Shown here: piece after piece, positions 1 to 64,000 of the stretch
Layout: every line of letters starts with the position of its first letter
How positions within the stretch are numbered: position 1 is the first letter of the stretch
DNA from: Oculina patagonica
Taxonomy: Eukaryota
Reading direction: 5' to 3'
Assembly (NCBI RefSeq): GCF_052425735.1
Contig: NC_135763.1
Location: 1,550,001 to 1,614,000, forward strand
DNA length: 64,000 nt
Position numbers and translations under genes: made by a program
The notes under the pieces: generated by a model
The model's input: the letters and a program-made list of their open reading frames with translations, nothing else
What the model was told of the DNA's origin: nothing
Database searches by the model: none

Positions 1-532
1 CCTGTAGGTTGACTCTTTCGCCGTCTGCCTAGCCTGCGAGCAGGCTCTCTACTCGCAGGATCGCGCCCAGTTTAGCGCTCAAAGAGTTCAATTCACGTTG
101 CCCCCGAATAGAGAGCCTGCTCGCAGGCTGAATGAATGAATGGAATACTTTATTATAGTGTCAAGGTATCCAGCTTTAAAAAACTAATTGGGGACACTAT
201 TTACCGTCTGCCTTCCAAGCACATTTGTTCCGCCTTGTAAACACAGGTGCCCGAATCAGACCGTGTTCTTTTTTTGCTTAATCAAATCGGTTTTTGTGGG
301 AATTTGTTCTACAAAACGTTTTTAAAAATAGTTTCCCTAGGAAGGTGGCCAACAAGTTGTCTATTGATCGATAGGATGACAGTCGAGGAGTTAACCCCAA
401 GAGTGCCGAGAACAAAATCCATGATGGGGGTATTAAACTTGCGTTGGAGCCACCTTATTGACTGCCCCAGGTATACCCACTCCCCACACAGTCAACGGGT
501 AATTACTATTTTATTTCTATCTTCATTTCTAG

Positions 533-1125
533 TGGAAAACATAGAACACCTGCTCAAGTTAAGTGACGAGTACCAGGTGAAACTCGTCTTCAACCCCTGC
601 GTCAAGTTCCTGGAGGATCAACTCAAAACAAAAGCAAACGTCATGAAGATTCTGACGCTTGCAGAATTATACAACCTCGATAACGTTCGTCAGAGCTGCA
701 ACGACCTGCTCACGGATATGACACTGAACTCTATGTCGGAAATTGTTCATTTACAAGATCTTGACCGCGATAGGCTGCAGAGTTTACTGACGCAAAGAAT
801 TGAACGGCTGGAGGCGTTTCTTGATGAGCTGTACCCACAGTTCATGGGATTAGTGGCGTGTTTGTTTTGGCTGTTACACGAAGCAGACAAGAACGTAAGA
901 TGGTGCACTGAGCATGTATGTGACGGGAAATTAAAATACAGAGCTGATGTTGACGACCCGGAAATCAGAGCATGTTTGCGTTGTCGTCAGATGTTAATTT
1001 CAATAGTTCAGGAGAGTTACCATGGCAACAGTGTTTATAGGAGACACCATTATGGAGGAAAACATCATTTTAATGAAAGCTTGCACACTGTTATAGAGGA
1101 CTTCTACAAACTGAAACGAGCTTAA
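533..1125 (+). CDS. BTB-domain protein paralog 1, last coding exon (helical BACK-like region plus CxxH/CxxC C-terminus); upstream exons lie outside the window
   Basis: Acceptor ttcatttctag at 522-532. The exon reads ENIEHLLKLSDEYQVK...WCTEH...CLRC...stop at 1125, and is homologous to the last exons of the three other BTB paralogs in the window. The ORF-track N-terminus (247-532) is intronic. Confidence 0.85.
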
Positions 1126-2239
1126 ACTCCTCTCGCTGTAAGACAAGTCAACCCCCAGACCAACTATATCTCATAAAAATGTATATGCAGAAGTTTATGA
1201 CCAAGGAATTATGACTTAATGCTCATCATATAAGCACCATATAAGCTCAGGGCTGTAGGCAGGGGCCGGTGCGATGGGTGCGTCCGCACCCACCCACGGG
1301 CCACAAAGGTCCGCCTAATCGGGAAGTGAGGGTTAAAATAACTCTCAGAATGTAGGAAATATGGACTTAAACAACTTGAATTTTCAAAATTTCCAAATTA
1401 GGGCCTCAGCGTAAAAATAAATTTGAGACAGTCACGAAACGAGCCGACTGGGATGCCATTTATAGGACATTATAGGGTTTTATAAGCTTTTTATAGAGTT
1501 AGGGTCCTTTCAAACTTCCCCCATCCACACTCCTTGGTCCCCCGAACACCTTTTTACTGCTCTAGTCTTGCGGGAAGGCCATCATGATATTTTTTCAAAA
1601 AGCCTTAAACAAGAGTCGGGGTACGAGACTAGTCATGATCAAGTGGGCGTCAATCTTAAAGTAGCTTATATTTGATAATTTCATCTCAGTTTCAACAATT
1701 CTTTGCTGAAATAGGATTATTACGTCAGATTTCTTTCAAAAGAAAAGGGCTATAACGGCCAGTGGAGGAGAAAGAGATGTGAACATGTCAACTTTCTAAT
1801 CTTAACATTTTTTTGTTATTTTTCCTGATCAGGGCTTTATCATCGAAGAAAAATAAATTATTTTGCTTCCTTGCACGTTGTAAGTGTAACAATAAAGCAA
1901 TTGTTAGCAAAAAAGAGCGGAACTCCAAAAGTAACGACGTTCCGTAGCCACCTCAAAACAGCTACTTGACCGAGCTTGTTACTAATAAACAATGGAAATA
2001 TCAGGTACAGCAAGCTGTACCAAAGTGATTAGATGATTAGACGACCCAATGTGAGTCAATGTATTACCCTGTTCTGTATGATATAAAATCTTTTCAACAA
2101 GGTTTATCGTTTATATATCTTATTCTTTACGTGATAGTTTCTCTTAAACATTAACGGCAACACATAAATACGTTTGGGAGTTCGATTATCGAACTAGTGG
2201 AACAAATCGAATACCTATTCTCACTGAATAATTAATTAA

Positions 2240-2507
2240 CGCATCATGAAACAACTATTTAAATACTCCGCGGTCCCTAGGGATGCATTGCTGCATTGCG
2301 GGCTCCCCGTATAAGTAGAATAGACCGCGTGGCTTTGATTTTACTGTGTCACAGCGACCGCCGAGCTAGACGACGGATCAAGGTTCGCCCCACCCTCCTC
2401 CCCTGGTGTTGGTTGACAACTCCTCACGTCCCTATGGCCATCCTCGCTGTCTACCTCTTTACACAACAATCCGCGGATCTCTCTCCCATAACTTAGTTTC
2501 ATGATGT
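2240..2507. mobile_element. Short MITE with TTAA flanks
   Basis: ttaa|cgcatcatgaaac ... gtttcatgatgtg|ttaa: 13-bp inverted repeat with one mismatch, bounded by TTAA on both sides. Confidence 0.55.
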
Positions 2508-2675
2508 GTTAAGTAGTAGACAGTGAGGATATAATACAAAATCGAACAAAACCGAACAACACATCTAAGAATACATAGATAACTCTGTATCTGCTTAATA
2601 AGTACATAACTATAGATTCAGAAGCAGTCCCCACTTTTCCAGTTTCTTGGAAGGTATGATTGCTATGGGGCGGAC

Positions 2676-2677
<2 letters not shown>

Positions 2678-2759
<82 letters not shown>

Positions 2760-2842
2760 GTGAATAATTATTATGTGAAATAAAGTTATTGTTAAATTTA
2801 TTATTATTATTATTATATTATTATTATTATTATTATTATTAT
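2678..2842. repeat. (ATT)n microsatellite, interrupted
   Basis: Two long ATT runs separated by an AATAAA-containing spacer of about 40 bp. Confidence 0.95.
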
Positions 2843-3937
2843 ACTGCTGTCAAGACACTACAGCAGTGCGTGCGAAGAGAAACCAACGAAGCGCTTCAGA
2901 CTAGGCTTGGCAATGTCAGGGAGTCTCTACCTCAGAAGACACAACGAGCCATTGATCTCGCAACCGAGAAAGGTGCTTCTAACTGGCTCACGGTCCTCCC
3001 ATTAAAGGACATGGGCTACAACCTGAATAAAGGCGAGTTCCGAGATGCTGTAAAGCTCAGGTACGACTGGGAAATTGACGACAAGCCGACAGTGTGCGTG
3101 TGCGGTGACGCCTTTACAATCGATCATGCAATGATTTGTAGGAGAGGCGGATTCATAATTCAGCGCCATAATGAACTCCGTGACCTCGAGGCTGACTTGC
3201 TTAAGATGGTCTGTAATGATGTCGAAATAGAGCCCGTCCTTCAAGAGCTGACTGGAGAGAGGCTACCAAGCGGCGCTAACACAACGCCAGATGCTCGCCT
3301 AGATATACATGCCCGGGGGTTTTGGGAGAAGCAGAGATCCGCGTTCTTTGATGTGAGGGTGTGTCACCCCAACGCGGATTCCTACAAGGACCAAACCCCC
3401 AAGCAGATATACCGTAACCATGAGAATGAGAAGAAGAGGGCTTACGCAGACAGGGTTCTTCAAGTAGAACAGGGAACTTTCACTCCATTGGTGTTTACAT
3501 CCACCGGAGGAATGGGCGAGGAGTGCAAGAGGTATCACAGTAGGCTTGCAGAATTAATCGCCGCAAAGAAAGGGGAGGATTACGCAACAACGGTGTCTTG
3601 GATCAGATCAAAAGTCTCATTTGCGATCCTCCGATCCGCCTTAATCTGCCTAAGGGGATCAAGAACTGTAAAGAGAAACAGGAACATTGACATTTATGAT
3701 ATGGACTTTCAAGTAGAGAATTCTCGTACTGCAATTTAGATCGATTATTTTTTTTTAATATATAGTTCTTCTTTTATTATTGCTCTCGAAGTCGCTTTTA
3801 CTATTTTTCTACATTTTTTAAAGACACTGTTTTTATTATTATGTAAATAATATGTTTATATATAAAGTTCTTATTCGAATAGTCAAATCATTGTAATTCT
3901 TTTAGAAATTGGTTAATAAAGTTTTTATTATAAAAAA

Positions 3938-3938
<1 letters not shown>
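2843..3938 (+). mobile_element. 5'-truncated non-LTR retrotransposon, restriction-like endonuclease type (CRE-clade-like): C-terminal ORF plus 3'UTR
   Basis: Open frame to 3739 with [10 protein letters not shown]...[10 protein letters not shown], zinc knuckle CVC-x7-H-x3-C, RHNELRD and the RLE core ARLDI...FFDVRV. T-rich 3'UTR with AATAAA at about 3915 and a short A-tail running into (ATT)n. The poly-L/Y N-terminus in the ORF track is a microsatellite artefact. Confidence 0.88.

Positions 3939-4016
<78 letters not shown>
3938..4016. repeat. (ATT)n microsatellite
   Basis: Pure ATT run of about 26 units. Confidence 0.95.
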
Positions 4017-4018
<2 letters not shown>

Positions 4019-4180
4019 GGCGAGTCGTTAGCCGGGGGGGAGGGGGCTAATACAGCTCCCGATGCCCGGCTTGACGCTCATGCACGGGGTTTCTGGTCTA
4101 GACAAGGTTCCACATTCTTTGACGTACAGGTGTGCCACCCAAATGCGGAATCTTACAAGGACCTCACCTCTCAGCAAATC
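4016..4180 (+). mobile_element. Second, diverged fragment of a related CRE-like element
   Basis: Translates [46 protein letters not shown], homologous to about 3250-3410 but clearly a different copy. Confidence 0.85.
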
Positions 4181-5488
4181 AAATAAATGAATAAACTGTA
4201 CTGGGCCGCGAATCTATGAAAGACCTATCAGCCAACAAATGAAAAACAAACACTTGCGCCTAATGGTATTAACCGTAGAAATGAACATTGACAATTTCAT
4301 TATTTTTGGTTTTATCAATTTTATTATCATTATTATTATTATTGTTTTCCGCATTGCACATGTTTATATGTCTTGTCACCGTATATCTTTATTGCGGGCC
4401 CAAGAGAGGCCCGCAACCCTAATCTTGACAGTGATCAGCGGATTGCGTTTTACGCGTGCGCGCCACGTTTATAAACCAGGACCGAACCGGAAGTTGAAAA
4501 TTTTTGTTCTTCCACTAAGCACGATCGGAATGCGAAAATGTGTTAATCACGACAGTTTGTCGTAACACCGGAAGAGAAAAATCTGTTCTCCAAGAGCGAT
4601 ATTTTAAAAACAGCTTGTAAACCTTCTGTGACATTGAAGGCGATTGTATCACAGATAAACCACGGTAAAGCGAATGATTCCAACAACGGTTATTGTCGAG
4701 AAATTCGTTATAACACTGACAACATAGCGAGTTTACTGACTGAGAAAAATCACATCTAAATTCACACTGCACCGCGTGCGAAAAATCCTTGCGTGACGCG
4801 TTACTCAGAATAATTGTCTATTGTTCATTTGATCATTTCAGTCCTCCTTGTTCAGTCGTTTATTTATAATTATCGGCACTGCCTACCAGTACCTTGTCTA
4901 AGTGCGTCAAGGCTCGCACTTTCTAACCTGTGGTTACCACTAGTATTAGTATTAGTTAAACATTAACCCACACCAAGAGAAAATAATTATCCAAATTCAA
5001 ATTTTAGAGCCGTTATTTTCCTTAGATTATAGTACTGGCCCAAAAGAAGACTAGCTCTGCTAGTTGAAATATTGGCCAATAAATCTTGCCCTCCTGCCGT
5101 TGTACCAGCCTTGCAATCAGTCTGGTTTATCAGGTTTTATATAGCCTATAAATGGGAGAACCCCCTCGGGAGTCACCGACTACATAGTCGATCACGACAA
5201 CTAAGAGTTATTTTTTGACAAAAAATAATAATAAAAATAACTCAAAAATGTTTCACACAATCCTTTTTTCGCATTTCGATCACCGACTCCATTTTGTTCG
5301 GCGTACGGTCGACAAACTTCGGCTCGGTCAAACCTGGACCCTATTGTGAGCCATGACGTCACCGACTCTGGCCCCTCTCTCCGTTGCCCCTGCTGCGGGG
5401 AGGCCAAATGACTGTGTTTTCTTAATTTTCTTCGTCGAACGCAACAAATACTCTATCATCACAAGCTTCCAACACCTCCATTAACGTT

Positions 5489-8400
5489 ATGTTTGGAGCA
5501 GCGAACTACGTTGTGTTTGGAACACCAGCTGGTAAGCTTGTATATTTTCCTGATTTTCAGATTTTAGCCTGCGTGGCCGGCGTTCCTCGGGGAGGGGGAA
5601 GGGGAGTTCGAGCGCGAGGCGCAGGCTATTCATATTAATTATTTTAATCTCTTTGACATTAATCACATGAAAGCTTATATAGTTGGAAATTATGTAAAAC
5701 TGGTTTAACTTTTTATTTGCAAGACTGCCAAGACTAGACTGTAATAGACTGCGAATGCAGCCGGCTCTTTAATATGTATCAGTCAATCCCCACCCCCCCC
5801 CCCCCCGGGCAAACCCTCGGGCATTTGACCTTTTTCAAAATGTCTGATCAAATCTCCCGGTATGTGGGCCAGTTGCACGGTCAAATGCCTCACCGGTTGT
5901 AGACTTTCTCAAATTCCTTCGACGCACGGTTTAGCAACATGATTTTCCCACGCTGTGTCATGTTTCAATTACGCTGTCTCAACTCGGATAGAATTAGGGC
6001 TGTGCATTCTACACGTAAAGGCGGGCTATGTTTCATCCCTTCTAGCCAGACAACTTGGTTAGCCGGGGCACCCTCCCTCCATGTAAACAAGCCCTTATCC
6101 CTCACGCTTCTCTTTTACGTGTGGACTGCATTTTCTATTTGCTCTCTGAAGACCACTTACATGTAGAACCTCTAGATTGAAGGAAGAAGTGGAAAGCGAA
6201 TTTGCCTTGGCGTGCATAGAATACACGTCATCTGTTTGTGTGTGTATAAAAGAACTTGCCCTCAAAGACGAAACCACAGAAATTGAAAAACTTTTAATTA
6301 CTACTTAATCGCAGAATTTTTCCATGTTTGTTGTACACAAACGATGAAAAAATCTAATGACTGAATCTTCTGAAATGGAGCAGAATTCAACATTTTTGGT
6401 TGATTTATAATTAGCTGGGTTGCCATGGTAATGCGTCTTATGTGACGTGCAAAAATTACAAATGCAGTAGCTGACCTTGTAAACTACCAAATTTGAGCTT
6501 GTCAACTGCAATGGGTTTGGCGTGAGAGCATTATCTATTGGATATGTACTCCAAAGATTGGAAAACTGTGTTTGGCCACCTTAAGGGCCTTGGCCGAAGT
6601 TAAAAAAACCAACAGAATGAAAAAGAGGGACTGAAATTTCACTGAAAAATAATCATGGAAAAGACTTAGTAAGAAGAAAAAAAAACCCACAACCCGGGGT
6701 ATTTCCAGTTGGTCCATGAGTTATAGGATAAGTGGACTTCGTCTAAATATAAAGCCAATATCTAACCACTACCGGTGTAAAAGTCGTCTTCTTACTTTCG
6801 TTGTTTGAATCAGTTTACAACACATGGGTAACCAAGCTTTTGTTGAACTGCGAAGTCCTGGATGCTAAACTAATTTTCATTTGGTGTTACAGCGAAATAA
6901 TATCACTGGGTAGGAAAATCTTTTACCGTTGCTTGGAGTTTTTGGCCAATCACTAAACCGAACAGACAATGGGTATTGTTTCTCAATTACGTGTTGAGCT
7001 TGTAAGATCAATAAGTACTTTCAATCCCCTAGTTAGATATGAAAAAGGCAACAAACTTGAGCCTTTCCCCACCATTTCGGGGAGTGGGCATGGACACTGT
7101 AAATGCAAATTAGTTTAGCATCCAGGAATTTACAGTTTAATTAAAGCTTGGTTACCCATGTGTTGTGAACTAATTCGAGCAACCAAAGAAGACAAAGACT
7201 TTAGTGGTTAGTTATTGGCTTTATATTTAGATGAACTCCACTTATCCTATAGCTCATGGTTGGTCACCCATCCAAGTACTAATCCTACCCAACACGGCTT
7301 AAAGTGGCCAACAATGGTTTTTTAGTATTTTCAAGACTGATGGGCCAGTACTACAACTCTTTATCAACTGCTATAATTTACAGTGATGGTACGAAACAAT
7401 GCCCAGTCATTGGTCGATGAGTTGTGATCATTTCCTTGACATTACTGGTTACCATAGCAACAGAGTAACCCATCAAAAACACTTAGTTTTAGCTTTCACT
7501 GCTAATAACTCAAAAATGAGCTAGGTGACCCCCATTTTGTATTGTTGAGGTATGTTCAGCATGTTATGATAAAACTTTTGGCAAAGTTTAAAAAAATTCT
7601 ATCAGAGGGGTTCAGAACCACCTTGATATTTTGAAAATTTAATGTGGCTAAAATCATATCATCTGACTCGTACCCAACTGGAAATACAATGGTTCAGTTT
7701 ATATAAATCAACTTATATCGCACGATGCCAAAGATGCCAAATGTTAATTATAATAATTAGCCAGTTATAGAAAATTCTAAATTAAACATATCACCCATTT
7801 AATTAGTTGGATGTTTAGAATACTCTTGTCACGAGTGGCATTCCTAGTCTCTTGCAGGGTGGGGGGGGGGAATTGAGGTGGACAGAGTGACTTGCCATGA
7901 TAAATGTCTGAAGTTATACTTAGAGATTGACATTTTTAACTACTTTGACCTTTAAAAAGTGTACCCTAACAGAATTGATTTTATATTTACCTCTGCTTAC
8001 TGGCAATAGTTAATCTATGGAATAGAAATCTCGGAATATTTCTTTCAAATGATCCATGTATTTTAAAAAGCAATCTGATATGATATGACCATCCTGACCT
8101 TTCATGACTACTTTTCTGAACTGTCAATCGATGTCAAGTATTTGGAGAATCATGTGCTTCCACATGCAAGAAATTGATCTTAACTGCCTAAAAAGATTAT
8201 TTAAGGAGGCTCACAACAGTTTCCAGCACTTTTCAGCACTCATACTTTGATTGGTCAGTGCTAAAAATAATTAGCAGTTTTTGCTGTAGACAAATTTGGT
8301 ATCAAACAAATGCCCAATCATTGATAAACAAATTTTGGTTATTTTTTAGTAGACTATGAGCAGAGTCTTTGGAGCTTGAAGCTAAATTTTTTTTTGGAAG

Positions 8401-11266
8401 ATTCCATCAAGCTTGAAGCAAAAAAATCAATGAACGCGCAGGGTGATTTATCTTTTCGCTTCACGCTCCACGGACTCTACGACAAAAATGGACTGCTAAT
8501 TTTTTAGATGTCACTGGAAACCATAGCATCGGTATAACCTGTTAAAATACATCTTTTTGCAAAGTTAGATTATTTGCAGAGGGGTTTCAGAGCCACCTTA
8601 AATTTTCGAAAAGTTTCGTTCTATTAAGGCGCAGCGAAGTTATTTTGCACTGAGTAGAAAGCCCTTGGCTTACTCTACAAGATGACATATTTTTTGTTGG
8701 CTGTGACGTCATTAGCGCCGCCATCTAGGGTCCGCCATCTTGGATTTCACCTTTTTTGAAAAGTCAGAAAATAACGGAAATTGATGCAAAAAATCAAGTC
8801 AGAATGCTTACGGAGTGTAAAATTAAACAAATTGTACAATTTTGTTTCACAAAACAGGAAAACGAAAAAATGTTTTAAATGACGATTTTTGGCCAGACCT
8901 GCTTGTAATTATTACGTTACCATGGCAACATCAAATATCATAGATACATGGTTGACATATCAAAATTTCCGCAAGGGATGAATGAACTGCTACTGAAAGN
9001 NNNNNNNNNNNNNNNNNNNNNNNNNNNNNNNNNNNNNNNNNNNNNNNNNNNNNNNNNNNNNNNNNNNNNNNNNNNNNNNNNNNNNNNNNNNNNNNNNNNN
9101 NNNNNNNNNNNNNNNNNNNNNNNNNNNNNNNNNNNNNNNNNNNNNNNNNNNNNNNNNNNNNNNNNAGTATTTGTAGCACAAAGACTAGTGGGGCCGAGCA
9201 AATGACAGAAACAACTAAATCAAATAAACATAACTTTAAGAATCCCAGATGGCCAGAGGCAAACCAGCTGGCTATTTACAAGCGTGGACGAGAGTCTAAA
9301 CTTGGGACTACCAAGAACAGATCCAGCTAGCGGCTTGGGTGGGACTTGAACCCGGGAACTCCACGTTGAAAGTCCAACGCTCTAACCGCTTGGCCACGCT
9401 GCCTCCATCCATATTATGCCACGGGCGCGCGTTGGATATGAAATAGTAGATAGCCAAAAAGGCGCGTAGCGAAGAGCTGGCTAAAATCACATCATCTGAC
9501 TCATATCCAACAAGTACGAGTGGAATCATTGTTGTTTTTTGAACAACAACAACAAATATCGGTAAATCAATCAAAATTCTTCTGGAAATACATCATCTAA
9601 CGGTCCAGTTTATACAAATCAAATCGCACAAAGAATTGCCTAATGTCGATTAGAATAATTCGCCAGGTATAGAAAATGTACAAAAAAGCAATGTGGTGTT
9701 AAGTTACGAATTGATTTTTTTTTTAGCTGTCTGAATTAAGTGTAATGGTGGGGACAAGGCAAGGGATGGCCTGGAGTGGGAGGGGGAGGAGGTGAAGCAA
9801 GTAGAAAAATCTCGCTCGTGCGTCTTTTGCTTCAAAATCAGGCAAACGTATGAGTAGTTCTTGAACGTCCTGCCTTTTTTTCTAGTTGGCCAAAACATTG
9901 CCGAGCAAGAAGAAGAGAAAGCAGATGAGACAAATCCCTTTTCTGAGCCCTGGGAGGAGAGTGACTTAGTTCTTGTGGTGGAGGAGAAGAAATTTCATGT
10001 CCATCGCCAGATACTAAGTATACACTCGCCAGTTTTCAAAGCCATGCTAAATACGCATTTTAAAGAGGCAACTGCCAGCGAGATTCCGTTACCAGGAAAG
10101 AAGTCAAACGAGATTTTGGACTTCCTAAAGCAACTGTACCTAAAAGAAACAAAAGCAATTACATGTAAGTACCTACGCTTTTAAGAACCTCTTTAAGTTA
10201 TTATCTGGGTCATATGAAAGAGAAGTCTGTCTGAGCTTTGAGACCGACGATACAGAACACATGGCTGGCTGCTCGGCTAATGAAAATTTCAGTGATATTT
10301 TTGAGCTTTTTGTTTTCAAAAATCTTTTATTAAAATGAGTGGATGGTAGAACGGAGCTTGTGTGAATTTTGTTGAAAGGACTGTGAATTTTTACCCTCTT
10401 GCTCGGATCTTTATTTTTCTTTACTATAATTTCAAATCAGTGAATATTCTTATAACTACCAACGTATGTATTCACATGATTATGATCACACTCACTATCG
10501 CCATTACGACCACGACGGTCACTACAAACCATCACCACCACCAATCGCCATCAACAACACCATCATCATCATCATTATCATCATAACCACACCACCATCA
10601 AAATCATCATCGTTACCGTCAAGCATCACGGTCATGTGTATTTTATTATGAATTTTTTTTGTCTTTACTCTTTATTTTTCAGTGAACATGGTGGAATATC
10701 TTTTAACGTCAGCCGACGAATACCAGGCAAAGGCAATCTTTGACCTCTGCGTGAAGTGCCTTGAGGAACAAGCAAAATCTCAGGAAAATGCGATGAAGAT
10801 TCTTTTCCTGACAAATAGCACAGTGATGGCAAGAGAGGACGGCAGGTTGGACAGTGTTCGTAGGAAATGTTTCGAATTGATTAAAGACATGAAACTTACA
10901 GTTATCTTGCAAAATAATGATTTCAAGAATTTTGACCGAGATACCACGGAAAACGTTTTTGTGCAAAAAGTTAAACGATTAGAAACGTTTCTCAAAAGTG
11001 TTTATCCTCAGTTTATGGGGGTAGAGGAGTTGGCTTTATGGGCGCGTATGGGGGAAGCAAATTCAACGATAACTCCCTGCCCTCAACACTTTTATGAAAA
11101 AAGAGTGAATGGGGGGAACCTTTCTGAGCTGATCAAAATCTGCTCAGTTTGTAGGAGAATGATTGAGCAGTTACTGCGCGGCTACTCACGTCGCAGCAGC
11201 AATTCCGTTGACAGTCGTCTGATATCGATTATTCAAGATTTTCATAATATAGAGTCAAACCTTTGA
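5489..11266 (+). CDS. BTB-domain protein paralog 2 (about 301 aa, 3 exons)
   Basis: Exons 5489-5531, 9886-10164 and 10683-11266; GT-AG introns, both phase 1; 906 nt in frame. BTB motif FSEPWEESDLVLVVEEKKFHVHRQILSIHSPVFKAML..F.E. Exon 1 is supported by homology to the first exon of paralog 4. Confidence 0.85.
5945..6094 (+). mobile_element. Right-end fragment of the Harbinger-like MITE family at 13911-15473
   Basis: ...ggttagccggggcaccctccctccatgtaaacaagccc matches the right TIR of that family. Confidence 0.75.
6714..7259. mobile_element. Long-TIR MITE inserted into a 5S rRNA-derived sequence, 5-bp TSD TTGGT
   Basis: Imperfect TIRs of about 165 bp (ccatgagttataggataagtgg... / ...ccacttatcctatagctcatgg). 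TTGGT at 6709-6713 and 7260-7264. The flanks rejoin as ccagttggtcacccatccaagtactaa, which resembles the 5S internal promoter region on the minus strand. Confidence 0.75.
9000..9165. other. Assembly gap (N run)
   Basis: Run of Ns inside intron 1 of BTB paralog 2. Confidence 0.99.
9236..9405 (-). mobile_element. tRNA-derived SINE
   Basis: Minus strand reads ggcagcgtggccaagcggttagagcg (A box) ... cccgggttcaagtccc (B box), followed by a SINE-like body. Confidence 0.65.
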
Positions 11267-11438
11267 TACGGACACCTGGCCAGATTCTGTAGTGTCCAAT
11301 TAGGAAATCACTTCGAAGCATTGCTTCAGACCATTTGGAGACAGCTGATGACATATTATACCACGTAAGATTGCTTGCGGTTAGCTCTAATAATGGGGTT
11401 AGGATTTTTATCCAAAAAAATCGTTGGCCTGGCAGCTG

Positions 11439-11511
11439 GTCGTCGGTGGCGTAGTGGGATGATTCCCGCTTAGTAAACCGGCGACCCGGGTTCGATTCTT
11501 CTTGGTGTCAA
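11439..11511 (+). mobile_element. tRNA-like sequence (SINE head or pseudo-tRNA)
   Basis: A box ggtggcgtagtgg, B box gggttcgattc and a downstream T-run; the acceptor stem is not intact. Confidence 0.5.
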
Positions 11512-13607
11512 CCTTTTTTTAACTAAAAAAAGGTTAAGTGTGATGTTTACTTCATGTATGAAAAAATAAGAAATCTCACATGGTCAGACGCAATGCTTGG
11601 TAATGCTTTCCGTCCAATTAGTTACATAGATTAAACTGCAAAGCTCACGTGATCAATCTAGAGAATTAATTATATATAAACAAAGCCAACTGAGACATAA
11701 GACAATTCAAGAATGTAAGGAAGGTGATCTTTCGTACAACCATAATGAAAAAGTAAAGGTAAAAAATACAAAATAAAGCATAAAAATTGAACAGTAAGTA
11801 CAAGTTAAGTGAAAACATGTCATCTTGAGAAGAATTGTTGATTGGCGCTTGCGTCAGTTTCTGGAGCTTCTTTACCTGAAGAGAGTAATTAACTTAAGTG
11901 ATGGCCAGCTAGAGGCCCTCTCTGCTATGATGGCAAGAATACTCCAGCTTTTTTCTCCTCCAGTCGTAAAGCTTCCTCAATTTTTTCCCCCGTGGCAGAA
12001 GTAATTTATAGCAAATAAGGGAAATATATTTTGGGACCTTGACTACTTGTTCTCAAAATATGGTGTTACTTGTTCTCTAAATACGGTGTCTGCTTAATAC
12101 AGGTTTATACAGGTTTGTCTATACTCTTGAGTAACTTATTTTTATTTTCGTTTCGTCGAACTTTGACTTTGTAATCTGTTGTTGTGAATCACTGGAGTAC
12201 TAGTATTGTAAATTCATAGGAAATTGGAAACTTGTAACACCAATTCACCAGTTATTAATAAATGCTCGTTGTAATTCTCTGATCCTAACTATGCTATTTA
12301 TACAATCACTAACATTGCTGCAGCTAGATAACAGTCTTTATCACGCACAAGGTGTCAGCTAGTTTTATTGACGTTACGTTTTTTGACAAATTTCCACAAA
12401 ATTATGTAAAACCCCTTGTGAAACGTCATCGCTTCTGCATGCATTACATGCCATTTATTTAAATTAGTAGCTCTTGCGTGAAACAAACAACACGTCGCAG
12501 TTATATTGTTCTCTATAAAGGAACAGTGGCAAAAGATCGAACTGTTTACGATATCATAGTTGAAGCTTTTTAGTAGCTAAGACGCATGGCCTATTCGAAA
12601 ACCAGTTATTTGGTAGTTTTGCACCGATGTTAGCTACCGTGTGTAAATATATGAATAACGATTGCTTGCCTGCTTGCTCGCTAAATCGATCAGTTGACCG
12701 ACCGACCGACCGACTGAATTACTGGATTGGTTGGTCTGGTTGTTTACCTCTGTCTAAAAAACTAAAACCGCTGGTTGTCGGACTTCCAGAAGTTCCTACA
12801 TCTCGGGAGTATTCGATTCCTTGTGGCACGTATCCTTACACTGATTAAAAAACCACAACTATTTTTAATTCGACACATCCTGAATGCTTTCAATATTCTT
12901 TTTCAATGAAGATTGGATTACTTGCAAAAAGTTAGACCTGGAACTAGAGATAAAATGCTTTTTTTTGTTCCTGTGTCAACAAAATATTACCAGTCTTTTT
13001 GATATGTGGTAATATTTTGGCTTCCAAAATTCATGCACTGAAACTGAAATTGACAGAGTCAACAATACGTTGCTTTTACTGCTATGTGTCAGCGAAATAC
13101 CGCCTCACTATTGATGAAGGTAAAACCACTCTGCATTTTTGATATGAGACGTTTCGCTTTCAACTTGAAGCCTAACTTCTAGCTCGAAGTTCCGGTCGCG
13201 ACAGTTGGACTTCCCATTTGAGTTCGATTCTAGTAATACTTCATTCTTACACCGACCAATCAATACAACTGTTACTGTGCTATTTTTTAAAAAAAAAAAA
13301 AAAAAAACAGATTGACTATTTAGCTAAAGATTTATAGATTGTTTAAAAAATGATTGCCGTGACTTCACTTGAGTGGTTTCCAAAATTTAACGAATCTGAA
13401 ATTTTCAGCGCCAACAATACGTTGTTATTTTCCTGCTGTGTTTCAGCGAGATACTGCCGCACTTATGATGAAGGTAGACCAAAAGTTCATGCATTTTAAT
13501 AATTTAACTACTTCCCTTTACGAAATGTGCTGAGCTCTAGCGCCAAATACAGAACTTACTCACTTTTGGAACAGTTCACAAGCGCAACACATGACACAGA
13601 CTCTGAG

Positions 13608-16600
13608 ATGTTGCTGTATTTTCTTTATCCACATCTTCTTTCATTTATCATCTTTTCTCAAGGCAAGTACCCAATTGATTCGCTCTGTCCCCGTGGGTTG
13701 TACATAAAAAACATCGCTGATGTACTCACAAGCTCGCTTTCAACGCTTATAAAACGGTGCGAAGACATTATTTGTCCGTTTTAGCTTTGAATTCATATCA
13801 CAGATATGTTGTGACATTGTAGCTGTCACTCAAAAGCCGTAATATCACTGATTTTACCCCAAAATATGTTAGACATTTTTTTTATTTTGACTCTATTTTG
13901 CATGATATTAGGGCCTGTTTACATGGAAGGCGGGTGCCCCGGCTAACCGAGTTACCCGGCTAACCGAGCTACCCTGGGCGAGCCAACTTTTCATACGTTT
14001 CTTAAGAAAACGTACTGAAGCCTTTACATGCTAGAAGGGTAACCCGCCTTGCCGGGGCACTCGGTCTACTTGCCCGGGGCACCCTTCTAGGCGGGACAGC
14101 TTTTTGCCATGTAAACGGTTATGACCGAGCTATCCCGGCTTGCCGGGATAAGTTTTCGCACGTGTTTTTGAACTAAATTTGAAGTAAATGGCATAAAATG
14201 TAAAAATTCTGGACCCAAACAGTGCTATTTGATCAAAATTAGTTTTATGACTTTTATCGGTTGTCTGGAAAATATTTCTTTGAGCAACAGCTAATTAAGG
14301 TCGCGCAGGACCCTTGCTCATTAATAAATTCATTAGTCAAATTTCTTGTTGGAGTGCTATCTTGTAAAGCTTTAATTCGCTACATTTTGAATATCGATTC
14401 CTCTAAAATTTAATAAGGATACTCAGGGATGATGGAATTACATCATGATTGTCCTTTTACTGAGAGATGACCGTTGTCTGTGATGTTACAAGCCCTTTAA
14501 AGTTTAACTGAAGATGATGCAATTTTGTGTCCAAGTTTTCAGCTAGCACAGCGCACCAAATTAAATAATTATATAGCTTAGTGATAAATCGTAACTTCTT
14601 TTGTGTTCCCACTAGAACGAAATTTTCGATTTCAAAAACTGCTACAAGTTAATGGCTTCTAAGAGCGTAAAAATGTGAAATCTAAACTTTGAAACATGCT
14701 ATCTTCATTTTGAGAAGGAAATTTAAAAATTCGCTCTAGCCAGAACACAATAGAGTACACCAAGTTTATGTTCCTCGCGAATCCACTCTTGAAATTCTAT
14801 ATCGGCGGAGAAAACTTGGACACAAAATTGAAGGTTTTGAGGCTTCCGAAGACCTTCCGAGTCAATGTTTACAACAACGTGTGATATATTCAAAGCTGTG
14901 AATCTATTTATGATAATTTCCTATGTTCCAGCGCACGTGGCACAAAGCTGAAAACAATAACTAGTAATTACTTGTACAAAAGAGTTTAAAAACAAACATT
15001 CTCATGAATATTTCGTTTGTTGTCGGCTTCAGTCGTCCGGCAGTTCGTGCATACTCTTTAAATAAATACATACTAATGATTGCAAGGGTCCTGCGCGACC
15101 TTAATTCGAAATTTTCGTGGGAATGATTATCCTAATTCACGACACAACAAATTTAATTTCAATTTGACAGCCAAATACTGTTGAATTTCGATTGAATTTC
15201 GCCAAAAATGAACGCAGTAAATTTCTGAGAACTTGCACATCAAATTAAAATAGGTTTGAAGAGGAAAAGCCTTGATTATTCAGTAAAAAGTCATATTTTT
15301 CTTCAATCATTTGGAGCTACAATGTCTTCCCACACCGTGTCACGCTTCAATGACGCTGTCTCATCTCGGGTAGAAGGGCTGTGAATTCTGCATGTAAAGG
15401 CGGGCTAGGTTTCATCCCTTCTAGCCGGGTAACTCGGTTAGCCGGGGCACCCTCCCTCCATGTAAACAGGCCCTTAATGCAAAGTTGCCTTTTATACATG
15501 GAAGGCTGGTGCCCCGGCTAACCGAGCTACCCTGGGCGAGCCAACTTTTCATACGTTTCTTAAGAAAACGTATTGAAGCCTTTACATGCTAGAAGGGTAA
15601 CCCGCCTTGCCGGGGCACTCGGTCTACTTGCCCGGGGCACCCTTCTAGGCGGGATAGCTTTTTGCCATGTAAACGGTTATGCCCGAGCTATCCCGGCTTG
15701 CCGTGATAAGTTTTCGCGCGTGTTTTTAAACTAAATTTGAAGTTAATGGCATAAAATGTAAAAATTCTGGACCCAAACAGTGCTATTTGATCAAAATTAG
15801 TTTTATCGGTCGGCTGGAAATATTTCTTTGAGCAACAGCTAAGTAAATTTCTGAGAACTTGCACATCAAATTAAAATAGGTTTGAAGACGAAAAGCCTTG
15901 ATTTTTTAGTAAAAAGTCATATTTTTCTTCAATCATTTGGAGCTACATTGTTTTCCCACGCCGTGACACGCTTCAATGACGCTGTCTCATCTCGGGTAGA
16001 AGGGTTGTGAATTCTACATGTAAAGGCGGGCTAGGTTTCATTCCTTCTAGCCGGGTAACTCGGTTAGCCGGGGCACCCTCCCTCCATGTAAACAGGCGCT
16101 AAGTACAAAAACTAAAATGTGCATGTTACATGTGAAGCTTGCGTTTACAAAAAGCAAGTCCTTTCTTTGACACATTTCTTTAACATTTTTGTAAAAGACC
16201 AAATTCTTCAGCTTTTACAGACGTTAAACTTTTAGCGAGTTGTCAAATTTTTCATTCTTGTTTAGCCGCGGAGCGCACAGAGGATGCATTCAACATAATC
16301 AACAATGACCTGGATCAGCTAGACTACGATGCCTCAATGAATACAGTTTTCTTTGGTGAGCATGGAACCTGGGGTTCCAAATATATTCCTGACAAGTAAT
16401 TTCAATAAAATTGTACTTTCTATTTTTCATAATTCTCTTTTAAGTAAATTGAACACAGTTAACAATAAATTATATTTTTTATTCGTCTTGCTTTTTGTCG
16501 GCGAAGTTGGTCGTAATAGTCCTGCACATGCGCTTATTGGTAATGTCCAGCGGGATTGCCCAAGTCGCACAGCGGCCCGATTTCGACGTCAGACACCAGT

Positions 16601-18314
16601 CACAAGTAAGCAGACAAGAGTCCAGGGTGTCACGGCCAGACAAGACTGCGATGGAATTCTTTTAGAATGGGATCGACTTCACCTACCGTACAGGTATGGA
16701 ACTTTATTTCCGATGCGTTCTTCGGATGCCAAATTTCTTCCTTGTCTTTTTTCACGTCGCATGTTTAAGTTCTTTAGACGGTTGGTTCTCGTCCTTGCTC
16801 CGAGGGCTTTTCTCCGGGTTCTCCGGTTTTCTTCCCTCCACAAAAGTCAACACCTCTAAATTCCAATTCGATCGGGAATCCCACGGCCACAGGTTTGTTA
16901 GTCGCAAGACTATTACGTGCTACCCTCGTAAAATAAAGACAATTTATTTTATTTTTATTGTATTGAAATCAGTTCGGAGTACTCAGAAATTACTTTTAAA
17001 GTAGCTTGTGTGAAGGTTCACCGGGTTAACGATCGTCATAACCTTGCCGTCACTTGTTTTGTTTTACATTTCAGTCCAAGCGGACGTCCAGTGTACGCAG
17101 AGTTCAAGCACTTTAATATTTATCGAAGCACCTTGTATTTTCACGATGTCTCTGGTATGACCCCTCTCATGTCGGGTAATCAGGAGCCGTCCCTACAGAG
17201 CCCAGCAACTCACAGTTACAAGGACATGTATCCACCTGCTAATGTGGACCTTTACTATGCTGTGACAATAGTCAACGGAAATGGGCAGGAGGAGACGAAA
17301 GTGGACATAAGAAAGGTATGTTCTGAAACTAACACCAGTTGTTGTTTTAAATTTGCTTATTGTAATGTCGTAAACTTCTTTATTCTGTAGCTTATCATCT
17401 ATATTCTTACAACGCCCTTTAGCCTGGATGTTATATATGTGCACTGATTTTGCAATCAAGCCCGTAGGTGTCAATCACTAGTATCAATCACTACACTTAT
17501 CTTTCCGTAGATTTTTAAAGGTTAAAAAAGTATCTTCAATGGTTAAGCTCAGAACTATGCCTTTTTTTCGTTTTTTTTCTTCTGAAAATTAAAACGATAC
17601 CATTCAACAAGATTCATTTAGGAGACCTTTTCTTCATTCTAACGCCACCACGAAGAGAAAGTCAACTTAGAGCTAAGAACCAAACAGATTTAAGAATGAA
17701 CCATTATAAGATTCTACGAACAGTTTAGATTACTTCAGTTTTCTCAGAGACAAGTACATACTAGTTCCTTCTCCATGCCTGTCAAGACCCATCTTCGTGA
17801 TAACCACTCAAATATTTTATTGACGATGTAGATCTGAATTTAAATACGACGTTACAAGTGGATTTAATTCAGGATCTCCCTACAACAGGTCATGTTTATT
17901 GGAACAACAAAAAAATCGAGCCCTCTGTTTAGCGTCGTTCCAGCGGGTTTCGCCTCTAACGCAAGAGTACTTCATCACAGCACGGCGTGGAATCCGCGAC
18001 GGAACGAATACCTGGTCGCGTTTGATTTTGATGTTGATGATGACGGTGTCCCGGATCAGGTAGCGGCTTTGAGAATGGACAACCAAGGAAAACTAGTGAA
18101 CAGAGCGATAGTAAATCTCACTATTCCTACTACGAACAACGCGGGTAAGCTAACTCCTAAAATTACACAAAACGGTTAACAGAGAAAAGGCAATAGCACT
18201 GTATCATTTTATTTTAACTTTTCATGATTCTAGAACAACCTCATATTACATTACAATACATCATCATCATCATCGCCGTCGTCATCATCATCATCATCAT
18301 TATCATCATCATCA

Positions 18315-18357
<43 letters not shown>

Positions 18358-21300
18358 GGTTGTGGGAATTTCAGTAAAAGGAGGAAGAGGCAGATGTACG
18401 GGAGGAGAACCCAGTCGTAAAATCTGTACTTTTTCCTTATTCCTCCTAGGTAACCAAGGTTGGCCGAGTGTTGCATACAACCAACCTGCCGATGAATTCA
18501 TGATCATTTTTCAGTTTCGTAGCGGTGAAATGAAATACTTCTCAAACAAATACGTAATCATTAGCCAGAGGGTGATGAGCTCACAGACAGCAAGGGCAGC
18601 CAGCCCTTCCGTGCTGATAAAGGCCTACGGAAAACTAGGTCCCGGTCAGTGGATCGACGTGACCAGCCCAGTACTAATATTCAATCCTGCCACAGGTAAG
18701 GACGTATCCTTCACATCCATGCACAACCAATACCTGGGGCGTCACGCAACGCTTGTCCTCGCTGGCGTGGTGGGCGAGGCGTTGCGTGACGACTCAAACA
18801 ACCATCATCAGTTCTTTCTTTCTTTCTTTCTTTCTTTCTTTTCCTTTCCTTCGTTCTCTCGTTGTTTCTTTCTTTCTTTCTTCCTTTCTTTGTTCTTCGT
18901 TCTCTCAATCAGAAAATCAAAGTCAAACAAACCTGCTAGGGTGGTTTATTAAATAAAGTTCAATGCTGTTGCACAGGAAGCTTAAACTAGTGTCATGATT
19001 TGGTTTCTTTTCACAAAAATGGAACGTCTCTCTTTTTTGTAGGGGGTTATGTGGCGTCAGTTGTGTTTGCAGAAGACGTGGAAGTGCGTAAAGAAGTAGT
19101 AGGAGTATTTTTCGACTTCAAAGGCAAAGTGCAGTACACTGATGCAGTATGTCACTTTATTAAAGGTGACGGCTACGAACCTAATCTCTTTTACGACTCG
19201 ATGAGAAAAGAAATTTACTTCACGTGTACCGTGGAAAGTCGAGGTGTGAGGACCCTGCACCTTGACTTGAGATCAGGTTTGCATTTATTGGTTATCGACA
19301 AGAGAAACGCCAGCGGCGCGCATGCGTCAAACCTGGACCCTTCTCAGTTGAACTTCATTGGCTACACAAATAAGACGTTTGCGAGGACTCGTGGCTACTA
19401 CAACGAACTTCTCGATCGGTAAGAATTTGCGAGACTGTTTTGTTTTGTTCAGAAAGTGGTAAATGCTGTGCCAAAAATGCAAATGCGTTTTTATTTTAAA
19501 TTGTTTGATGACCTCATTTAATTTAAACTATTTTTTTGGGAATTTTCATCTATGTTTTGATAGAGTTAATTTCTTTTGTAAACTAACGTGAATTTGCAAG
19601 GACCACCGTGACAAAATAGAAGTACCGGATCCTCTCACTGTAGAGGATCTAATCAGCTATAACTAAATAACGAATAAAGAAAAAATTGCAAGGCCGATTG
19701 AACGGTTTGGGACTGTATTGAAATTCCAATATTTCGGAAGGCACGGCCTTCCTTCTTCAGGGTCTTACAAAGAATGACTCTTAAGGTTAAACGTTACAGA
19801 TATAAAATGTGGGAAATACGATACAACGCGTAAATAACAATGGTAGAAAAACAAAAACGTTAAAATTTGAAATTTGAAAGGATAAAGAGACGTTACAACA
19901 TGAAATTAAAAAAGATATAAATATATAATAAGATGCTATAAATGGCACTAAAGACTTGAACACCGTAAGCTAATACTATAATAACAATATGAGTGTAAAT
20001 ATAAACTACGAAATGTCATGCTTCATCCTTTTTATTTAATCCTAAAGGTTCAAGTGTTTGACCTCTTTCAATGAGGTACGCCTCTCTTGCCTTCCGAACA
20101 ACGTCACGGTTAGATCGAATGAGTTCAAGAGGAATGAGTTGCATGTCAGTAGCGTTATGATTGTTACAAAGAAAATGTTCTGATACTGTAGTGGGTTTAG
20201 AGTGGTTAGTTTTTTTGTCAACAGTTCTGCGGTGTTCGTTGAAACGGTCTTTAAGTCTACGTTTGGTTTCCCCTATGTATTGTTTGTGACAACGGTTGCA
20301 CTGTACCATGTAAATAACGTTCTTAGAGTTGCAGTCAATGTGTTGATTAATAAGTCTTAATAATTATAATTAATTATTAATTAATTAATTAATTAATTAA
20401 TTATTAATTAATAATTTTAATAATTTCTTTTGTCCATTTTTGTGATGGCCCGTAATGCTGATCAAAGGCTCTTCGAGTAACCTCATGGTAATTCGATGAA
20501 TGAAGTGTCGACCTTCGCATTTTTGGCTCGTGCTCTCAGGCGTCGTAGCGCTATTCAGTTTTCACCACCAAAATATTTACGTTTGATCCGGCATTTAAAC
20601 AATTGGTGAATTTGTTTTGTGAAAATGTTTCCTTTTTTTTCTTTTTAGCACGGATAGCGTTATTTTTGAGCAGCGGATAAACTTTGAGAGAATAATACGC
20701 CTGAGCACTTCGTGTTTCTCCTCGAATCAAAAAGATGAAAAACGGATGACGTGTCACGAGGTGACGTGACGCGAAACAAAAACGTGCTGTGGATGTGGTG
20801 TTTAAAAACCAAAAAACAACACATGGCGAACGTAATAATTTTTAATTTGTTAAAGCTTAATTTGTTCGTCTGCAACGCAGGCTAACTTAAAATAGGCCCT
20901 TGAATGTTTGCTCGCGTGAATGGGTCATTGATAGGTTTTTTCTTCAAATAAGCGTTCGATAAAGTAACACAATTTCACTTTCCAATAGACTAGCTGTGGA
21001 CAGTCTAACTTTCCAAGGGTTATTGATGGTTCGTGCTCTCAGGCTTCGTAGCGCGATTCTATTTCATTACAAGAATATTTAAGTGTAACCTTTGATCCTT
21101 TTATCATTAGGTAATTTGTTTTGAATATTTTTACTTTTCTGTCAGCAGGTTTAGCGTTATTTTGAGCAGCGAATAAAATTTGAGAGACAGATGCGTGTTT
21201 CTGCTCGACTCAAAAAAATGAAAAACGGATGACGTGACACAATGATGTGACACGAAACAAAAACGTGCATGAATGTGTCCATGAAAGTTGAGTTTACTAA

Positions 21301-24300
21301 AACGCGTCACGTGTCAAGCGTACCTTATTATAGGAATATAACGAAGCATTTTAACAACGCGAACAAAATATACGCGTAATAAAATTAACACGAATTTAAG
21401 AAAAGTTCTGGTTAAATCCTTATAGTAAAAAAGTTAACATCAATAAAATTAACGCGAATTTTTGAAATAATTTCGCGTTAATAACATGTATCGTTAATTT
21501 CCTATAATAAGGTAACTGCACCTAGCTTATAGCTGCTAACAGTAATGTCACAATCTCACTTTATTTGCCTTTGCATGTTTTTTTATGTGAATGGGTCATT
21601 GACAGCGTATGCTTTGAGGCATTGTAGAGTGAATTCTGTTCTCTTTTATCACCAGAAGTTAAGTGTAACTGATCCTCTTTCGATTTGTTTTGTTCCCTGA
21701 AAGAGAGAGACCCTGGGAACGAGGCTGGAGAATAATTTGTTTTTGATTGACATGTGCTGAATGGCGTTTTAAACAACCTTTCTGTCAGCACGTTTACTGT
21801 TAAATGCATGAATTAATTGCGGTTTAATATCAGAATGGAGTGACGGAAATACGTCACTTCGAGAACGAGAATGATTACTATACCTCATTACCATTCGGTA
21901 AAAATAATACACCGAATGCAAATATGGCGGACCACTCGGTCGGTGCCTGGCACGAGTCGCATGAGAGCGAGGCTAGTTAGGCCTCGATGTTTTGTTTTGA
22001 CAAGCTTCCCCAGAAAAGCCTTGCTTCGTGGTCGATCTCGGCCTTCCTACGATTTTTGAGTTATTTTTTCAAAATAGCTCTTTAGTCGGCGCGATGGACC
22101 TGTAATCAGTGAAGTATGTGGGTTTGTCACACCAATCAGATTTCAGGTACTATCGGAACCAATCAAATTGTAGTTTATAAAGGGGAAGCAAACTGACGTA
22201 GTCAGCAATTTCGTTCGAAGTTTTTAGATTAGAAGGAGGCGGAATCGGTGAGTTGTGATTTAACCCTGGATTAAAAACGTTTTTCGTAACGCCCGCCTGC
22301 TTACAACGCACACGCCGTGAGCAAAAGGCCCAACAATAACTTGTTATTCGTCTTATTCGAGCGTACGTTTGGAGAGGCTAGCTTTCCTGACCGTAGTAAA
22401 AATAACATATAACATTTGCACAAAGCAGCTTTGAAGAATAATGTTGTCATTACTTTTGCCGTCCGCTTTGCGAAGTTCGTTGGGAAATTGGAAAGTTTGT
22501 TATGAAGTTGCCAAATAGGTTGCGAGTTTGTGAATCAAATTGTGAGCTTCGATACAAAGTTCCCAACTTCGGCCCGAAATTAATAAAACCTTCTATAATT
22601 ATGTTATCAAAAAGGGCTTTGCTACGCTAAACTGTTGGAAACAAATGTCATAAAAATAAAAAACTTTTATGTTCAGCGAGCCGTAAACATGTTGTCTCGA
22701 ACAAATTAGTCTGTCGCATCGCGTCGGCTTCGATTAAAATCAATAAACCATCCAGTTTCATCCGGTTTACAAACGCAGAAGACTTGAAATTGAAGACAGT
22801 GAAGATTATGCCTCACAGAAATCGTTAAATATGTGTTTTCATACAAAAAAGTTAAAATTTGACCAAATTTCTACCTGCATAAAATTTATTTATCGCCAAA
22901 TCACTTGCGTGATCGCTGATGCGAAACGTTGTCTTGCACTTCAAGCTACTTCAACTTTCCTTGACAAGCTCTAACATCTTCGAGTTCAGAAATCGCCATG
23001 ACTTTCGAGCAACATGTCTTGTTTCTCCTCAACTACCAAAACTTCGAAAGTTCAGTCGGGCCGAAGTTGGGAACTTATCGAAGTTCGCAATTTGATTCGC
23101 AAACTCGCAACGTAATTGGCAACTTCATAACAAAGTTTCCAATTTCCCAACAAACTTCGCAAAGCGGGCGGCCAAAGTAAACAGAAATCAACTGTAAAAC
23201 ATCTCGTTCAAATATTTAATGAACCGGTACAAGTATTAACTTTGCTGTTGAAAGCAACTACAATCGATAGCAAAAACAGAATAAGAGCGTGCCATTCCGT
23301 GACAGTTTGATATTTCAATTAGTTCTTGTTTGTTGAATAGAATTTAGGTTGTAAATGAAAGAAAATCTTTGTTGAACAGTTCTGACAGGAAACAAAGACT
23401 CCAGGTATACTGCGCTTTAAAGAACTTTCCCGAAGAAAGTGGTTTTTGATTTGATGCGTTTATTACTTCGTTTATTATAGTACTTTTCGTTCAATGTCTG
23501 TATGGAAACGTGGCTTTTTCGAGAAAAACAAGGGTATCGTGTTACGTTCGTTTTTAAAAAACAAAGGTCTCATGTTACAAAAGTGAGAAAAACAACAATA
23601 TCATGTTTCAGTGTTTGGCAAAAATCCAAAAGTATTCCGTAACAAACAAAAGTAACACGTTACGGTTGCTACAAAGCTAGCAACAAAATAACCGCTTAAA
23701 CAGAATAAGAACGTGCCATTTTGTGACATTTTGATAATTGAATTAGTTTTTGTTTTTCAATTAAATGACAAAAATTTACGTATTGAATAAAACAGTTCTG
23801 ATGTATCAAAATGCACGTAAAAGTTATTTTGTTTGCAAGCAAATTTTGTGCAAAAAAGTGACTCCGTGAGCCGCCATACACAAATGGCTCAACCCATGGC
23901 ATAAACCATCCCAACAGGACAATCACCCAGTTTCACCCCAAGCCACCCCATAAATTGAAAAAATAACTCCTGCACGCTTAGCGTGCCTATGTTTTAGGTT
24001 CGTTAATGCTACATAAAGGGAAAAGAATCTTCCACAGCACTGAAAGAAAGTCTTTTGTGAGTTTCCCCTTTCACCTCTAAGGGGAAATCAGGCGATCGCG
24101 AAGGAAAGGAGTTCACGACTGTCACGATCGCCGAAGGAACTTTATAAAGTTCATTACATTTCAGGTTAGAAGATCTTAGAAAATGTGTAAGCGATCACAT
24201 TTAGCTCCAAGTCATTCTTATTTGGCTCAATACTTTCACTAGCTTTAACTACGGGGCAGTTGAATTTCATTCACTTGGTTAGTATTTGTTTCGTACGATT

Positions 24301-27300
24301 CCGTGCGAGTATATCGGACGCGAACAAAGCCGGACATAAACAACCTCTTTTGAACAAAGTTTGTATTGGAAGTAGAGCTTTTCTTTACTTTGGGGAAGGT
24401 ACTGGCCATGCAACTCGTGCTTGAACACCACCAGACACCACATAAGCTTGGCCTTTAAACGATTTTTCTAAGATCTTCTAACCTGAAATGTAGCGAACAA
24501 AACCTCAATAGTTCCCGCGGCGATCGTGAACTTCTTTCTTTCGTCTCAATGAATTGCATTGATCCACTTTTTCCCTTAGAGGAAACGGTGAACACTTCTA
24601 TCACTTATCGTGGCATTCAGAACCACAGCAACTCGTAGGTGCAGCGAAAAGAAACACACAGATTGACGAATACGCAAGACTTTTGTAGGAAAACATTGTC
24701 AAAACAAAACACCGAAGCCTCACTAGCCTCGCTTTCATGCAGCTCGATCCAGGTGACGACCGAGTCGTCCGCCATATTTGCATTCGGTGTATTCACTGCG
24801 AATTTTAATTGCGCTCGCGAATTAATCCTCATAGAGAAAAACTTAAATTCTTGCGGAAACTTCAGGCCTTTCGCTCCATTTATATATAGAGTGTATTGCA
24901 TGAATCCTTGGAACCCAGACAGACGAATAGCTACCCAAGCACGCAACACTTAAACAAAGCGAAACACTAGCTTATGCAGACAAGAAGTCTCTCTTACACA
25001 CTCAAAAACCAAAAGCGTCGATTTTTTTTTCACTTAGACTGATCTTGTTCTGGGAAGATACGGAGAACGGCAGACACACTGTAACCACCGCCTCTATTCT
25101 GATTACTCGACAACATTACACAAAATCTCTGAAGCCGTATAGCTGTCTTGCTGAAAAACAAATCAAGATGCCAGTGCCGGTGTATTTTCCTCCAACAAAT
25201 GGCCACTTACTTCTGTGGCAAGAGCAAGGACGATCCGCATGGGTGATAGGAGGAGAACTGCTTCAAGGTTAGGCTAGGGACACTTCGTATTGTTTATGAG
25301 ATTTTGTAATTGAGATAGTAGCACATCGTGCTAGGTAGGGTCTATATCTCATCTTACCGCACCCACATTCGCAACTAGCCAATCAGAAGCGTCGTGCACT
25401 GTCCGAATTCCTGCATTATCAAGTCACTGGTTAATACCTTATCGTGCCTTTTGGTAAGCTTTAGCGACATAACAGGCTCGTGTGGTCTCGACATGGGTAT
25501 GTCGGCTCAATCAAACCCACCTGATGTGCCGACGAAGCGAACCATAAAGGTACGAGTGGGTACAAGTACAGAGTAAATCTCTAGTTTTACCCATCTCCTA
25601 TGGAACGCGCAGTGGTCTCATGGCTAGCGCGTTGGATTCCAGGAACCACAGCAAAATGCTGCCTCCCTCCCTCGCCGCCCCTCTGGAACCCGTGTGTTGT
25701 GGTTTTGACCAAGGTACCTTTATATATTCTCGCATAACCTTTCTCAACCCAGTAGTATAAAAGGGTACTGGCAAATTGTTAGGGCATCCTGCATTGATGC
25801 TAGTCCTGCGTTAGACTAGCATCCCATATTGGTGGATTCGTCTGACGTCATCAAAATTCTAAGATCTAATCTGTTAATCCTACAAAGGTATTCTTTTGAC
25901 ATATTCTAGACATAAACCCCTATGCAAATTTTGGCGAAGATTCTGTGTTTCTTTTAGGGGATAAGGCATGTCTTAGATGAACGTGTTTCTCCACTGTCAC
26001 AAAAACGGATATTTCTATCGAATGTTTTAGTTTTCAGACGTGATAGTAATTTAGAAGTGATATCAGACTTCAACCTAGGAAACAGAGTTTAGTCCGGTCC
26101 AGGTCGGCGCACACCAAGGACGAGTCCCTGCGACTTGTCCTCTGGTGTAACTCTTCAAGGGACTTGTTGCAATGACTAGTCACAGGGACTTTACCCCTCG
26201 TCTGTGCCAACCCTAACCTTGCCCCCACTAGTAGCTCTAATTGGCGATAAAACTGAGTATTTGAGTCACTGACTGAAACACTCTTTCCCGAGGTTGTTGT
26301 TAATTGAAATCTTGAAAGGGGGTGATACCCCATTAGGCAAGGCAAGACATTGTTATAAGAAGAATCCTCAAGCATTCAATTCACATTCCGTAATGATTTT
26401 ATACATTTACAGTTGCTAGTCGGTTTTTGATGTTATGTTTTTTCTAAACTTGCCCAATCCACTAAGATTTCCCCACTGATATTTTATTTAACCTTTAAAA
26501 TATGTTCGTCTTTGTACCACCAACGGTTCATTTCAATTCTTAAAATTTCTTGACATTAGGAAATTTGCAGGTTTCTTTTGGCAGAGACCAAACGAAACTT
26601 GCTGCTGTCTACAACAGCCAGCTTCAAAGTGCGTTTGTCACATGGCAAGAAGGTGGCTTGGTTTTCGGGCGTCGCATTGCCATGGCAACGCCACCAGTGT
26701 GTTTTCCGCGCTGTTCGTCTGGAAAAACGTGTGCAATTCTTGACATTTGCGTCTCAGCAACAAGAGGTGATTGGTCAATTTTTCCGTTTTAATTATGTCA
26801 TGACTTTAAATGGGAGGCACGGTGGCCTAATGGTTAGCCGAGTGCGCTGGACTCTGGATCGAGCGATCCGGGCTCGAGCCCTGGCAGGTCACTGTTTTGT
26901 GTTCTTGGGCAAGATACTGTACTCTCATAATTCATCTCCTCATCCAGGTATATAAGTGGTAACCCTGCAATGGACTTGCATTCCATCCTGGGGTGCATAG
27001 AAATACTCCCAGTCGCTCAATGCTACGTCAACCAGGATAAGCTCCCGCCTGATGGGCAACTTGCACCGAACGCAAACTCTACCATGACTTTGCTTGACTT
27101 TGTGTTTTCTGGTTGAATGTCTAATCAGTCGATAGAAAAGGGAACACACGATACAACAAATTATTGTTGTCTGTTTTCTAGATGGTTGTACCATTGCTAA
27201 CGGCGGTTGCAGTCATATGTGCACCTCGCTAAGCCACTGGAAGGTGCAATGTTCATGTCCCAAAACAATGCAGCTAATGGAAGACACGAAAACTTGTCAA

Positions 27301-30300
27301 AAAGGTGAGTATCAGTATCATGTAACGTATGATAAAAATTAGCACATGTTGCTTCAAATTCTCACGTTTTATTGGATAACACCCAGCACTTTCTAAATGT
27401 AATACTGTGCTGACTAGGTTCATGATAACTACCTAATTTTATTTCCCTATGGCCTGATGATATCTAGGCTGTTTTAATATAACAGCTCAGATAACACAAC
27501 TGAAACCATCTCATCACTCACTGCCATCATATCAATGCTCCGTGGTGGCAGCCATTTGGAAGGGTGGGAAAACAAATCAGAAATTACAATGTCTGATATA
27601 GAGTTCCAATGTCTTTCGCAAATCCTCCTAGTCCCACCGTGTCATGGGATGACTCCCATCAAGAGACCATCATCAGGGAAAGACTATGTCTGTTTTAGAG
27701 GAGCTTCAAACAACGGCTGCCCTGCCGACACCTACTGCCATATTGGACCAGCTCGTGAATTTTCCAAATGCTGCCCAGGTAATCACTTATATATAATTTA
27801 ATGTTACCAGAACACTTCCCTGAAATAGTTCAACCTCGTGTCGCCAAACTAGACAATCTATATACGTGGCCAAACATTAAACCATCCTCCTTACTCGCAA
27901 TAACTTTTTGATTATATTTTTGTCCTCATTATAAACAAGCTCCTCTTCCAAGTTATACAGTGATGGTAGCCACGCCTTCATCAGTATGGAAGCTGCTCAT
28001 GAACACACAAACAAGTCCAGCTTCCTTTCGACAACTGCAGATAAACAATCCTGTGATATTTACTGCTTTAGCCTATGACCCAGTAAATAAACGTATCTAC
28101 TGGGGAGATAACTATGCAAATACCATAAACAGGATGACTTTAAATGGCGATGGAGGAGTAGAAATTGTCGTTGGGTGAGTCAAGACTCCATTTTGCATGT
28201 CACATTCAGTATCCGGCCAGCAGCCTTGTACCAAAACATTGTAGGTCTTAAAAAAGCTATGCCACGATATTTGAATTAATAATGTGATGTACAAAGTTGC
28301 ATAGAAGGAATCCTACAATTCCGTGCGTCCTTTGTTATATTTTGACTGAAGACTAGCCTGTTCCAGGCGTTCGATTAGCTGGGCAGCAGCGTTAGAACGG
28401 CGATTGAAAAAAAGACGAGAGTAAGTCGGAGAGACGTTCTTCGCGCTGTAAACCCTGACTAACCCAACGCCTGGAACAGGCTAATTTAGATCCAAAAATA
28501 ACATTTTGTAAGTTGGTGGTTATTTTTTTTTTCCGCCATAGAAGCCCTGAATCTTAACCTCACTAAGATCTTCCTGTGTTGGGTACGTGATGCAAATTAC
28601 TGCCTCGTTTGCCAGACTGTGATCTGAATTTGCTGTTTGAAAGATGTGGGTCATCTGATCCGATCCTTAACGCTTAACCCCACACATAAATGTGGATCAA
28701 AAGGCCCACGTAACATTATTTGTTTCCTAATATAGCAGAGATATCGGCGTCGTAGGAGGTTTAGCAATCGATGCTCAAAGCAACATGCTTTATTGGACGG
28801 ACACATCATTTCGCACCATTGAGCGAACAAACCTGGACGGAAGATACCGCCGAACACTACTTAGTGGCTTGGATAAACCAAAGCATATCGTCCTTTTTAA
28901 ACCGGCAAGGTATGTTTTAGAGAGTAAATGAAGGTATTACAATATTGAATATTGATTGAGGAGATAGCAGAAACATATAGTTTTTGGCTTTTGGCGTGCG
29001 TTTGCGAATGACTAAGAACATAGGAAGTTAGAAACACGTTCACAGCATTATAAGCAGTGCCACATGAAACTACTGCTCAATAGCTTTTTCATTTGAATGG
29101 TCACACACTAGGATTTCATCACCACAGACTTAAACAATAGAACCGCTATAAACAGCATAAACATAAACAACACGATGAACAGCACCACATAAAAGAACTG
29201 CTGCTGAATAGCTTTTATTTGAATGTTGATTGAATGGCCACACACTAGTTTCGTCTTCAGACTTCATCAGTAAATGTCAGAACTACCTTGGACAGCTAAA
29301 TAAACGGCGCCACATGAAATCAGTGCTCAATAGTTTTATTTGAATAGTCACATCGTCACATACATGGTTCTAACCAGAGAGACTTCAGAGTTCCAAAACC
29401 ACTTTTTTACAGCGTATAATAAACAGTACTCATATATAAGTGTCATCACAGTGTTCCATCCACAAACTTAAAATTATACTCAAACTATAATCATGTCTTG
29501 AACTGTGTACATTTTCGTTTAAAGCACTATGCATTACTATTTTCAGATTTTGCTTTAATACTTTTGCTTTATTACAACAAAAAATTATTTTAGGGTAATG
29601 TTCTGGGCCGATGTCGGTGCGGTTGCTAAAATAAAACGAGCCAGTTTAGATGGAAGGAACGAGCGAGCCATTATCTACAAAGCTGTACAGCAGCCGAGCG
29701 GATTAGCTGTTGACGATGCCACATGGAAACTTTACTGGGCTGACGAGGACCTTAATAAGATAGAGAGCTCCGACTTTCTGGTAACATTCCCCACTCCCCT
29801 TCAACCCTGTCTACAAACTACAGAAAAGCCGGCCAGATCGAAATGGGGATAACTTGTAAATTTATTTGGCAACAAATTAATAATCCAGATTTTGATATTC
29901 TTTAAAGATTCTTGACGCAGTAAAACCAGTAAATTTTGTCCTTAAAGTGTTCAAGCATTTTGTACCAAACAGATTAAAAGACGGTACTTAATGGTGTTGA
30001 TGATGCTTCTAAATGACTATAAAATCCAGAAAATTCAAACAAATAAATCACAAATTTTCATTTATTTATTTCAATGAACAGGCAGCAGCTAAATTTCTCT
30101 CCTCATGAAGAAACGGTTGCACAATCGGAGTACAGTCGCAGCTAGATAACACATTCGCACATAAGAATGTTTTAAATATTTTCAGGGTCGGAGGCGTCAA
30201 AAGTTGTACGTTAAACAACCGCATACGCTGGCACTTCTAAACAACAGGTAGGATTCAACACATTATCTGGAATTTGAATATGAATAATACAAGTAAGTGA

Positions 30301-33300
30301 GGGTCCTACGACGGAGAAGTAATCATTAATTCGTGATTTCAAAACTTTATTTTTGGGGATTTGATGTTCTATATGATTAGGCTCAATTTTCGCCGCTCTC
30401 GATCTCTCGAGTCCGATCTTCGTTTTTCCCCGGAACTGATCACGCGCCAGCAGTACGTTCGGGGAAGGAGTGCGGGCTTATTTTCTCGAACAGCGGTCAG
30501 CGGCTGGAAATCGGGCCTATTCCTTTATGTGATTCAACATAACTCAAGAGAAATCAGTTAATGTCTAAGACATCGGTTGAATTTGCCTGCGAATGCGCCT
30601 GCGCCGCAGTGCAGCGCTCTGGGGCGCTTTGGGCGATCGCCCAAGACAGAGAGAGAGAGAGCTCTCTCATTTTTTATCCAGCCCCACTCGTCGCCCAACT
30701 AGGTACGTAGAGTAAAAATAACGCGGAAAACTACGAGCACAAACACTCCAAGTATCCGTGCAGGAAACTGATAAAACAGCTTATTTGAAGTCTTTTTAGT
30801 TGGGTAGAAGATAGGCATTGTAAGAGTCTTGCACAACTGTGTGCATCATATTGATTCCTAGGACGAGTTAATTTTCAATTTTGACTTGTTTTTGGTTTAG
30901 ACTGTTCTGGAGTGACAAGCAAACGGACACTATCCACTCAGTTAATAAACTCACTGGCAAAGACAGGCTGACTGTTATCGAAGGCTTGACAAGTGTGATA
31001 GAGATCATTGTGTTCAAATCACCACGTCCAGGTTAGGGATTGATCTCGAACTGAAGATTGTTCTCCAAGCCTGTCTCATTGTCGGGTGTAACTAATGGCG
31101 TCGTTGCTTTTTTATCGCCGTTTTGTAGGCTGAATTTCAGCCGTCGTTTTGTAGGCTGAATTTCAGCCGTCTTCTCTGATTCGGTCGCTTACTCACGGGA
31201 GTAGGCGCGAACCAGATAAGACGGCTAAAATTCAGGCTGGTTTAAATAGTAGTGATTATCCTCCTTATTTGGTTTTTAGAAGATATAAGAAAATTAAGCA
31301 AAACCCATTCCAAATTTATGATGGTTATTAGGTGGTACTAGGTCCAAACTAAACTACGAGTACTCTATCAGTTTTTTCAGGGTCCGTCGAGTGGCAAAAC
31401 ACTGGAGCGCACGGAAATATCTCTTCGCACTTGGAGTCCACGGGCCATTTTTTTTTTCGTGCGTTGCATCTCCTCCTGCGAAGTAATTCTTTTACACGTG
31501 GTCGCGTGCTTGCTCACTCAACTGGCCCTGAGACGACGACTATACTCGTACTCTAGGTCTAAGCCACCCTGCGAGCAGAGCCGCTCATTCAGATTTTAAG
31601 AAAGGCTCTGCTAGTAGTGCGAGTCCAACTTGACGACGTCATGAAGGTAAAGGCAATGTTCAAGAAAAAGTATCATTTTAAATAAGTCAGTTAACGTTCT
31701 GTTACTAACAACTGCACCAAATTCCCGAGACGAAATTCACTGGTTTATTTTGCTCATAGTTGTACATTGCCGGGATCCAGGAGGGCCTGATTATGGGCGG
31801 CGAGATCCAAATCCCCGTCCAGATGATGGTGACAAATATCCCCAGGGTTCTGTGATAAACTACGAATGTTTAAATCAGTTTCGTCTGCACGGCCCTGTTA
31901 CTCGCAAGTGTCTGCAGAATGGAAGCTGGAGTGGAAATGCTCCCGAATGCTTTCGTAAGTAATTTTTAAAGGATCTGTAGATCCGATATCTGCAAATTTT
32001 CTCTTGATCGTAATGTGTATAGCCTGCGAGAGCAGACGCATTTCCGGCCGTCGCTTCTCTCCGCCGAAAAATAGCGTCTGCGAAACCGAGCCAGGAAACG
32101 ATTTCTGTGACGTCGCATCTTTTGTTTTCTCTTTGGCCAATTAGATTACGCGATAGAATAAAACACGAGTGCACACCACGCGGCTCCCTCGCGACAAAGC
32201 TGTTACGAGCTGTCTGCGAGATGCTATGGCAATTTTTCTGAAACATCGAAGGTTTCTTACCCCGGTGAAAGTAGTTCTTTGCAGAATAACATTTTCAGTT
32301 GCAAAGGAGGTTAATGTATGTCCTTTTTGTCAGTAGATAGGTAATAAATTCTAGCAACACACCGGACGCGACAATCGACCAGGTGAGTTTCATCTTCACC
32401 TTTCGAGAAATTACACAAAAAATTTCCGACAAGCGTCATTGCAAGGCCTGCGAGTTCTAAACCCTGAAGCGTTCTTAGCGTCCTTCTTTGCACCACGAAG
32501 ACTCAAAAGTTTGTCCCAAAGAATAAAAACCAAGAAAACTTTCGCAGATTTCAGCGATAGCTAAAGTTATGTTTACATCTTGACTCGCTGCGTAAAGGCG
32601 AATCTCAGAGAGTCGCTCGAAAGATTCGTCTCTTTCGGAAGAGACAGTACACTGAAATTACAACTCTGACCAATAATAGTATTGCTTTTATTTGGTATCT
32701 TCATCTTAGTTTCAGTTCAGGGCAGTTTTGTCTAGGAGTAAAGTTACTTGTTACAGCAAGTAAATTTTATGATTTTACCGCAATTGACCCCAAAACACCG
32801 GAACTTGGCTCGATTTCTGTCGCTCTCTTGGAAACTGCCGGCTACACGGTTCCGGTTGATCATACATTTTCCTAAAATTTCTAATCGATTTTATGACTTG
32901 TTTTGAAATCCCTGGTGACAGTATATACAATAAAATAAACTTACCAACAAAACAAGTAACATGTACATGTGGTTCGTCAACAACGACTGCTGCTACCGAA
33001 TATTTATCTCACCTATCTGAGACTCTGGTGATCCATACACGATCAAATAGCGGCTATTTTCAATATTTCTTTTCTCGGCTTCCAATGTACTGTGTGTTAT
33101 TCAGCACTATTGCATTTAGGTCAAGCGATGATAATAGGCTGACCTGGTCCTTCATTGTCTTCATTCAACTTACAAGCGGCGGAAAGACGATCACAATAGT
33201 GTACAAAATATTCCTCTCAGGCAATGCTTAGAAAATTGCTGATGTCCCAAATCCATTCTAAAGATTCGTGAGTACGTCTCCCACTTCCAATTAAAGCATT

Positions 33301-34506
33301 AAACTGAAACACTTTGCAAGACGTTCCTCATCGCGTAGTGTCCACTTCGTTTGCCATTGTTTTTTCCACGCGATTGTGTGACGGCTCACAGGCTACACGC
33401 GTGGCACCTCTTCGGATATGCAAGGTAAATTTTCATTGGTTACCTCGAACTGACGTCACAGAAATCGTTTCCTGGCTCGGTTTCGCAGACGCTATTTTTC
33501 GGCGGAGAGAAGCGACGGCCGGAAATGCGTCTGCTCTCGCAGGCTATAATGTGTAAGACTACCTTTGTGGTATTGATTAGCAGAGAGGAGATTCTTTTCC
33601 TGTTTAATACCTTCCGACCCCTTTCTTAAATTTTTTCGTCTCTTCGTGTTATTATTTCTTATGTAAAATATTACGCAATGCGAAATTTTTCCCACTTTCA
33701 CCCGGTTCCCGCCACCTTGGAAATGCAGCTTCCCGCTTTCTCTCCCGCCTCACGTAAAATTATGCGCCTTGTTTACTTCTGCAACTTTGTGGAATCAACA
33801 GGAGAACTTTAAATGATATACAGTTCAAACGAACGGTGTTAGAAAATATATGTCTGTGGCCTCACAAAAAAATCATTAACTACTTCATGTGAAAATACGA
33901 AATGTAACGCGAGCGTGGGACAAAGAAAAATTCTGAGTCCCTAACGGGAATCGAACCCATGGCCTCCCAGATACCGGTTGGGCGCTCTAACCAACTGAGC
34001 TAGGAGAGACCGTGGTGAGCTGGGCCATTTACTAGGTTCAGTTGATGGCATCCAAGGTATGATCCAAAGCATTTTAACAGGTCAGATAATCACTTCTTGA
34101 TTAATTAATCATGATAATTATTTTAGCTCCACCACGTTTTCGTGAGACGCCAGTGAACATGACGGTCCAGGACGGTCAAAGCGTGCTATTAAGATGTTCT
34201 GCTGTGTCTTCAACCATCACGTGGTCAAAGGACGGTGAGGTCATTCGTGGGGGAAACTTTGCTTACTTGACATCTGGTCTGCTGATTCTAAAAGCTTATC
34301 GAGATGACATTGGCTGGTACGTTTGTAATGCTACCAATCGAGGAGGAAGCAAAGTAGCTCGCGCTTATCTGCGCGTATTGAGACCTCGCGAAGCAGGTAA
34401 ATTTAAAACAATTACTTTTCACCACTGTCTAGCTCTTACCGCCGACCGGTTAGCTCAGTGGTAGAGCGCCGGACTGTCGTGCGGGAGGTCTCGGGTTCGA
34501 CTCCCA

Positions 34507-34547
<41 letters not shown>

Positions 34548-34688
34548 TGTGCTGCCTTTGTAATTACATCTGCAAATGGTTAGACATTCTAGTCTTCTCG
34601 GATAAGGACGATAAACCGTAGGCCCCGTCTCCTGCATCTTCAGTGTTATAATCAGCAGGGGACGTTAAAGAACCCACACACTCATCGC

Positions 34689-34725
<37 letters not shown>

Positions 34726-37182
34726 TTCTATTCCATGGGTTGGGTGATGGGGTGAGATCATACACATGGACAGATAGCGGCTGCCATAGGCGCCTTATAT
34801 GCTGATGTCCGGTCTCATCCCATAAAATTCAAATTGTGAAGCGCATTGATCATGGGCTTTGTAAATGCGCTATCAGATAAGCATCCATATCATCATCAGC
34901 ACGTCGCGGATCGACTACACTCTTTTTTTTTTTATAAGAATACAGTTTTTCCGACCCAGGCTGAATATTCTTATTTTCTGCCGATTTTAGGCTGAAATAT
35001 TCTTATGAACATTCTTAGAAAATACCGTTTGACATTTACGTTTTAGCAAGTATTGGGTAATCAATTACAAGTTTTTGGTGTCCAGATCTGTGTCGTGTTA
35101 CATCAGTTGTGAACATGTACCATTGCTTTTCGTTTCAGCCTGGCCGTTTTGGCTTTAAACAAAGCATTCCTCACATAGATAAAGTGACGGAAATGAAAAT
35201 ACCTGATTTTGTTTCAATTAAAAACTATATTCTTTTCAAAATCTCAGACTCGGGTTTATTCTTAAAATATTCTTAAAAATTCGCAAATTTCAGCCTCGAT
35301 ATTCTTATAAACTAGATTCTTACAAAAAAAAAAGAGTGTATACCAGCACTTTCCCCGAACGATAGAACTCGAGGGTTTACTCCAATACTTAAGAGTTCTC
35401 GCTAACTCCCTGGGGAAATGTTTGTAAACATAAGATAATCGTTTTCTACATACCTCGGAAAAGTATAGGAATACGATTATCCTTAGGATCTTGTCGTTGT
35501 TGTTTTTGTTGTTGGTGGTGGTGGTAGGGAGGACTAAAATACTTTACTTTAAAGCTGATTGTTCAACGGCAAAGTCCTTTATTTATTATCATAATTTAAT
35601 ACAAAACATCAAAAAATTAAAAAGGGGAAAAAAACGTGAATAAAAATATAGTTTTCAAACAGCAGTTGCCAAATACTAAGTGGGCAGCATATTTCACTCA
35701 AGAAGAATTTCTTAAGTTTGTTTTGTGGATATTTTTTTTAGTATGTGGAAAAACAGCTGTGGCAACTCGTGGTAAAATAGTTGGCGGTGAGGGTGTTTTC
35801 GTTGCGGGATCGCATCCTTGGCAAGTTATGCTGTGGAGCAAACGAGAAAAAAGACATTTTTGTGGCGGATCTCTTGTAGCTAAGAGCTGGGTAGTGACAG
35901 CAGCACACTGCGTCACTGGTAATAATGATTTATAACGTTAACCCTTTTTAGTAAGAAACACAATGCCGCCGCAAACATATTTTGATATACATACATTAGC
36001 AAGAAAACAGAAATGTGGTGCAAATTATAAGAGCGTAACAGTGAACTGTGATGATTGATTTCTTTCCTGCCTCTGGGCTTTAGTGAAAACAAAAACTAAA
36101 CGACTACCTTTACTAAATGAGCAAACATGCAAACAGGGTAGATTTTCTGCAGCCAATTGAAAAAAACGGGGAATGACATTTGGTGAATGGCATATGCCAT
36201 TTACGTTAATCTCAATCAAAGCTCCTTCTCCATCTCATGCAGAAGGGATATGTTTTTTTCTTCCATTATTAAATACTAGAATTTCTTTCAAAAGATTGTT
36301 TTCTGATTATGTTTGTGCGAGACGCGGTGGCGCAAAGGTTAGTACCGCTAGGTCTTTACTCCAGATCGAGTTGACTGGGTTTCCGCGCGTGTTTTGCATC
36401 GGTATTGAAGCAAGATACTTTACTCGTAGTGCCTTTCTCCACTCAGGTAAACGGTACTAGTCAACTTACAGGGAAACCTGACAAAAATGCTAACTGGGGT
36501 TGGGTGGGGGGATTGCGGTCCGGCTGAGTGTGCCAGTTGTCACGTAAGAATGACTTTACTATTTTACTGTTTAGGTCGATATTCCATCGGCGATATTGAG
36601 GTTCGCCTTGGCAAACTGTTCACTAACAAACGTGAACGACGCCGTCAACAAACCAGGCTTCCCAACAGAATCAAGATTCATCCCCAGTTCTCCGATGTTA
36701 CTTACGAATCGGATATAGCACTCATCCACCTCAGCAGAGAAGTGATTTACACCAATTATGTCAAACCAATTTGCCTTCCCCACTCGACAAACGACCTCCT
36801 TCAGCCAGGTGCTATCGGTGTCGTAACTGGGTGGGGCAGAAAGGGAAAAGGGAAGAACGTCCGTACCAGATTGCGCAAGGTCAGTTTACCCATCGTGGAT
36901 CAAGCCACGTGTAAAAGATCGCACCCGAAATACCTGGTATCCAACAACATGTTCTGCGCTGGTCACTATAATGGCTCTCGTGATGACGCCTGTGACGGAG
37001 ATTCCGGAGGACCGCTGGCCATCGACAATAGCCTTACAGCGAGGGCTGATGATTACCGCTGGGTGCTCGTAGGCATCGTTTCTTGGGGAGATGGGTGTGG
37101 TGAAGTTGGAAAGTACGGAGTTTATACTCGAGTGTCGAATTTTGTGAGATGGATGAATAGCCACTTGGATGAAGATGACTAA
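13608..37182 (+). CDS. Secreted mosaic trypsin-family serine protease (about 1398 aa): SP, propeptide, FN3-like, beta-propeller, EGF, lustrin-type Cys module, YWTD (LDLR class B) propeller, sushi/CCP, Ig, trypsin domain
   Basis: 20 phase-compatible exons: 13608-13662, 16266-16355, 16507-16693, 17075-17315, 17889-18144, 18450-18695, 19043-19418, 25038-25267, 26560-26766, 27182-27304, 27632-27778, 27940-28174, 28736-28909, 29594-29780, 30186-30247, 30901-31031, 31760-31954, 34127-34396, 35742-35918, 36575-37182 (sum 4197 nt, 1399 codons). Catalytic motifs TAAHC, DIAL, GDSGGP; activation site K-IVGG; repeats YWGD, YWTD, FWAD, YWAD, FWSD. Exons 1-3 are the least certain. Confidence 0.85.
13911..15473. 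mobile_element. PIF/Harbinger-like non-autonomous DNA transposon (3-bp TSD TTA)
   Basis: tta|gggcctgtttacatgg...ccatgtaaacaggccc|tta; TIR of about 50 bp. Confidence 0.8.
14299..15100. mobile_element. Nested TTAA-TSD MITE (Kolobok-like GG..CC termini)
   Basis: ttaa|ggtcgcgcaggacccttgc ... gcaagggtcctgcgcgacc|ttaa: perfect 19-bp TIR. Absent from the adjacent host copy at 15487-16099. Confidence 0.8.
15487..16099. mobile_element. Second, internally deleted copy of the Harbinger-like MITE
   Basis: Near-identical to 13915-14293 joined to 15217-15473, with the junction near 15843. Confidence 0.8.
18258..18358. repeat. (CAT/CGT)n microsatellite, intronic
   Basis: Explains the poly-I and poly-M ORF artefacts. 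A related degenerate tract lies at about 10500-10620. Confidence 0.9.
19690..20358 (-). mobile_element. 5'-truncated Penelope-like retroelement (GIY-YIG endonuclease plus 3'UTR)
   Basis: Minus frame reads CNSKNVIYMVQCNRCHKQYIGETKRRLKDRFNEH...VSEHF...RKAREAYLI...TLEPLGLN, a typical PLE GIY-YIG C-terminus; stop at 20016. Confidence 0.9.
19726..19764 (-). ncRNA. Minimal type I hammerhead ribozyme motif associated with the Penelope element
   Basis: Minus strand GACC-CUGAAGA-A-GGAAGGC-CGU-GCCUUCC-GAAA-UA-UU-GG: conserved core, perfect stem II, palindromic AAUAUU in place of stem III, and a CC/GG stem I. Confidence 0.75.
20528..21270. repeat. Diverged direct repeat, about 250-bp unit at about 500-bp spacing
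   Basis: tcgtgctctcaggc...aaaaacggatgacgtg...gaaacaaaaacgtgc occurs at about 20528-20787 and about 21032-21268. Confidence 0.7.
21906..24793. mobile_element. About 2.9-kb non-autonomous TIR element with nested inverted repeats
   Basis: aatacaccgaatgcaaatatggcgga... inverted at both ends (about 130 bp, diverged). Internal inverted pairs at about 22452-22580 / 23050-23180 and about 24060-24185 / 24465-24590. Confidence 0.65.
26812..27090 (+). mobile_element. tRNA-derived SINE (related copies near 25605, 36325 and, on the minus strand, 56440-56600)
   Basis: gggaggcacggtggcctaatggttag...ccgggctcgagccctggc...tgtgttcttgggcaagatact, a head and core typical of tRNA-SINEs. Confidence 0.7.
29045..29480 (-). 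repeat. Degenerate copies of the satellite seen at 60732-61290
   Basis: ccacatgaaactactgctcaatagctttttcatttgaatggtcacacactagg is the reverse complement of the satellite unit. Confidence 0.75.
32020..33546. mobile_element. AcademH-like non-autonomous DNA transposon, 9-bp TSD
   Basis: Perfect TIRs of about 95 bp (tagcctgcgagagcagacgc...). TSD taatgtgta at 32011-32019 and 33547-33555. Decayed RecQ-type helicase remnant on the minus strand (IVIVFPPLVS*..MKDQV, IENSRYLIVYGSPE) at about 33020-33205. Confidence 0.8.
33905..34040 (-). mobile_element. tRNA-derived SINE fragment
   Basis: Minus strand tagctcagttggttagagcg...gggttcgattccc followed by the non-tRNA tail gactcagaatttttctttgtccc. Confidence 0.65.
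34438..34890 (+). mobile_element. Full-length tRNA-head SINE with Deu/Nin-like core and L2-like 3' tail
   Basis: A box tagctcagtggtagagcg, B box gggttcgactccc, core ggacgttaaagaaccc...aagagtaggg and tail tgtgaagcgcatt...aatgcgctat. Confidence 0.7.
34919..35338. mobile_element. TA-flanked MITE
   Basis: ta|cactctttttttttttataagaat ... attcttacaaaaaaaaaagagtg|ta, with subterminal inverted ggctgaaat / atttcagcc motifs. Confidence 0.7.
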
Positions 37183-38294
37183 AAAGAAGTGGGCACTATA
37201 TTTTCTCTCAGTTTGGTGTAATGCATTTGTGACGTAAACTTTTTCCATATCGCGCAAAAACTTGTTGAATCAAAGAGTAAATTATAGGCTTAAGTTCACA
37301 AGAGAAGTATTAAATAGACTTTATAAAAGGCTTGATCATGCGTAGAGGATCGAAGAAACATAAGCACGGTTTCATATAAGACTACAGCAAAACAAGTATA
37401 ATTAAGAGCAATGTAAGGGCTACCGTTTCATAATAACGTGGTTGACGAAATATAGACAGCGCAATTGAGACACTCGCTTAGCGCTTCGTTTACTATCTGT
37501 AGCGATAAATTACTCTGCAAGAAGCCTTTTCGTCTGTATGTAAAATATGATTTATTTCAAAAGATATAAGCAATGGGATACTATACACCCTTTCCTTTTT
37601 TATTAATTATATATGTATAAATAAACAAAACCAATTTAGTACTAACTTAGCGTTTTTATTTTTTTTATCGATGTAAAGTGAGTATTTTTGCTCTCAAGGT
37701 TTAACGACCTTAATAAAGTGTTCATTTCTTTTCTAAATGACAAGAAGCACTGATTATGTTCGATTTCTATGTGTTTTATGGTGTCACTTTTCCTCGTAGG
37801 GCGATGAATGAAAACTGAAGTCTAAGGTCGACAACCAATTGGAGAAAGGCGTCCAGACCATCACGCCATGTACTCGAGCACGCGTGGCATGTTTGTACTA
37901 ACAGATACATTTGTACCTATTATAGGACCACAGGCTGTTACATTTGGTGCTAAGAAAACTTATTAAATGCCTGTCCAAATTAAATCGGCCCTAGAGGCTA
38001 GATTGGCAATATAAGAATTTCCTGAGATAAATTTAAAAATTTGTGAACCTCGTATATTAACTCGTAGTAACTCCAAGCAGATCACTGAACCCAACGAACC
38101 GCCCATATGTTCTAAAACAATAAGACATTTTTGCATAAAACTTTCCGAGTCAAACTCCACCATAAAATACTCAAAAAGAGAGACTGCTCGCACTAGGCTA
38201 GTAAAATTTTGCAAGTCGCGCCTGGCCTGCAAAACAGCCCTAGAGCGACTTGGGGGAAGTTTGTACGCAGTGCGCGAGGGAGAGCGCGGAATAG

Positions 38295-38585
38295 AATAAA
38301 AGAATAGAATAAAACTTAATTAACCACGGTTAAAACATACAAAATATCTGTAATACTGCTTTACGTGATTGCCGTGTGGATGTCCGTTAAGGCGTAAAAG
38401 TCATTGATTCCCTTTCTAAAACTTGGTACGATTAATGGCTGACGTAGTTTAGATGGCAGTCCATTCCAAAGAACATACCCGGAAAAACCGGCAAAACTGC
38501 GTTTAAGATATTTAGTTGTGGTTAAGGTACTAGCAGAATGTTTTCAGAGTTGTGGATACTGAGGGGAAATTAAACTGATCAGTGC
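38295..38585 (-). mobile_element. 3' end of a CR1/L2-group LINE
   Basis: Minus strand translates TTKYLKRSF...SGYVLWNGLPSKLR...SFRK, a typical ORF2 C-terminus, followed by a (TTCTA)-type tail. Confidence 0.65.
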
Positions 38586-40905
38586 TTTGCTTAGACTCCA
38601 TTAGGGTGACTTGTAACGCGATCACTTAACCTTTTCCTCATTCGTCCCTTCTTTGTGCTACGATACGAGTGGGGAGTGGAGACGATTTCCTAGATGATTC
38701 CATCCCGCCCCCCCCCCCCCCCCCCCCCCCCTCCCGCCTCCTCTCCGCGCATTGACCCACTGCCGCTGACTTGCAATGTTTACACATGTAAATCCTTTAG
38801 GGAGCGTCGTTGAACGCTTTCTTCTTCCACTTGATCACTTCATCTAGATTTCGTTATTTCAGGTAAGCGTATTAGGACTACATTTATAACTGACAGCTTT
38901 ATTAAACTCAAAATGTTTAGTTGTGCTTGTTGGCCAGTTGTATCCACCCGATCGGCCGGCGACATTCTTTGTAAGATATATGCTACATGCAGGAAGCTTT
39001 GATCGATTACGGAACCGTTTGTCGACGTTTGACAAACTCCTATTAATGTTTATGTCAATGAAAGTCATTATCAGTGTAGGGCCTGCCCAGCTGTGCAACG
39101 ATGAACAGTTTAATACGGTTAAATATGATGTTGATTCTAATAAAGTAGCAATCGCGACAGAAAGTATATTGCAGGGTTTGAGTAGCCGGAAAGAGTCCGG
39201 AAAGCCTGTCGGCAATGCCAAATATTAAGCTTATGTTTACAATGCGCCGTATTAAACTGCACAGTAAATCAATCTGCTTGACTGATTCTCATTTCTTCCG
39301 ATTGCATGCAATAATTGAACCAAATAGACAGCGTTTAACTGTTAAGAGTCGACTCTGAAATGGGTTATATGTTGTAAGCTATCTGATAGAGGTGATTGTT
39401 TTAATATACATTGACCTACCTTCATCCCGTACATACATTTACTTTAAACTCGGGTTATCGAAGTGGCTGGTGTCCTAGTGATTATCAGAATTGGCCCTGA
39501 CGAATCACGCAAACGTTAATTACTCCGTTTTTCGCTGTCTGGACTGATGTATTTCGCATTTACAATTATTGGTCGAGAGCTATGGTCGATAAGAATATAA
39601 GCACTTAAAATGACTAAACCTGTAACGCAGCACAAGTCAAACTACAGGAAATCTTGAGAATAAACGAAAACCGGAAATTGTCGCTTCAAGAGGGAAAAAG
39701 TGATCTTACGAGCTGTCACGCGCGCAAGTTCGCACTGATGTTCTCCCTATTTCGCCGGTAAAGTATCGCTGTTATTGTAAAAAACGAATCGACCTAATTC
39801 TTCCATAGTCTACAGACTAAAAGACTTAAGAAATGAGGCCATTTAATGTCCCAAAACTTTGCAGTGGAAATAAAAGGAAAAGACGAGTTTTGAACATTTT
39901 ATGACGTCATTTCTACAGCCTATAAAATTGCAAGCCCGTACCCAGGGTCTTCGTTCCGACTCGAGTTACGAGATTGATAAAATTGTAGACCAGGGGAAAA
40001 TGTGGTCGATTTGTTTAAAAGTATTTTCTTGGAAAAATGGTCAAGGGTCGATTAAGGGAACGATCTGACAACATTTATGAACATTGAAATAGCGTAAAAA
40101 GGTCAATTCCCACTCGTATTTTTCAACAACTTGTGTCTTGCAGAATTTGAGTGTCTTGGTGAGGATTTTTGCTAATTTACTGAAGCAAAACAAAAAGGAA
40201 GTTAACTGAAGCAAACAAGCGCTAGCAAGATGACTGAAGACAAGGCTAATAACGCTGGAGGTGCATGACTTTTGAATCTTTTGATATATCCTGTGAAACG
40301 TATTCAGTAGCCGCAACGTGAATTGTCGCATTTTTGATATGCCTATGCATCAAAGCACTTTGAGGTGATTCAACTGGAAAAGAAAGAACATTTAAAATTT
40401 TCTCAAACTTGGTCCAGTTCATAATTATGTTATGAGCATTACAAAAATGAAATAAAAAATGGGTGTTACCGTGCTTGTTTTTGTGCAACATGGAATATCG
40501 AAAAACGTGAGAAATTGTCGTGACTTTTCCAGAAAACAGAACTCGGTGAGTGGTGACACGTCAGCTAGAACATTTTGGAAGAAATATGCAACACATTCGT
40601 CGGCTTCAAGTGGAAAAATTGCGATTGTTCGAGTGTGGTACTGATTTTCCATCTAATTCGCCGGTAAATTTTCAAGAGAATATGGTTGTATAAAATAAAT
40701 CGACCATGCACATTTATCCATGGTCTTCATTCTCATAGACCATAGATATGACGCCATAAAATATCCAGGGCTTTGCAGTGAAAGCACTCGCTTTACGGCC
40801 AGTTAAGTTTTGAACATTTCATGAACATGTGTTCTATGGTCTATTTAACAATTATTCCACGACGCACGTTGGATATGAGATGGAAGCACCGAGTTGGCTA
40901 TAACG

Positions 40906-40939
<34 letters not shown>

Positions 40940-41297
40940 TTTTATTGAAAACGCCCAAAGAATTGCGATATTTGAGCTCCCGAGCTGTTTTCGTTGACGC
41001 GTAACGGCTACCATATTTGTGGCCAATTGTATATGAGCTCATATACCATTGCCTGTTAACCAATCCGCCCAAAAGCTCAGGAATTGCAATATACCATTGC
41101 TAGTTTTTGATAAAAGAGTGTAGACCATGAATAATAATTGTGGTCGATTTGTTAAGTGCATATGTGCATGTATGCCCTTCATGGTAACAGTTGGTTCTAC
41201 TCTTCTATCCTGCGAATGTTTCGTAGCTTTCCATACTTTTGTGTTAAAATGCCCTAACTGTTTTTTTTTTTTTCGTGTAGAGGCCAACGTTCCAAAA

Positions 41298-42965
41298 ATG
41301 GACCATCCGTTTTCTCAGCCGTGGGAGGACAGCGACTTGATTATTGTCGTGGAAGGGCAAAAATTTCACGTTCATCGACTGATGTTGAGTTTAAACTCGC
41401 CAGTATTCAAAGCCATGTTCAAGTCTGAGTTCAAGGAAGCAACAAGTGGTGAGATTACACTTCCCGAGAAGAAAGCAAATGAAGTATTAGATTTTATTAA
41501 ACAGTTGTACCTAGACAAGAGAGAGGAAATCACAAGTAAGTGACCAAATACTTGCGCATTGCACTGATCACTGTCAGACCTTTTAAACCTACATAAGTAC
41601 TTACTTCACCGTGTTTAAGTAAGAGTGGTCAACATCGAAATCCTTGATGCATTTTCAAGTTGACAGATTACAAGTATATCATGGGAAATTCGTCGCCTAG
41701 GTTATATAGCTTACTTTGAATACACATACCGAGAGTATCGGCGCGGGCGCGGATTGGGCGGGGGAAGGGGGAGGAGGACACAAAAAATTAAGATGGAATG
41801 GAAAGCTAGACAGGAACGGTGAATGCAATGGTGATTCGTCCTGTTCCAGGCGTTCGGTTACTTGGGGAGCAGCACAGAAAAAACCGAGATTAGCGCGCTG
41901 CCAAACGGCAACGCAAGTAGACGCAAGTTTTCAACTTACTTCTACTTGCGTTGCCGTTCGGTCAGGGCTCTACTTTTGAGAAACGTCTTTCAAGCAGTTA
42001 AATCCGAATTTTAAATAAATCAAAGTGAAATAGTTGGCTTTATTATTGAGAGAAAACAACTGCCATCGAAGTCGCCGTGAAAAACAAAAGTATCATGTTA
42101 CAGCATTTGCAAGGAAAACAAAAGTATCTTGTTACAAACGAACAACAGTCGTGTTACGGTTGCAAAGATAAGCGTAAGGAACACCCGAGAAGAAACCCAG
42201 GTTGTGCTTCAACCTATAATTCAAAGAAAAATAAAGTAAAATGAACATGAAACATAAAACATCATACTTTCAATAGATCGACTCCATTGCACTCTGCACT
42301 ATCCGTTGATTCTCTGAATTTAATTATGGCCTTTGTTATTCTATTTAGTGAATAATGTGGAGCACTTGCTGAAACTTTCTGACGAGTACCAGGTAAAAGG
42401 AATCCTTGACCTGTGTGCCAGTTGTCTCAGGAAAGAACGTAAAACAGAATACAATGCCTTGAAAATCCTTCTTCTTGCTCAGCAATACAGGCTGAACAAT
42501 ATAGCCAAAGATTGCCACAGTGTACTGGCGAAAATGAAGCTGGAGAGACTTGAGAAGTGTGAAGAATTCCAACTGCTTAACAACGAGAACCTCCTAAGCT
42601 TTCTCCTTCTTAGAGTGAGACTGCTGGAAGAACTTGTTAGGGACCTCAGTCCACAAGTTGCAGGAATTGTGGCTTGCACCATGTGGCTGTGGAACGAAGC
42701 AAAAAAGCCTATGAATTGGTGTCCGTCTCACCTTCCGAACGGGAAGGCAAAAGTAAGCATAAGAAATTGTATGCAAAAGTGTCCTGCGTGCAAACACGTC
42801 ATTGAGTCCTTGGCATTGAGCACTGTTGCCGATGAATTTATACCTGATGAATCAAACAAACGTTTTTTTTCTCAACCCTGTTATCGTAGTTATTATTACA
42901 CCGACCGCGGCGATCACTTTGATGGCACCCTTGTGAATGTCTTGGAAAAATTGTTTAATATGTAG
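41298..42965 (+). CDS. BTB-domain protein paralog 3 (about 284 aa, 2 coding exons; an upstream exon is likely)
   Basis: Exons 41281 (ATG at 41298)-41535 and 42349-42965, phase-1 GT-AG intron. Reads MDHPFSQPWEDSDLIIVVEGQKFHVHRLMLSLNSPVFKAMF...WCPSH...CPAC. Confidence 0.85.
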
Positions 42966-43060
42966 TTGTTTATATTAATGGAAATTCACCTGTTTAAAAA
43001 CAGCAGATATCATAAATGGAAAGAGCGTGCGCAGTTAAGTTATCATGTCAAGTTTGTAAG

Positions 43061-43321
43061 CAATCTCGTTCCCAGAGGCGGCGCGTTTGCGGTCAACGGA
43101 TATAGAACGTTCAACGGCTCTGGGCGATTAAAGAACTGGAACTAAGGATTCCTGGTTCCGGTTTGATTGTGCGCGTGCGCCGGAGATTGTGGATGAAATG
43201 AACAAGTTTTCAGCAGCCAATCAGATTTGGCCGTGTTTTTGGCGGGCTTTCAGTCTAGCCCAGATGTCTCGATCAGTCTTGGTGCCGACCAAAAGGATCG
43301 CGGCCTTTGGAGACGAGATTG
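43061..43321. mobile_element. Short MITE with 9-bp TSD, related to the AcademH-like element at 51902
   Basis: gtttgtaag|caatctcgttcccagagg ... ggagacgagattg|gtttgaaag (one TSD mismatch). Confidence 0.7.
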
Positions 43322-44870
43322 GTTTGAAAGGAAATTTATGGGAACCGGATCAAACATATGCATGAACTCAAAAGTTTGTTAGATTATGTGGCAACTCTTT
43401 CTTTAGCCATACAAACGACTATAGGTATGACTTTTCTGGGGGGGGGAAATGTTCAGTGTTCAACACATTTTCCCAAGGGATGATCCCGAAGTTTGTGGCA
43501 TACCCGCTATTTTAGACCAAAATGTATGATTGTCGATATCCGCTGTCTGGCAGCTTCAATCCAAAAATCTGTAAACTATTTCTGATTTGACTGGTGCCCA
43601 GAAATGACTGTCATTTGCTTTTTTAAACTCTTAAGAAGGGCTTCAAAATATCATATATTGATATCACCGTACTTCTCGTTTTAACTGAGTGTTCACTGAA
43701 GAGAAACGAAATGAAATCGAGTTACTAGTCTTCTAGAAATCATATAAAATAGCTAAATAAAACATCCGTTCAATGTCCCATGTTGCTTTTCTGGTTCTCG
43801 TGTAGACGAGCGTATACGATCCACAAGGATCGCTGGAATCGTGTGGACATAACCTTTACAAACGTAAGGGAATAAGTGTGGACATAACCTACATAAAATG
43901 TAATCTAGGGAAATTGATGTAAATAATCTAATGCATTGTTCATGTAATGAATATATATTGTACTACAATTTTTTGCAATGTAAGCTTAGTCACGTAAGTG
44001 ATGTTTGTGATTTCAATGAGAAAGGTAGCAAAAAAGCTTTTATTGTGTAGGGTTATATTGATTAATTACTACCTTCAGGTTAACACTAATCCAAAGTAGC
44101 TCTAAGTAAAAATTACATGTACACGTGCTAACTTAAGTATTTAATAAAATCACCGGCCTCAAACTTGTCGAACGAACAGGGACCGCGGAGCATGTTGGAA
44201 AGTGGGGGGGGGGGGGGGGGGGCTGACAATTGAAAAAAATTTATCATATTGAAAAACTTGTTTCAAGTCTTTGTTTTTATTTTAACTTTTAATTATTTTT
44301 CTTTTTAGCGCAAAAAGTGGTGGGGCCGCGGTTCTACCAGCCCCTCCCCCTCCGCGGTGCCTGACGAAGTTATCGGATTAGCATTACACGTACTGTTTAC
44401 AGCCTGTCGTAGCTTGTTATTAAATATCAAAATATATGAAGACTGTATGAAGGGGCGAAATTTCATTAGGTAGGGACGATAGTTATTATATCACGTGGTT
44501 TCGGAGTACACTATATCCAGTACACTATATTCCTTCATCATCGGTCTTTGCTTTTAAATTCAATCAACAAAACGTCCGTTTTTAATAATATTACAAATTA
44601 TTGGTGGTTTTCACCTGACGTCATTAAAATTCTGAAATCTAAACTGTTAATCCTGCGTGCAAAGTTATTTCACATATTCAAGATAAGAACAAGAACTCCT
44701 ATAAAAATAATAAAATATTAGAGAGTAGAGAGAGAGGGAACTGGAACGAGTAAAGTTTCTAGGAAAAGTAAAAGTAAACAGAGAAATATCTCGAAATATC
44801 GATTTAGCTAGTTCAATTTGCGAAGTAGAAAAAGATATATACCATTTAAAACTTTTTCATAATAAGCTTA

Positions 44871-47800
44871 ATGGCTACTAACACCTCCACTGACGGTGCG
44901 TTTGGAACAGCGAGCGGTACTGGATGGATTGCTGCAGCAAGCCTGCCTGGTAAGCTTGCATATTTCAGGTTTATTATTGAATTTATAATATCAGCTCTTC
45001 ACATCATTAGTTAGAAGCAATATAGATATGTACTTCTATTTCAAAAAACCGATATAACCTTGTAGTTGCAAAAAACTGGAAATGCAGACTGCGATTGCAG
45101 CTGACTCTCATCGCTCACAAGTCTCGACGCGTCGCCGTACCGTATTGAACCGTGAGTCAAAAGAGTCGACTGAATAAAGTGCTAGTGCGGCCTACTTCAT
45201 ACAACCCATAACGATTTCGAGTTTATTGGAATTCGAAGTAGTAAGAGAACTTCTTGGTTTACTAATTGATAAGTCATCCGAAGACGATATTATATTATCG
45301 GGAAATTAATATATCAGTTTAAACTGATACCTTCTTCGCCGGGTGCGGAAGATTTTAGAATATTCAGAATATTATATCATCCGCCCGTGAAAGAACTTGC
45401 CCCAGCTTCAACAACAATATCTGACATATATGTAGATAAACAATGGACCACCGGTAGTGGCACTGTAAAAAAAAACGGTTTGAATTTCCGATATTTTTAT
45501 ATGTCGAAAGGAACGGTATTTTTCCACTTGAACAAATCAGAGTGTTCAAACGTACGTTTTGCAGTGAGACAAGATTGCTTTCCAGGAGAGGGCATAGGCA
45601 GTAATTTTAACCAATTTAAGCGAATATTGCATAAATTGTCCAAGCAGGTGGTACAGATCATTGTAAATCGGCAAATTTACGATTTAATTTGATATTCCAG
45701 CTAGTTTAAAAGAGCAACGGGGCGAACCGATCGCACTCAAATTAGGCCAGACTGTAGTTCGAAGACTGTTCTTTCGAGGACCGGGATCTCCGATGAAAGC
45801 GAGTCGAGGAAATTTTATTTTTCGGCTACATTCCAGAGGCGGTACCGGATTCTTCGATGTCGAAGTTGCACGCCTTGTGTAAATATTTGTATTCTATACA
45901 CGAGTCGAAATTTTAAACTCCTAGAACTGCTCTCGCGCGCTACAAAACTCCAAGAAAACGGTATAAAAACAAACTTAAACAATGCGAAAATATTTCTACT
46001 TCATCTTATTACCAATGCAAGTCGTAAAAGCCGATTTTAGAAAGCTGCAATATTTACAATGGCAATTAATGAAGAAATTTGAATATTCATATGGGCATGC
46101 TGTGACCTCACAAACATAGGATGATAAGCCTGTGGTTAAACAAAATTTTTGAATAAAACGAACTTTTCCAAATTCTCCGTTCGTTGTGAGTAAAGTTGGC
46201 AGTTCCGTACGTCCGTAATGACTAAATTGGGGTGATTGGAGTGATTTGCCGTGAAGTGAAAGGGTGAAGGTAACACCAAAAATTTAACATTAAGATCAAG
46301 TTGCCTACTGCCTCGCATAGCGAGCATTTCTGACGTTATAGCTAATAGCTGTACGCTTACATTTAGTAATGTGCTTGCTAGCACGATTTAATGTCAGTCT
46401 GGAAGCTTGAAAGATATTTCTTGCGGAAAAGAGCCACCCTGGATAAGCTACCGATAAAGCAATCTGATTTGACCATCCTGACCTTTTATGACTACTTTTC
46501 TAAACTGTCAAGTATTTTGGAGAATAACATGCTTAGACATGATTCTGTAAAATAAACTAACTCTCCAAGTAGTAAGATCTCTATGTAGTAAGTTAGATTT
46601 CGCATTGGCTCTCCAAGATATCAGATAACATTATATAAAGAAAACGTTCCACCGTCTATAAACAATTAATTGTATAGAAAAATATCTAAGGTCAGTATGT
46701 TAATTGATTTACTCTCGATCAGGGATGGCTTGGGGGGACGAGAGGGGGCGGAGAAAAGGGAAGGGGTTTAAGCCGTCAGACGTTTTTAGCTTGTTTTGTT
46801 TCGAAATCATACAAATGTATGAGTAACTTTTGAACGACGTACATTTATTTTTTTCTAGTTTGTTTGCGTGTTGTCGAGCCAGAAGAAGAGGAAATAGAAG
46901 AGGCACACCCCTTTTCAGAGCCTTGGGAGGAAAGTGACTTAGTTCTTGTGGTGGAGGATAAGAAATTTCATGTCCATCGCCAGATACTAAGTATACACTC
47001 GCCAGTTTTCAAAGCCATGTTAAATACGAAGTTTAAAGAGGCAACTGCCAGCGAGATTCCGTTACCAGGAAAGAAACCAAACGAGATTTTGGACTTTCTA
47101 ATGCAACTGTACCTTAAAGAAAGAGACGGAATAACATGTAAGTAAAACAAAGTGGCGCACATAAGAGTATTATAATGAGAAATTCAAATCAAAAGTGCGA
47201 ATCGCTCTCGCTTATGTTCGGCTATCCTAGTTTTTATAGCTATAGTAAACAAAATTCAACTTGAACAACTTGTTTTTCTTCGGTATCCTCTTTCGCAATT
47301 TTGTCTTCTGGTCCTGGGAAAAATCGTTCATTATTTTAAATGGTGTATGATAGGCAAATATTTCGTTTATTTCTGTCAGTAGCATTCTGGCGATCTTTTC
47401 AGAAATGCCATGGACGTAAGGCAATTAAAAGAGAGCCGAGCATGGTCTGGGTAGAAAGATCTCGCAGGGGAGCCTGCAGACATTTTTTTCGTTTAATGTC
47501 TCCAGTCCATGATAGATACCAGAATAGGTATTATGACCTGTTGGTTAGATTTTTGACAGCTTCGCGATGCATATTGGCACAGGATGACACTGAACTTGAT
47601 GCACGCTTTGCAAATTGCGTTACTTTTCAACCAAAACCCCCTGATGTTGAAGCAGCGTAGTACAGTCCTCATTCCCCCACTGGGCTAAAAGGAGAGCACA
47701 GAAGCTATGGTTTATCTGTGGCAAAAAAGCAATCATCGTGTTTTTAAAATTTTCTGACTAGTTTCGGAAGTAGTTTCAGTTGATCTTTCAATTGCTCCTT

Positions 47801-48881
47801 TCGTCTTAAGTCATGAAAGTTAGAATGCGCTTGTGTCGAACTTAGTTGAACTACCTCCGTGAAGATTTGCCTGTAACTGTCGTCTCTTTCCGATTTTTGT
47901 CATTTTTGTTTCGAAAAGAGACCCTGGGGATGAAGTAAAGGGTCGGCTGATGGGAAAGAGGGACTGCTTGTAGTATCACTCAGAATGTGACTTGTCATAC
48001 ATTGATTTTTCTGGTTCAAGCAGCAATTCTATTTTCTAGTTGTATTAGCCCGTATTAGTGTTAGTATTAGTGCCTACCTACTTGTAAACGTTATACTTGC
48101 CCATCCAACCAACCACCTAGCCAGCCACCTACCCTGAAAAAGTGTATAAAATGTTTTTTTTTTTTTCTATTCTTGTTAATTTTCAGTGAACAAGGTCGAG
48201 CATCTTTTAAAGTTAGCCGACGAGTATCAGGCAGTGTCAGTTCTTGACCTTTGTGTTAAGTGCCTCAAGGATGAACGAAAATCTAAACAAAATGTGGTGA
48301 AGATCATCTTCCTGGCAGATAGCACAGTCATGGCAAAAGAGGACGACAGGTTAGACGGTGTTCGCGAAGAATGCAACGACTTGATTAAAAATATTGAACT
48401 ATCAGATATTTTGGGAAAAAAAGATTTCAAGAATTTGGACCGCGATAGCTTGGAAAATGTTTTCGTGCAAAGAACTGAACGATTGGAAAAGTTTCTTAAA
48501 AGGGTTTACCCTCAGTTTATCGGGTTGGCTGAGTTTTGTATGTTTTTGGGTTTGGAATCAAGATCAGCTATAAATCGTTGCCCTGAACATTACTTAAGCG
48601 GTAGTAAAGCAAATGAGGGGCTCTTTGAGCGGATCAAAAGCTGCACAGTTTGTAGGAAGATGATTTTACAATTAGTTTCCACATCAAAGGAATCATATGG
48701 CAACAAGGAACACCGGTTTGGGGGCATTTGTCACTTTGACCATCAGTTGATTTCCGTTATTCAGGATTTTAAAAAGATAATTAAATCTGATTTCGATACA
48801 ATCAACACGTTGCCTACTGTACGTAAACCGTTCGGTACCGGTTTTCAGTTTACACCGCCCCCTAAACCGTTTGGATCTTAA
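44871..48881 (+). CDS. BTB-domain protein paralog 4 (about 350 aa, 3 exons)
   Basis: Exons 44871-44949, 46859-47137 and 48187-48881; phase-1 GT-AG introns; 1053 nt in frame. Exon 2 has the same length as, and near-identical sequence to, exon 2 of paralog 2. Confidence 0.87.
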
Positions 48882-49093
48882 GATGATGATGATGATGATG
48901 ATGATAAGAATAAGAATAAGAATAATTTAACAGCACTTTATTTTGCCTCAGTCTGGTATAATGCATTTGTGTCGTAACCTTTTCTACATCCGGCAAAAGT
49001 TTGTTGCTGTTTTTTTTTTTAGAATCAAAGAGTAAATTCGGGGCTTAAGTTCTTAAGAGACTTTATCAAAGGCTTGATATTGGAGGATCAAAG

Positions 49094-49275
49094 TAGACTG
49101 CAAAACAGTCGTATATTTTGCGAACGCGCTCAGTCTTGGAACGAGAGGGAGAGGTCTGGAGCCAAGGTCAAAACTGTGAGCGGGCAAGCGAGGCTCGCGA
49201 GACGATCGGCGCTTCGCGCCTTCGATAAGCGCTTTTTCCAACGACTTAGAGAAAAAACGACTGTTTCGCAGTCTA
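49094..49275. mobile_element. MITE with TAG..CTA termini and perfect 9-bp TSD
   Basis: ggatcaaag|tagactgcaaaacagtcgt ... acgactgtttcgcagtcta|ggatcaaag. The empty site is visible in the paralogous block near 37347. Confidence 0.8.
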
Positions 49276-50488
49276 GGATCAAAGCAACTAATTATAAAGC
49301 ATGCACGGTGTCATGTTGTTCAGTACAGACTACAGCAACATGGCAAGTATTAACAAAACCAATTTTGTACTCGTCTGGCGTTTTTTTATGCAAAGTGATT
49401 ATATTTCCTCGTAAGGTTTAACGATTCCTGTTCTAAAAGACAAGGACACTGGTTATATTTGATTTTTAATTTATCTAGAATATCGTTCACGTTATAGTTT
49501 TTTAATAGTATTTTAGTTTTTTATAGAGGGCCACAAGTTTGTTAGTGTTGTACACTATTTAGTGCTACCATCTTTAAATAAAGATCTTACTTAAGATTTT
49601 TATGCGTTTTGTGGTGCACTTTTCTAGCTTGGTGGGGCGAAGAATGAAAATTAGAGACCAAGGTCGACAACCATTAGAGACATTAGTCGTTCCAGATCAT
49701 CATGCCATGTATTCCAGCACGCGTGGGTTGTTTATGCTATCAGCTATACGTACAGTTGTACATGTAACAGGACCACAGGCCATCACATTTGCTGCTAAAG
49801 AAAACTTAGATGCCTGTCCAAATTGAATCAGCCCTTGAAGCAAGATTGAAAATATGAAAAATTTCCTGAGTTAAATAATTTCCACGCCTTTTTGTCAGCA
49901 TCGTATTTTTTGACCCGCGACGAGGAACTTCAAGCAGACCACTGAATCCAACGAGTTGCCCAAATGTTCTGAAACAATAAGACATTTTGCATAAAAAAGT
50001 CAAAGTCAAACTCCACCATAAAATAATCAAAATACGGAAAGAAGTAGCACAGTCCAACTATTTTTCAGTTCCTCTCCTAAGACTGATACGCGTCATACAA
50101 TCTTAAAAGTTATTGTCTCGCATAAGGTTCATGCTCTGGCAATGAAGATTCTTGAATTTAAAGTTACAGTGTTCTCGTTTGAAGTCATGTGGTCGAGCAA
50201 CTCAAGGATCTTGGTTGCTATTGTAAAAATTATCTGAACCAGAAAAAAATATAAGAAATAAATAGTCTGAAATGAAATCAATTAAAACATCTCAGCCCAA
50301 AAAATCCTAGTTTCAAAGAACATCCTTTGAAACGGGTGTATAGTCAGTGTGTCATCATGCGTCAATCAATCAACGCATTGATACGGACGCTTTATCATGA
50401 AATCACGGTTCTTCCGGTCCGTATGGACCGTCATCCATGCTTACAGGACGCGCATCTATTACAGAATGCGCATCTGGTCATAGCATTA

Positions 50489-50734
50489 AGCCCGGGCCAA
50501 ACGAAGACGAGAGTTGATGAGAAGTCAAACTCTAACTCTCGTTTGGCATGGAACTCTCGTGCACTCTCATTGACTCTCGTGCGCTCTCATCGACTTTAAA
50601 CGCGTTCAAATTTTTCATAAGACTCGATGAGAGTTTTTTCCCGTTCGGCCCAAGTTGATGATAGTCCATGAGAGTTGACGAAAACTCTCATGAGAGTCAA
50701 CTCCATCAACTCTCATCCACATTTGGCCCGGGCT
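50489..50734. mobile_element. Harbinger-like MITE
   Basis: agcccgggccaaacg ... catttggcccgggct inverted ends in a TWA context. Confidence 0.6.
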
Positions 50735-51901
50735 TTAGTGCACCGCGAATTAATTCAGTCGTTGCATCAAAGGTAAAAGAAGTATATGTCTGCCTCGTTC
50801 TTAAAAATCTGCTGCGCCTTAGGCTCGAATGCCATGGCCAGCCGTTTTGAGAGTCCGGTTTGAATCCTGCTTCAAACGCAGGCTCACAAAACTGCCAGAA
50901 ATCGTGGCTAGTCATTGCTAGTTGCGCCTAGCCTGCAGAACAGTGCGCTAGCCCTAGATGGACTTGAGGCAGTTTTTGCTACAGTGCGCGATGGAGAGCG
51001 CAGAGCGAGAGAAAAACGACGAAAGGAAATACGCTGGGATCCCAATTTCTCGAACCTTCAAGGGAAACGAAAGTTGGTTAGCGAAATCGAGGGTTCAAGA
51101 AATCGGGATTTCACTGTAGAGTATATGTGTGCTTGGTTGCTGTTCCGGAGTTTTCTGGAGTTCAAACCATTCCTCCATTCCACTATAAACTTGGACCCAG
51201 TGCCTTCTCGGCGAAGCAGCGAACCGAGTAAAGTTTCTTCACACGAGTTTTCAGTGATCCTGAACGCAGAAACTGATTTGGGCAAGCTTAAGGTATGAAT
51301 TTACACACAACTTCTTCATCATTAGTAACTTGGAGTATTAGTATCCCTTGTAAATGTAAGTTTATTGTCTTGCTTGCATGGTTCGGGATGCTACTTGGCG
51401 ATCGAGAGAATCCATGTGGACGAACCGGAATATGAAGTCAAAAATATGGACGTGTTCTGAGAGAGCATAAAAACTTTTAGGCCTGGTTGTTCGATATAAT
51501 TTGGATGTGTTTTATTCAATAAACTCAAGGCTAATTTAAAACATTTAGCATACAGCTTCCCATTTGCATCTCAATGAATAAAAATGTAAGCTTACCTATT
51601 ATTCCCGGCTTATCCAATCGAACGCCAATCGTTCGACAGAACATAATCGGACTCCAAATTACATGTGGTCAATCGAACAAAATCGAACGTTCGATTACCG
51701 GACAGTCGACAATCGAACAAAATTGAACGTTCGATATTTACCGAACAGTCAACAATCGTACCCCGGGAATCATACTCAATCATACTCAATGTTACGAGGC
51801 CCTGTTAGGGGGGTCTTTATGTCCCCCGTCTGAATTTGCAAAATGCTATGGGTAATATATTACACTGATCTGACGAGCTTTCACACAATCAGCAAGGTGG
51901 G

Positions 51902-54900
51902 CATTCTCGTCCCCAGAGGCCGCGATCCTTCTGGTCAGCACCCGGGATCGAGACCTCTGGCCGCTTCCGGTTCAGATCCGATTACGATTGGCGTTGCTCA
52001 AACAATAGAATTGAGACCGGAAGAGAAATTTCAGTCAACATGGCGGAAAGAACTTCGACGTAGCGTATTCGCTGTAAAGCGTCTGTTTGCCGACCTTGTA
52101 ACGTAAATATTATCCCGAAGACGCATCTGTTGGCTTTATTTGGTTCCAAAGCAACCAACGAAGGAATCATGTGAGATTGAGAAAACATTTCTGCCTCAAC
52201 AATTGCTTTCGAAGCTGGTTTCCCTCCCGAATGTGCTGAACTCTGTGAACTTGTAACGCGTGAAGCAGAAGTATTTCAGGAGTTTATTATGATTGCTGTC
52301 CATTCGAAAGCTCAGCAAGAATCAGTATAAATCTGATCGAAGAAAGGCAAATCGAATCGTTAGAAGACAGCCTGGCCTCAACTTCTTCGCCAAATTCAGG
52401 AAGAGAGAAAAAAGAATGGTATATCTTTTATAATTTTCTTACTTTATAAGCAGACAGTAGTTAATCGCTTCAAAATTAGATGCAGCAAGTATTGTTGATT
52501 TATTCACTGCGAGGAAAAGAGCTGATATTTTTTTTCTTCACATTTTATTTATCACTTTTAAATGGCCTATGAACATGATTTGTTAACAGCTGAAATTACT
52601 ATCAGACAGACTGGTTTGTTTACAGCCAGATGATAACAGAATTAGTGGAGATCTAATAACTTAAGTATAAAATAATTAAGGCAATGATGATTTAAAATGA
52701 CAACAAAATAAGTGGAGATCTAAGAGCCAAAGTACAATATTATTTAACACTGTAACAGAGATTGTTAAAAAACATATAGTTATAATTGTTTAAAAGAGAA
52801 AGGAGCTGATCATAATATGTCTGCCACAGGTATGCCATGTAATGTTATGAAAATAGCCTGTTAAATTATTGTTGTTTTTCTGTTGATACAATTCAAAACT
52901 CAAATTGGCTGTTATACCTGTGTGAGACAGTTTGGACAAAATGCAAGTGTGTCAGTTTTGTACCTCCCCTTTACATAATTTGTTGTTTTGCTTTGCTCAG
53001 CCATTGCAATGTTAGTGGATTTTATATCCATGCCACCAGCATTGCATAGGACTTGCAAATTTTACTTATTCTGCAGCCACACAGTGATCACATGTATATT
53101 TATTAGTTAGTTAATAGCCCAGATGCCCTTGAGTTCACCTCTGGAGTTTGTACATATAATATATGTAGCATTGAAAACAGATTTATTTTGCATATTTTGA
53201 ATTATAATATGTGAACATTATTGGCATGTGACCTTTAGCATACTTTAGGGGAGGTTGAGAAAAAAAATAGTCTTTTATTCAGGCAAAATGGATGAACCGT
53301 TCAAGCAGAGACACATGCTGTGGTCTCCAAAAAGTTTTCCCTCCAAAAACTTACCTCCATCCTGGCCACAATTCCTGCAATCTTGTGGTAATGTAAAGGG
53401 GACTTTCAGCTCCCATTGCTGCTTTAAGAATTAACATTAACAGAAAGTAAAGTGTGCAAACAAGACAAATAAACATGAATGACATGCAGTTTTGGGTGTC
53501 CAAGTTAATGTTTTTAATTCTTCTTCTTTTAGAGCATGTTATACCTTCAGTTTCACTTCATGTCAGTTTTAACTTCATGTCAGATTAATAATGTTGATCT
53601 TGATTTACCAATAAAACCATTTGTACTATTTGATCACCTGTGCTCTCATGGTATGGTGATTTAATGTGACATTACAAAAGAATCATCTTGAATGTGTGAC
53701 CAGGGAGTTTCGGCAAATAATTTAAAGCGCACCCCCCCCCCCCCCTTCTACAAAAATTTTCCCGTACACAATTGCATGTTACTATATGGCATGCTGATAC
53801 CTAACAGCTAAACAAGGATAAATGAGGTGTCCATTGCATGGGTGCCACTTTTCATCCTCTTCTCGCATAACATTACCCCGGTACTTGGCAGTGCACATGC
53901 ATGACTCAGGGTTTGTCAAACCAGGGTTTGTTTTACTTTTCTTTCATATACTAGTAATTTAATTATTGATTGTGTACTAAAATTATGCAGCCAACTGAAC
54001 TGAGATAAATCAACATCCTCTATCATTTACACCAGCAGTGAGCATAACCTGTGTTGTGTCTGACATTTGCAGATTGCAGACAAAGAGAATATATCATGTT
54101 ACCATTTCCATAAACAGGCTAACCAAAGTTAAGGCTAACCAGAGTAAATAGTAGGCTAACCGTAGTGTGAAGTAGGCGAACCAGGGTGAAAGTCTGCAGT
54201 CTGCAAATGTCAGACACCGCAACCTATGCACCTTACACAATAGACCATTTTACAGTTGTCTGCTCAGTGATCTGGCCTTTGAATGGAAGTGAGGCTGGAG
54301 GTCACCTTGTTTTGATACAGACCTCACTGCTTTTGACATGTAAATCAAGTTGTTCTGAACAAGTTTGCATTTACATGAAAAAGCAAAGAGGTTTGTAACA
54401 ATGCAAGGTCACCTCCAGCCTCACTACCATTCAAAGGCCAGGTCACTTGGCATGCAACTGTAAAATGGACTGCTCATACAAGTAAGAGCAGGAGTGAATA
54501 TGCTTCAGCAGTCCCTCTTGAAAATTGCCTCCAAAACTAAATTTAAGAACTAAAAGTTATCAACATTGCTCTGCATGGAGAGTAATTGCAGCTCCACTGC
54601 TTTACAAGTCCCACACTTCAAGCATATGGTTTACCTGCTTTCATAATTTTCATGAGTTTGTATGGTGGATGCCTGAAGGAGTAACAACAGCTCACACTGT
54701 ATAAATGAAGCTACTTCTTGTTTATGTAGGACCATTATATAAACAAGCAGAGGCCACAGTTCATTGTAAACATGAACAAGGTTGTCATTTTTAATTTTTT
54801 TGTAAAAAGCTGTGAGGGATTAAGTTCAGTTCAGTATAGCTTTGTATAGTGTGAGCCCCAAATTGATCACTTTCTTGGATGATGGGATGTACATATAGCT

Positions 54901-56006
54901 AGTATACTGGGGAAAATAAATGATCTCTGTGTGTAGACTAAAATTGCCAGCATGCACATTATGTGTAACAAAATAGGAGTTCAAAACATATTTATACCTG
55001 GCACATAACGTATTATTGGTGGGACTGAATTTAATAATCAAACCTACTGCATTTTTTTTTTCAAGTTTGGTTGCTGAGTCAATGCCATTTAATAATAACC
55101 ATGCCCAACAATTTGCATGAATTTGCCACTTTGAATTAAACTTCCTAAATATCTCACAACTTCAAACTTGGAAGTTGGAAGTTATGAGCCAGCTGGCTAC
55201 ATATTCCTGAAAGAGGGGCTTCCCAGTTCTCCAAGTAGTCCAAGTAAAATCTAGCTGGGGAAAAATATCCATGGAATATTCACTCTAGCTTCCTATTAAA
55301 TTTATATAATTCCTTGCAGAAATGTTTTTTCCTGGAATCACACATTTATCAGCTGAATCCTTGACATAATTAGACAAAAGACGCATACAATAACATTTTC
55401 TGCATTTTATTTAGCCGTTTAACTTTCTGTGGTTCACTCTCAATCGACTGGAGAAAAACCTAGCTAAAGTAAGCTTACAGATTTCATAAACAATAAAATT
55501 GCTACATAAAAACTGCATGCTTACCAATCGATTGCGAGATAAACTTCATCCACAACAATCCCTCGTACCTTGTGCTTAAAAGCGTTTTTTTTTCTTATGG
55601 TAGTCAGTCAACAAAACATCGATTATGCATCATCTGCCATCATCTCTTGTGCAGACGTACGTAAAGTGCTGATAATTTTGTGATCGCAAATCGGTACATT
55701 AACGGTAAAATAACTGCCACAGTAGACTTTCTCGCGGACGATCTTCCATAAATTCAGTACCGGAGGAAGAAGTTGATAAATCAATGATTTGCCATCGCTA
55801 ACACATCTTTGCTTTTGACCGCTAACTGTTTCAAAGACCTTCAAAGCTCCATAATTATTTTCTTTTTGGTCCGCCATTTTGAAAACTGTCTGAGCTTGCG
55901 CAGAAGGACCGGAAGTCCGCGATTCGCGGACTTGAAATTGGAGCCGGCCAGAGGTCTCGATCCCGGGTGCTGACCAGAAGGATCGCGGCCTCTGGGGACG
56001 AGAATG
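51902..56006. mobile_element. 4.1-kb AcademH-like degenerate DNA transposon, 9-bp TSD
   Basis: Perfect TIRs of about 62 bp (cattctcgtccccagaggccgcgatcc...). TSD caaggtggg at 51893-51901 and 56007-56015. RecQ motif I remnant GKSLIYQLLP on the minus strand (about 55765-55795); decayed Cys-containing ORF start at 52040 on the plus strand. Confidence 0.82.
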
Positions 56007-56887
56007 CAAGGTGGGTTGCTGAAATACATAAAGTAATTAATGTATTAGGTTCAGTGCATGAAAAGTTTGATGTTAAGGATCACACCATATTCAAACTGAT
56101 TGACCTGCAGCTGGCCTGCATGGCCATGTCCGGCAAACCTCATTATGAAAGTGGCAGGGATGCTTGTAGGAAATTGTGAATAGAACCCCTAAAAGAGAAC
56201 AATCTGGGCGTGGCTCAAGCTTTTTTTACCCCTAAAAGGGACCAAAACACTAAAAATAGAATTTATATTTGTATATTTCTTTGTGTACCATCCTAAACGA
56301 GACCTTACGGTTAAAATTATTGGCTTCTCACCCAGAACGCCCTGAGTGTGCATGTGATTAAAAATCGAACATTTACACCCCAAAGTGAGACGACAAGCAT
56401 CCCAGGCCTTTTCATCCCCCCCCCCCCTTGGGAAAGTAATTGCCCAGCAGGAGATCTGCTTGTCCAGGATGGCCAGATGGGACTTTTTTCGGGCCCTGAA
56501 GAGGTACTGTTAAGAGTAAAGTGCCTTGTCCATGAACTAAACAAAATGGTCCCAGCAAGTGCTTGGAGCAAGACCAATTGACCCACCATACAGCTGTATA
56601 TCCGGTTAGCACCCGCTAATTTAAACTTGGTTATTTCAAATTCCCCGTTATTTCAAGCTAAAACCCATTTCCCTTGTAATTGCCCTTCAGTCATTCACTC
56701 TCGGCTGTTTCGAACTCTCTCTATCTCAACTATTTTTTTGTTTTCCCTGACAGTTTGAAATAATGGGGTTCGATTGTACATGTTCCCCATATAAAAATTG
56801 TCTCCTTCCCCCTCCTGGATTGTACATGTACCTCATCTCCTGCCCTTTACCACTGCTTTTTTCTTGCAGTTATAACACAGCTTTGAG

Positions 56888-59800
56888 ATGTCGGTGAATC
56901 AAACATTACTAGACTTTCGTGTTACCCCAGATGCATCTGGAAACTGGATGAAATCAGTTGGGGACAAAATTAAAGAAATTTTGAAGGAATCCTGTCATGT
57001 TGATAAACCAGATTTTAGTGGTCCTGCTATAATGCTGTTTTCTGCTCAACATGGAATGTAAGTAGACACAGAAATTATTAGGATGTGGAAGATATTATGC
57101 ATTCTCTCCTGTTGGCTGTTGCATACCAAAATAATGTTACTGTTAGTATTGAATACTGGCATTTTGAAAACAAAGTGTTCAGGGCCATAACTAGCAAGAG
57201 GCAAGACAAGGCACTTGCCTTGTCTAGATTTACACCCAAAATTAAAAACAAAGTATGTTTTGTTGGGAAAATAATCCCAAATTGAACAAGATTGATTTTT
57301 CTCAAGAAATACCTTATGAAAAGTGTCGAAAAAAAAAGTTCCAGAGCTTCTAGATTTCCAAGTGTTTTGGAGCCGGGCATGCCCCCAGAACCCTCTTGCA
57401 AGATCTTGCCTCATCTATTGCAAAGGTCAGCTGGTTACAGCCATGTTGTTCCGCACAATTATTATTGTGAACCTATAAATGTCAGCAAAATTAAATACAC
57501 TAAGTGACACATGTATTATGTTGATTTAATTGTGTTCAATTGCTTTTTACTTCCTGCAGTCAGTACACAGTTCGAATGTTTCCTGACGGTCTTGTCACTT
57601 TAGATGTTGTTCAAAATATCAATGGTGTTAGTGAAGATAAAGTCCTTAAACGAACGGTAAGTTCTTCAAGATTATAACCTGTCAAAACATCCCAAGAAAT
57701 GTCCACCTTGTGTATGAAAACAACTTTCTGCAAGGAACAAATTGGCTGTATAGTACATTCCTTGCCTCATTTCTAAAACAAACCATGCACACATGCAAAG
57801 ATTTAATTAAAAGATTCAAGTAAGCTTATTCCACATGAAAATCCTAGGGGCATTTTGACCTGGACATTCATTTGAGCCTATACATGTACATTCCCCTGCA
57901 CTTTAATTGATATCTTTTATTTTTAAGCATGTAGTGTTTAGATCTAAAGCCAGTCGCACACTAGAGCATTTAGCTGAGCTATTCACCTCACGTGCCTGTT
58001 TGCTCAGCTATTTATTCACTGCACATTTTGCCGCAGACATGCAGTGAGGAAAGTGCTTAGCAAGTTTGATTTGGAAGCTGCCATGTTGAAGCATGTGAGC
58101 ATTCTGCGTGTGTTTATTGGTCAGTTGATATATCTGGCTGAGCAAGTTTCTCATGTCGCCCACACACATTGAGGATCTTGCCTCGCGAGGCAAAAAATAT
58201 CAAACACGATAGATATTTTCCTCAAGGCCTCGCGAGGCAAAATTCTCACGAGAAACGGTCTGCACACGAGAGAAATCTGCTGAGTAAACGGCACGCTGGG
58301 CGGTTAGCTCAGCTAGTTGCTCTAGTGTGAGGCAGGCTTAAGGTATAAAAAAAACCCCGGGTAACTTGAGTTTCAATACTAAGGCCAGTTGCTAGATCTT
58401 ATCACTAGTACTGTTATTGTACCCTACCAGTTTAATATGTTAATGTAGGTATCTTTATAAGTTTAGTTTATAATAATTATATTGTTGATTGCTTTTGATT
58501 TGGCAGGACTACATTGGTCTTCTTGACAAAATAAATGAGGGCCTTTCATGTTTGAAGGCAGACTTTATTCCTACCATTCATAGAGGAAGGGAAGTTCTTC
58601 GTTATCATGATACATCAGATGGTCGAATGAAGGAATATGACTTTGACAAGTAAGTAATAAGTAATGAAAACAATAATCCCAGTAATCAATAATACTACAA
58701 CAGGGACCACGGTGCATTTTTCAATTGGGGGAGGGGGGAGGGGCTGACTAGTGACTTGTAGTCCAGCATCTCCCCCCCCCCCCCCCTCTCCAGCTTCCTG
58801 TACATAACTTCATATGTTGCTTTAATGTTTTATTTGTGTCTGCACCAATAATAATGGTATTAGTGCTTTGCACTTGAGGAGATTGATACATTAATTAAGT
58901 TCACCACTACTACTACATCCAACCATACAGCTTCACTGTCACTATCAAGCAGAGATGTGAAGGGCCAGATCAGTCAATGTGTCATGCACATGCAAGCACT
59001 GATGTGCCACTCACACTTATTGAGTCATATTAGCAGCCTGGCAAAAGCCATCTGGCCTCTTGCACATCAGAAATACATGTATTTAATGCAATTGCACGCC
59101 TCCAAGTTAAGACCATTTTAGTCGCCATGGTGACTAAATTGGAACCAAAGTCGCCAGCCTAGCGACTAAAATTGAGAAGAATGATTGAAAGCTTGAGCTT
59201 AATATAGCGACTAAAATTTTTTCCCTGGCAACCAAACTTGAGCAGTCAGTGCGCAAATGGCCACTAAGAAAAAAATAAACTTGGAGGGTTGAATTGGCAG
59301 GTGCAATTTTAATATTTTTATCTTTCTAACAAAATCAAGGTTAAGCTCAATGAAAGTGGTATAAAAAATGCTTACTGATCAAGTAAGTAGGTCAGGCTGG
59401 AGAGGAAAATAGTGGGAGATTGAGCAAAAAAATACAGTATGGATCAGTAGCTTTTGTGTATTCCTATTCACCCCCTCCTTTGGTGTTGTACATGTTGTTT
59501 GCTCAGTAGTATCCTTGGGTACTTAGACTAAGCATACACATGTTGTGCTTGTCATGTTGTTTCAGGGTAGTGTTTAGTCAACAGTCTGAATACCAACATG
59601 TCTGGAGAGCTCATTCTGATCGCTATGGAAACATGCTATTTTTAGATATGGAGGAAAGTAAGTTCAGACACATGGTAACAATAATTGTAATTATTACAGT
59701 CAAACCTCTCCTTGCAGACACCTCCCGAATAAGAACACTGTATATTTATAGGGACAGTTGATTTGGTTGCAGAGAATCCAAAATTCATATTATATAATAC

Positions 59801-62800
59801 TGACGCATTCATACAGAACACCCACTCAGCTCTGCCCCTAATTACCCCAGTGCATACCTCAACCTTATACATAGATGTAACTTAGTTCTGAAACATACAC
59901 TAAGTCATGTAACTGTTGGCAAAGCAAACTTTAATACTGAAACATACATGAGTATCAACACATATCTTTGATTTGTTTTTCTTGAAGGGTAAGTATACAA
60001 TGTATATTTAGTTTGTGAGAGATATTGCATTTCATCTAATTAGGCAACAGATTAATTTGTACTTTATGCTCACATATTGGAGCATTTTCAGTGAGGCAAA
60101 AGCTTGATGTATATGGTACTAGCATTTAAGAAACTTTTTTGCCTCCAGCCAGCGAACTGATTTATAAAACAGCAAACCAAATTAAACTCTCAGAACTATA
60201 GTCTGGGGTGGAGAAGGGGCAGATAGTGTAGTAAAAAGACATAAAACTGATGAACTCCAAATAAGACTGTGGTCAATCAAAGTTACTCTTTCTTTGTAGA
60301 TGGGTATCAAATAATTATACAGACCTGATTTGTTTTCATTTTTTTTATATAATTTAACTGATTACTGTATATTTGTTTCTTAATTCTCTTCAGTGTTGGC
60401 AGAAAGTGACATTGACTACACAAAAGCTCTCTTAGGGAATGGTAGAGAAAACTACAAAGACAAAGACATACTCATATTAGGGGGAGGAGACGGTGGAGTG
60501 TTACATGAGCTCTTAAAGGAATCTCCAAAGTTTGTCACCATGGTTGAGATATCCTTGTGCAACAAAAGCCATGATAGCTGACACAAAAAGCCAGTCAGAG
60601 TATTTTTGTGCTGCAAACGTTAACTGTTTCAGAGTTAGGGCTGGCCCCAGTGCTCAATTTTAACCCTTTTGCCCCTAAGTGTAAACCTTCAATCAGTTAG
60701 TTAGGTATTGTGGATAAAACCCTAGCTATGGAGCAGACCTTTCATGTGGTACTGTTAATTAAATGCTGTACAAGGTGGTTCTAACTTTTAAGTCTGTGGT
60801 GTGTGACCATTCAATTGAAAGCTAGTTAGCAGACCTTTCATGTGATACTGTTAATTAAATGCTGTACAGGGTGGTTCTAACTTTTAAGTCTGTGGTGTGT
60901 GACCATTCAATTGAAAGCTAGTTAGCAGACCTTTCATGTGATACTGTTAATTAAATGCTGTACAGGGTGGTTCTAACTTTTAAGTCTGTGGTGTGTGACC
61001 ATTCAATTGAAAGCTAGTTAGCAGACCTTTCATGTGATACTGTTAATTAAATGCTGTACAGGGTGGTTCTAACTTTTAAGTCTGTGGTGTGTGACCATTC
61101 AATTGAAAGCTAGTTAGCAGTACTTTCATGTGATACTGTTAATTAAATGCTGTACAAGGTGGTTCTAACTTTTAAGTCTGTGGTGTGTGACCATTCAATT
61201 GAAAGCTAGTTAGCAGTACTTTCATGTGGTACTGTTTATTATGCTGCACAAGGTGGTTCTAACTCTTAAGTCTGTGGATGAAACCCTAGTGTGCAGGTTT
61301 GTAGCCACGATTTAAAAAGTGGGAGTCCAAAATGTTTATAAGGCCTGACTTTGTCCCCATAGCAGGGCCTGAGGAGCATGCATGGTGTTTTTCTGCAGTT
61401 ATGAGTGAAAAGGTATCAAAAGATTTCCAAATTTGCTACAAAAAACCTCTCTACACAGTTATTCATATTAATTTTCTCTGAAAAGTGGCCGTCCATAGGA
61501 CTCCTGGACTCCTACCTGGCTAAAGGCCTGCTAGTGTGTGACCATTCAAATGAAAGCTAGTTAGAAGTACTTTCATGTGGTACTCAGGATAAGTGTTTGA
61601 TTGGAGATGAAGAATCCAAAATGGTTCGGGCAGTTTTAGCGCTATGAACTGTGCTCATGTACATGTACCTTAACATGCTAACATAGACAAGGTTGTCGTT
61701 GATGCGGCCGTGAAACACTTGCGTGGCATCTGTGGCAGCTCTATGGATTCATACACCGGGCATAATTACGAAGTAAGTCTGAATCAAATGCTTGGTCATG
61801 TACTACGGTGCTAATCTTTAAGTTACTCATAAATCACCTATCAATGATTTATTTCAGGAGGGGAGGAGTGGAAGGGGGAAATCCGGTATAGATGTTACTG
61901 GGATGTTTGTCGGTAAAGGTACCCAATGTAATGTAAAATCCCCCCGAGACTGAAATTATACTTTTTTAAAAAGCAAATAAAGTTCTTTGCTGATTATGTG
62001 AAGCGCTGATCTTGCCATTCCACTTTTTAAGTTTTACGGCAATTTGCATAGGATTTGCGAGAAAACAGGACACCGTACTTCTTTTACTTTGTGTAAATTT
62101 ATGAAAATGGAATCAGAGAATTCACAAAGAATACCCCAGATATCAAGATAGGGAGAGCACCGGCTTTTTAATTCCCCATATTAGATAGGTTAAGCATGAC
62201 GTTTATTCTTCCCGCGAACGGCAAAAATTTAACTTCTGCCGTCTGCTGTTTGGCTTTCGTACGCGGAAATGAGTACTTTTTGTGTTTGTCGTGAATGTGG
62301 GATTTTTCCTCACATTTTTCTGAGGGATTAATTTAAGAATTCGATAAAAAGGCAACAAAATGAAAGGCAATCCCGCGTTGCCGTTTGCCGTATAACGTCA
62401 AGCTTAATGTCTCTATTATCGAGAATGCGTTACGTTCCAAGCGTGTTCGACCTTTACTGTATTAAGCTCGTGTTCATGCGCATGCTGAAGTGAATGTGTA
62501 TCAGAGCCATGTGTTTGGTATTTAACGCTAGTGATACATCAATACTTCTTTCGTCTTGCATTTTAGGTAAGAATTGATGACTGTGTCAAGGCATTAAAAG
62601 AGTATGTTGAGAAAGGAAAGACCTTTGATTATGTGATTAATGATCTTACAGACATACCCATAGCTGTCTCTCTACATGGTAAGGGTCTCACAATGCAAGC
62701 ATCTAAACTTCTTGTTTAGTTTTCAAATCGAGAGCTAAACTTTCCGTCAAAACGGCTGAACCATTTTGTTCAAAAACGGATTATTAAGGCTCTGTTAGGG

Positions 62801-63902
62801 TAGGTATGCATGTCGCCGGTCTGAATTTGAAAGCTTGTCGTGTCGCAATTTCGAACGGGTTTGCATTTTGCTGTCGGAATTTCGTCATTTCCTCGAAAGA
62901 GCAGGGGTTTCTTAGGTGTTTAAAACCACATGACCAACTTAGGTACAGAGCAGGAGTTTTTCAGGCACTTTAATATCGCAATTAAACCAGTGTTAATTTC
63001 TCGACCAATCAAAACGACGTGACTGTGAAAAAAGTACACAGAGCAGGATTTTTTCGTGCATTTTTAAAGAGCCGTTAAAATTAATTTAATTTTTTGACAG
63101 ATTGAAAAACGACATGACTATAAGCCTAAGTACACAGGAGCAGGAGTTTCTCTAACTCTAAGGGCATTCCATTAAGGAAATTTAAACTGTTCTAATTCTT
63201 GACCGCTGAAAATTTTTCTACTGACAACATAAGTTCTCAACTGATCAAAAATTCTCGATCGCTAATAACTTATTTCTCTGCCAACTGGAAATATTAAGCG
63301 ATCAATTTTTCCGAGATACAGTCCAAAATAATGGCTCCTCAAGGTCAAACTTTTGTATCTCGAAAAATATTTAATCAGTCAAGATTTTCAGTCGGCAGAG
63401 AAGTATGTTTAGTGATCGAGAATTGAGAAATAATTCTGTCATCAGAGAAATTTTCATCGGTCATGAATTAAAACAGTTTAAATTTCCTTAATGAAATGCC
63501 CTTAGGATTAGAGAAACTCCTGCTCTGTGTACTTAGTTCACAGTCACGTGTTTTCAATTGGCGAGAAATACATTAACTGCCTTAGTACCTGAGAAACTTC
63601 TGCTCTTTAGATGAAATGACCAAATAGCGAGAGCGATATACAAACCCGTTCGTAATTGCGACATGACAAGCTTTAAAATTCAGACCGGCGACATGCATAC
63701 CTACCCTAACAGAGCCTCATCATTTGATTCAATTTTCGAATGTTCGACTGGATGGACCAAAAAAAATAAATAAGAGTACATGTAGTTAAAATATGATTCC
63801 CTTTCTGTAATTCTTTTTCCAGATTCTCACTGGGATTTCGTTCGTGAAATTCTTAACCTTACACTTCGGGTGCTGAAACCTGAGGGAAAATTCTACGCGC
63901 AG
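56888..63902 (+). CDS. SMS: Spermine synthase (3' end lies beyond the window)
   Basis: Coding exons 56888-57057, 57560-57656, 58507-58649, 59566-59657, 60394-60548, 61683-61772, 62567-62678, 63823-63902. Motifs [59 protein letters not shown]...[13 protein letters not shown] are collinear with animal SMS, including the N-terminal AdoMetDC-like domain that spermidine synthase lacks. Confidence 0.93.
57948..58339. mobile_element. MITE in SMS intron
   Basis: agccagtcgcacactagagca...tagctgagct / agctcagctagttgctctagtgtgaggcaggct inverted ends. Confidence 0.6.
60732..61290. repeat. 96-bp tandem satellite, about 5.8 near-identical copies
   Basis: Unit starts at 60732, 60828, 60924, 61020, 61116 and 61212; a further partial unit at 61531-61584. 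Confidence 0.92.
61294..61530. mobile_element. hAT-like MITE (8-bp TSD) inserted in the satellite
   Basis: ctagtgtg|caggtttgtagcca ... tggctaaaggcctg|ctagtgtg. Confidence 0.8.
62788..63716. mobile_element. TIR element with a nested Harbinger-like MITE (63162-63501)
   Basis: Outer TIR ggctctgttagggtaggtatgcatgtcgccggtctgaatt, perfectly inverted at 63716. Inner TIR gggcattccattaaggaaatttaaactg / cagtttaaatttccttaatgaaatgccc. Confidence 0.78.
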
Positions 63903-64000
63903 GTAAGGATGCTCCGTGAGGCATATCATGTAATAAATGTAGGAAAATGTCATAATAGTTTCATTAAGGTCGCGGGGGACACCTTAGGCCCATCATTATG

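Follow-up and report, generated by a model that had tools for sequence, protein, structure and literature searches.

Complement-like genes exist in cnidarians, and few cnidarian modular proteases are understood. Cnidarian trypsins have diversified continuously by domain shuffling and fill many tissue roles (PMC6767649). Among them, the association of a trypsin domain with a Lustrin_cystein domain was described as restricted to Edwardsiidae, and the N-terminal propeller reported below was left undescribed (Babonis et al. 2019, PMC6767649). We analyzed a 64,000-nucleotide stretch of the Oculina patagonica genome (the window, to which plain positions refer) and found that LOC144656754, labelled "uncharacterized protein" in RefSeq, is a real, expressed 20-exon gene for a secreted trypsin-like zymogen of 1398 residues, belonging to a family without characterization. 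This family of roughly 1400-aa proteins is conserved over Hexacorallia, its full architecture being present in stony corals too, and it is frequently mis-modelled: truncated, mis-fused or automatically named "Prothrombin." It joins a protease with thrombin as nearest solved kin to two different propellers, one of which belongs to a large family of bacterial repeats that Pfam does not cover and that merits a family model.

Gene structure and expression

All 1356 aa of the RefSeq protein XP_078373114.1 (P0020) are accounted for exactly by 19 coding exons with GT-AG boundaries, spanning 16337-37182. When its short first exon is replaced by 13608-13662, which has a GC donor, and 16266-16355, the model comprises 20 exons and 4197 nt on the + strand, with no internal stops and with GT/GC-AG introns (Table 1). 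The original prediction of 20 in-frame exons and a chain of about 1398 aa agrees with this model almost to the base. RefSeq misses the signal-peptide exon, and its model has no signal peptide; the corrected 5' exon gives the O. patagonica protein its signal peptide back. The original prediction also warned that annotation pipelines may split the gene, which proved half right. RefSeq retains a single gene, with loss of the signal-peptide exon, and errors do occur elsewhere: in the GenBank model a BTB gene from upstream is fused to it, and models from Stylophora, Orbicella and one from Nematostella are truncated.

Table 1. Exons of the corrected LOC144656754 model (window positions)
Exon	Position	Strand	Content	Evidence and remarks
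1	13608..13662	+	ATG and signal-peptide core (MLLYFLYPHLLSFIIFSQ)	phase-1 end; GC donor CAAG/GCAAGT; not in RefSeq model
2	16266..16355	+	signal-peptidase site SQA/AE and acidic propeptide AERTEDAFNIINNDLDQLDYD	RefSeq begins inside, at ATG 16337
3	16507..16693	+	propeptide end, RFRR furin-type site (aa 73-76), FN3-like start	exact RefSeq mapping; RNA joints on both sides
4	17075..17315	+	FN3-like beta-sandwich (HFNIYRS...LYYAVTIVNGNGQEE)	AF2 beta-sandwich; no Pfam match; RNA joints
5	17889..18144	+	propeller blade 1 (AWNPRRNEYLVAF)	RefSeq mapping, RNA, AF2 model
6	18450..18695	+	propeller blades 2-3 (AYNQPADEFMIIF, IISQRV)	RefSeq mapping, RNA, hhalign
7	19043..19418	+	propeller blades 3-5	RNA contigs reach 19418 exactly
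8	25038..25267	+	propeller blades 5-6, downstream of 5.6-kb intron	junction ...NELLDR/LILFWED collinear with P0008, P0016, P0020
9	26560..26766	+	blade 7 and 4-Cys module (CFPRCSSGKTCAILDIC)	RefSeq mapping
10	27182..27304	+	EGF domain, phase 1-1	PF14670 FXa_inhibition, E 6.2e-10
11	27632..27778	+	Lustrin-type 6-Cys domain, phase 1-1	PF14625, E 1.7e-5 (exon alone)
12	27940..28174	+	YWTD propeller, first blades	RefSeq mapping
13	28736..28909	+	YWTD blade (MLYWTD)	PF00058; left out of RefSeq isoform X3
14	29594..29780	+	YWTD blades (MFWAD, LYWAD)	PF00058, E 7e-10
15	30186..30247	+	small YWTD exon	exact mapping
16	30901..31031	+	final YWTD blade (RLFWSD)	PF00058
17	31760..31954	+	Sushi/CCP domain, phase 1-1	PF00084, E 9e-11
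18	34127..34396	+	I-set Ig domain, phase 1-1	PF07679, E 2.9e-12
19	35742..35918	+	tether Cys (VCGK), activation site RGK/IVGG, His57 (TAAHC)	PF00089; conserved in orthologues
20	36575..37182	+	remaining protease and stop codon	PF00089, E 2.6e-45; thrombins best solved relatives, E 1.7e-52

Exon 1 was placed from the in-frame 1398-aa model and from the O. patagonica paralogue on contig C11, whose signal-peptide exon is also separate and has the identical phase; the signal-peptide exon sequences of the two copies are alike (SSFIVFT versus LSFIIFS). Three depth bins of RNA run X5 are compatible with one contig over 13537-13662, 16266-16355 and 16507-16548. The weakest point of the model is the junction 13662>16266, which we infer from these depth bins, homology and the exon structure of the paralogue; its donor is a rare GC, and the RNA joints listed do not include it. 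The proposed start is preceded by another ATG, 17 nt upstream at 13591 and out of frame. Translation from there would begin MTQTLRCCC..., which weakly resembles the signal peptide of Nematostella; we rejected this start, as it meets a stop after splicing 13662>16266. The ancestral contiguous start is missing: the stretch from the stop at 16181 to the ATG at 16337 holds no other ATG. Exon 2 has an in-frame translation homologous to the signal-peptide end and propeptide of the orthologues, and its RNA joint 16354>16506 was found in runs X1 and X5, with an X1 contig extending to 16282.

RNA joints across all 19 introns had been proposed as a check. In contigs from three runs, five 5' introns are joined with GT..AG boundaries (16356-16506, 16694-17074, 17316-17888, 18145-18449 and 18696-19042); at the 5.6-kb intron, contig matches stop precisely at 19418, where the exon ends; the contigs themselves go on further. 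Spliced RNA of the gene was present in three independent studies. Run X10 contained repeat DNA only and did not cover the gene, and a search of Oculina transcript fragments for the 5' end with residues 1-330 of P0020 returned one unrelated 201-aa fragment.

The original prediction named two separate genes as one outcome that would overturn it. Such an error, in which a propeller/YWTD protein and a neighboring Sushi-Ig-protease had been merged, would be in line with the shorter relatives that lack a protease (C11:22565223-22583172; the truncated models P0008, P0014 and P0015) and with a stand-alone Ig-protease cassette on contig C3. However, RefSeq has a single gene, full-length intronless transcripts come from four other genera, a full-length collinear paralogue lies in the O. 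patagonica genome, and the window copy and Pocillopora diverge evenly over the entire chain (50-64%), all of which leave two merged genes close to refuted.

Domain architecture and family

In order, the protein consists of a signal peptide, an RFRR propeptide, an FN3-like sandwich, a seven-bladed non-YWTD propeller, a 4-Cys module, EGF, Lustrin-Cys, a YWTD propeller, Sushi, an I-set Ig, a Cys-tethered RGK/IVGG activation site and a His/Asp/Ser protease with Asp189. The domain list first drawn up from the sequence was recovered by Pfam (EGF, Lustrin_cystein, Ldl_recept_b, Sushi, I-set and Trypsin; E values in Table 1) and by AlphaFold (sandwich and propeller). The EGF domain and YWTD (Ldl_recept_b) propeller form a pair (PF14670, PF00058). 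Lustrin_cystein (PF14625) scores 19-25 bits in the window copy against a gathering cut-off of 27, and 28.8-30.7 bits, over the cut-off, in Nematostella members. Pfam searches with the N-terminal exon pieces singly and with P0020:140-600 gave zero matches. Further motifs are VCGK...RGK/IVGG, TAAHC, DIALI and DACDGDSGGP. The protein has 35 Cys in total, including an extra unpaired Cys in the propeptide, and no C-terminal TM segment, its hydrophilic end ...NSHLDEDD closing the protease domain.

Intronless transcripts and gene models with the same architecture were found in Pocillopora, Porites and Orbicella. P0016-P0019 and P0056 (1397-1418 aa) derive from Logan contigs of 4.3-4.5 kb, which are too short for introns, and XP_027051192.1, XP_073230186.1 and Nematostella LOC5501890 (1424 aa) have the identical Pfam order. 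We had considered a short form of the family in Nematostella (contig L004), where YWTD and protease exons are absent within 9 kb downstream of P0008. As LOC5501890 proved to be full length, we attribute this instead to truncation of the model or to an alternate assembly. LOC5501890 is probably NVJ_164017, the one Nematostella protein that pairs trypsin with Lustrin_cystein in Additional file 4 of Babonis et al. 2019 (PMC6767649), an identification made only through the uniqueness of this domain pair. The family had been called lineage-specific; its members here are indeed confined to Hexacorallia, but the architecture is common to sea anemone and stony corals and hence ancient. That it belongs to no named family held up: database names are "uncharacterized protein" or the automatic "Prothrombin," no curated name or function was found for it, and literature searches by accession, locus tag or "prothrombin" in corals returned nothing specific to the family.

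In the full-length O. patagonica paralogue (C11:22516162-22543182, - strand), all 17 exon pieces are collinear. The species has about 60 further trypsins. The family tree assigns a branch of 0.72 to the window copy versus 0.15 to the C11 copy, and the window copy is a fast-evolving, divergent paralogue of the canonical C11 copy. Compared with close relatives' transcripts, 11 of the 18 best-supported differences are non-synonymous; the rough dN/dS is about 0.5, so constraint on the window copy may be relaxed.

The N-terminal propeller and its bacterial relatives

The AlphaFold model of the N-terminal half is a beta-sandwich followed by a seven-bladed propeller (mean pLDDT 79.5). Its best matches among solved structures are bacterial seven-bladed propellers: CylK (Z 32.5), PLL lectin (Z 28.1) and YncE (Z 27.4). 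The nearest AFDB entries are uncharacterized or have bacterial-type names, in a listing that does not give the organism. Of the 10 ESM Atlas matches listed, 8 are bacterial, 1 archaeal and 1 viral, led by Chloroflexota and Planctomycetota clusters (TM 0.78, rmsd 3.3, 390 residues); the ESM Atlas feature search gave scores of 0.81 or less, at chance level. A search of 1.84 billion representative proteins gave only 13 relatives for exon 7. Asp-box motifs, as in sialidase propellers, were not found in the coral protein.

The blade motif AYNxxxxEYLVVW occurs in at least 120 bacterial contigs, often in multiple copies per ORF. The pattern tested was [AV][YW]N-x4-[EQ][YF]LV-x-[WF], then about 10 residues on I-x-[GS]-Q-R-V, and the coral protein contains seven motif-like repeats. 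We aligned the coral and bacterial propellers with hhalign (probability 97.4%, E 1.4e-11, 177-287 columns; controls against YWTD < 1%), a biased test in that the bacterial ORFs were chosen by the blade motif; the alignment displays both motif blocks and reaches well past the motif. As judged from these sequence profiles, the N-terminal propeller shares homology with an unnamed repeat of bacterial surface proteins. This link is new here, and neither the propeller nor the repeat has a Pfam model. An HMM of the FN3-like part against bacterial ORFs gave zero matches, and the apparent sequence link to bacteria is limited to the propeller. The bacterial proteins, whose hosts are Chloroflexota, Planctomycetota, Acidobacteriota and others and which sometimes bear SLH or TSP3, share with the coral protein the blade motif, the seven-blade fold, the profile homology and the closest predicted-structure neighbors. 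Unlike it, they have no protease, animal modules or introns, and the coral blades diverge more among themselves.

A tentative scenario, which we consider possible but on balance doubtful, is that the FN3-like and propeller cassette is bacterial in origin. It would have been captured by the sea anemone/stony coral ancestor, then intronized and exon-shuffled onto a thrombin-like protease and the animal modules EGF, YWTD, Sushi and Ig, giving an animal sensor protease with a bacterial surface-protein head, whose divergent paralogues evolve fast like an immune recognition family. Literature searches for lists of horizontal gene transfer in corals returned nothing specific to this protease family.

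Predicted processing, possible roles and known protease systems

The S1 triad (His57, Asp102, Ser195) lies in TAAHC, DIAL and GDSGGP contexts (Pfam Trypsin E 2.7e-62). Besides Asp102, exon 20 contributes Cys122 (PICLP), Asp189, Ser195 (codon TCC), Ser214 (TCT) and Tyr225. All family members keep the triad and Asp189, along with the activation site, the tether Cys and R-x-[RK]-R, which bears out the intact trypsin domain with Asp in the S1 pocket and the CG..K-IVGG linker of the original prediction. The best 60 PDB matches are all thrombin (E 1.7e-52) and cover, besides the protease, the last part of the light-chain region; Tyr225 is present and the thrombin 60-loop insertion is missing (alignment gap). 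The sequence thus supports the claim of a single gene for a secreted, propeptide-bearing, Cys-tethered zymogen with predicted Arg/Lys specificity and N-terminal non-catalytic modules. We consider it likely that LOC144656754 is one expressed gene whose product is a soluble, secreted, multidomain S1 (trypsin) zymogen.

Its processing, activation, specificity and ligand binding can be proposed from sequence only, with the cleavage and tethering steps drawn from established protease biochemistry. The signal peptide would be cut off after SQA, and a furin-type convertase would cleave after RFRR, freeing an acidic propeptide of about 55 aa. The zymogen would be inactive before cleavage at RGK/IVGG. 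After activation, the protease would stay disulfide-linked to the N-terminal modules, presumably by the VCGK Cys and the Cys122 equivalent. The active protease is predicted to cleave after Arg/Lys (Asp189), and because this specificity fits its own activation site, auto- or trans-activation within the coral family is possible. The FN3-like domain and seven-bladed propeller would most likely be the ligand-binding head, and the EGF, Lustrin-Cys, YWTD propeller, Sushi and Ig modules may be spacers or interaction modules.

What this zymogen does allows several readings. It may be a pattern-recognition protease whose N-terminal modules bind non-self or damaged surfaces, autoactivate it and start an immune or clotting-like cascade, by analogy with MASP, C1r and factor C, a role we regard as rather unlikely. 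The layout of recognition modules, Sushi and protease, the self-compatible activation site, the closeness to thrombin with Tyr225 and the fast evolution of the window copy fit such a role, and the propeller's neighbors include fucose-binding bacterial PLL-type lectins (Z 26-28). However, the lectin likeness is weak because the scores of generic WD40 propellers come close (Z 24-25), and the coral protein lacks the features that define MASP, C1r and factor C. In Nematostella, NVJ_164017 was listed in adult metacells C12, C22, C26, C30 and C31 and gastrodermal clusters C7, C9 and C14, and in zero gland, neural or cnidocyte clusters; its expression overlaps that of NVJ_204186, a factor-B-like trypsin-Sushi-VWA protein (C22, C30, C31 and gastrodermal C7) (PMC6767649). 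This gastrodermal co-expression is the only hint of a cascade role, and a circumstantial one, but NVJ_164017 is placed in the family solely through its unique domain pair.

A matrix, developmental or morphogen-processing protease, whose EGF, YWTD, Sushi and Ig modules dock to matrix or receptor ligands with no non-self recognition, is likewise a possibility we would not favor. EGF-YWTD is a classic ligand-handling unit in receptors such as LDLR, LRP and those of Sevenless type, Foldseek ranks Sevenless first among PDB matches (through FN3 domains and propellers), and domain shuffling has fitted cnidarian trypsins to many tissue roles (PMC6767649). The retention of the family since the anemone-coral split would suit a housekeeping role, yet divergent paralogues and partial duplicates better suit fast turnover, no expression or proteome evidence tying it to matrix or skeleton was found, and literature searches by accession returned nothing. 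It is quite improbable that the window holds a duplicate of the canonical C11 gene that is decaying or without function, transcribed but no longer properly secreted. Its long branch, the lost contiguous start, the GC donor with an upstream out-of-frame ATG, the share of non-synonymous substitutions and the extra propeptide Cys could all be signs of decay, but its 4.2-kb ORF is entirely open, its catalytic, disulfide and processing residues are all intact, its RNA is spliced in each of those three studies, and the canonical paralogue likewise has a separate signal-peptide exon.

Like MASP-1/2, C1r and C1s, the coral protein is a secreted modular zymogen with CCP/Sushi upstream of an S1 protease and, from its sequence, would share cleavage before I-[VI]-G-G, disulfide-linked chains and Arg/Lys specificity. 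It differs in having no CUB-EGF-CUB (no CUB matches in whole-protein Pfam), one Sushi followed by an I-set Ig in place of two CCPs, a Cys pair at the histidine-loop (42-58) positions (FCGG...AAHC), and an added bacterial-type propeller, Lustrin-Cys and YWTD propeller. Horseshoe-crab factor C is similar in concept, with microbe-binding N-terminal modules, Sushi and an autoactivating S1 protease, but no sequence kinship was seen beyond the protease fold, and LCCL, C-type lectin and the five-Sushi array are absent (Pfam: one Sushi). Should microbial or glycan ligands bind to the head, the family would realize the "recognition module plus protease" design in a new way, and might be an instance of animal humoral defence having taken up a bacterial domain.

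Thrombin is the best solved match, with Tyr225, Asp189 and similar DAC[DE]GDSGGP and GKYG[VF]YT blocks, and the family's Stylophora GenBank model is the one auto-named "Prothrombin"; the coral protein, however, has no Gla, kringles (Pfam) or 60-loop insertion, and its N-terminal half is wholly different. As in LDLR, LRP and Sevenless, an EGF of the FXa_inhibition type adjoins a six-blade YWTD propeller, and the combination of FN3 and propeller is reminiscent of Sevenless/ROS1. Unlike those ectodomains, EGF-YWTD is here an internal protease spacer, and LDL-A (no Ldl_recept_a matches), a transmembrane segment and a kinase are absent. Finally, the coral protein resembles the Nematostella "tryptome" (PMC6767649) in combining a trypsin domain with shuffled single-exon modules, the same evolutionary mode.

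Gene model and 5' end

The window DNA is eukaryotic in character (GC ~40%), with protein pieces recognisable in its + strand stop-to-stop ORFs. The RefSeq product of LOC144656754 (XP_078373114.1, 1356 aa) matched the window at ~100% and was placed exactly on 19 coding exons (16337-37182, all GT-AG). The EGF, Lustrin, Sushi, Ig and activation-linker exons are phase 1-1, a signature of shuffled modules. RefSeq isoform X3 omits the in-frame 174-nt YWTD exon 28736-28909, which would cost that propeller about one blade. The original prediction of 20 exons in one in-frame chain of about 1398 aa was confirmed, and its gene model is better than that of RefSeq at the 5' end: adding 13608-13662 and an acceptor at 16266 gives 20 exons and exactly 1398 aa. 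Its suggestion that pipelines may split the gene held only in part, as RefSeq spans 19 exons in one model; the submitter's GenBank model (KAL9968619.1, 1543 aa) is faulty, but by wrongly joining an upstream BTB-type gene to the protease gene, with introns retained.

RefSeq starts at ATG 16337 (MNTVFF...), from which no signal peptide is obtained; in-frame translation of 16229-16336 shows homology to the acidic propeptide of orthologues ("EDxIxVINxD") and to the end of their signal peptide, and no ATG was found upstream in frame back to the stop at 16181. A canonical paralogue on contig C11 has a separate signal-peptide exon reading MKTGTSFLLVFFSSFIVFTY, with a phase-1 end, 1.6 kb upstream of its propeptide exon. 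In exon 13608-13662 (MLLYFLYPHLLSFIIFSQ) the phase is identical and the tail similar; this exon has a consensus GC donor (CAAG/GCAAGT) and, spliced to acceptor 16265/16266, reads SQA/AERTED.... RNA contigs were aligned over 13450-19449, where three runs from three studies were shown to be RNA. The joint 13662>16266 was absent from the joints listed there. In sequencing run X5, contig depth is 8.84 and the depths of three bins are 4.99, 0.49 and 4.02, values consistent with a contig made up of 13537-13660, 16264-16354 and 16507-16548. The offset of 2 nt at the exon 1/2 joint arises because "AG" is shared by both sides; the depth arithmetic also recovers a known 73-nt piece of run X1. Joining of an upstream signal-peptide exon to 16266 thus has good but indirect support. 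One caveat to the proposed start is an out-of-frame ATG 17 nt upstream (13591); in the spliced mRNA it would start a short uORF (MTQTLRCCC...) that overlaps the main ORF.

RNA junctions had been proposed as a check of the model, and five 5' introns were seen as GT..AG joints (16356-16506, 16694-17074, 17316-17888, 18145-18449 and 18696-19042). At the 5.6-kb intron 19419-25037, contig matches stop precisely at 19418 and the contigs themselves continue for hundreds of letters, consistent with splicing across this intron; collinearity with relatives would place the acceptor at 25038. Over repeats in the first introns (13850-16050 and 16650-17050), depth ran into the hundreds or thousands in each of the four runs, with the back-joins and skips that dispersed or tandem repeats typically give, and the ORF track has three copies of a '...RVTRLAGAPSLHVN...' unit there. 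Simple-sequence runs (ATT/ATC-type, AAG/GAA-type) at 18250-18367 and 18805-18898, within introns 5 and 6, were left out of read alignment as repeats.

One gene and its relatives

With one N-terminal exon as query, only 13 relatives were found among 1.84 billion representative proteins; family members were then recovered by two word-indexed searches. Public RNA assembly contigs of 4.3-4.5 kb encode proteins of 1397-1418 aa in identical Pfam order and have no room for introns, being too short for such an ORF plus introns. There are named gene models of equal length for Pocillopora damicornis, P. meandrina, P. verrucosa and four Porites species; the whole architecture is present in Nematostella LOC5501890 (1424 aa), and the full-length C11 paralogue keeps 17/17 exon pieces in order (39-66% identity to the window copy). 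Identity to Pocillopora (50-64%) is even along the chain, and the protease cassette is therefore native and was not grafted on recently. As originally proposed, the evidence points to one gene: the full-length contigs, LOC5501890 and the collinear C11 copy give no support to a split into two. The family's sequences are already public, but uncharacterised; that anemone and corals share the full architecture is worth following.

Features related to the protease gene (window positions for the BTB-like rows; otherwise other O. patagonica contigs)
Feature	Position	Strand	Remarks
BTB-like gene	9885-10843	+	upstream of protease gene
Second copy of its first exon	46906-47136		~90% similar, 37 kb downstream
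C11 paralogue 1	22516162-22543182	-	full length; orthologous to Orbicella and Pocillopora genes
C11 paralogue 2	22565223-22583172	+	ends after YWTD propeller
C3 partial duplicate	4694018-4697140		Ig-linker-protease cassette only; frameshift in last exon
C3 partial duplicate	4751164-4758716		Ig-linker-protease cassette only
C3 partial duplicate	4854292-4857382		Ig-linker-protease cassette only
C1 protease-only relative	44366843-44368929	-	two exons, 53-61% identity

In a maximum-likelihood tree, the canonical C11 copy is short-branched and groups with Orbicella, Pocillopora and Stylophora; long branches lead to the window copy (0.72) and second C11 copy (0.67), whose placement the tree does not settle. 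The C11 paralogues lie head to head, ~22 kb apart, and no Sushi, Ig or protease exons were found in the 27 kb following the second. The C3 cassettes are 72-89% identical to the window, a likeness that runs through introns and 3' UTR from about 34097, ~30 nt before the Ig exon. No other modules were found within 40 kb upstream of the C1 relative. Compared with close relatives' transcripts, 11/18 well-supported differences in the window are non-synonymous.

A bacterial-type propeller

Pfam gave no match on pieces between 16.3 and 26.8 kb. An AlphaFold model of the N-terminal half from 18 family sequences (mean pLDDT 79.5, pTM 0.78) predicts an all-beta fold, a sandwich and then a propeller, and the sequence has seven [AV][YW]N-x4-E[YF]LV-x-[WF] repeats. 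In an exhaustive structural scan, this predicted fold was closest to bacterial seven-bladed propellers (CylK, Z 32.5; Photorhabdus PLL lectin, Z 28.1; YncE, Z 27.4), with generic WD40 propellers at Z about 24. The nearest AFDB entries have uncharacterised or bacterial-type names, organism not given. Among the ESM Atlas matches listed, 8/10 were bacterial, 1 archaeal and 1 viral, Chloroflexota and Planctomycetota clusters coming first (TM 0.78, rmsd 3.3 over 390 residues).

Prokaryotic genomes were scanned with a degenerate DNA pattern for a bacterial "AYN...EYLVVW" repeat; at least 120 contigs matched, against ~3 expected by our own rough estimate. Many matched ORFs have 4-13 copies at blade spacing. 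Pfam has no model for the repeat in these ORFs, some of which bear SLH or TSP3 domains and are thus regarded as surface proteins; the repeat (PaVAYNxxxNEYLVVW...eIyGQRv) is widespread, being found in large surface proteins from Chloroflexota, Planctomycetota, Acidobacteriota and others, with as many as 13 copies in one ORF. When profiles of the coral propeller and of the bacterial one, from a motif-chosen set, were compared, the probability was 97.4% (E 1.4e-11), the alignment reaching a second block (I-x-GQRV vs IISQRV); as a control, each scored <1% against the coral YWTD propeller. No sequence link was found between the FN3-like part and the bacterial ORFs. Given the structural ranking, motif scan and controlled profile scores, homology of the coral propeller to the bacterial repeat family is well supported, and horizontal transfer would be only one possible explanation. 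The bacterial-type propeller is worth following.

The protease and known cascades

Exon by exon, Pfam identified EGF (FXa_inhibition type), Lustrin_cystein, at least three Ldl_recept_b, Sushi and I-set Ig in the C-terminal half, and a Trypsin domain divided between two exons. His57, Asp102, Ser195, Asp189, Gly216 and Gly226 are kept across the family, as are the RG[KR]/I[VI]GG site, tether Cys and Cys122 equivalent; Ser195 and Ser214 have TCN codons. These residues agree with the predicted intact triad, Asp S1 pocket and IVGG linker of what would be an active-type protease.

In cnidarians, trypsin is often found combined with shuffled domains (Babonis et al. 2019, PMC6767649), so the mosaic as such is less surprising. 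That study lists NVJ_164017, the only Nematostella protein pairing trypsin with Lustrin_cystein, in gastrodermal and adult metacells, in clusters overlapping those of a trypsin-Sushi-VWA (factor-B-like) gene and in no listed gland, neural or cnidocyte cluster. NVJ_164017 is probably LOC5501890. This listing is the sole expression hint to family function; a cascade-initiator role is hypothetical.

The protease's 60 best solved-structure matches (E 1.7e-52) were without exception thrombin or prothrombin. Aligned residues extend into the light-chain end and the coral protease has Tyr225, but it does not have thrombin's 60-loop. Pfam found no Gla, kringle, CUB, LCCL or lectin domain in the whole protein, and membership of the prothrombin, MASP/C1r/s and factor C families therefore fails on defining features, in line with the original view that no named family fits. 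The structural reading of a secreted, tethered zymogen with recognition-type modules holds at the sequence level, and what the coral protein probably shares with MASP/C1r/s, factor C and prothrombin is a working principle, that of the tethered modular zymogen.

Follow-up and report, generated by a model that had tools for sequence, protein, structure and literature searches.

Structure of the gene

In the window, by which we mean the whole stretch of 64,000 nucleotides that was analysed, the region 16.2-37.2 kb holds a single stony-coral gene of several exons, which is expressed and encodes a mosaic secreted serine-protease zymogen. The order of its parts is signal peptide, pro-region with the furin-type site at its end, FN3-fold domain, seven-bladed propeller, EGF, Lustrin-Cys, YWTD propeller, Sushi, Ig and trypsin-like domain, with 16507-26766 coding for the FN3 domain and the first propeller. 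Splice sites are GT-AG and phases are consistent at all junctions of the gene model, which comprises the following features:

16237..16355, + strand: upstream coding exon (tentative), end of the signal peptide and pro-region; donor clear, 5′ limit uncertain
16507..16693, + strand: pro-region, furin-type RFRRQ (16578-16592) and first FN3-fold strands (VQGVTARQDCDGILLEWD); spliced contigs, ortholog alignment
17075..17315, + strand: remainder of the FN3-fold domain, FNIYRS (17112-17129) to YYAVTIVNGNGQE (17253-17291); spliced contigs, AF2 and Foldseek
17889..18144, + strand: linker with closing strand, blade 1 (AWNPRRNEYLVAF, 17985-18023), acidic loop DFDVDDDGVPD (18024-18056); spliced contigs, translation
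18450..18695, + strand: blade 2, PSVAYNQPADEFMIIF (18464-18511) to VIISQRV, and first strand of blade 3; profile A1 matches, bacterial colinearity
19043..19418, + strand: blades 3 and 4 (divergent; PNLFYDSMRKEIYF at 19180-19221), first strand of blade 5 (YYNELLD); spliced contigs, blade alignment
25038..25267, + strand: blade 5 (LILFWED) and blade 6, PVYFPPTNGHLLLWQE (25177-25224) to WVIGGELLQ; junction phase-matched with 19418
26560..26766, + strand: blade 7 (AVYNSQLQSAFVTWQE, 26604-26651; LVFGRRI) and Cys-rich linker; ends at the limit set in the preliminary description
27182..27304, + strand: EGF-like exon (FXa_inhibition); Pfam E 6.2e-10
27640..27798, + strand: Lustrin cysteine-rich domain; Pfam E 5.5e-06
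27945..31033, + strand: exons of an animal-type YWTD / LDL-receptor class B propeller; Pfam Ldl_recept_b in three of the exons
31741..31959, + strand: Sushi/CCP domain; Pfam E 3.7e-11
34105..34461, + strand: Ig I-set domain; Pfam E 2.9e-12
35720..37179, + strand: trypsin-like S1 protease domain, two exons; Pfam Trypsin E 1e-13 and 2.6e-45

The limits proposed in the preliminary description prove to be genuine exon boundaries, with an acceptor at 16507 and a donor at 26766, and all peptides that it quoted were found in open stretches of the + strand where it had placed them. Two of them cross introns: PVLIFNPAT/GGYV spans the 18695/19043 junction and YYNELLD/R/LILFWED the 19418/25038 junction. 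Upstream of 16507, the tentative exon 16237..16355 is weakly matched in tblastn by the N-terminus of the Orbicella protein (P0180) and is followed by the donor TTTG/GTGAGC. Transcript contig X6 reaches 188 nt 5′ of 16506, and exon-level depth was observed in the bin 16244-16430. The exon with the start codon was not located. The exon 16507..16693 aligns with the RRRR/KRR site and the FN3 start in the anemone, octocoral and Orbicella orthologs. At the end of blade 6, donor 25267 was favoured over 25242 because WVIGG/WSIGGQLLK is kept in the paralog and in anemones; an alternative acceptor at 26571 is compatible with donor 25242 only. The 5.6 kb intron before exon 25038..25267 holds transposon remains.

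The modules from EGF to trypsin were identified by Pfam, which bears out the proposed fusion to animal modules, and the YWTD exons are colinear with residues 731-995 of the Nematostella protein (P0166). The protease domain belongs to Peptidase S1: its translations show a K/IVGG activation site, TAAHC, DIAL and GDSGGP, with an Asp six residues ahead of the catalytic Ser.

RNA-type contigs from three organisms join five exons (16506-16690, 17072-17313, 17887-18143, 18449-18693 and 19041-19417). The spliceosomal introns that had been proposed within the propeller are thus removed in transcripts. The stretch is also present in coral metagenome DNA runs. These data bear on whether the propeller exons could be bacterial contamination or a chimeric assembly foreign to the animal gene. 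GT-AG introns with animal repeats split the coding blocks, spliced transcripts connect the FN3 exons to the propeller exons, and the frame stays open through EGF and the later domains to trypsin. Moreover, two paralogs on another contig have the same intron positions and orthologs occur in five named anthozoans. No observation in favour of contamination or chimerism was made, and both are refuted by this evidence; the introns, the downstream animal domains and the transcripts bear out integration of the propeller into the host genome.

Predicted folds of the FN3-fold domain and the N-terminal propeller

The AF2 model of the FN3-fold domain of an ortholog (pLDDT 85.6) is a seven-strand FN3 sandwich. 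In Foldseek it matched the FN3 domains of neogenin, of bacterial glycosidases and of Clostridium FN3-like proteins with TM 0.55-0.63. Neither the exon nor the N-terminal regions of the orthologs gave a Pfam match to the fn3 profile (PF00041) at E-values up to 1-10, and the domain had no match to any PDB sequence. The FN3-like unit of the preliminary description is therefore FN3 by predicted fold only, without a Pfam fn3 match. The prokaryotic origin suggested for this unit was not supported: in the PDB, its modelled fold is matched to about the same degree by FN3 domains of bacteria and of animals, and a different N-terminal domain is present in the bacterial propeller proteins. These mixed matches do not trace the FN3 domain to bacteria.

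The propeller consists of seven repeats and not, as first described, of about six blades; the core that had been missed is that of PVYFPPTNGHLLLWQE. In the bacterial family described below, the blade motif reads P-x-VAYN ... EYLVVW ... IFGQR ... FRIS, and an acidic loop separates strand 2 from strand 3. Compared with the ordered elements P-x-VAYN ... (N/D)E(Y/F)LVVW ... I(F/Y)GQR, the coral propeller keeps the core in blades 1, 2, 5, 6 and 7 and is most canonical in blade 2, where all three elements are present; blades 3-4 are degenerate and have lost the motif. The residues of the acidic loop, D-x-D-x-D/N-x-D, are invariant in four orthologs. AF2 modelled seven blades of four strands each (pLDDT 80.6, pTM 0.84).

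No Pfam, NCBIfam or PDB-sequence match was obtained for this propeller. A YWTD type was rejected, as exons 17889-26766 contain no Ldl_recept_b repeats, which occur only in the downstream propeller 27945-31033. A Sialidase/BNR propeller was likewise rejected: there was no BNR Pfam match, seven blades instead of six were modelled, and the Foldseek TM to Neu2 was 0.45-0.51. The overall fold is like that of the solved seven-bladed propellers of the CylK C-terminal domain (7ron), PLL-family lectins (5c9o, 6gxs, 6gxr), E. coli YncE (3vgz) and PL42/PL24 lyases (7esk, 6byp), with VIA Z of 26-31, rmsd of 2.6-3.6 over 300-354 residues and Foldseek TM of about 0.5. Identity is 8-11% and generic WD40 propellers score nearly equally; we make no claim of a family relation or common active site from this modelled likeness.

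The propeller belongs to a bacterial-type repeat family

We used the blade-2 exon (18450..18695) as a profile, A1, in an exhaustive HMMER search of 1.84 billion proteins. This gave 575 matches at E<=1e-3, 99 of them at E<=1e-10, with the best long match at E 1e-27 and E-values from 1e-27 to 1e-9 for bacterial proteins. The best 150 of the 575 comprise 131 long bacterial-type repeat proteins, 17 short cnidarian-type exon fragments (P0039, P0052, P0059 and P0076 are such fragments), one Nematostella protein and one spurious match. Those long repeat proteins that were examined have bacterial anchor domains or a bacterial-type genome context; P0007, from the metagenome-assembled genome GCA_028289455.1, lies in a compact bacterial context. 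Further bacterial examples besides P0007 are P0029, P0067 and loci L016-L093, the loci being from Anaerolineae, Planctomycetota, Myxococcota, Eisenbacteria, Colwellia and others. Among GTDB species genomes we confirmed 388 stretches in more than 15 bacterial phyla, including Chloroflexota, Planctomycetota, Myxococcota, Acidobacteriota, Bacteroidota, Gammaproteobacteria, Actinomycetota and Bdellovibrionota. The family falls into two or more deep subfamilies, whose blades measure about 70 and about 53 aa, and its proteins are extracellular, combining the module with dockerin, RTX, Big, choice-of-anchor and similar domains. In line with the preliminary description, the propeller is a member of a repeat family that abounds in prokaryotic secreted and surface proteins.

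The similarity is significant in both directions, from the coral profile to bacteria and from a bacterial-only HMM to the coral. An HMM built from bacterial blades only scored 42.5 bits on the module of the window, compared to a maximum of 9.5 in 2000 shuffles. HMM matches come chiefly from blades 1-2, and identity between coral and bacterial modules is 14-19%. The blade-2 exon is colinear with bacterial blades, and in alignment A5 the seven anthozoan blades are in register with 23 bacterial single modules, closing partial blade included; each bacterial protein has 7 or 14 repeats. Of the predicted structures, those most similar to the module belong to uncharacterised proteins of bacteria, in which dockerin, RTX or Por_Secre_tail domains are present (AFDB clusters, TM 0.67-0.73, E 1e-15 to 1e-11; ESM Atlas, TM 0.72-0.77).

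Bacterial and coral modules share the motif and its internal order, seven blades, the partial closing blade, the acidic loop that follows strand 2, and the predicted fold. They differ in that the coral blades are shorter and have an acidic loop left in blade 1 only, that the coral gene has introns, unlike the bacterial modules, and in their partners, which are an own N-terminal domain of about 200 aa and dockerin, RTX, Big or anchor domains in bacteria and FN3 and animal modules in the coral. Beta-propeller blades recur widely and the nearest solved structures are generic seven-bladed propellers (Z 24-31), as would also be seen if the likeness were convergent or due to chance, with no specific tie to the bacterial family. 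However, profile E-values reach 1e-27 among 1.84 billion proteins, the bacterial-only HMM far exceeds its shuffles, the order of motifs inside a blade is shared and all seven blades, with their closing partial blades, stay in register. We consider convergence very improbable, and we have hardly any doubt that the coral propeller is homologous, blade for blade, to the uncurated seven-blade module of bacteria.

Distribution in Anthozoa and origin of the module

The named animal relatives among the matches listed from the protein libraries are all Anthozoa, and each is named merely 'uncharacterized protein':

Nematostella vectensis: LOC5501890 (XP_048580335.1)
Actinia tenebrosa: LOC116298966
Actinostola sp.: QZH41_008533
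Orbicella faveolata: LOC110039834
Dendronephthya gigantea: LOC114525788

These orthologs have the same domain order from signal peptide to trypsin and show 31-60% identity across FN3 and propeller, and colinearity of the gene with the Nematostella (P0166) and Actinia (P0169) proteins extends over 16.6-37.2 kb. Two further paralogs with identical exon structure are present in the same genome, and both copies of exon 17889..18144 lie on contig C11. The copy in the window is the more divergent of the three; the Orbicella protein and the C11 paralog are 74% identical. The module is present in both Hexacorallia and Octocorallia, and its gene tree follows the species tree: all modules from Anthozoa group in a single clade with SH-aLRT 100, which is divided into an octocoral and a hexacoral branch. 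In unrooted trees this clade is attached at the node where the two bacterial subfamilies meet, on a stem of 2.2-2.7 substitutions per site, and is nested in neither subfamily. The trees therefore do not give the direction or timing of a transfer.

The preliminary description had proposed that the module was acquired by transfer. The restriction of the named animal matches to Anthozoa among those listed and the bacterial nearest neighbours of the AF2 model agree with this, but the phylogeny, with its very long stem and no nesting among bacteria, does not provide the corresponding evidence. Among the matches listed in our searches, the propeller was otherwise confined to surface proteins of bacteria. 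It was therefore probably taken up from a microbe, at a time before the lineages of corals, sea anemones and soft corals separated. With some reserve, we favour a single ancient transfer from a prokaryote to the anthozoan ancestor, since this reading is the most economical. The module would have entered the genome of this ancestor once, would then have gained introns and diverged strongly, with loss of the motif in blades 3 and 4, and would have been joined to a pre-existing animal protease scaffold.

Alternatively, the family could be ancient in early eukaryotes or animals and have descended vertically, being kept by Anthozoa and elsewhere lost or diverged beyond recognition. The very long branch outside the bacterial sequences and the low identity to them are consistent with such a history, as is the indirect sampling of eukaryotes, which, Medusozoa, sponges, ctenophores, placozoans and choanoflagellates among them, were covered at the level of protein libraries. 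However, no non-cnidarian eukaryote was found in the best 150 of the 575 HMMER matches or in three word-indexed searches, whereas bacterial matches reach E 1e-27, and in both the AFDB clusters and the ESM Atlas it is prokaryotes or phages that supply the nearest predicted structures. Vertical descent also needs many independent losses, and we judge it rather unlikely.

Another direction or route, either from animal to bacteria or through a virus or eukaryotic microbe into the anthozoan ancestor, appears less likely still. Modules of similar structure are indeed found among phage and virus clusters, as well as in a Hint-domain protein (AFDB clusters), and the unrooted tree gives no direction. 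However, a single animal clade faces a deep and broad bacterial family of at least two deep subfamilies in more than 15 phyla, which makes transfer from animals to bacteria unlikely, and no viral sequence relative was recovered among the matches listed from the exhaustive HMMER search.

Possible role of the FN3-propeller region

MASPs, complement factors and the horseshoe-crab factor C are secreted proteases with a C-terminal S1 zymogen behind EGF, Sushi and other binding modules. The coral protein resembles them in being secreted and in carrying its C-terminal S1 zymogen after EGF and Sushi, but its domain order differs and it is without CUB or LCCL. To our knowledge, none of them carries this propeller. 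We tentatively suggest that FN3 and the propeller may form a putative recognition domain of the protease. They could act as a calcium-dependent exosite that binds ligands or recruits substrates and directs the C-terminal Arg/Lys-specific protease, which would parallel the sensor modules of other mosaic proteases.

A more specific and considerably more speculative possibility is that a surface-protein propeller, captured from a bacterium by the anthozoan ancestor, might sense microbial or matrix glycans in a calcium-dependent manner, and that their binding would trigger or localise the attached trypsin-like protease. If true, Cnidaria would have a pattern-recognition protease specific to them, with a captured bacterial domain as its basis, and a functional parallel of factor C and MASP with an independent origin.

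Gene structure and transcripts

The FN3-fold domain and the propeller of the flagged region are encoded by a single forward-strand gene that spans 16.2–37.2 kb of the window. The DNA is eukaryotic, and the stretch is present in coral-metagenome DNA runs. The following exons keep one open frame and are separated by GT-AG introns with matching phases:

16507–16693, forward strand, exon
17075–17315, forward strand, exon
17889–18144, forward strand, exon
18450–18695, forward strand, exon
19043–19418, forward strand, exon
25038–25267, forward strand, exon
26560–26766, forward strand, exon
27182–27304, forward strand, exon

In public runs of RNA type from three organisms, single contigs link 16506–16690, 17072–17313, 17887–18143, 18449–18693 and 19041–19417. 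As one contig record spans five exons, the introns between them are removed in transcripts. All peptides read in the preliminary description were found in the window, joined in one open frame across introns, and its limits, 16507 and 26766, proved to be genuine exon ends according to spliced contigs and frame-matched junctions.

At the 5′ side, one transcript contig reaches 188 nt beyond the first listed exon, and an upstream exon with its 3′ end at 16355 is likely. No start codon was located for this gene within the analysed upstream region; the ATG at 16528 was rejected because it lies in a different reading frame. For the junction of blades 6 and 7, the first choice of donor and acceptor (25242/26571) was replaced by 25267/26560, which we infer from the conservation of WVIGG...LLQ/K in a paralog and in the anemones.

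The surroundings of these exons are rich in repeats. At 14200–16240 and 16620–16990, the summed contig depth reaches the thousands, compared to about 25 in DNA run X1, with many loose ends and joints, which indicates repeats of high copy number both upstream of the gene and within the intron 16694–17074. Near-identical ORF pieces recur at 13823–14173, 15354–15731 and 15855–16102, and intronic microsatellites, one ATC/CAT-type run and one TTTC-type run, are located at 18250–18367 and 18805–18898. A 97-aa reverse-strand ORF (20019–20309) that encodes a GIY-YIG nuclease domain (Pfam E 5e-06), probably a mobile-element remnant, is located in the 5.6 kb intron separating the blade 4/5 exon from the blade 5/6 exon. 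Elsewhere in the window, we found a tandem paralogous gene pair on the forward strand (41124–42962 and 46834–48878), each with a BTB/POZ exon at the N-terminus (Pfam E 4e-14 and 9e-15) and a long exon after it that gave no Pfam match, a forward-strand spermine/spermidine synthase gene exon (60384–60578 and downstream; Pfam E 4e-08) and 166 N at 9000–9165, an assembly gap or masked stretch.

A secreted mosaic protease

Downstream of the propeller, the exons encode an EGF domain (FXa_inhibition), Lustrin_cystein, three LDL-receptor class B repeats, Sushi, Ig I-set and Trypsin, as identified with Pfam. In the protease exons, the motifs K|IVGG, TAAHC, DIAL and GDSGGP are present, and the specificity position is occupied by Asp. 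The gene is colinear from end to end with Nematostella vectensis LOC5501890 (P0166, 1424 aa) and Actinia tenebrosa LOC116298966. These two proteins and Orbicella P0180 carry a signal peptide followed by a short pro-region whose end, RRRR/KRR/VRRQ, directly precedes the FN3 unit; in the window, the equivalent of this furin-type site is RFRRQ (16578–16592). The product is a secreted-type zymogen with a furin site, a series of binding modules and an intact S1 protease of the Arg/Lys type.

The propeller has seven blades and lacks a curated family

The repeat core [WYF]N...E[YF]hhh[FW], where h is a hydrophobic residue, occurs seven times. An AlphaFold2 model of Nematostella residues 205–640 (pLDDT 80.6, pTM 0.84) likewise has seven four-stranded blades, so that the earlier count of about six has to be raised. 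An alignment of exon fragments with full-length orthologs (A3) was left out of the folding because the fragments fell on wrong blades. Among solved structures, the best matches are generic seven-bladed propellers, namely CylK (Z 31), PLL lectin (Z 29.3), YncE (Z 29) and WD40s (Z 24–26), with identities of 8–11%. Pfam searches returned nothing for any N-terminal exon or for the ortholog N-terminal regions, and NCBIfam nothing for the propeller repeat or the same ortholog regions; blade and whole-module profiles had no match among PDB sequences. PF22847 (Glyco_hydro_43_rel), precomputed for several bacterial members, was set aside as a Pfam re-search gave no match. An acidic loop, DFDVDDDGVPD (18024–18056), is kept in orthologs as D-x-D-x-N/D-x-D-x-x-x-D, a pattern that fits a putative calcium site.

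Relatives of the propeller in bacteria

The blade 2 exons of the three paralogs were combined into a profile (A1). In a HMMER search of 1.84 billion cluster representatives, it matched 575 proteins at E<=1e-3, 99 of them at E<=1e-10. The best 150 of the 575 comprise 131 long multi-blade proteins, 17 short cnidarian-type exon-like fragments, one Nematostella protein and one spurious low-complexity match. Trypanosoma cruzi P0010 was dismissed as a relative, its 30 short stretches being low-complexity noise that the bacterial blade HMM did not match. That the long multi-blade proteins are bacterial is indicated by the compact, bacterial-type gene context of P0007 in a metagenome-assembled genome and by the partner domains in others (dockerin, RTX, GEVED, Big_3_5, choice-of-anchor D and GlyGly-CTERM-like parts). 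They carry 7 or 14 repeats and form two subfamilies, with blades of ~70 aa and ~53 aa. Furthermore, a pattern search of prokaryotes, using one genome per species, yielded 388 confirmed stretches. The best 78 of these represent more than 15 phyla of bacteria, plus a single haloarchaeal metagenome-assembled genome.

When the anthozoan module is aligned with 23 single modules of bacteria, the two stay in register all the way from the closing partial blade to the final IFGQR strand, with identities of 14–19%. An HMM made from bacterial blades only scored the window's module at 42.5 bits, compared to at most 9.5 for 2000 shuffles. In addition, the predicted structures that come nearest, at TM 0.67–0.77, belong to uncharacterised proteins of prokaryotes or phages (AFDB clusters and ESM Atlas).

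Many bacterial propeller proteins have in common a conserved N-terminal stretch of ~200 aa, apparently another bacterial domain without a curated family. It shows the motifs NPRH, W-W-L, IEQ-F, V-V-DA-G and YPVTIDPEIG and was observed at residues 1 to ~240 of P0007, P0009, P0011, P0025, P0031, P0034, P0036, P0056, P0058, P0061, P0066 and P0070; it had no match in Pfam or NCBIfam.

The FN3 unit had also been described as prokaryotic in appearance. Its AlphaFold2 model (pLDDT 85.6) has mostly bacterial or phage neighbours in the ESM Atlas and AFDB, both microbe-dominated libraries. In the PDB, bacterial-enzyme FN3 and animal neogenin FN3 match about equally. The bacterial propeller proteins have another conserved N-terminal domain, so that FN3 and propeller were not transferred as a two-domain cassette. 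The FN3 sequence profile had no match among PDB sequences.

Anthozoan distribution and origin of the propeller

Among the matches listed, every animal relative with a species name belongs to Anthozoa: Nematostella, Actinia and Actinostola (Actiniaria), Orbicella (Scleractinia) and Dendronephthya (Octocorallia). Two further paralogs, with intron positions identical to those of the window's gene, the same exon structure and 42–65% identity to it, lie divergently, ~22 kb apart, on another contig of the same genome (C11; loci L004, L006 and L010). Their whole N-terminal regions are located at:

22.533–22.543 Mb, reverse strand, paralog
22.565–22.575 Mb, forward strand, paralog

Orbicella LOC110039834 shares 74% identity with one of them, its ortholog, and 60% with the window's copy. 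In unrooted trees, the seven modules from anthozoans group in a single clade (SH-aLRT 100) split into octocorals and hexacorals, which fits one origin followed by vertical descent. The stem linking this clade to bacteria measures 2.2–2.7 substitutions per site and attaches to the node that separates the two subfamilies of bacteria, with the clade nested in neither.

The propeller is securely related to a family rich in prokaryotic members, and contamination can be ruled out as its source. Of the intronised horizontal transfer proposed in the preliminary description, the spliced introns and the prokaryote-rich kinship held. The most economical account is one ancient transfer into the anthozoan stem, which we consider reasonably probable. 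It is favoured by the wide and deep bacterial spread, the single animal clade and the lack of any other eukaryotic match; non-anthozoan eukaryotes gave no propeller match among those listed from protein libraries, within word and length limits. The transfer is not proven, since the clade is not nested, the divergence is extreme and eukaryotes were covered through protein libraries only. Vertical descent with many losses, judged on the same distribution and the same trees, seems rather unlikely.

Proposed role and significance

FN3 unit and propeller may form an N-terminal binding head, possibly calcium-dependent via the acidic loop of blade 1, which would pick a ligand for the protease or the place where it acts. 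Carbohydrate binding would be compatible with bacterial PLL-type lectins ranking high in the structural comparison, yet this rank is no evidence for it.

Cnidarian uptake of bacterial genes is a known kind of event. The list of 41 anthozoan horizontally transferred genes in PMC4878875 has no propeller, trypsin or serine protease entry, its lone 'peptidase' being an unrelated S49 peptidase, and in the literature we found no paper naming the genes studied here. New is that a bacterial-type propeller, of a family that has no curated entry, lies inside a mosaic protease of metazoan type. This large seven-bladed repeat family extends over more than 15 bacterial phyla and hundreds of genomes and is absent from Pfam, NCBIfam and solved structures.

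If a transfer indeed took place, an animal captured a prokaryotic module at the domain level before the hexacoral/octocoral split, after which the module gained introns, was duplicated and became part of a typical metazoan mosaic protease. Whole-gene screens for horizontal transfer are probably blind to such a capture because the remainder of the protein is animal-like. The protein would then be a candidate lineage-specific extracellular recognition protease of corals and anemones, testable in Nematostella, where the ortholog LOC5501890 is annotated merely as 'uncharacterized protein'.
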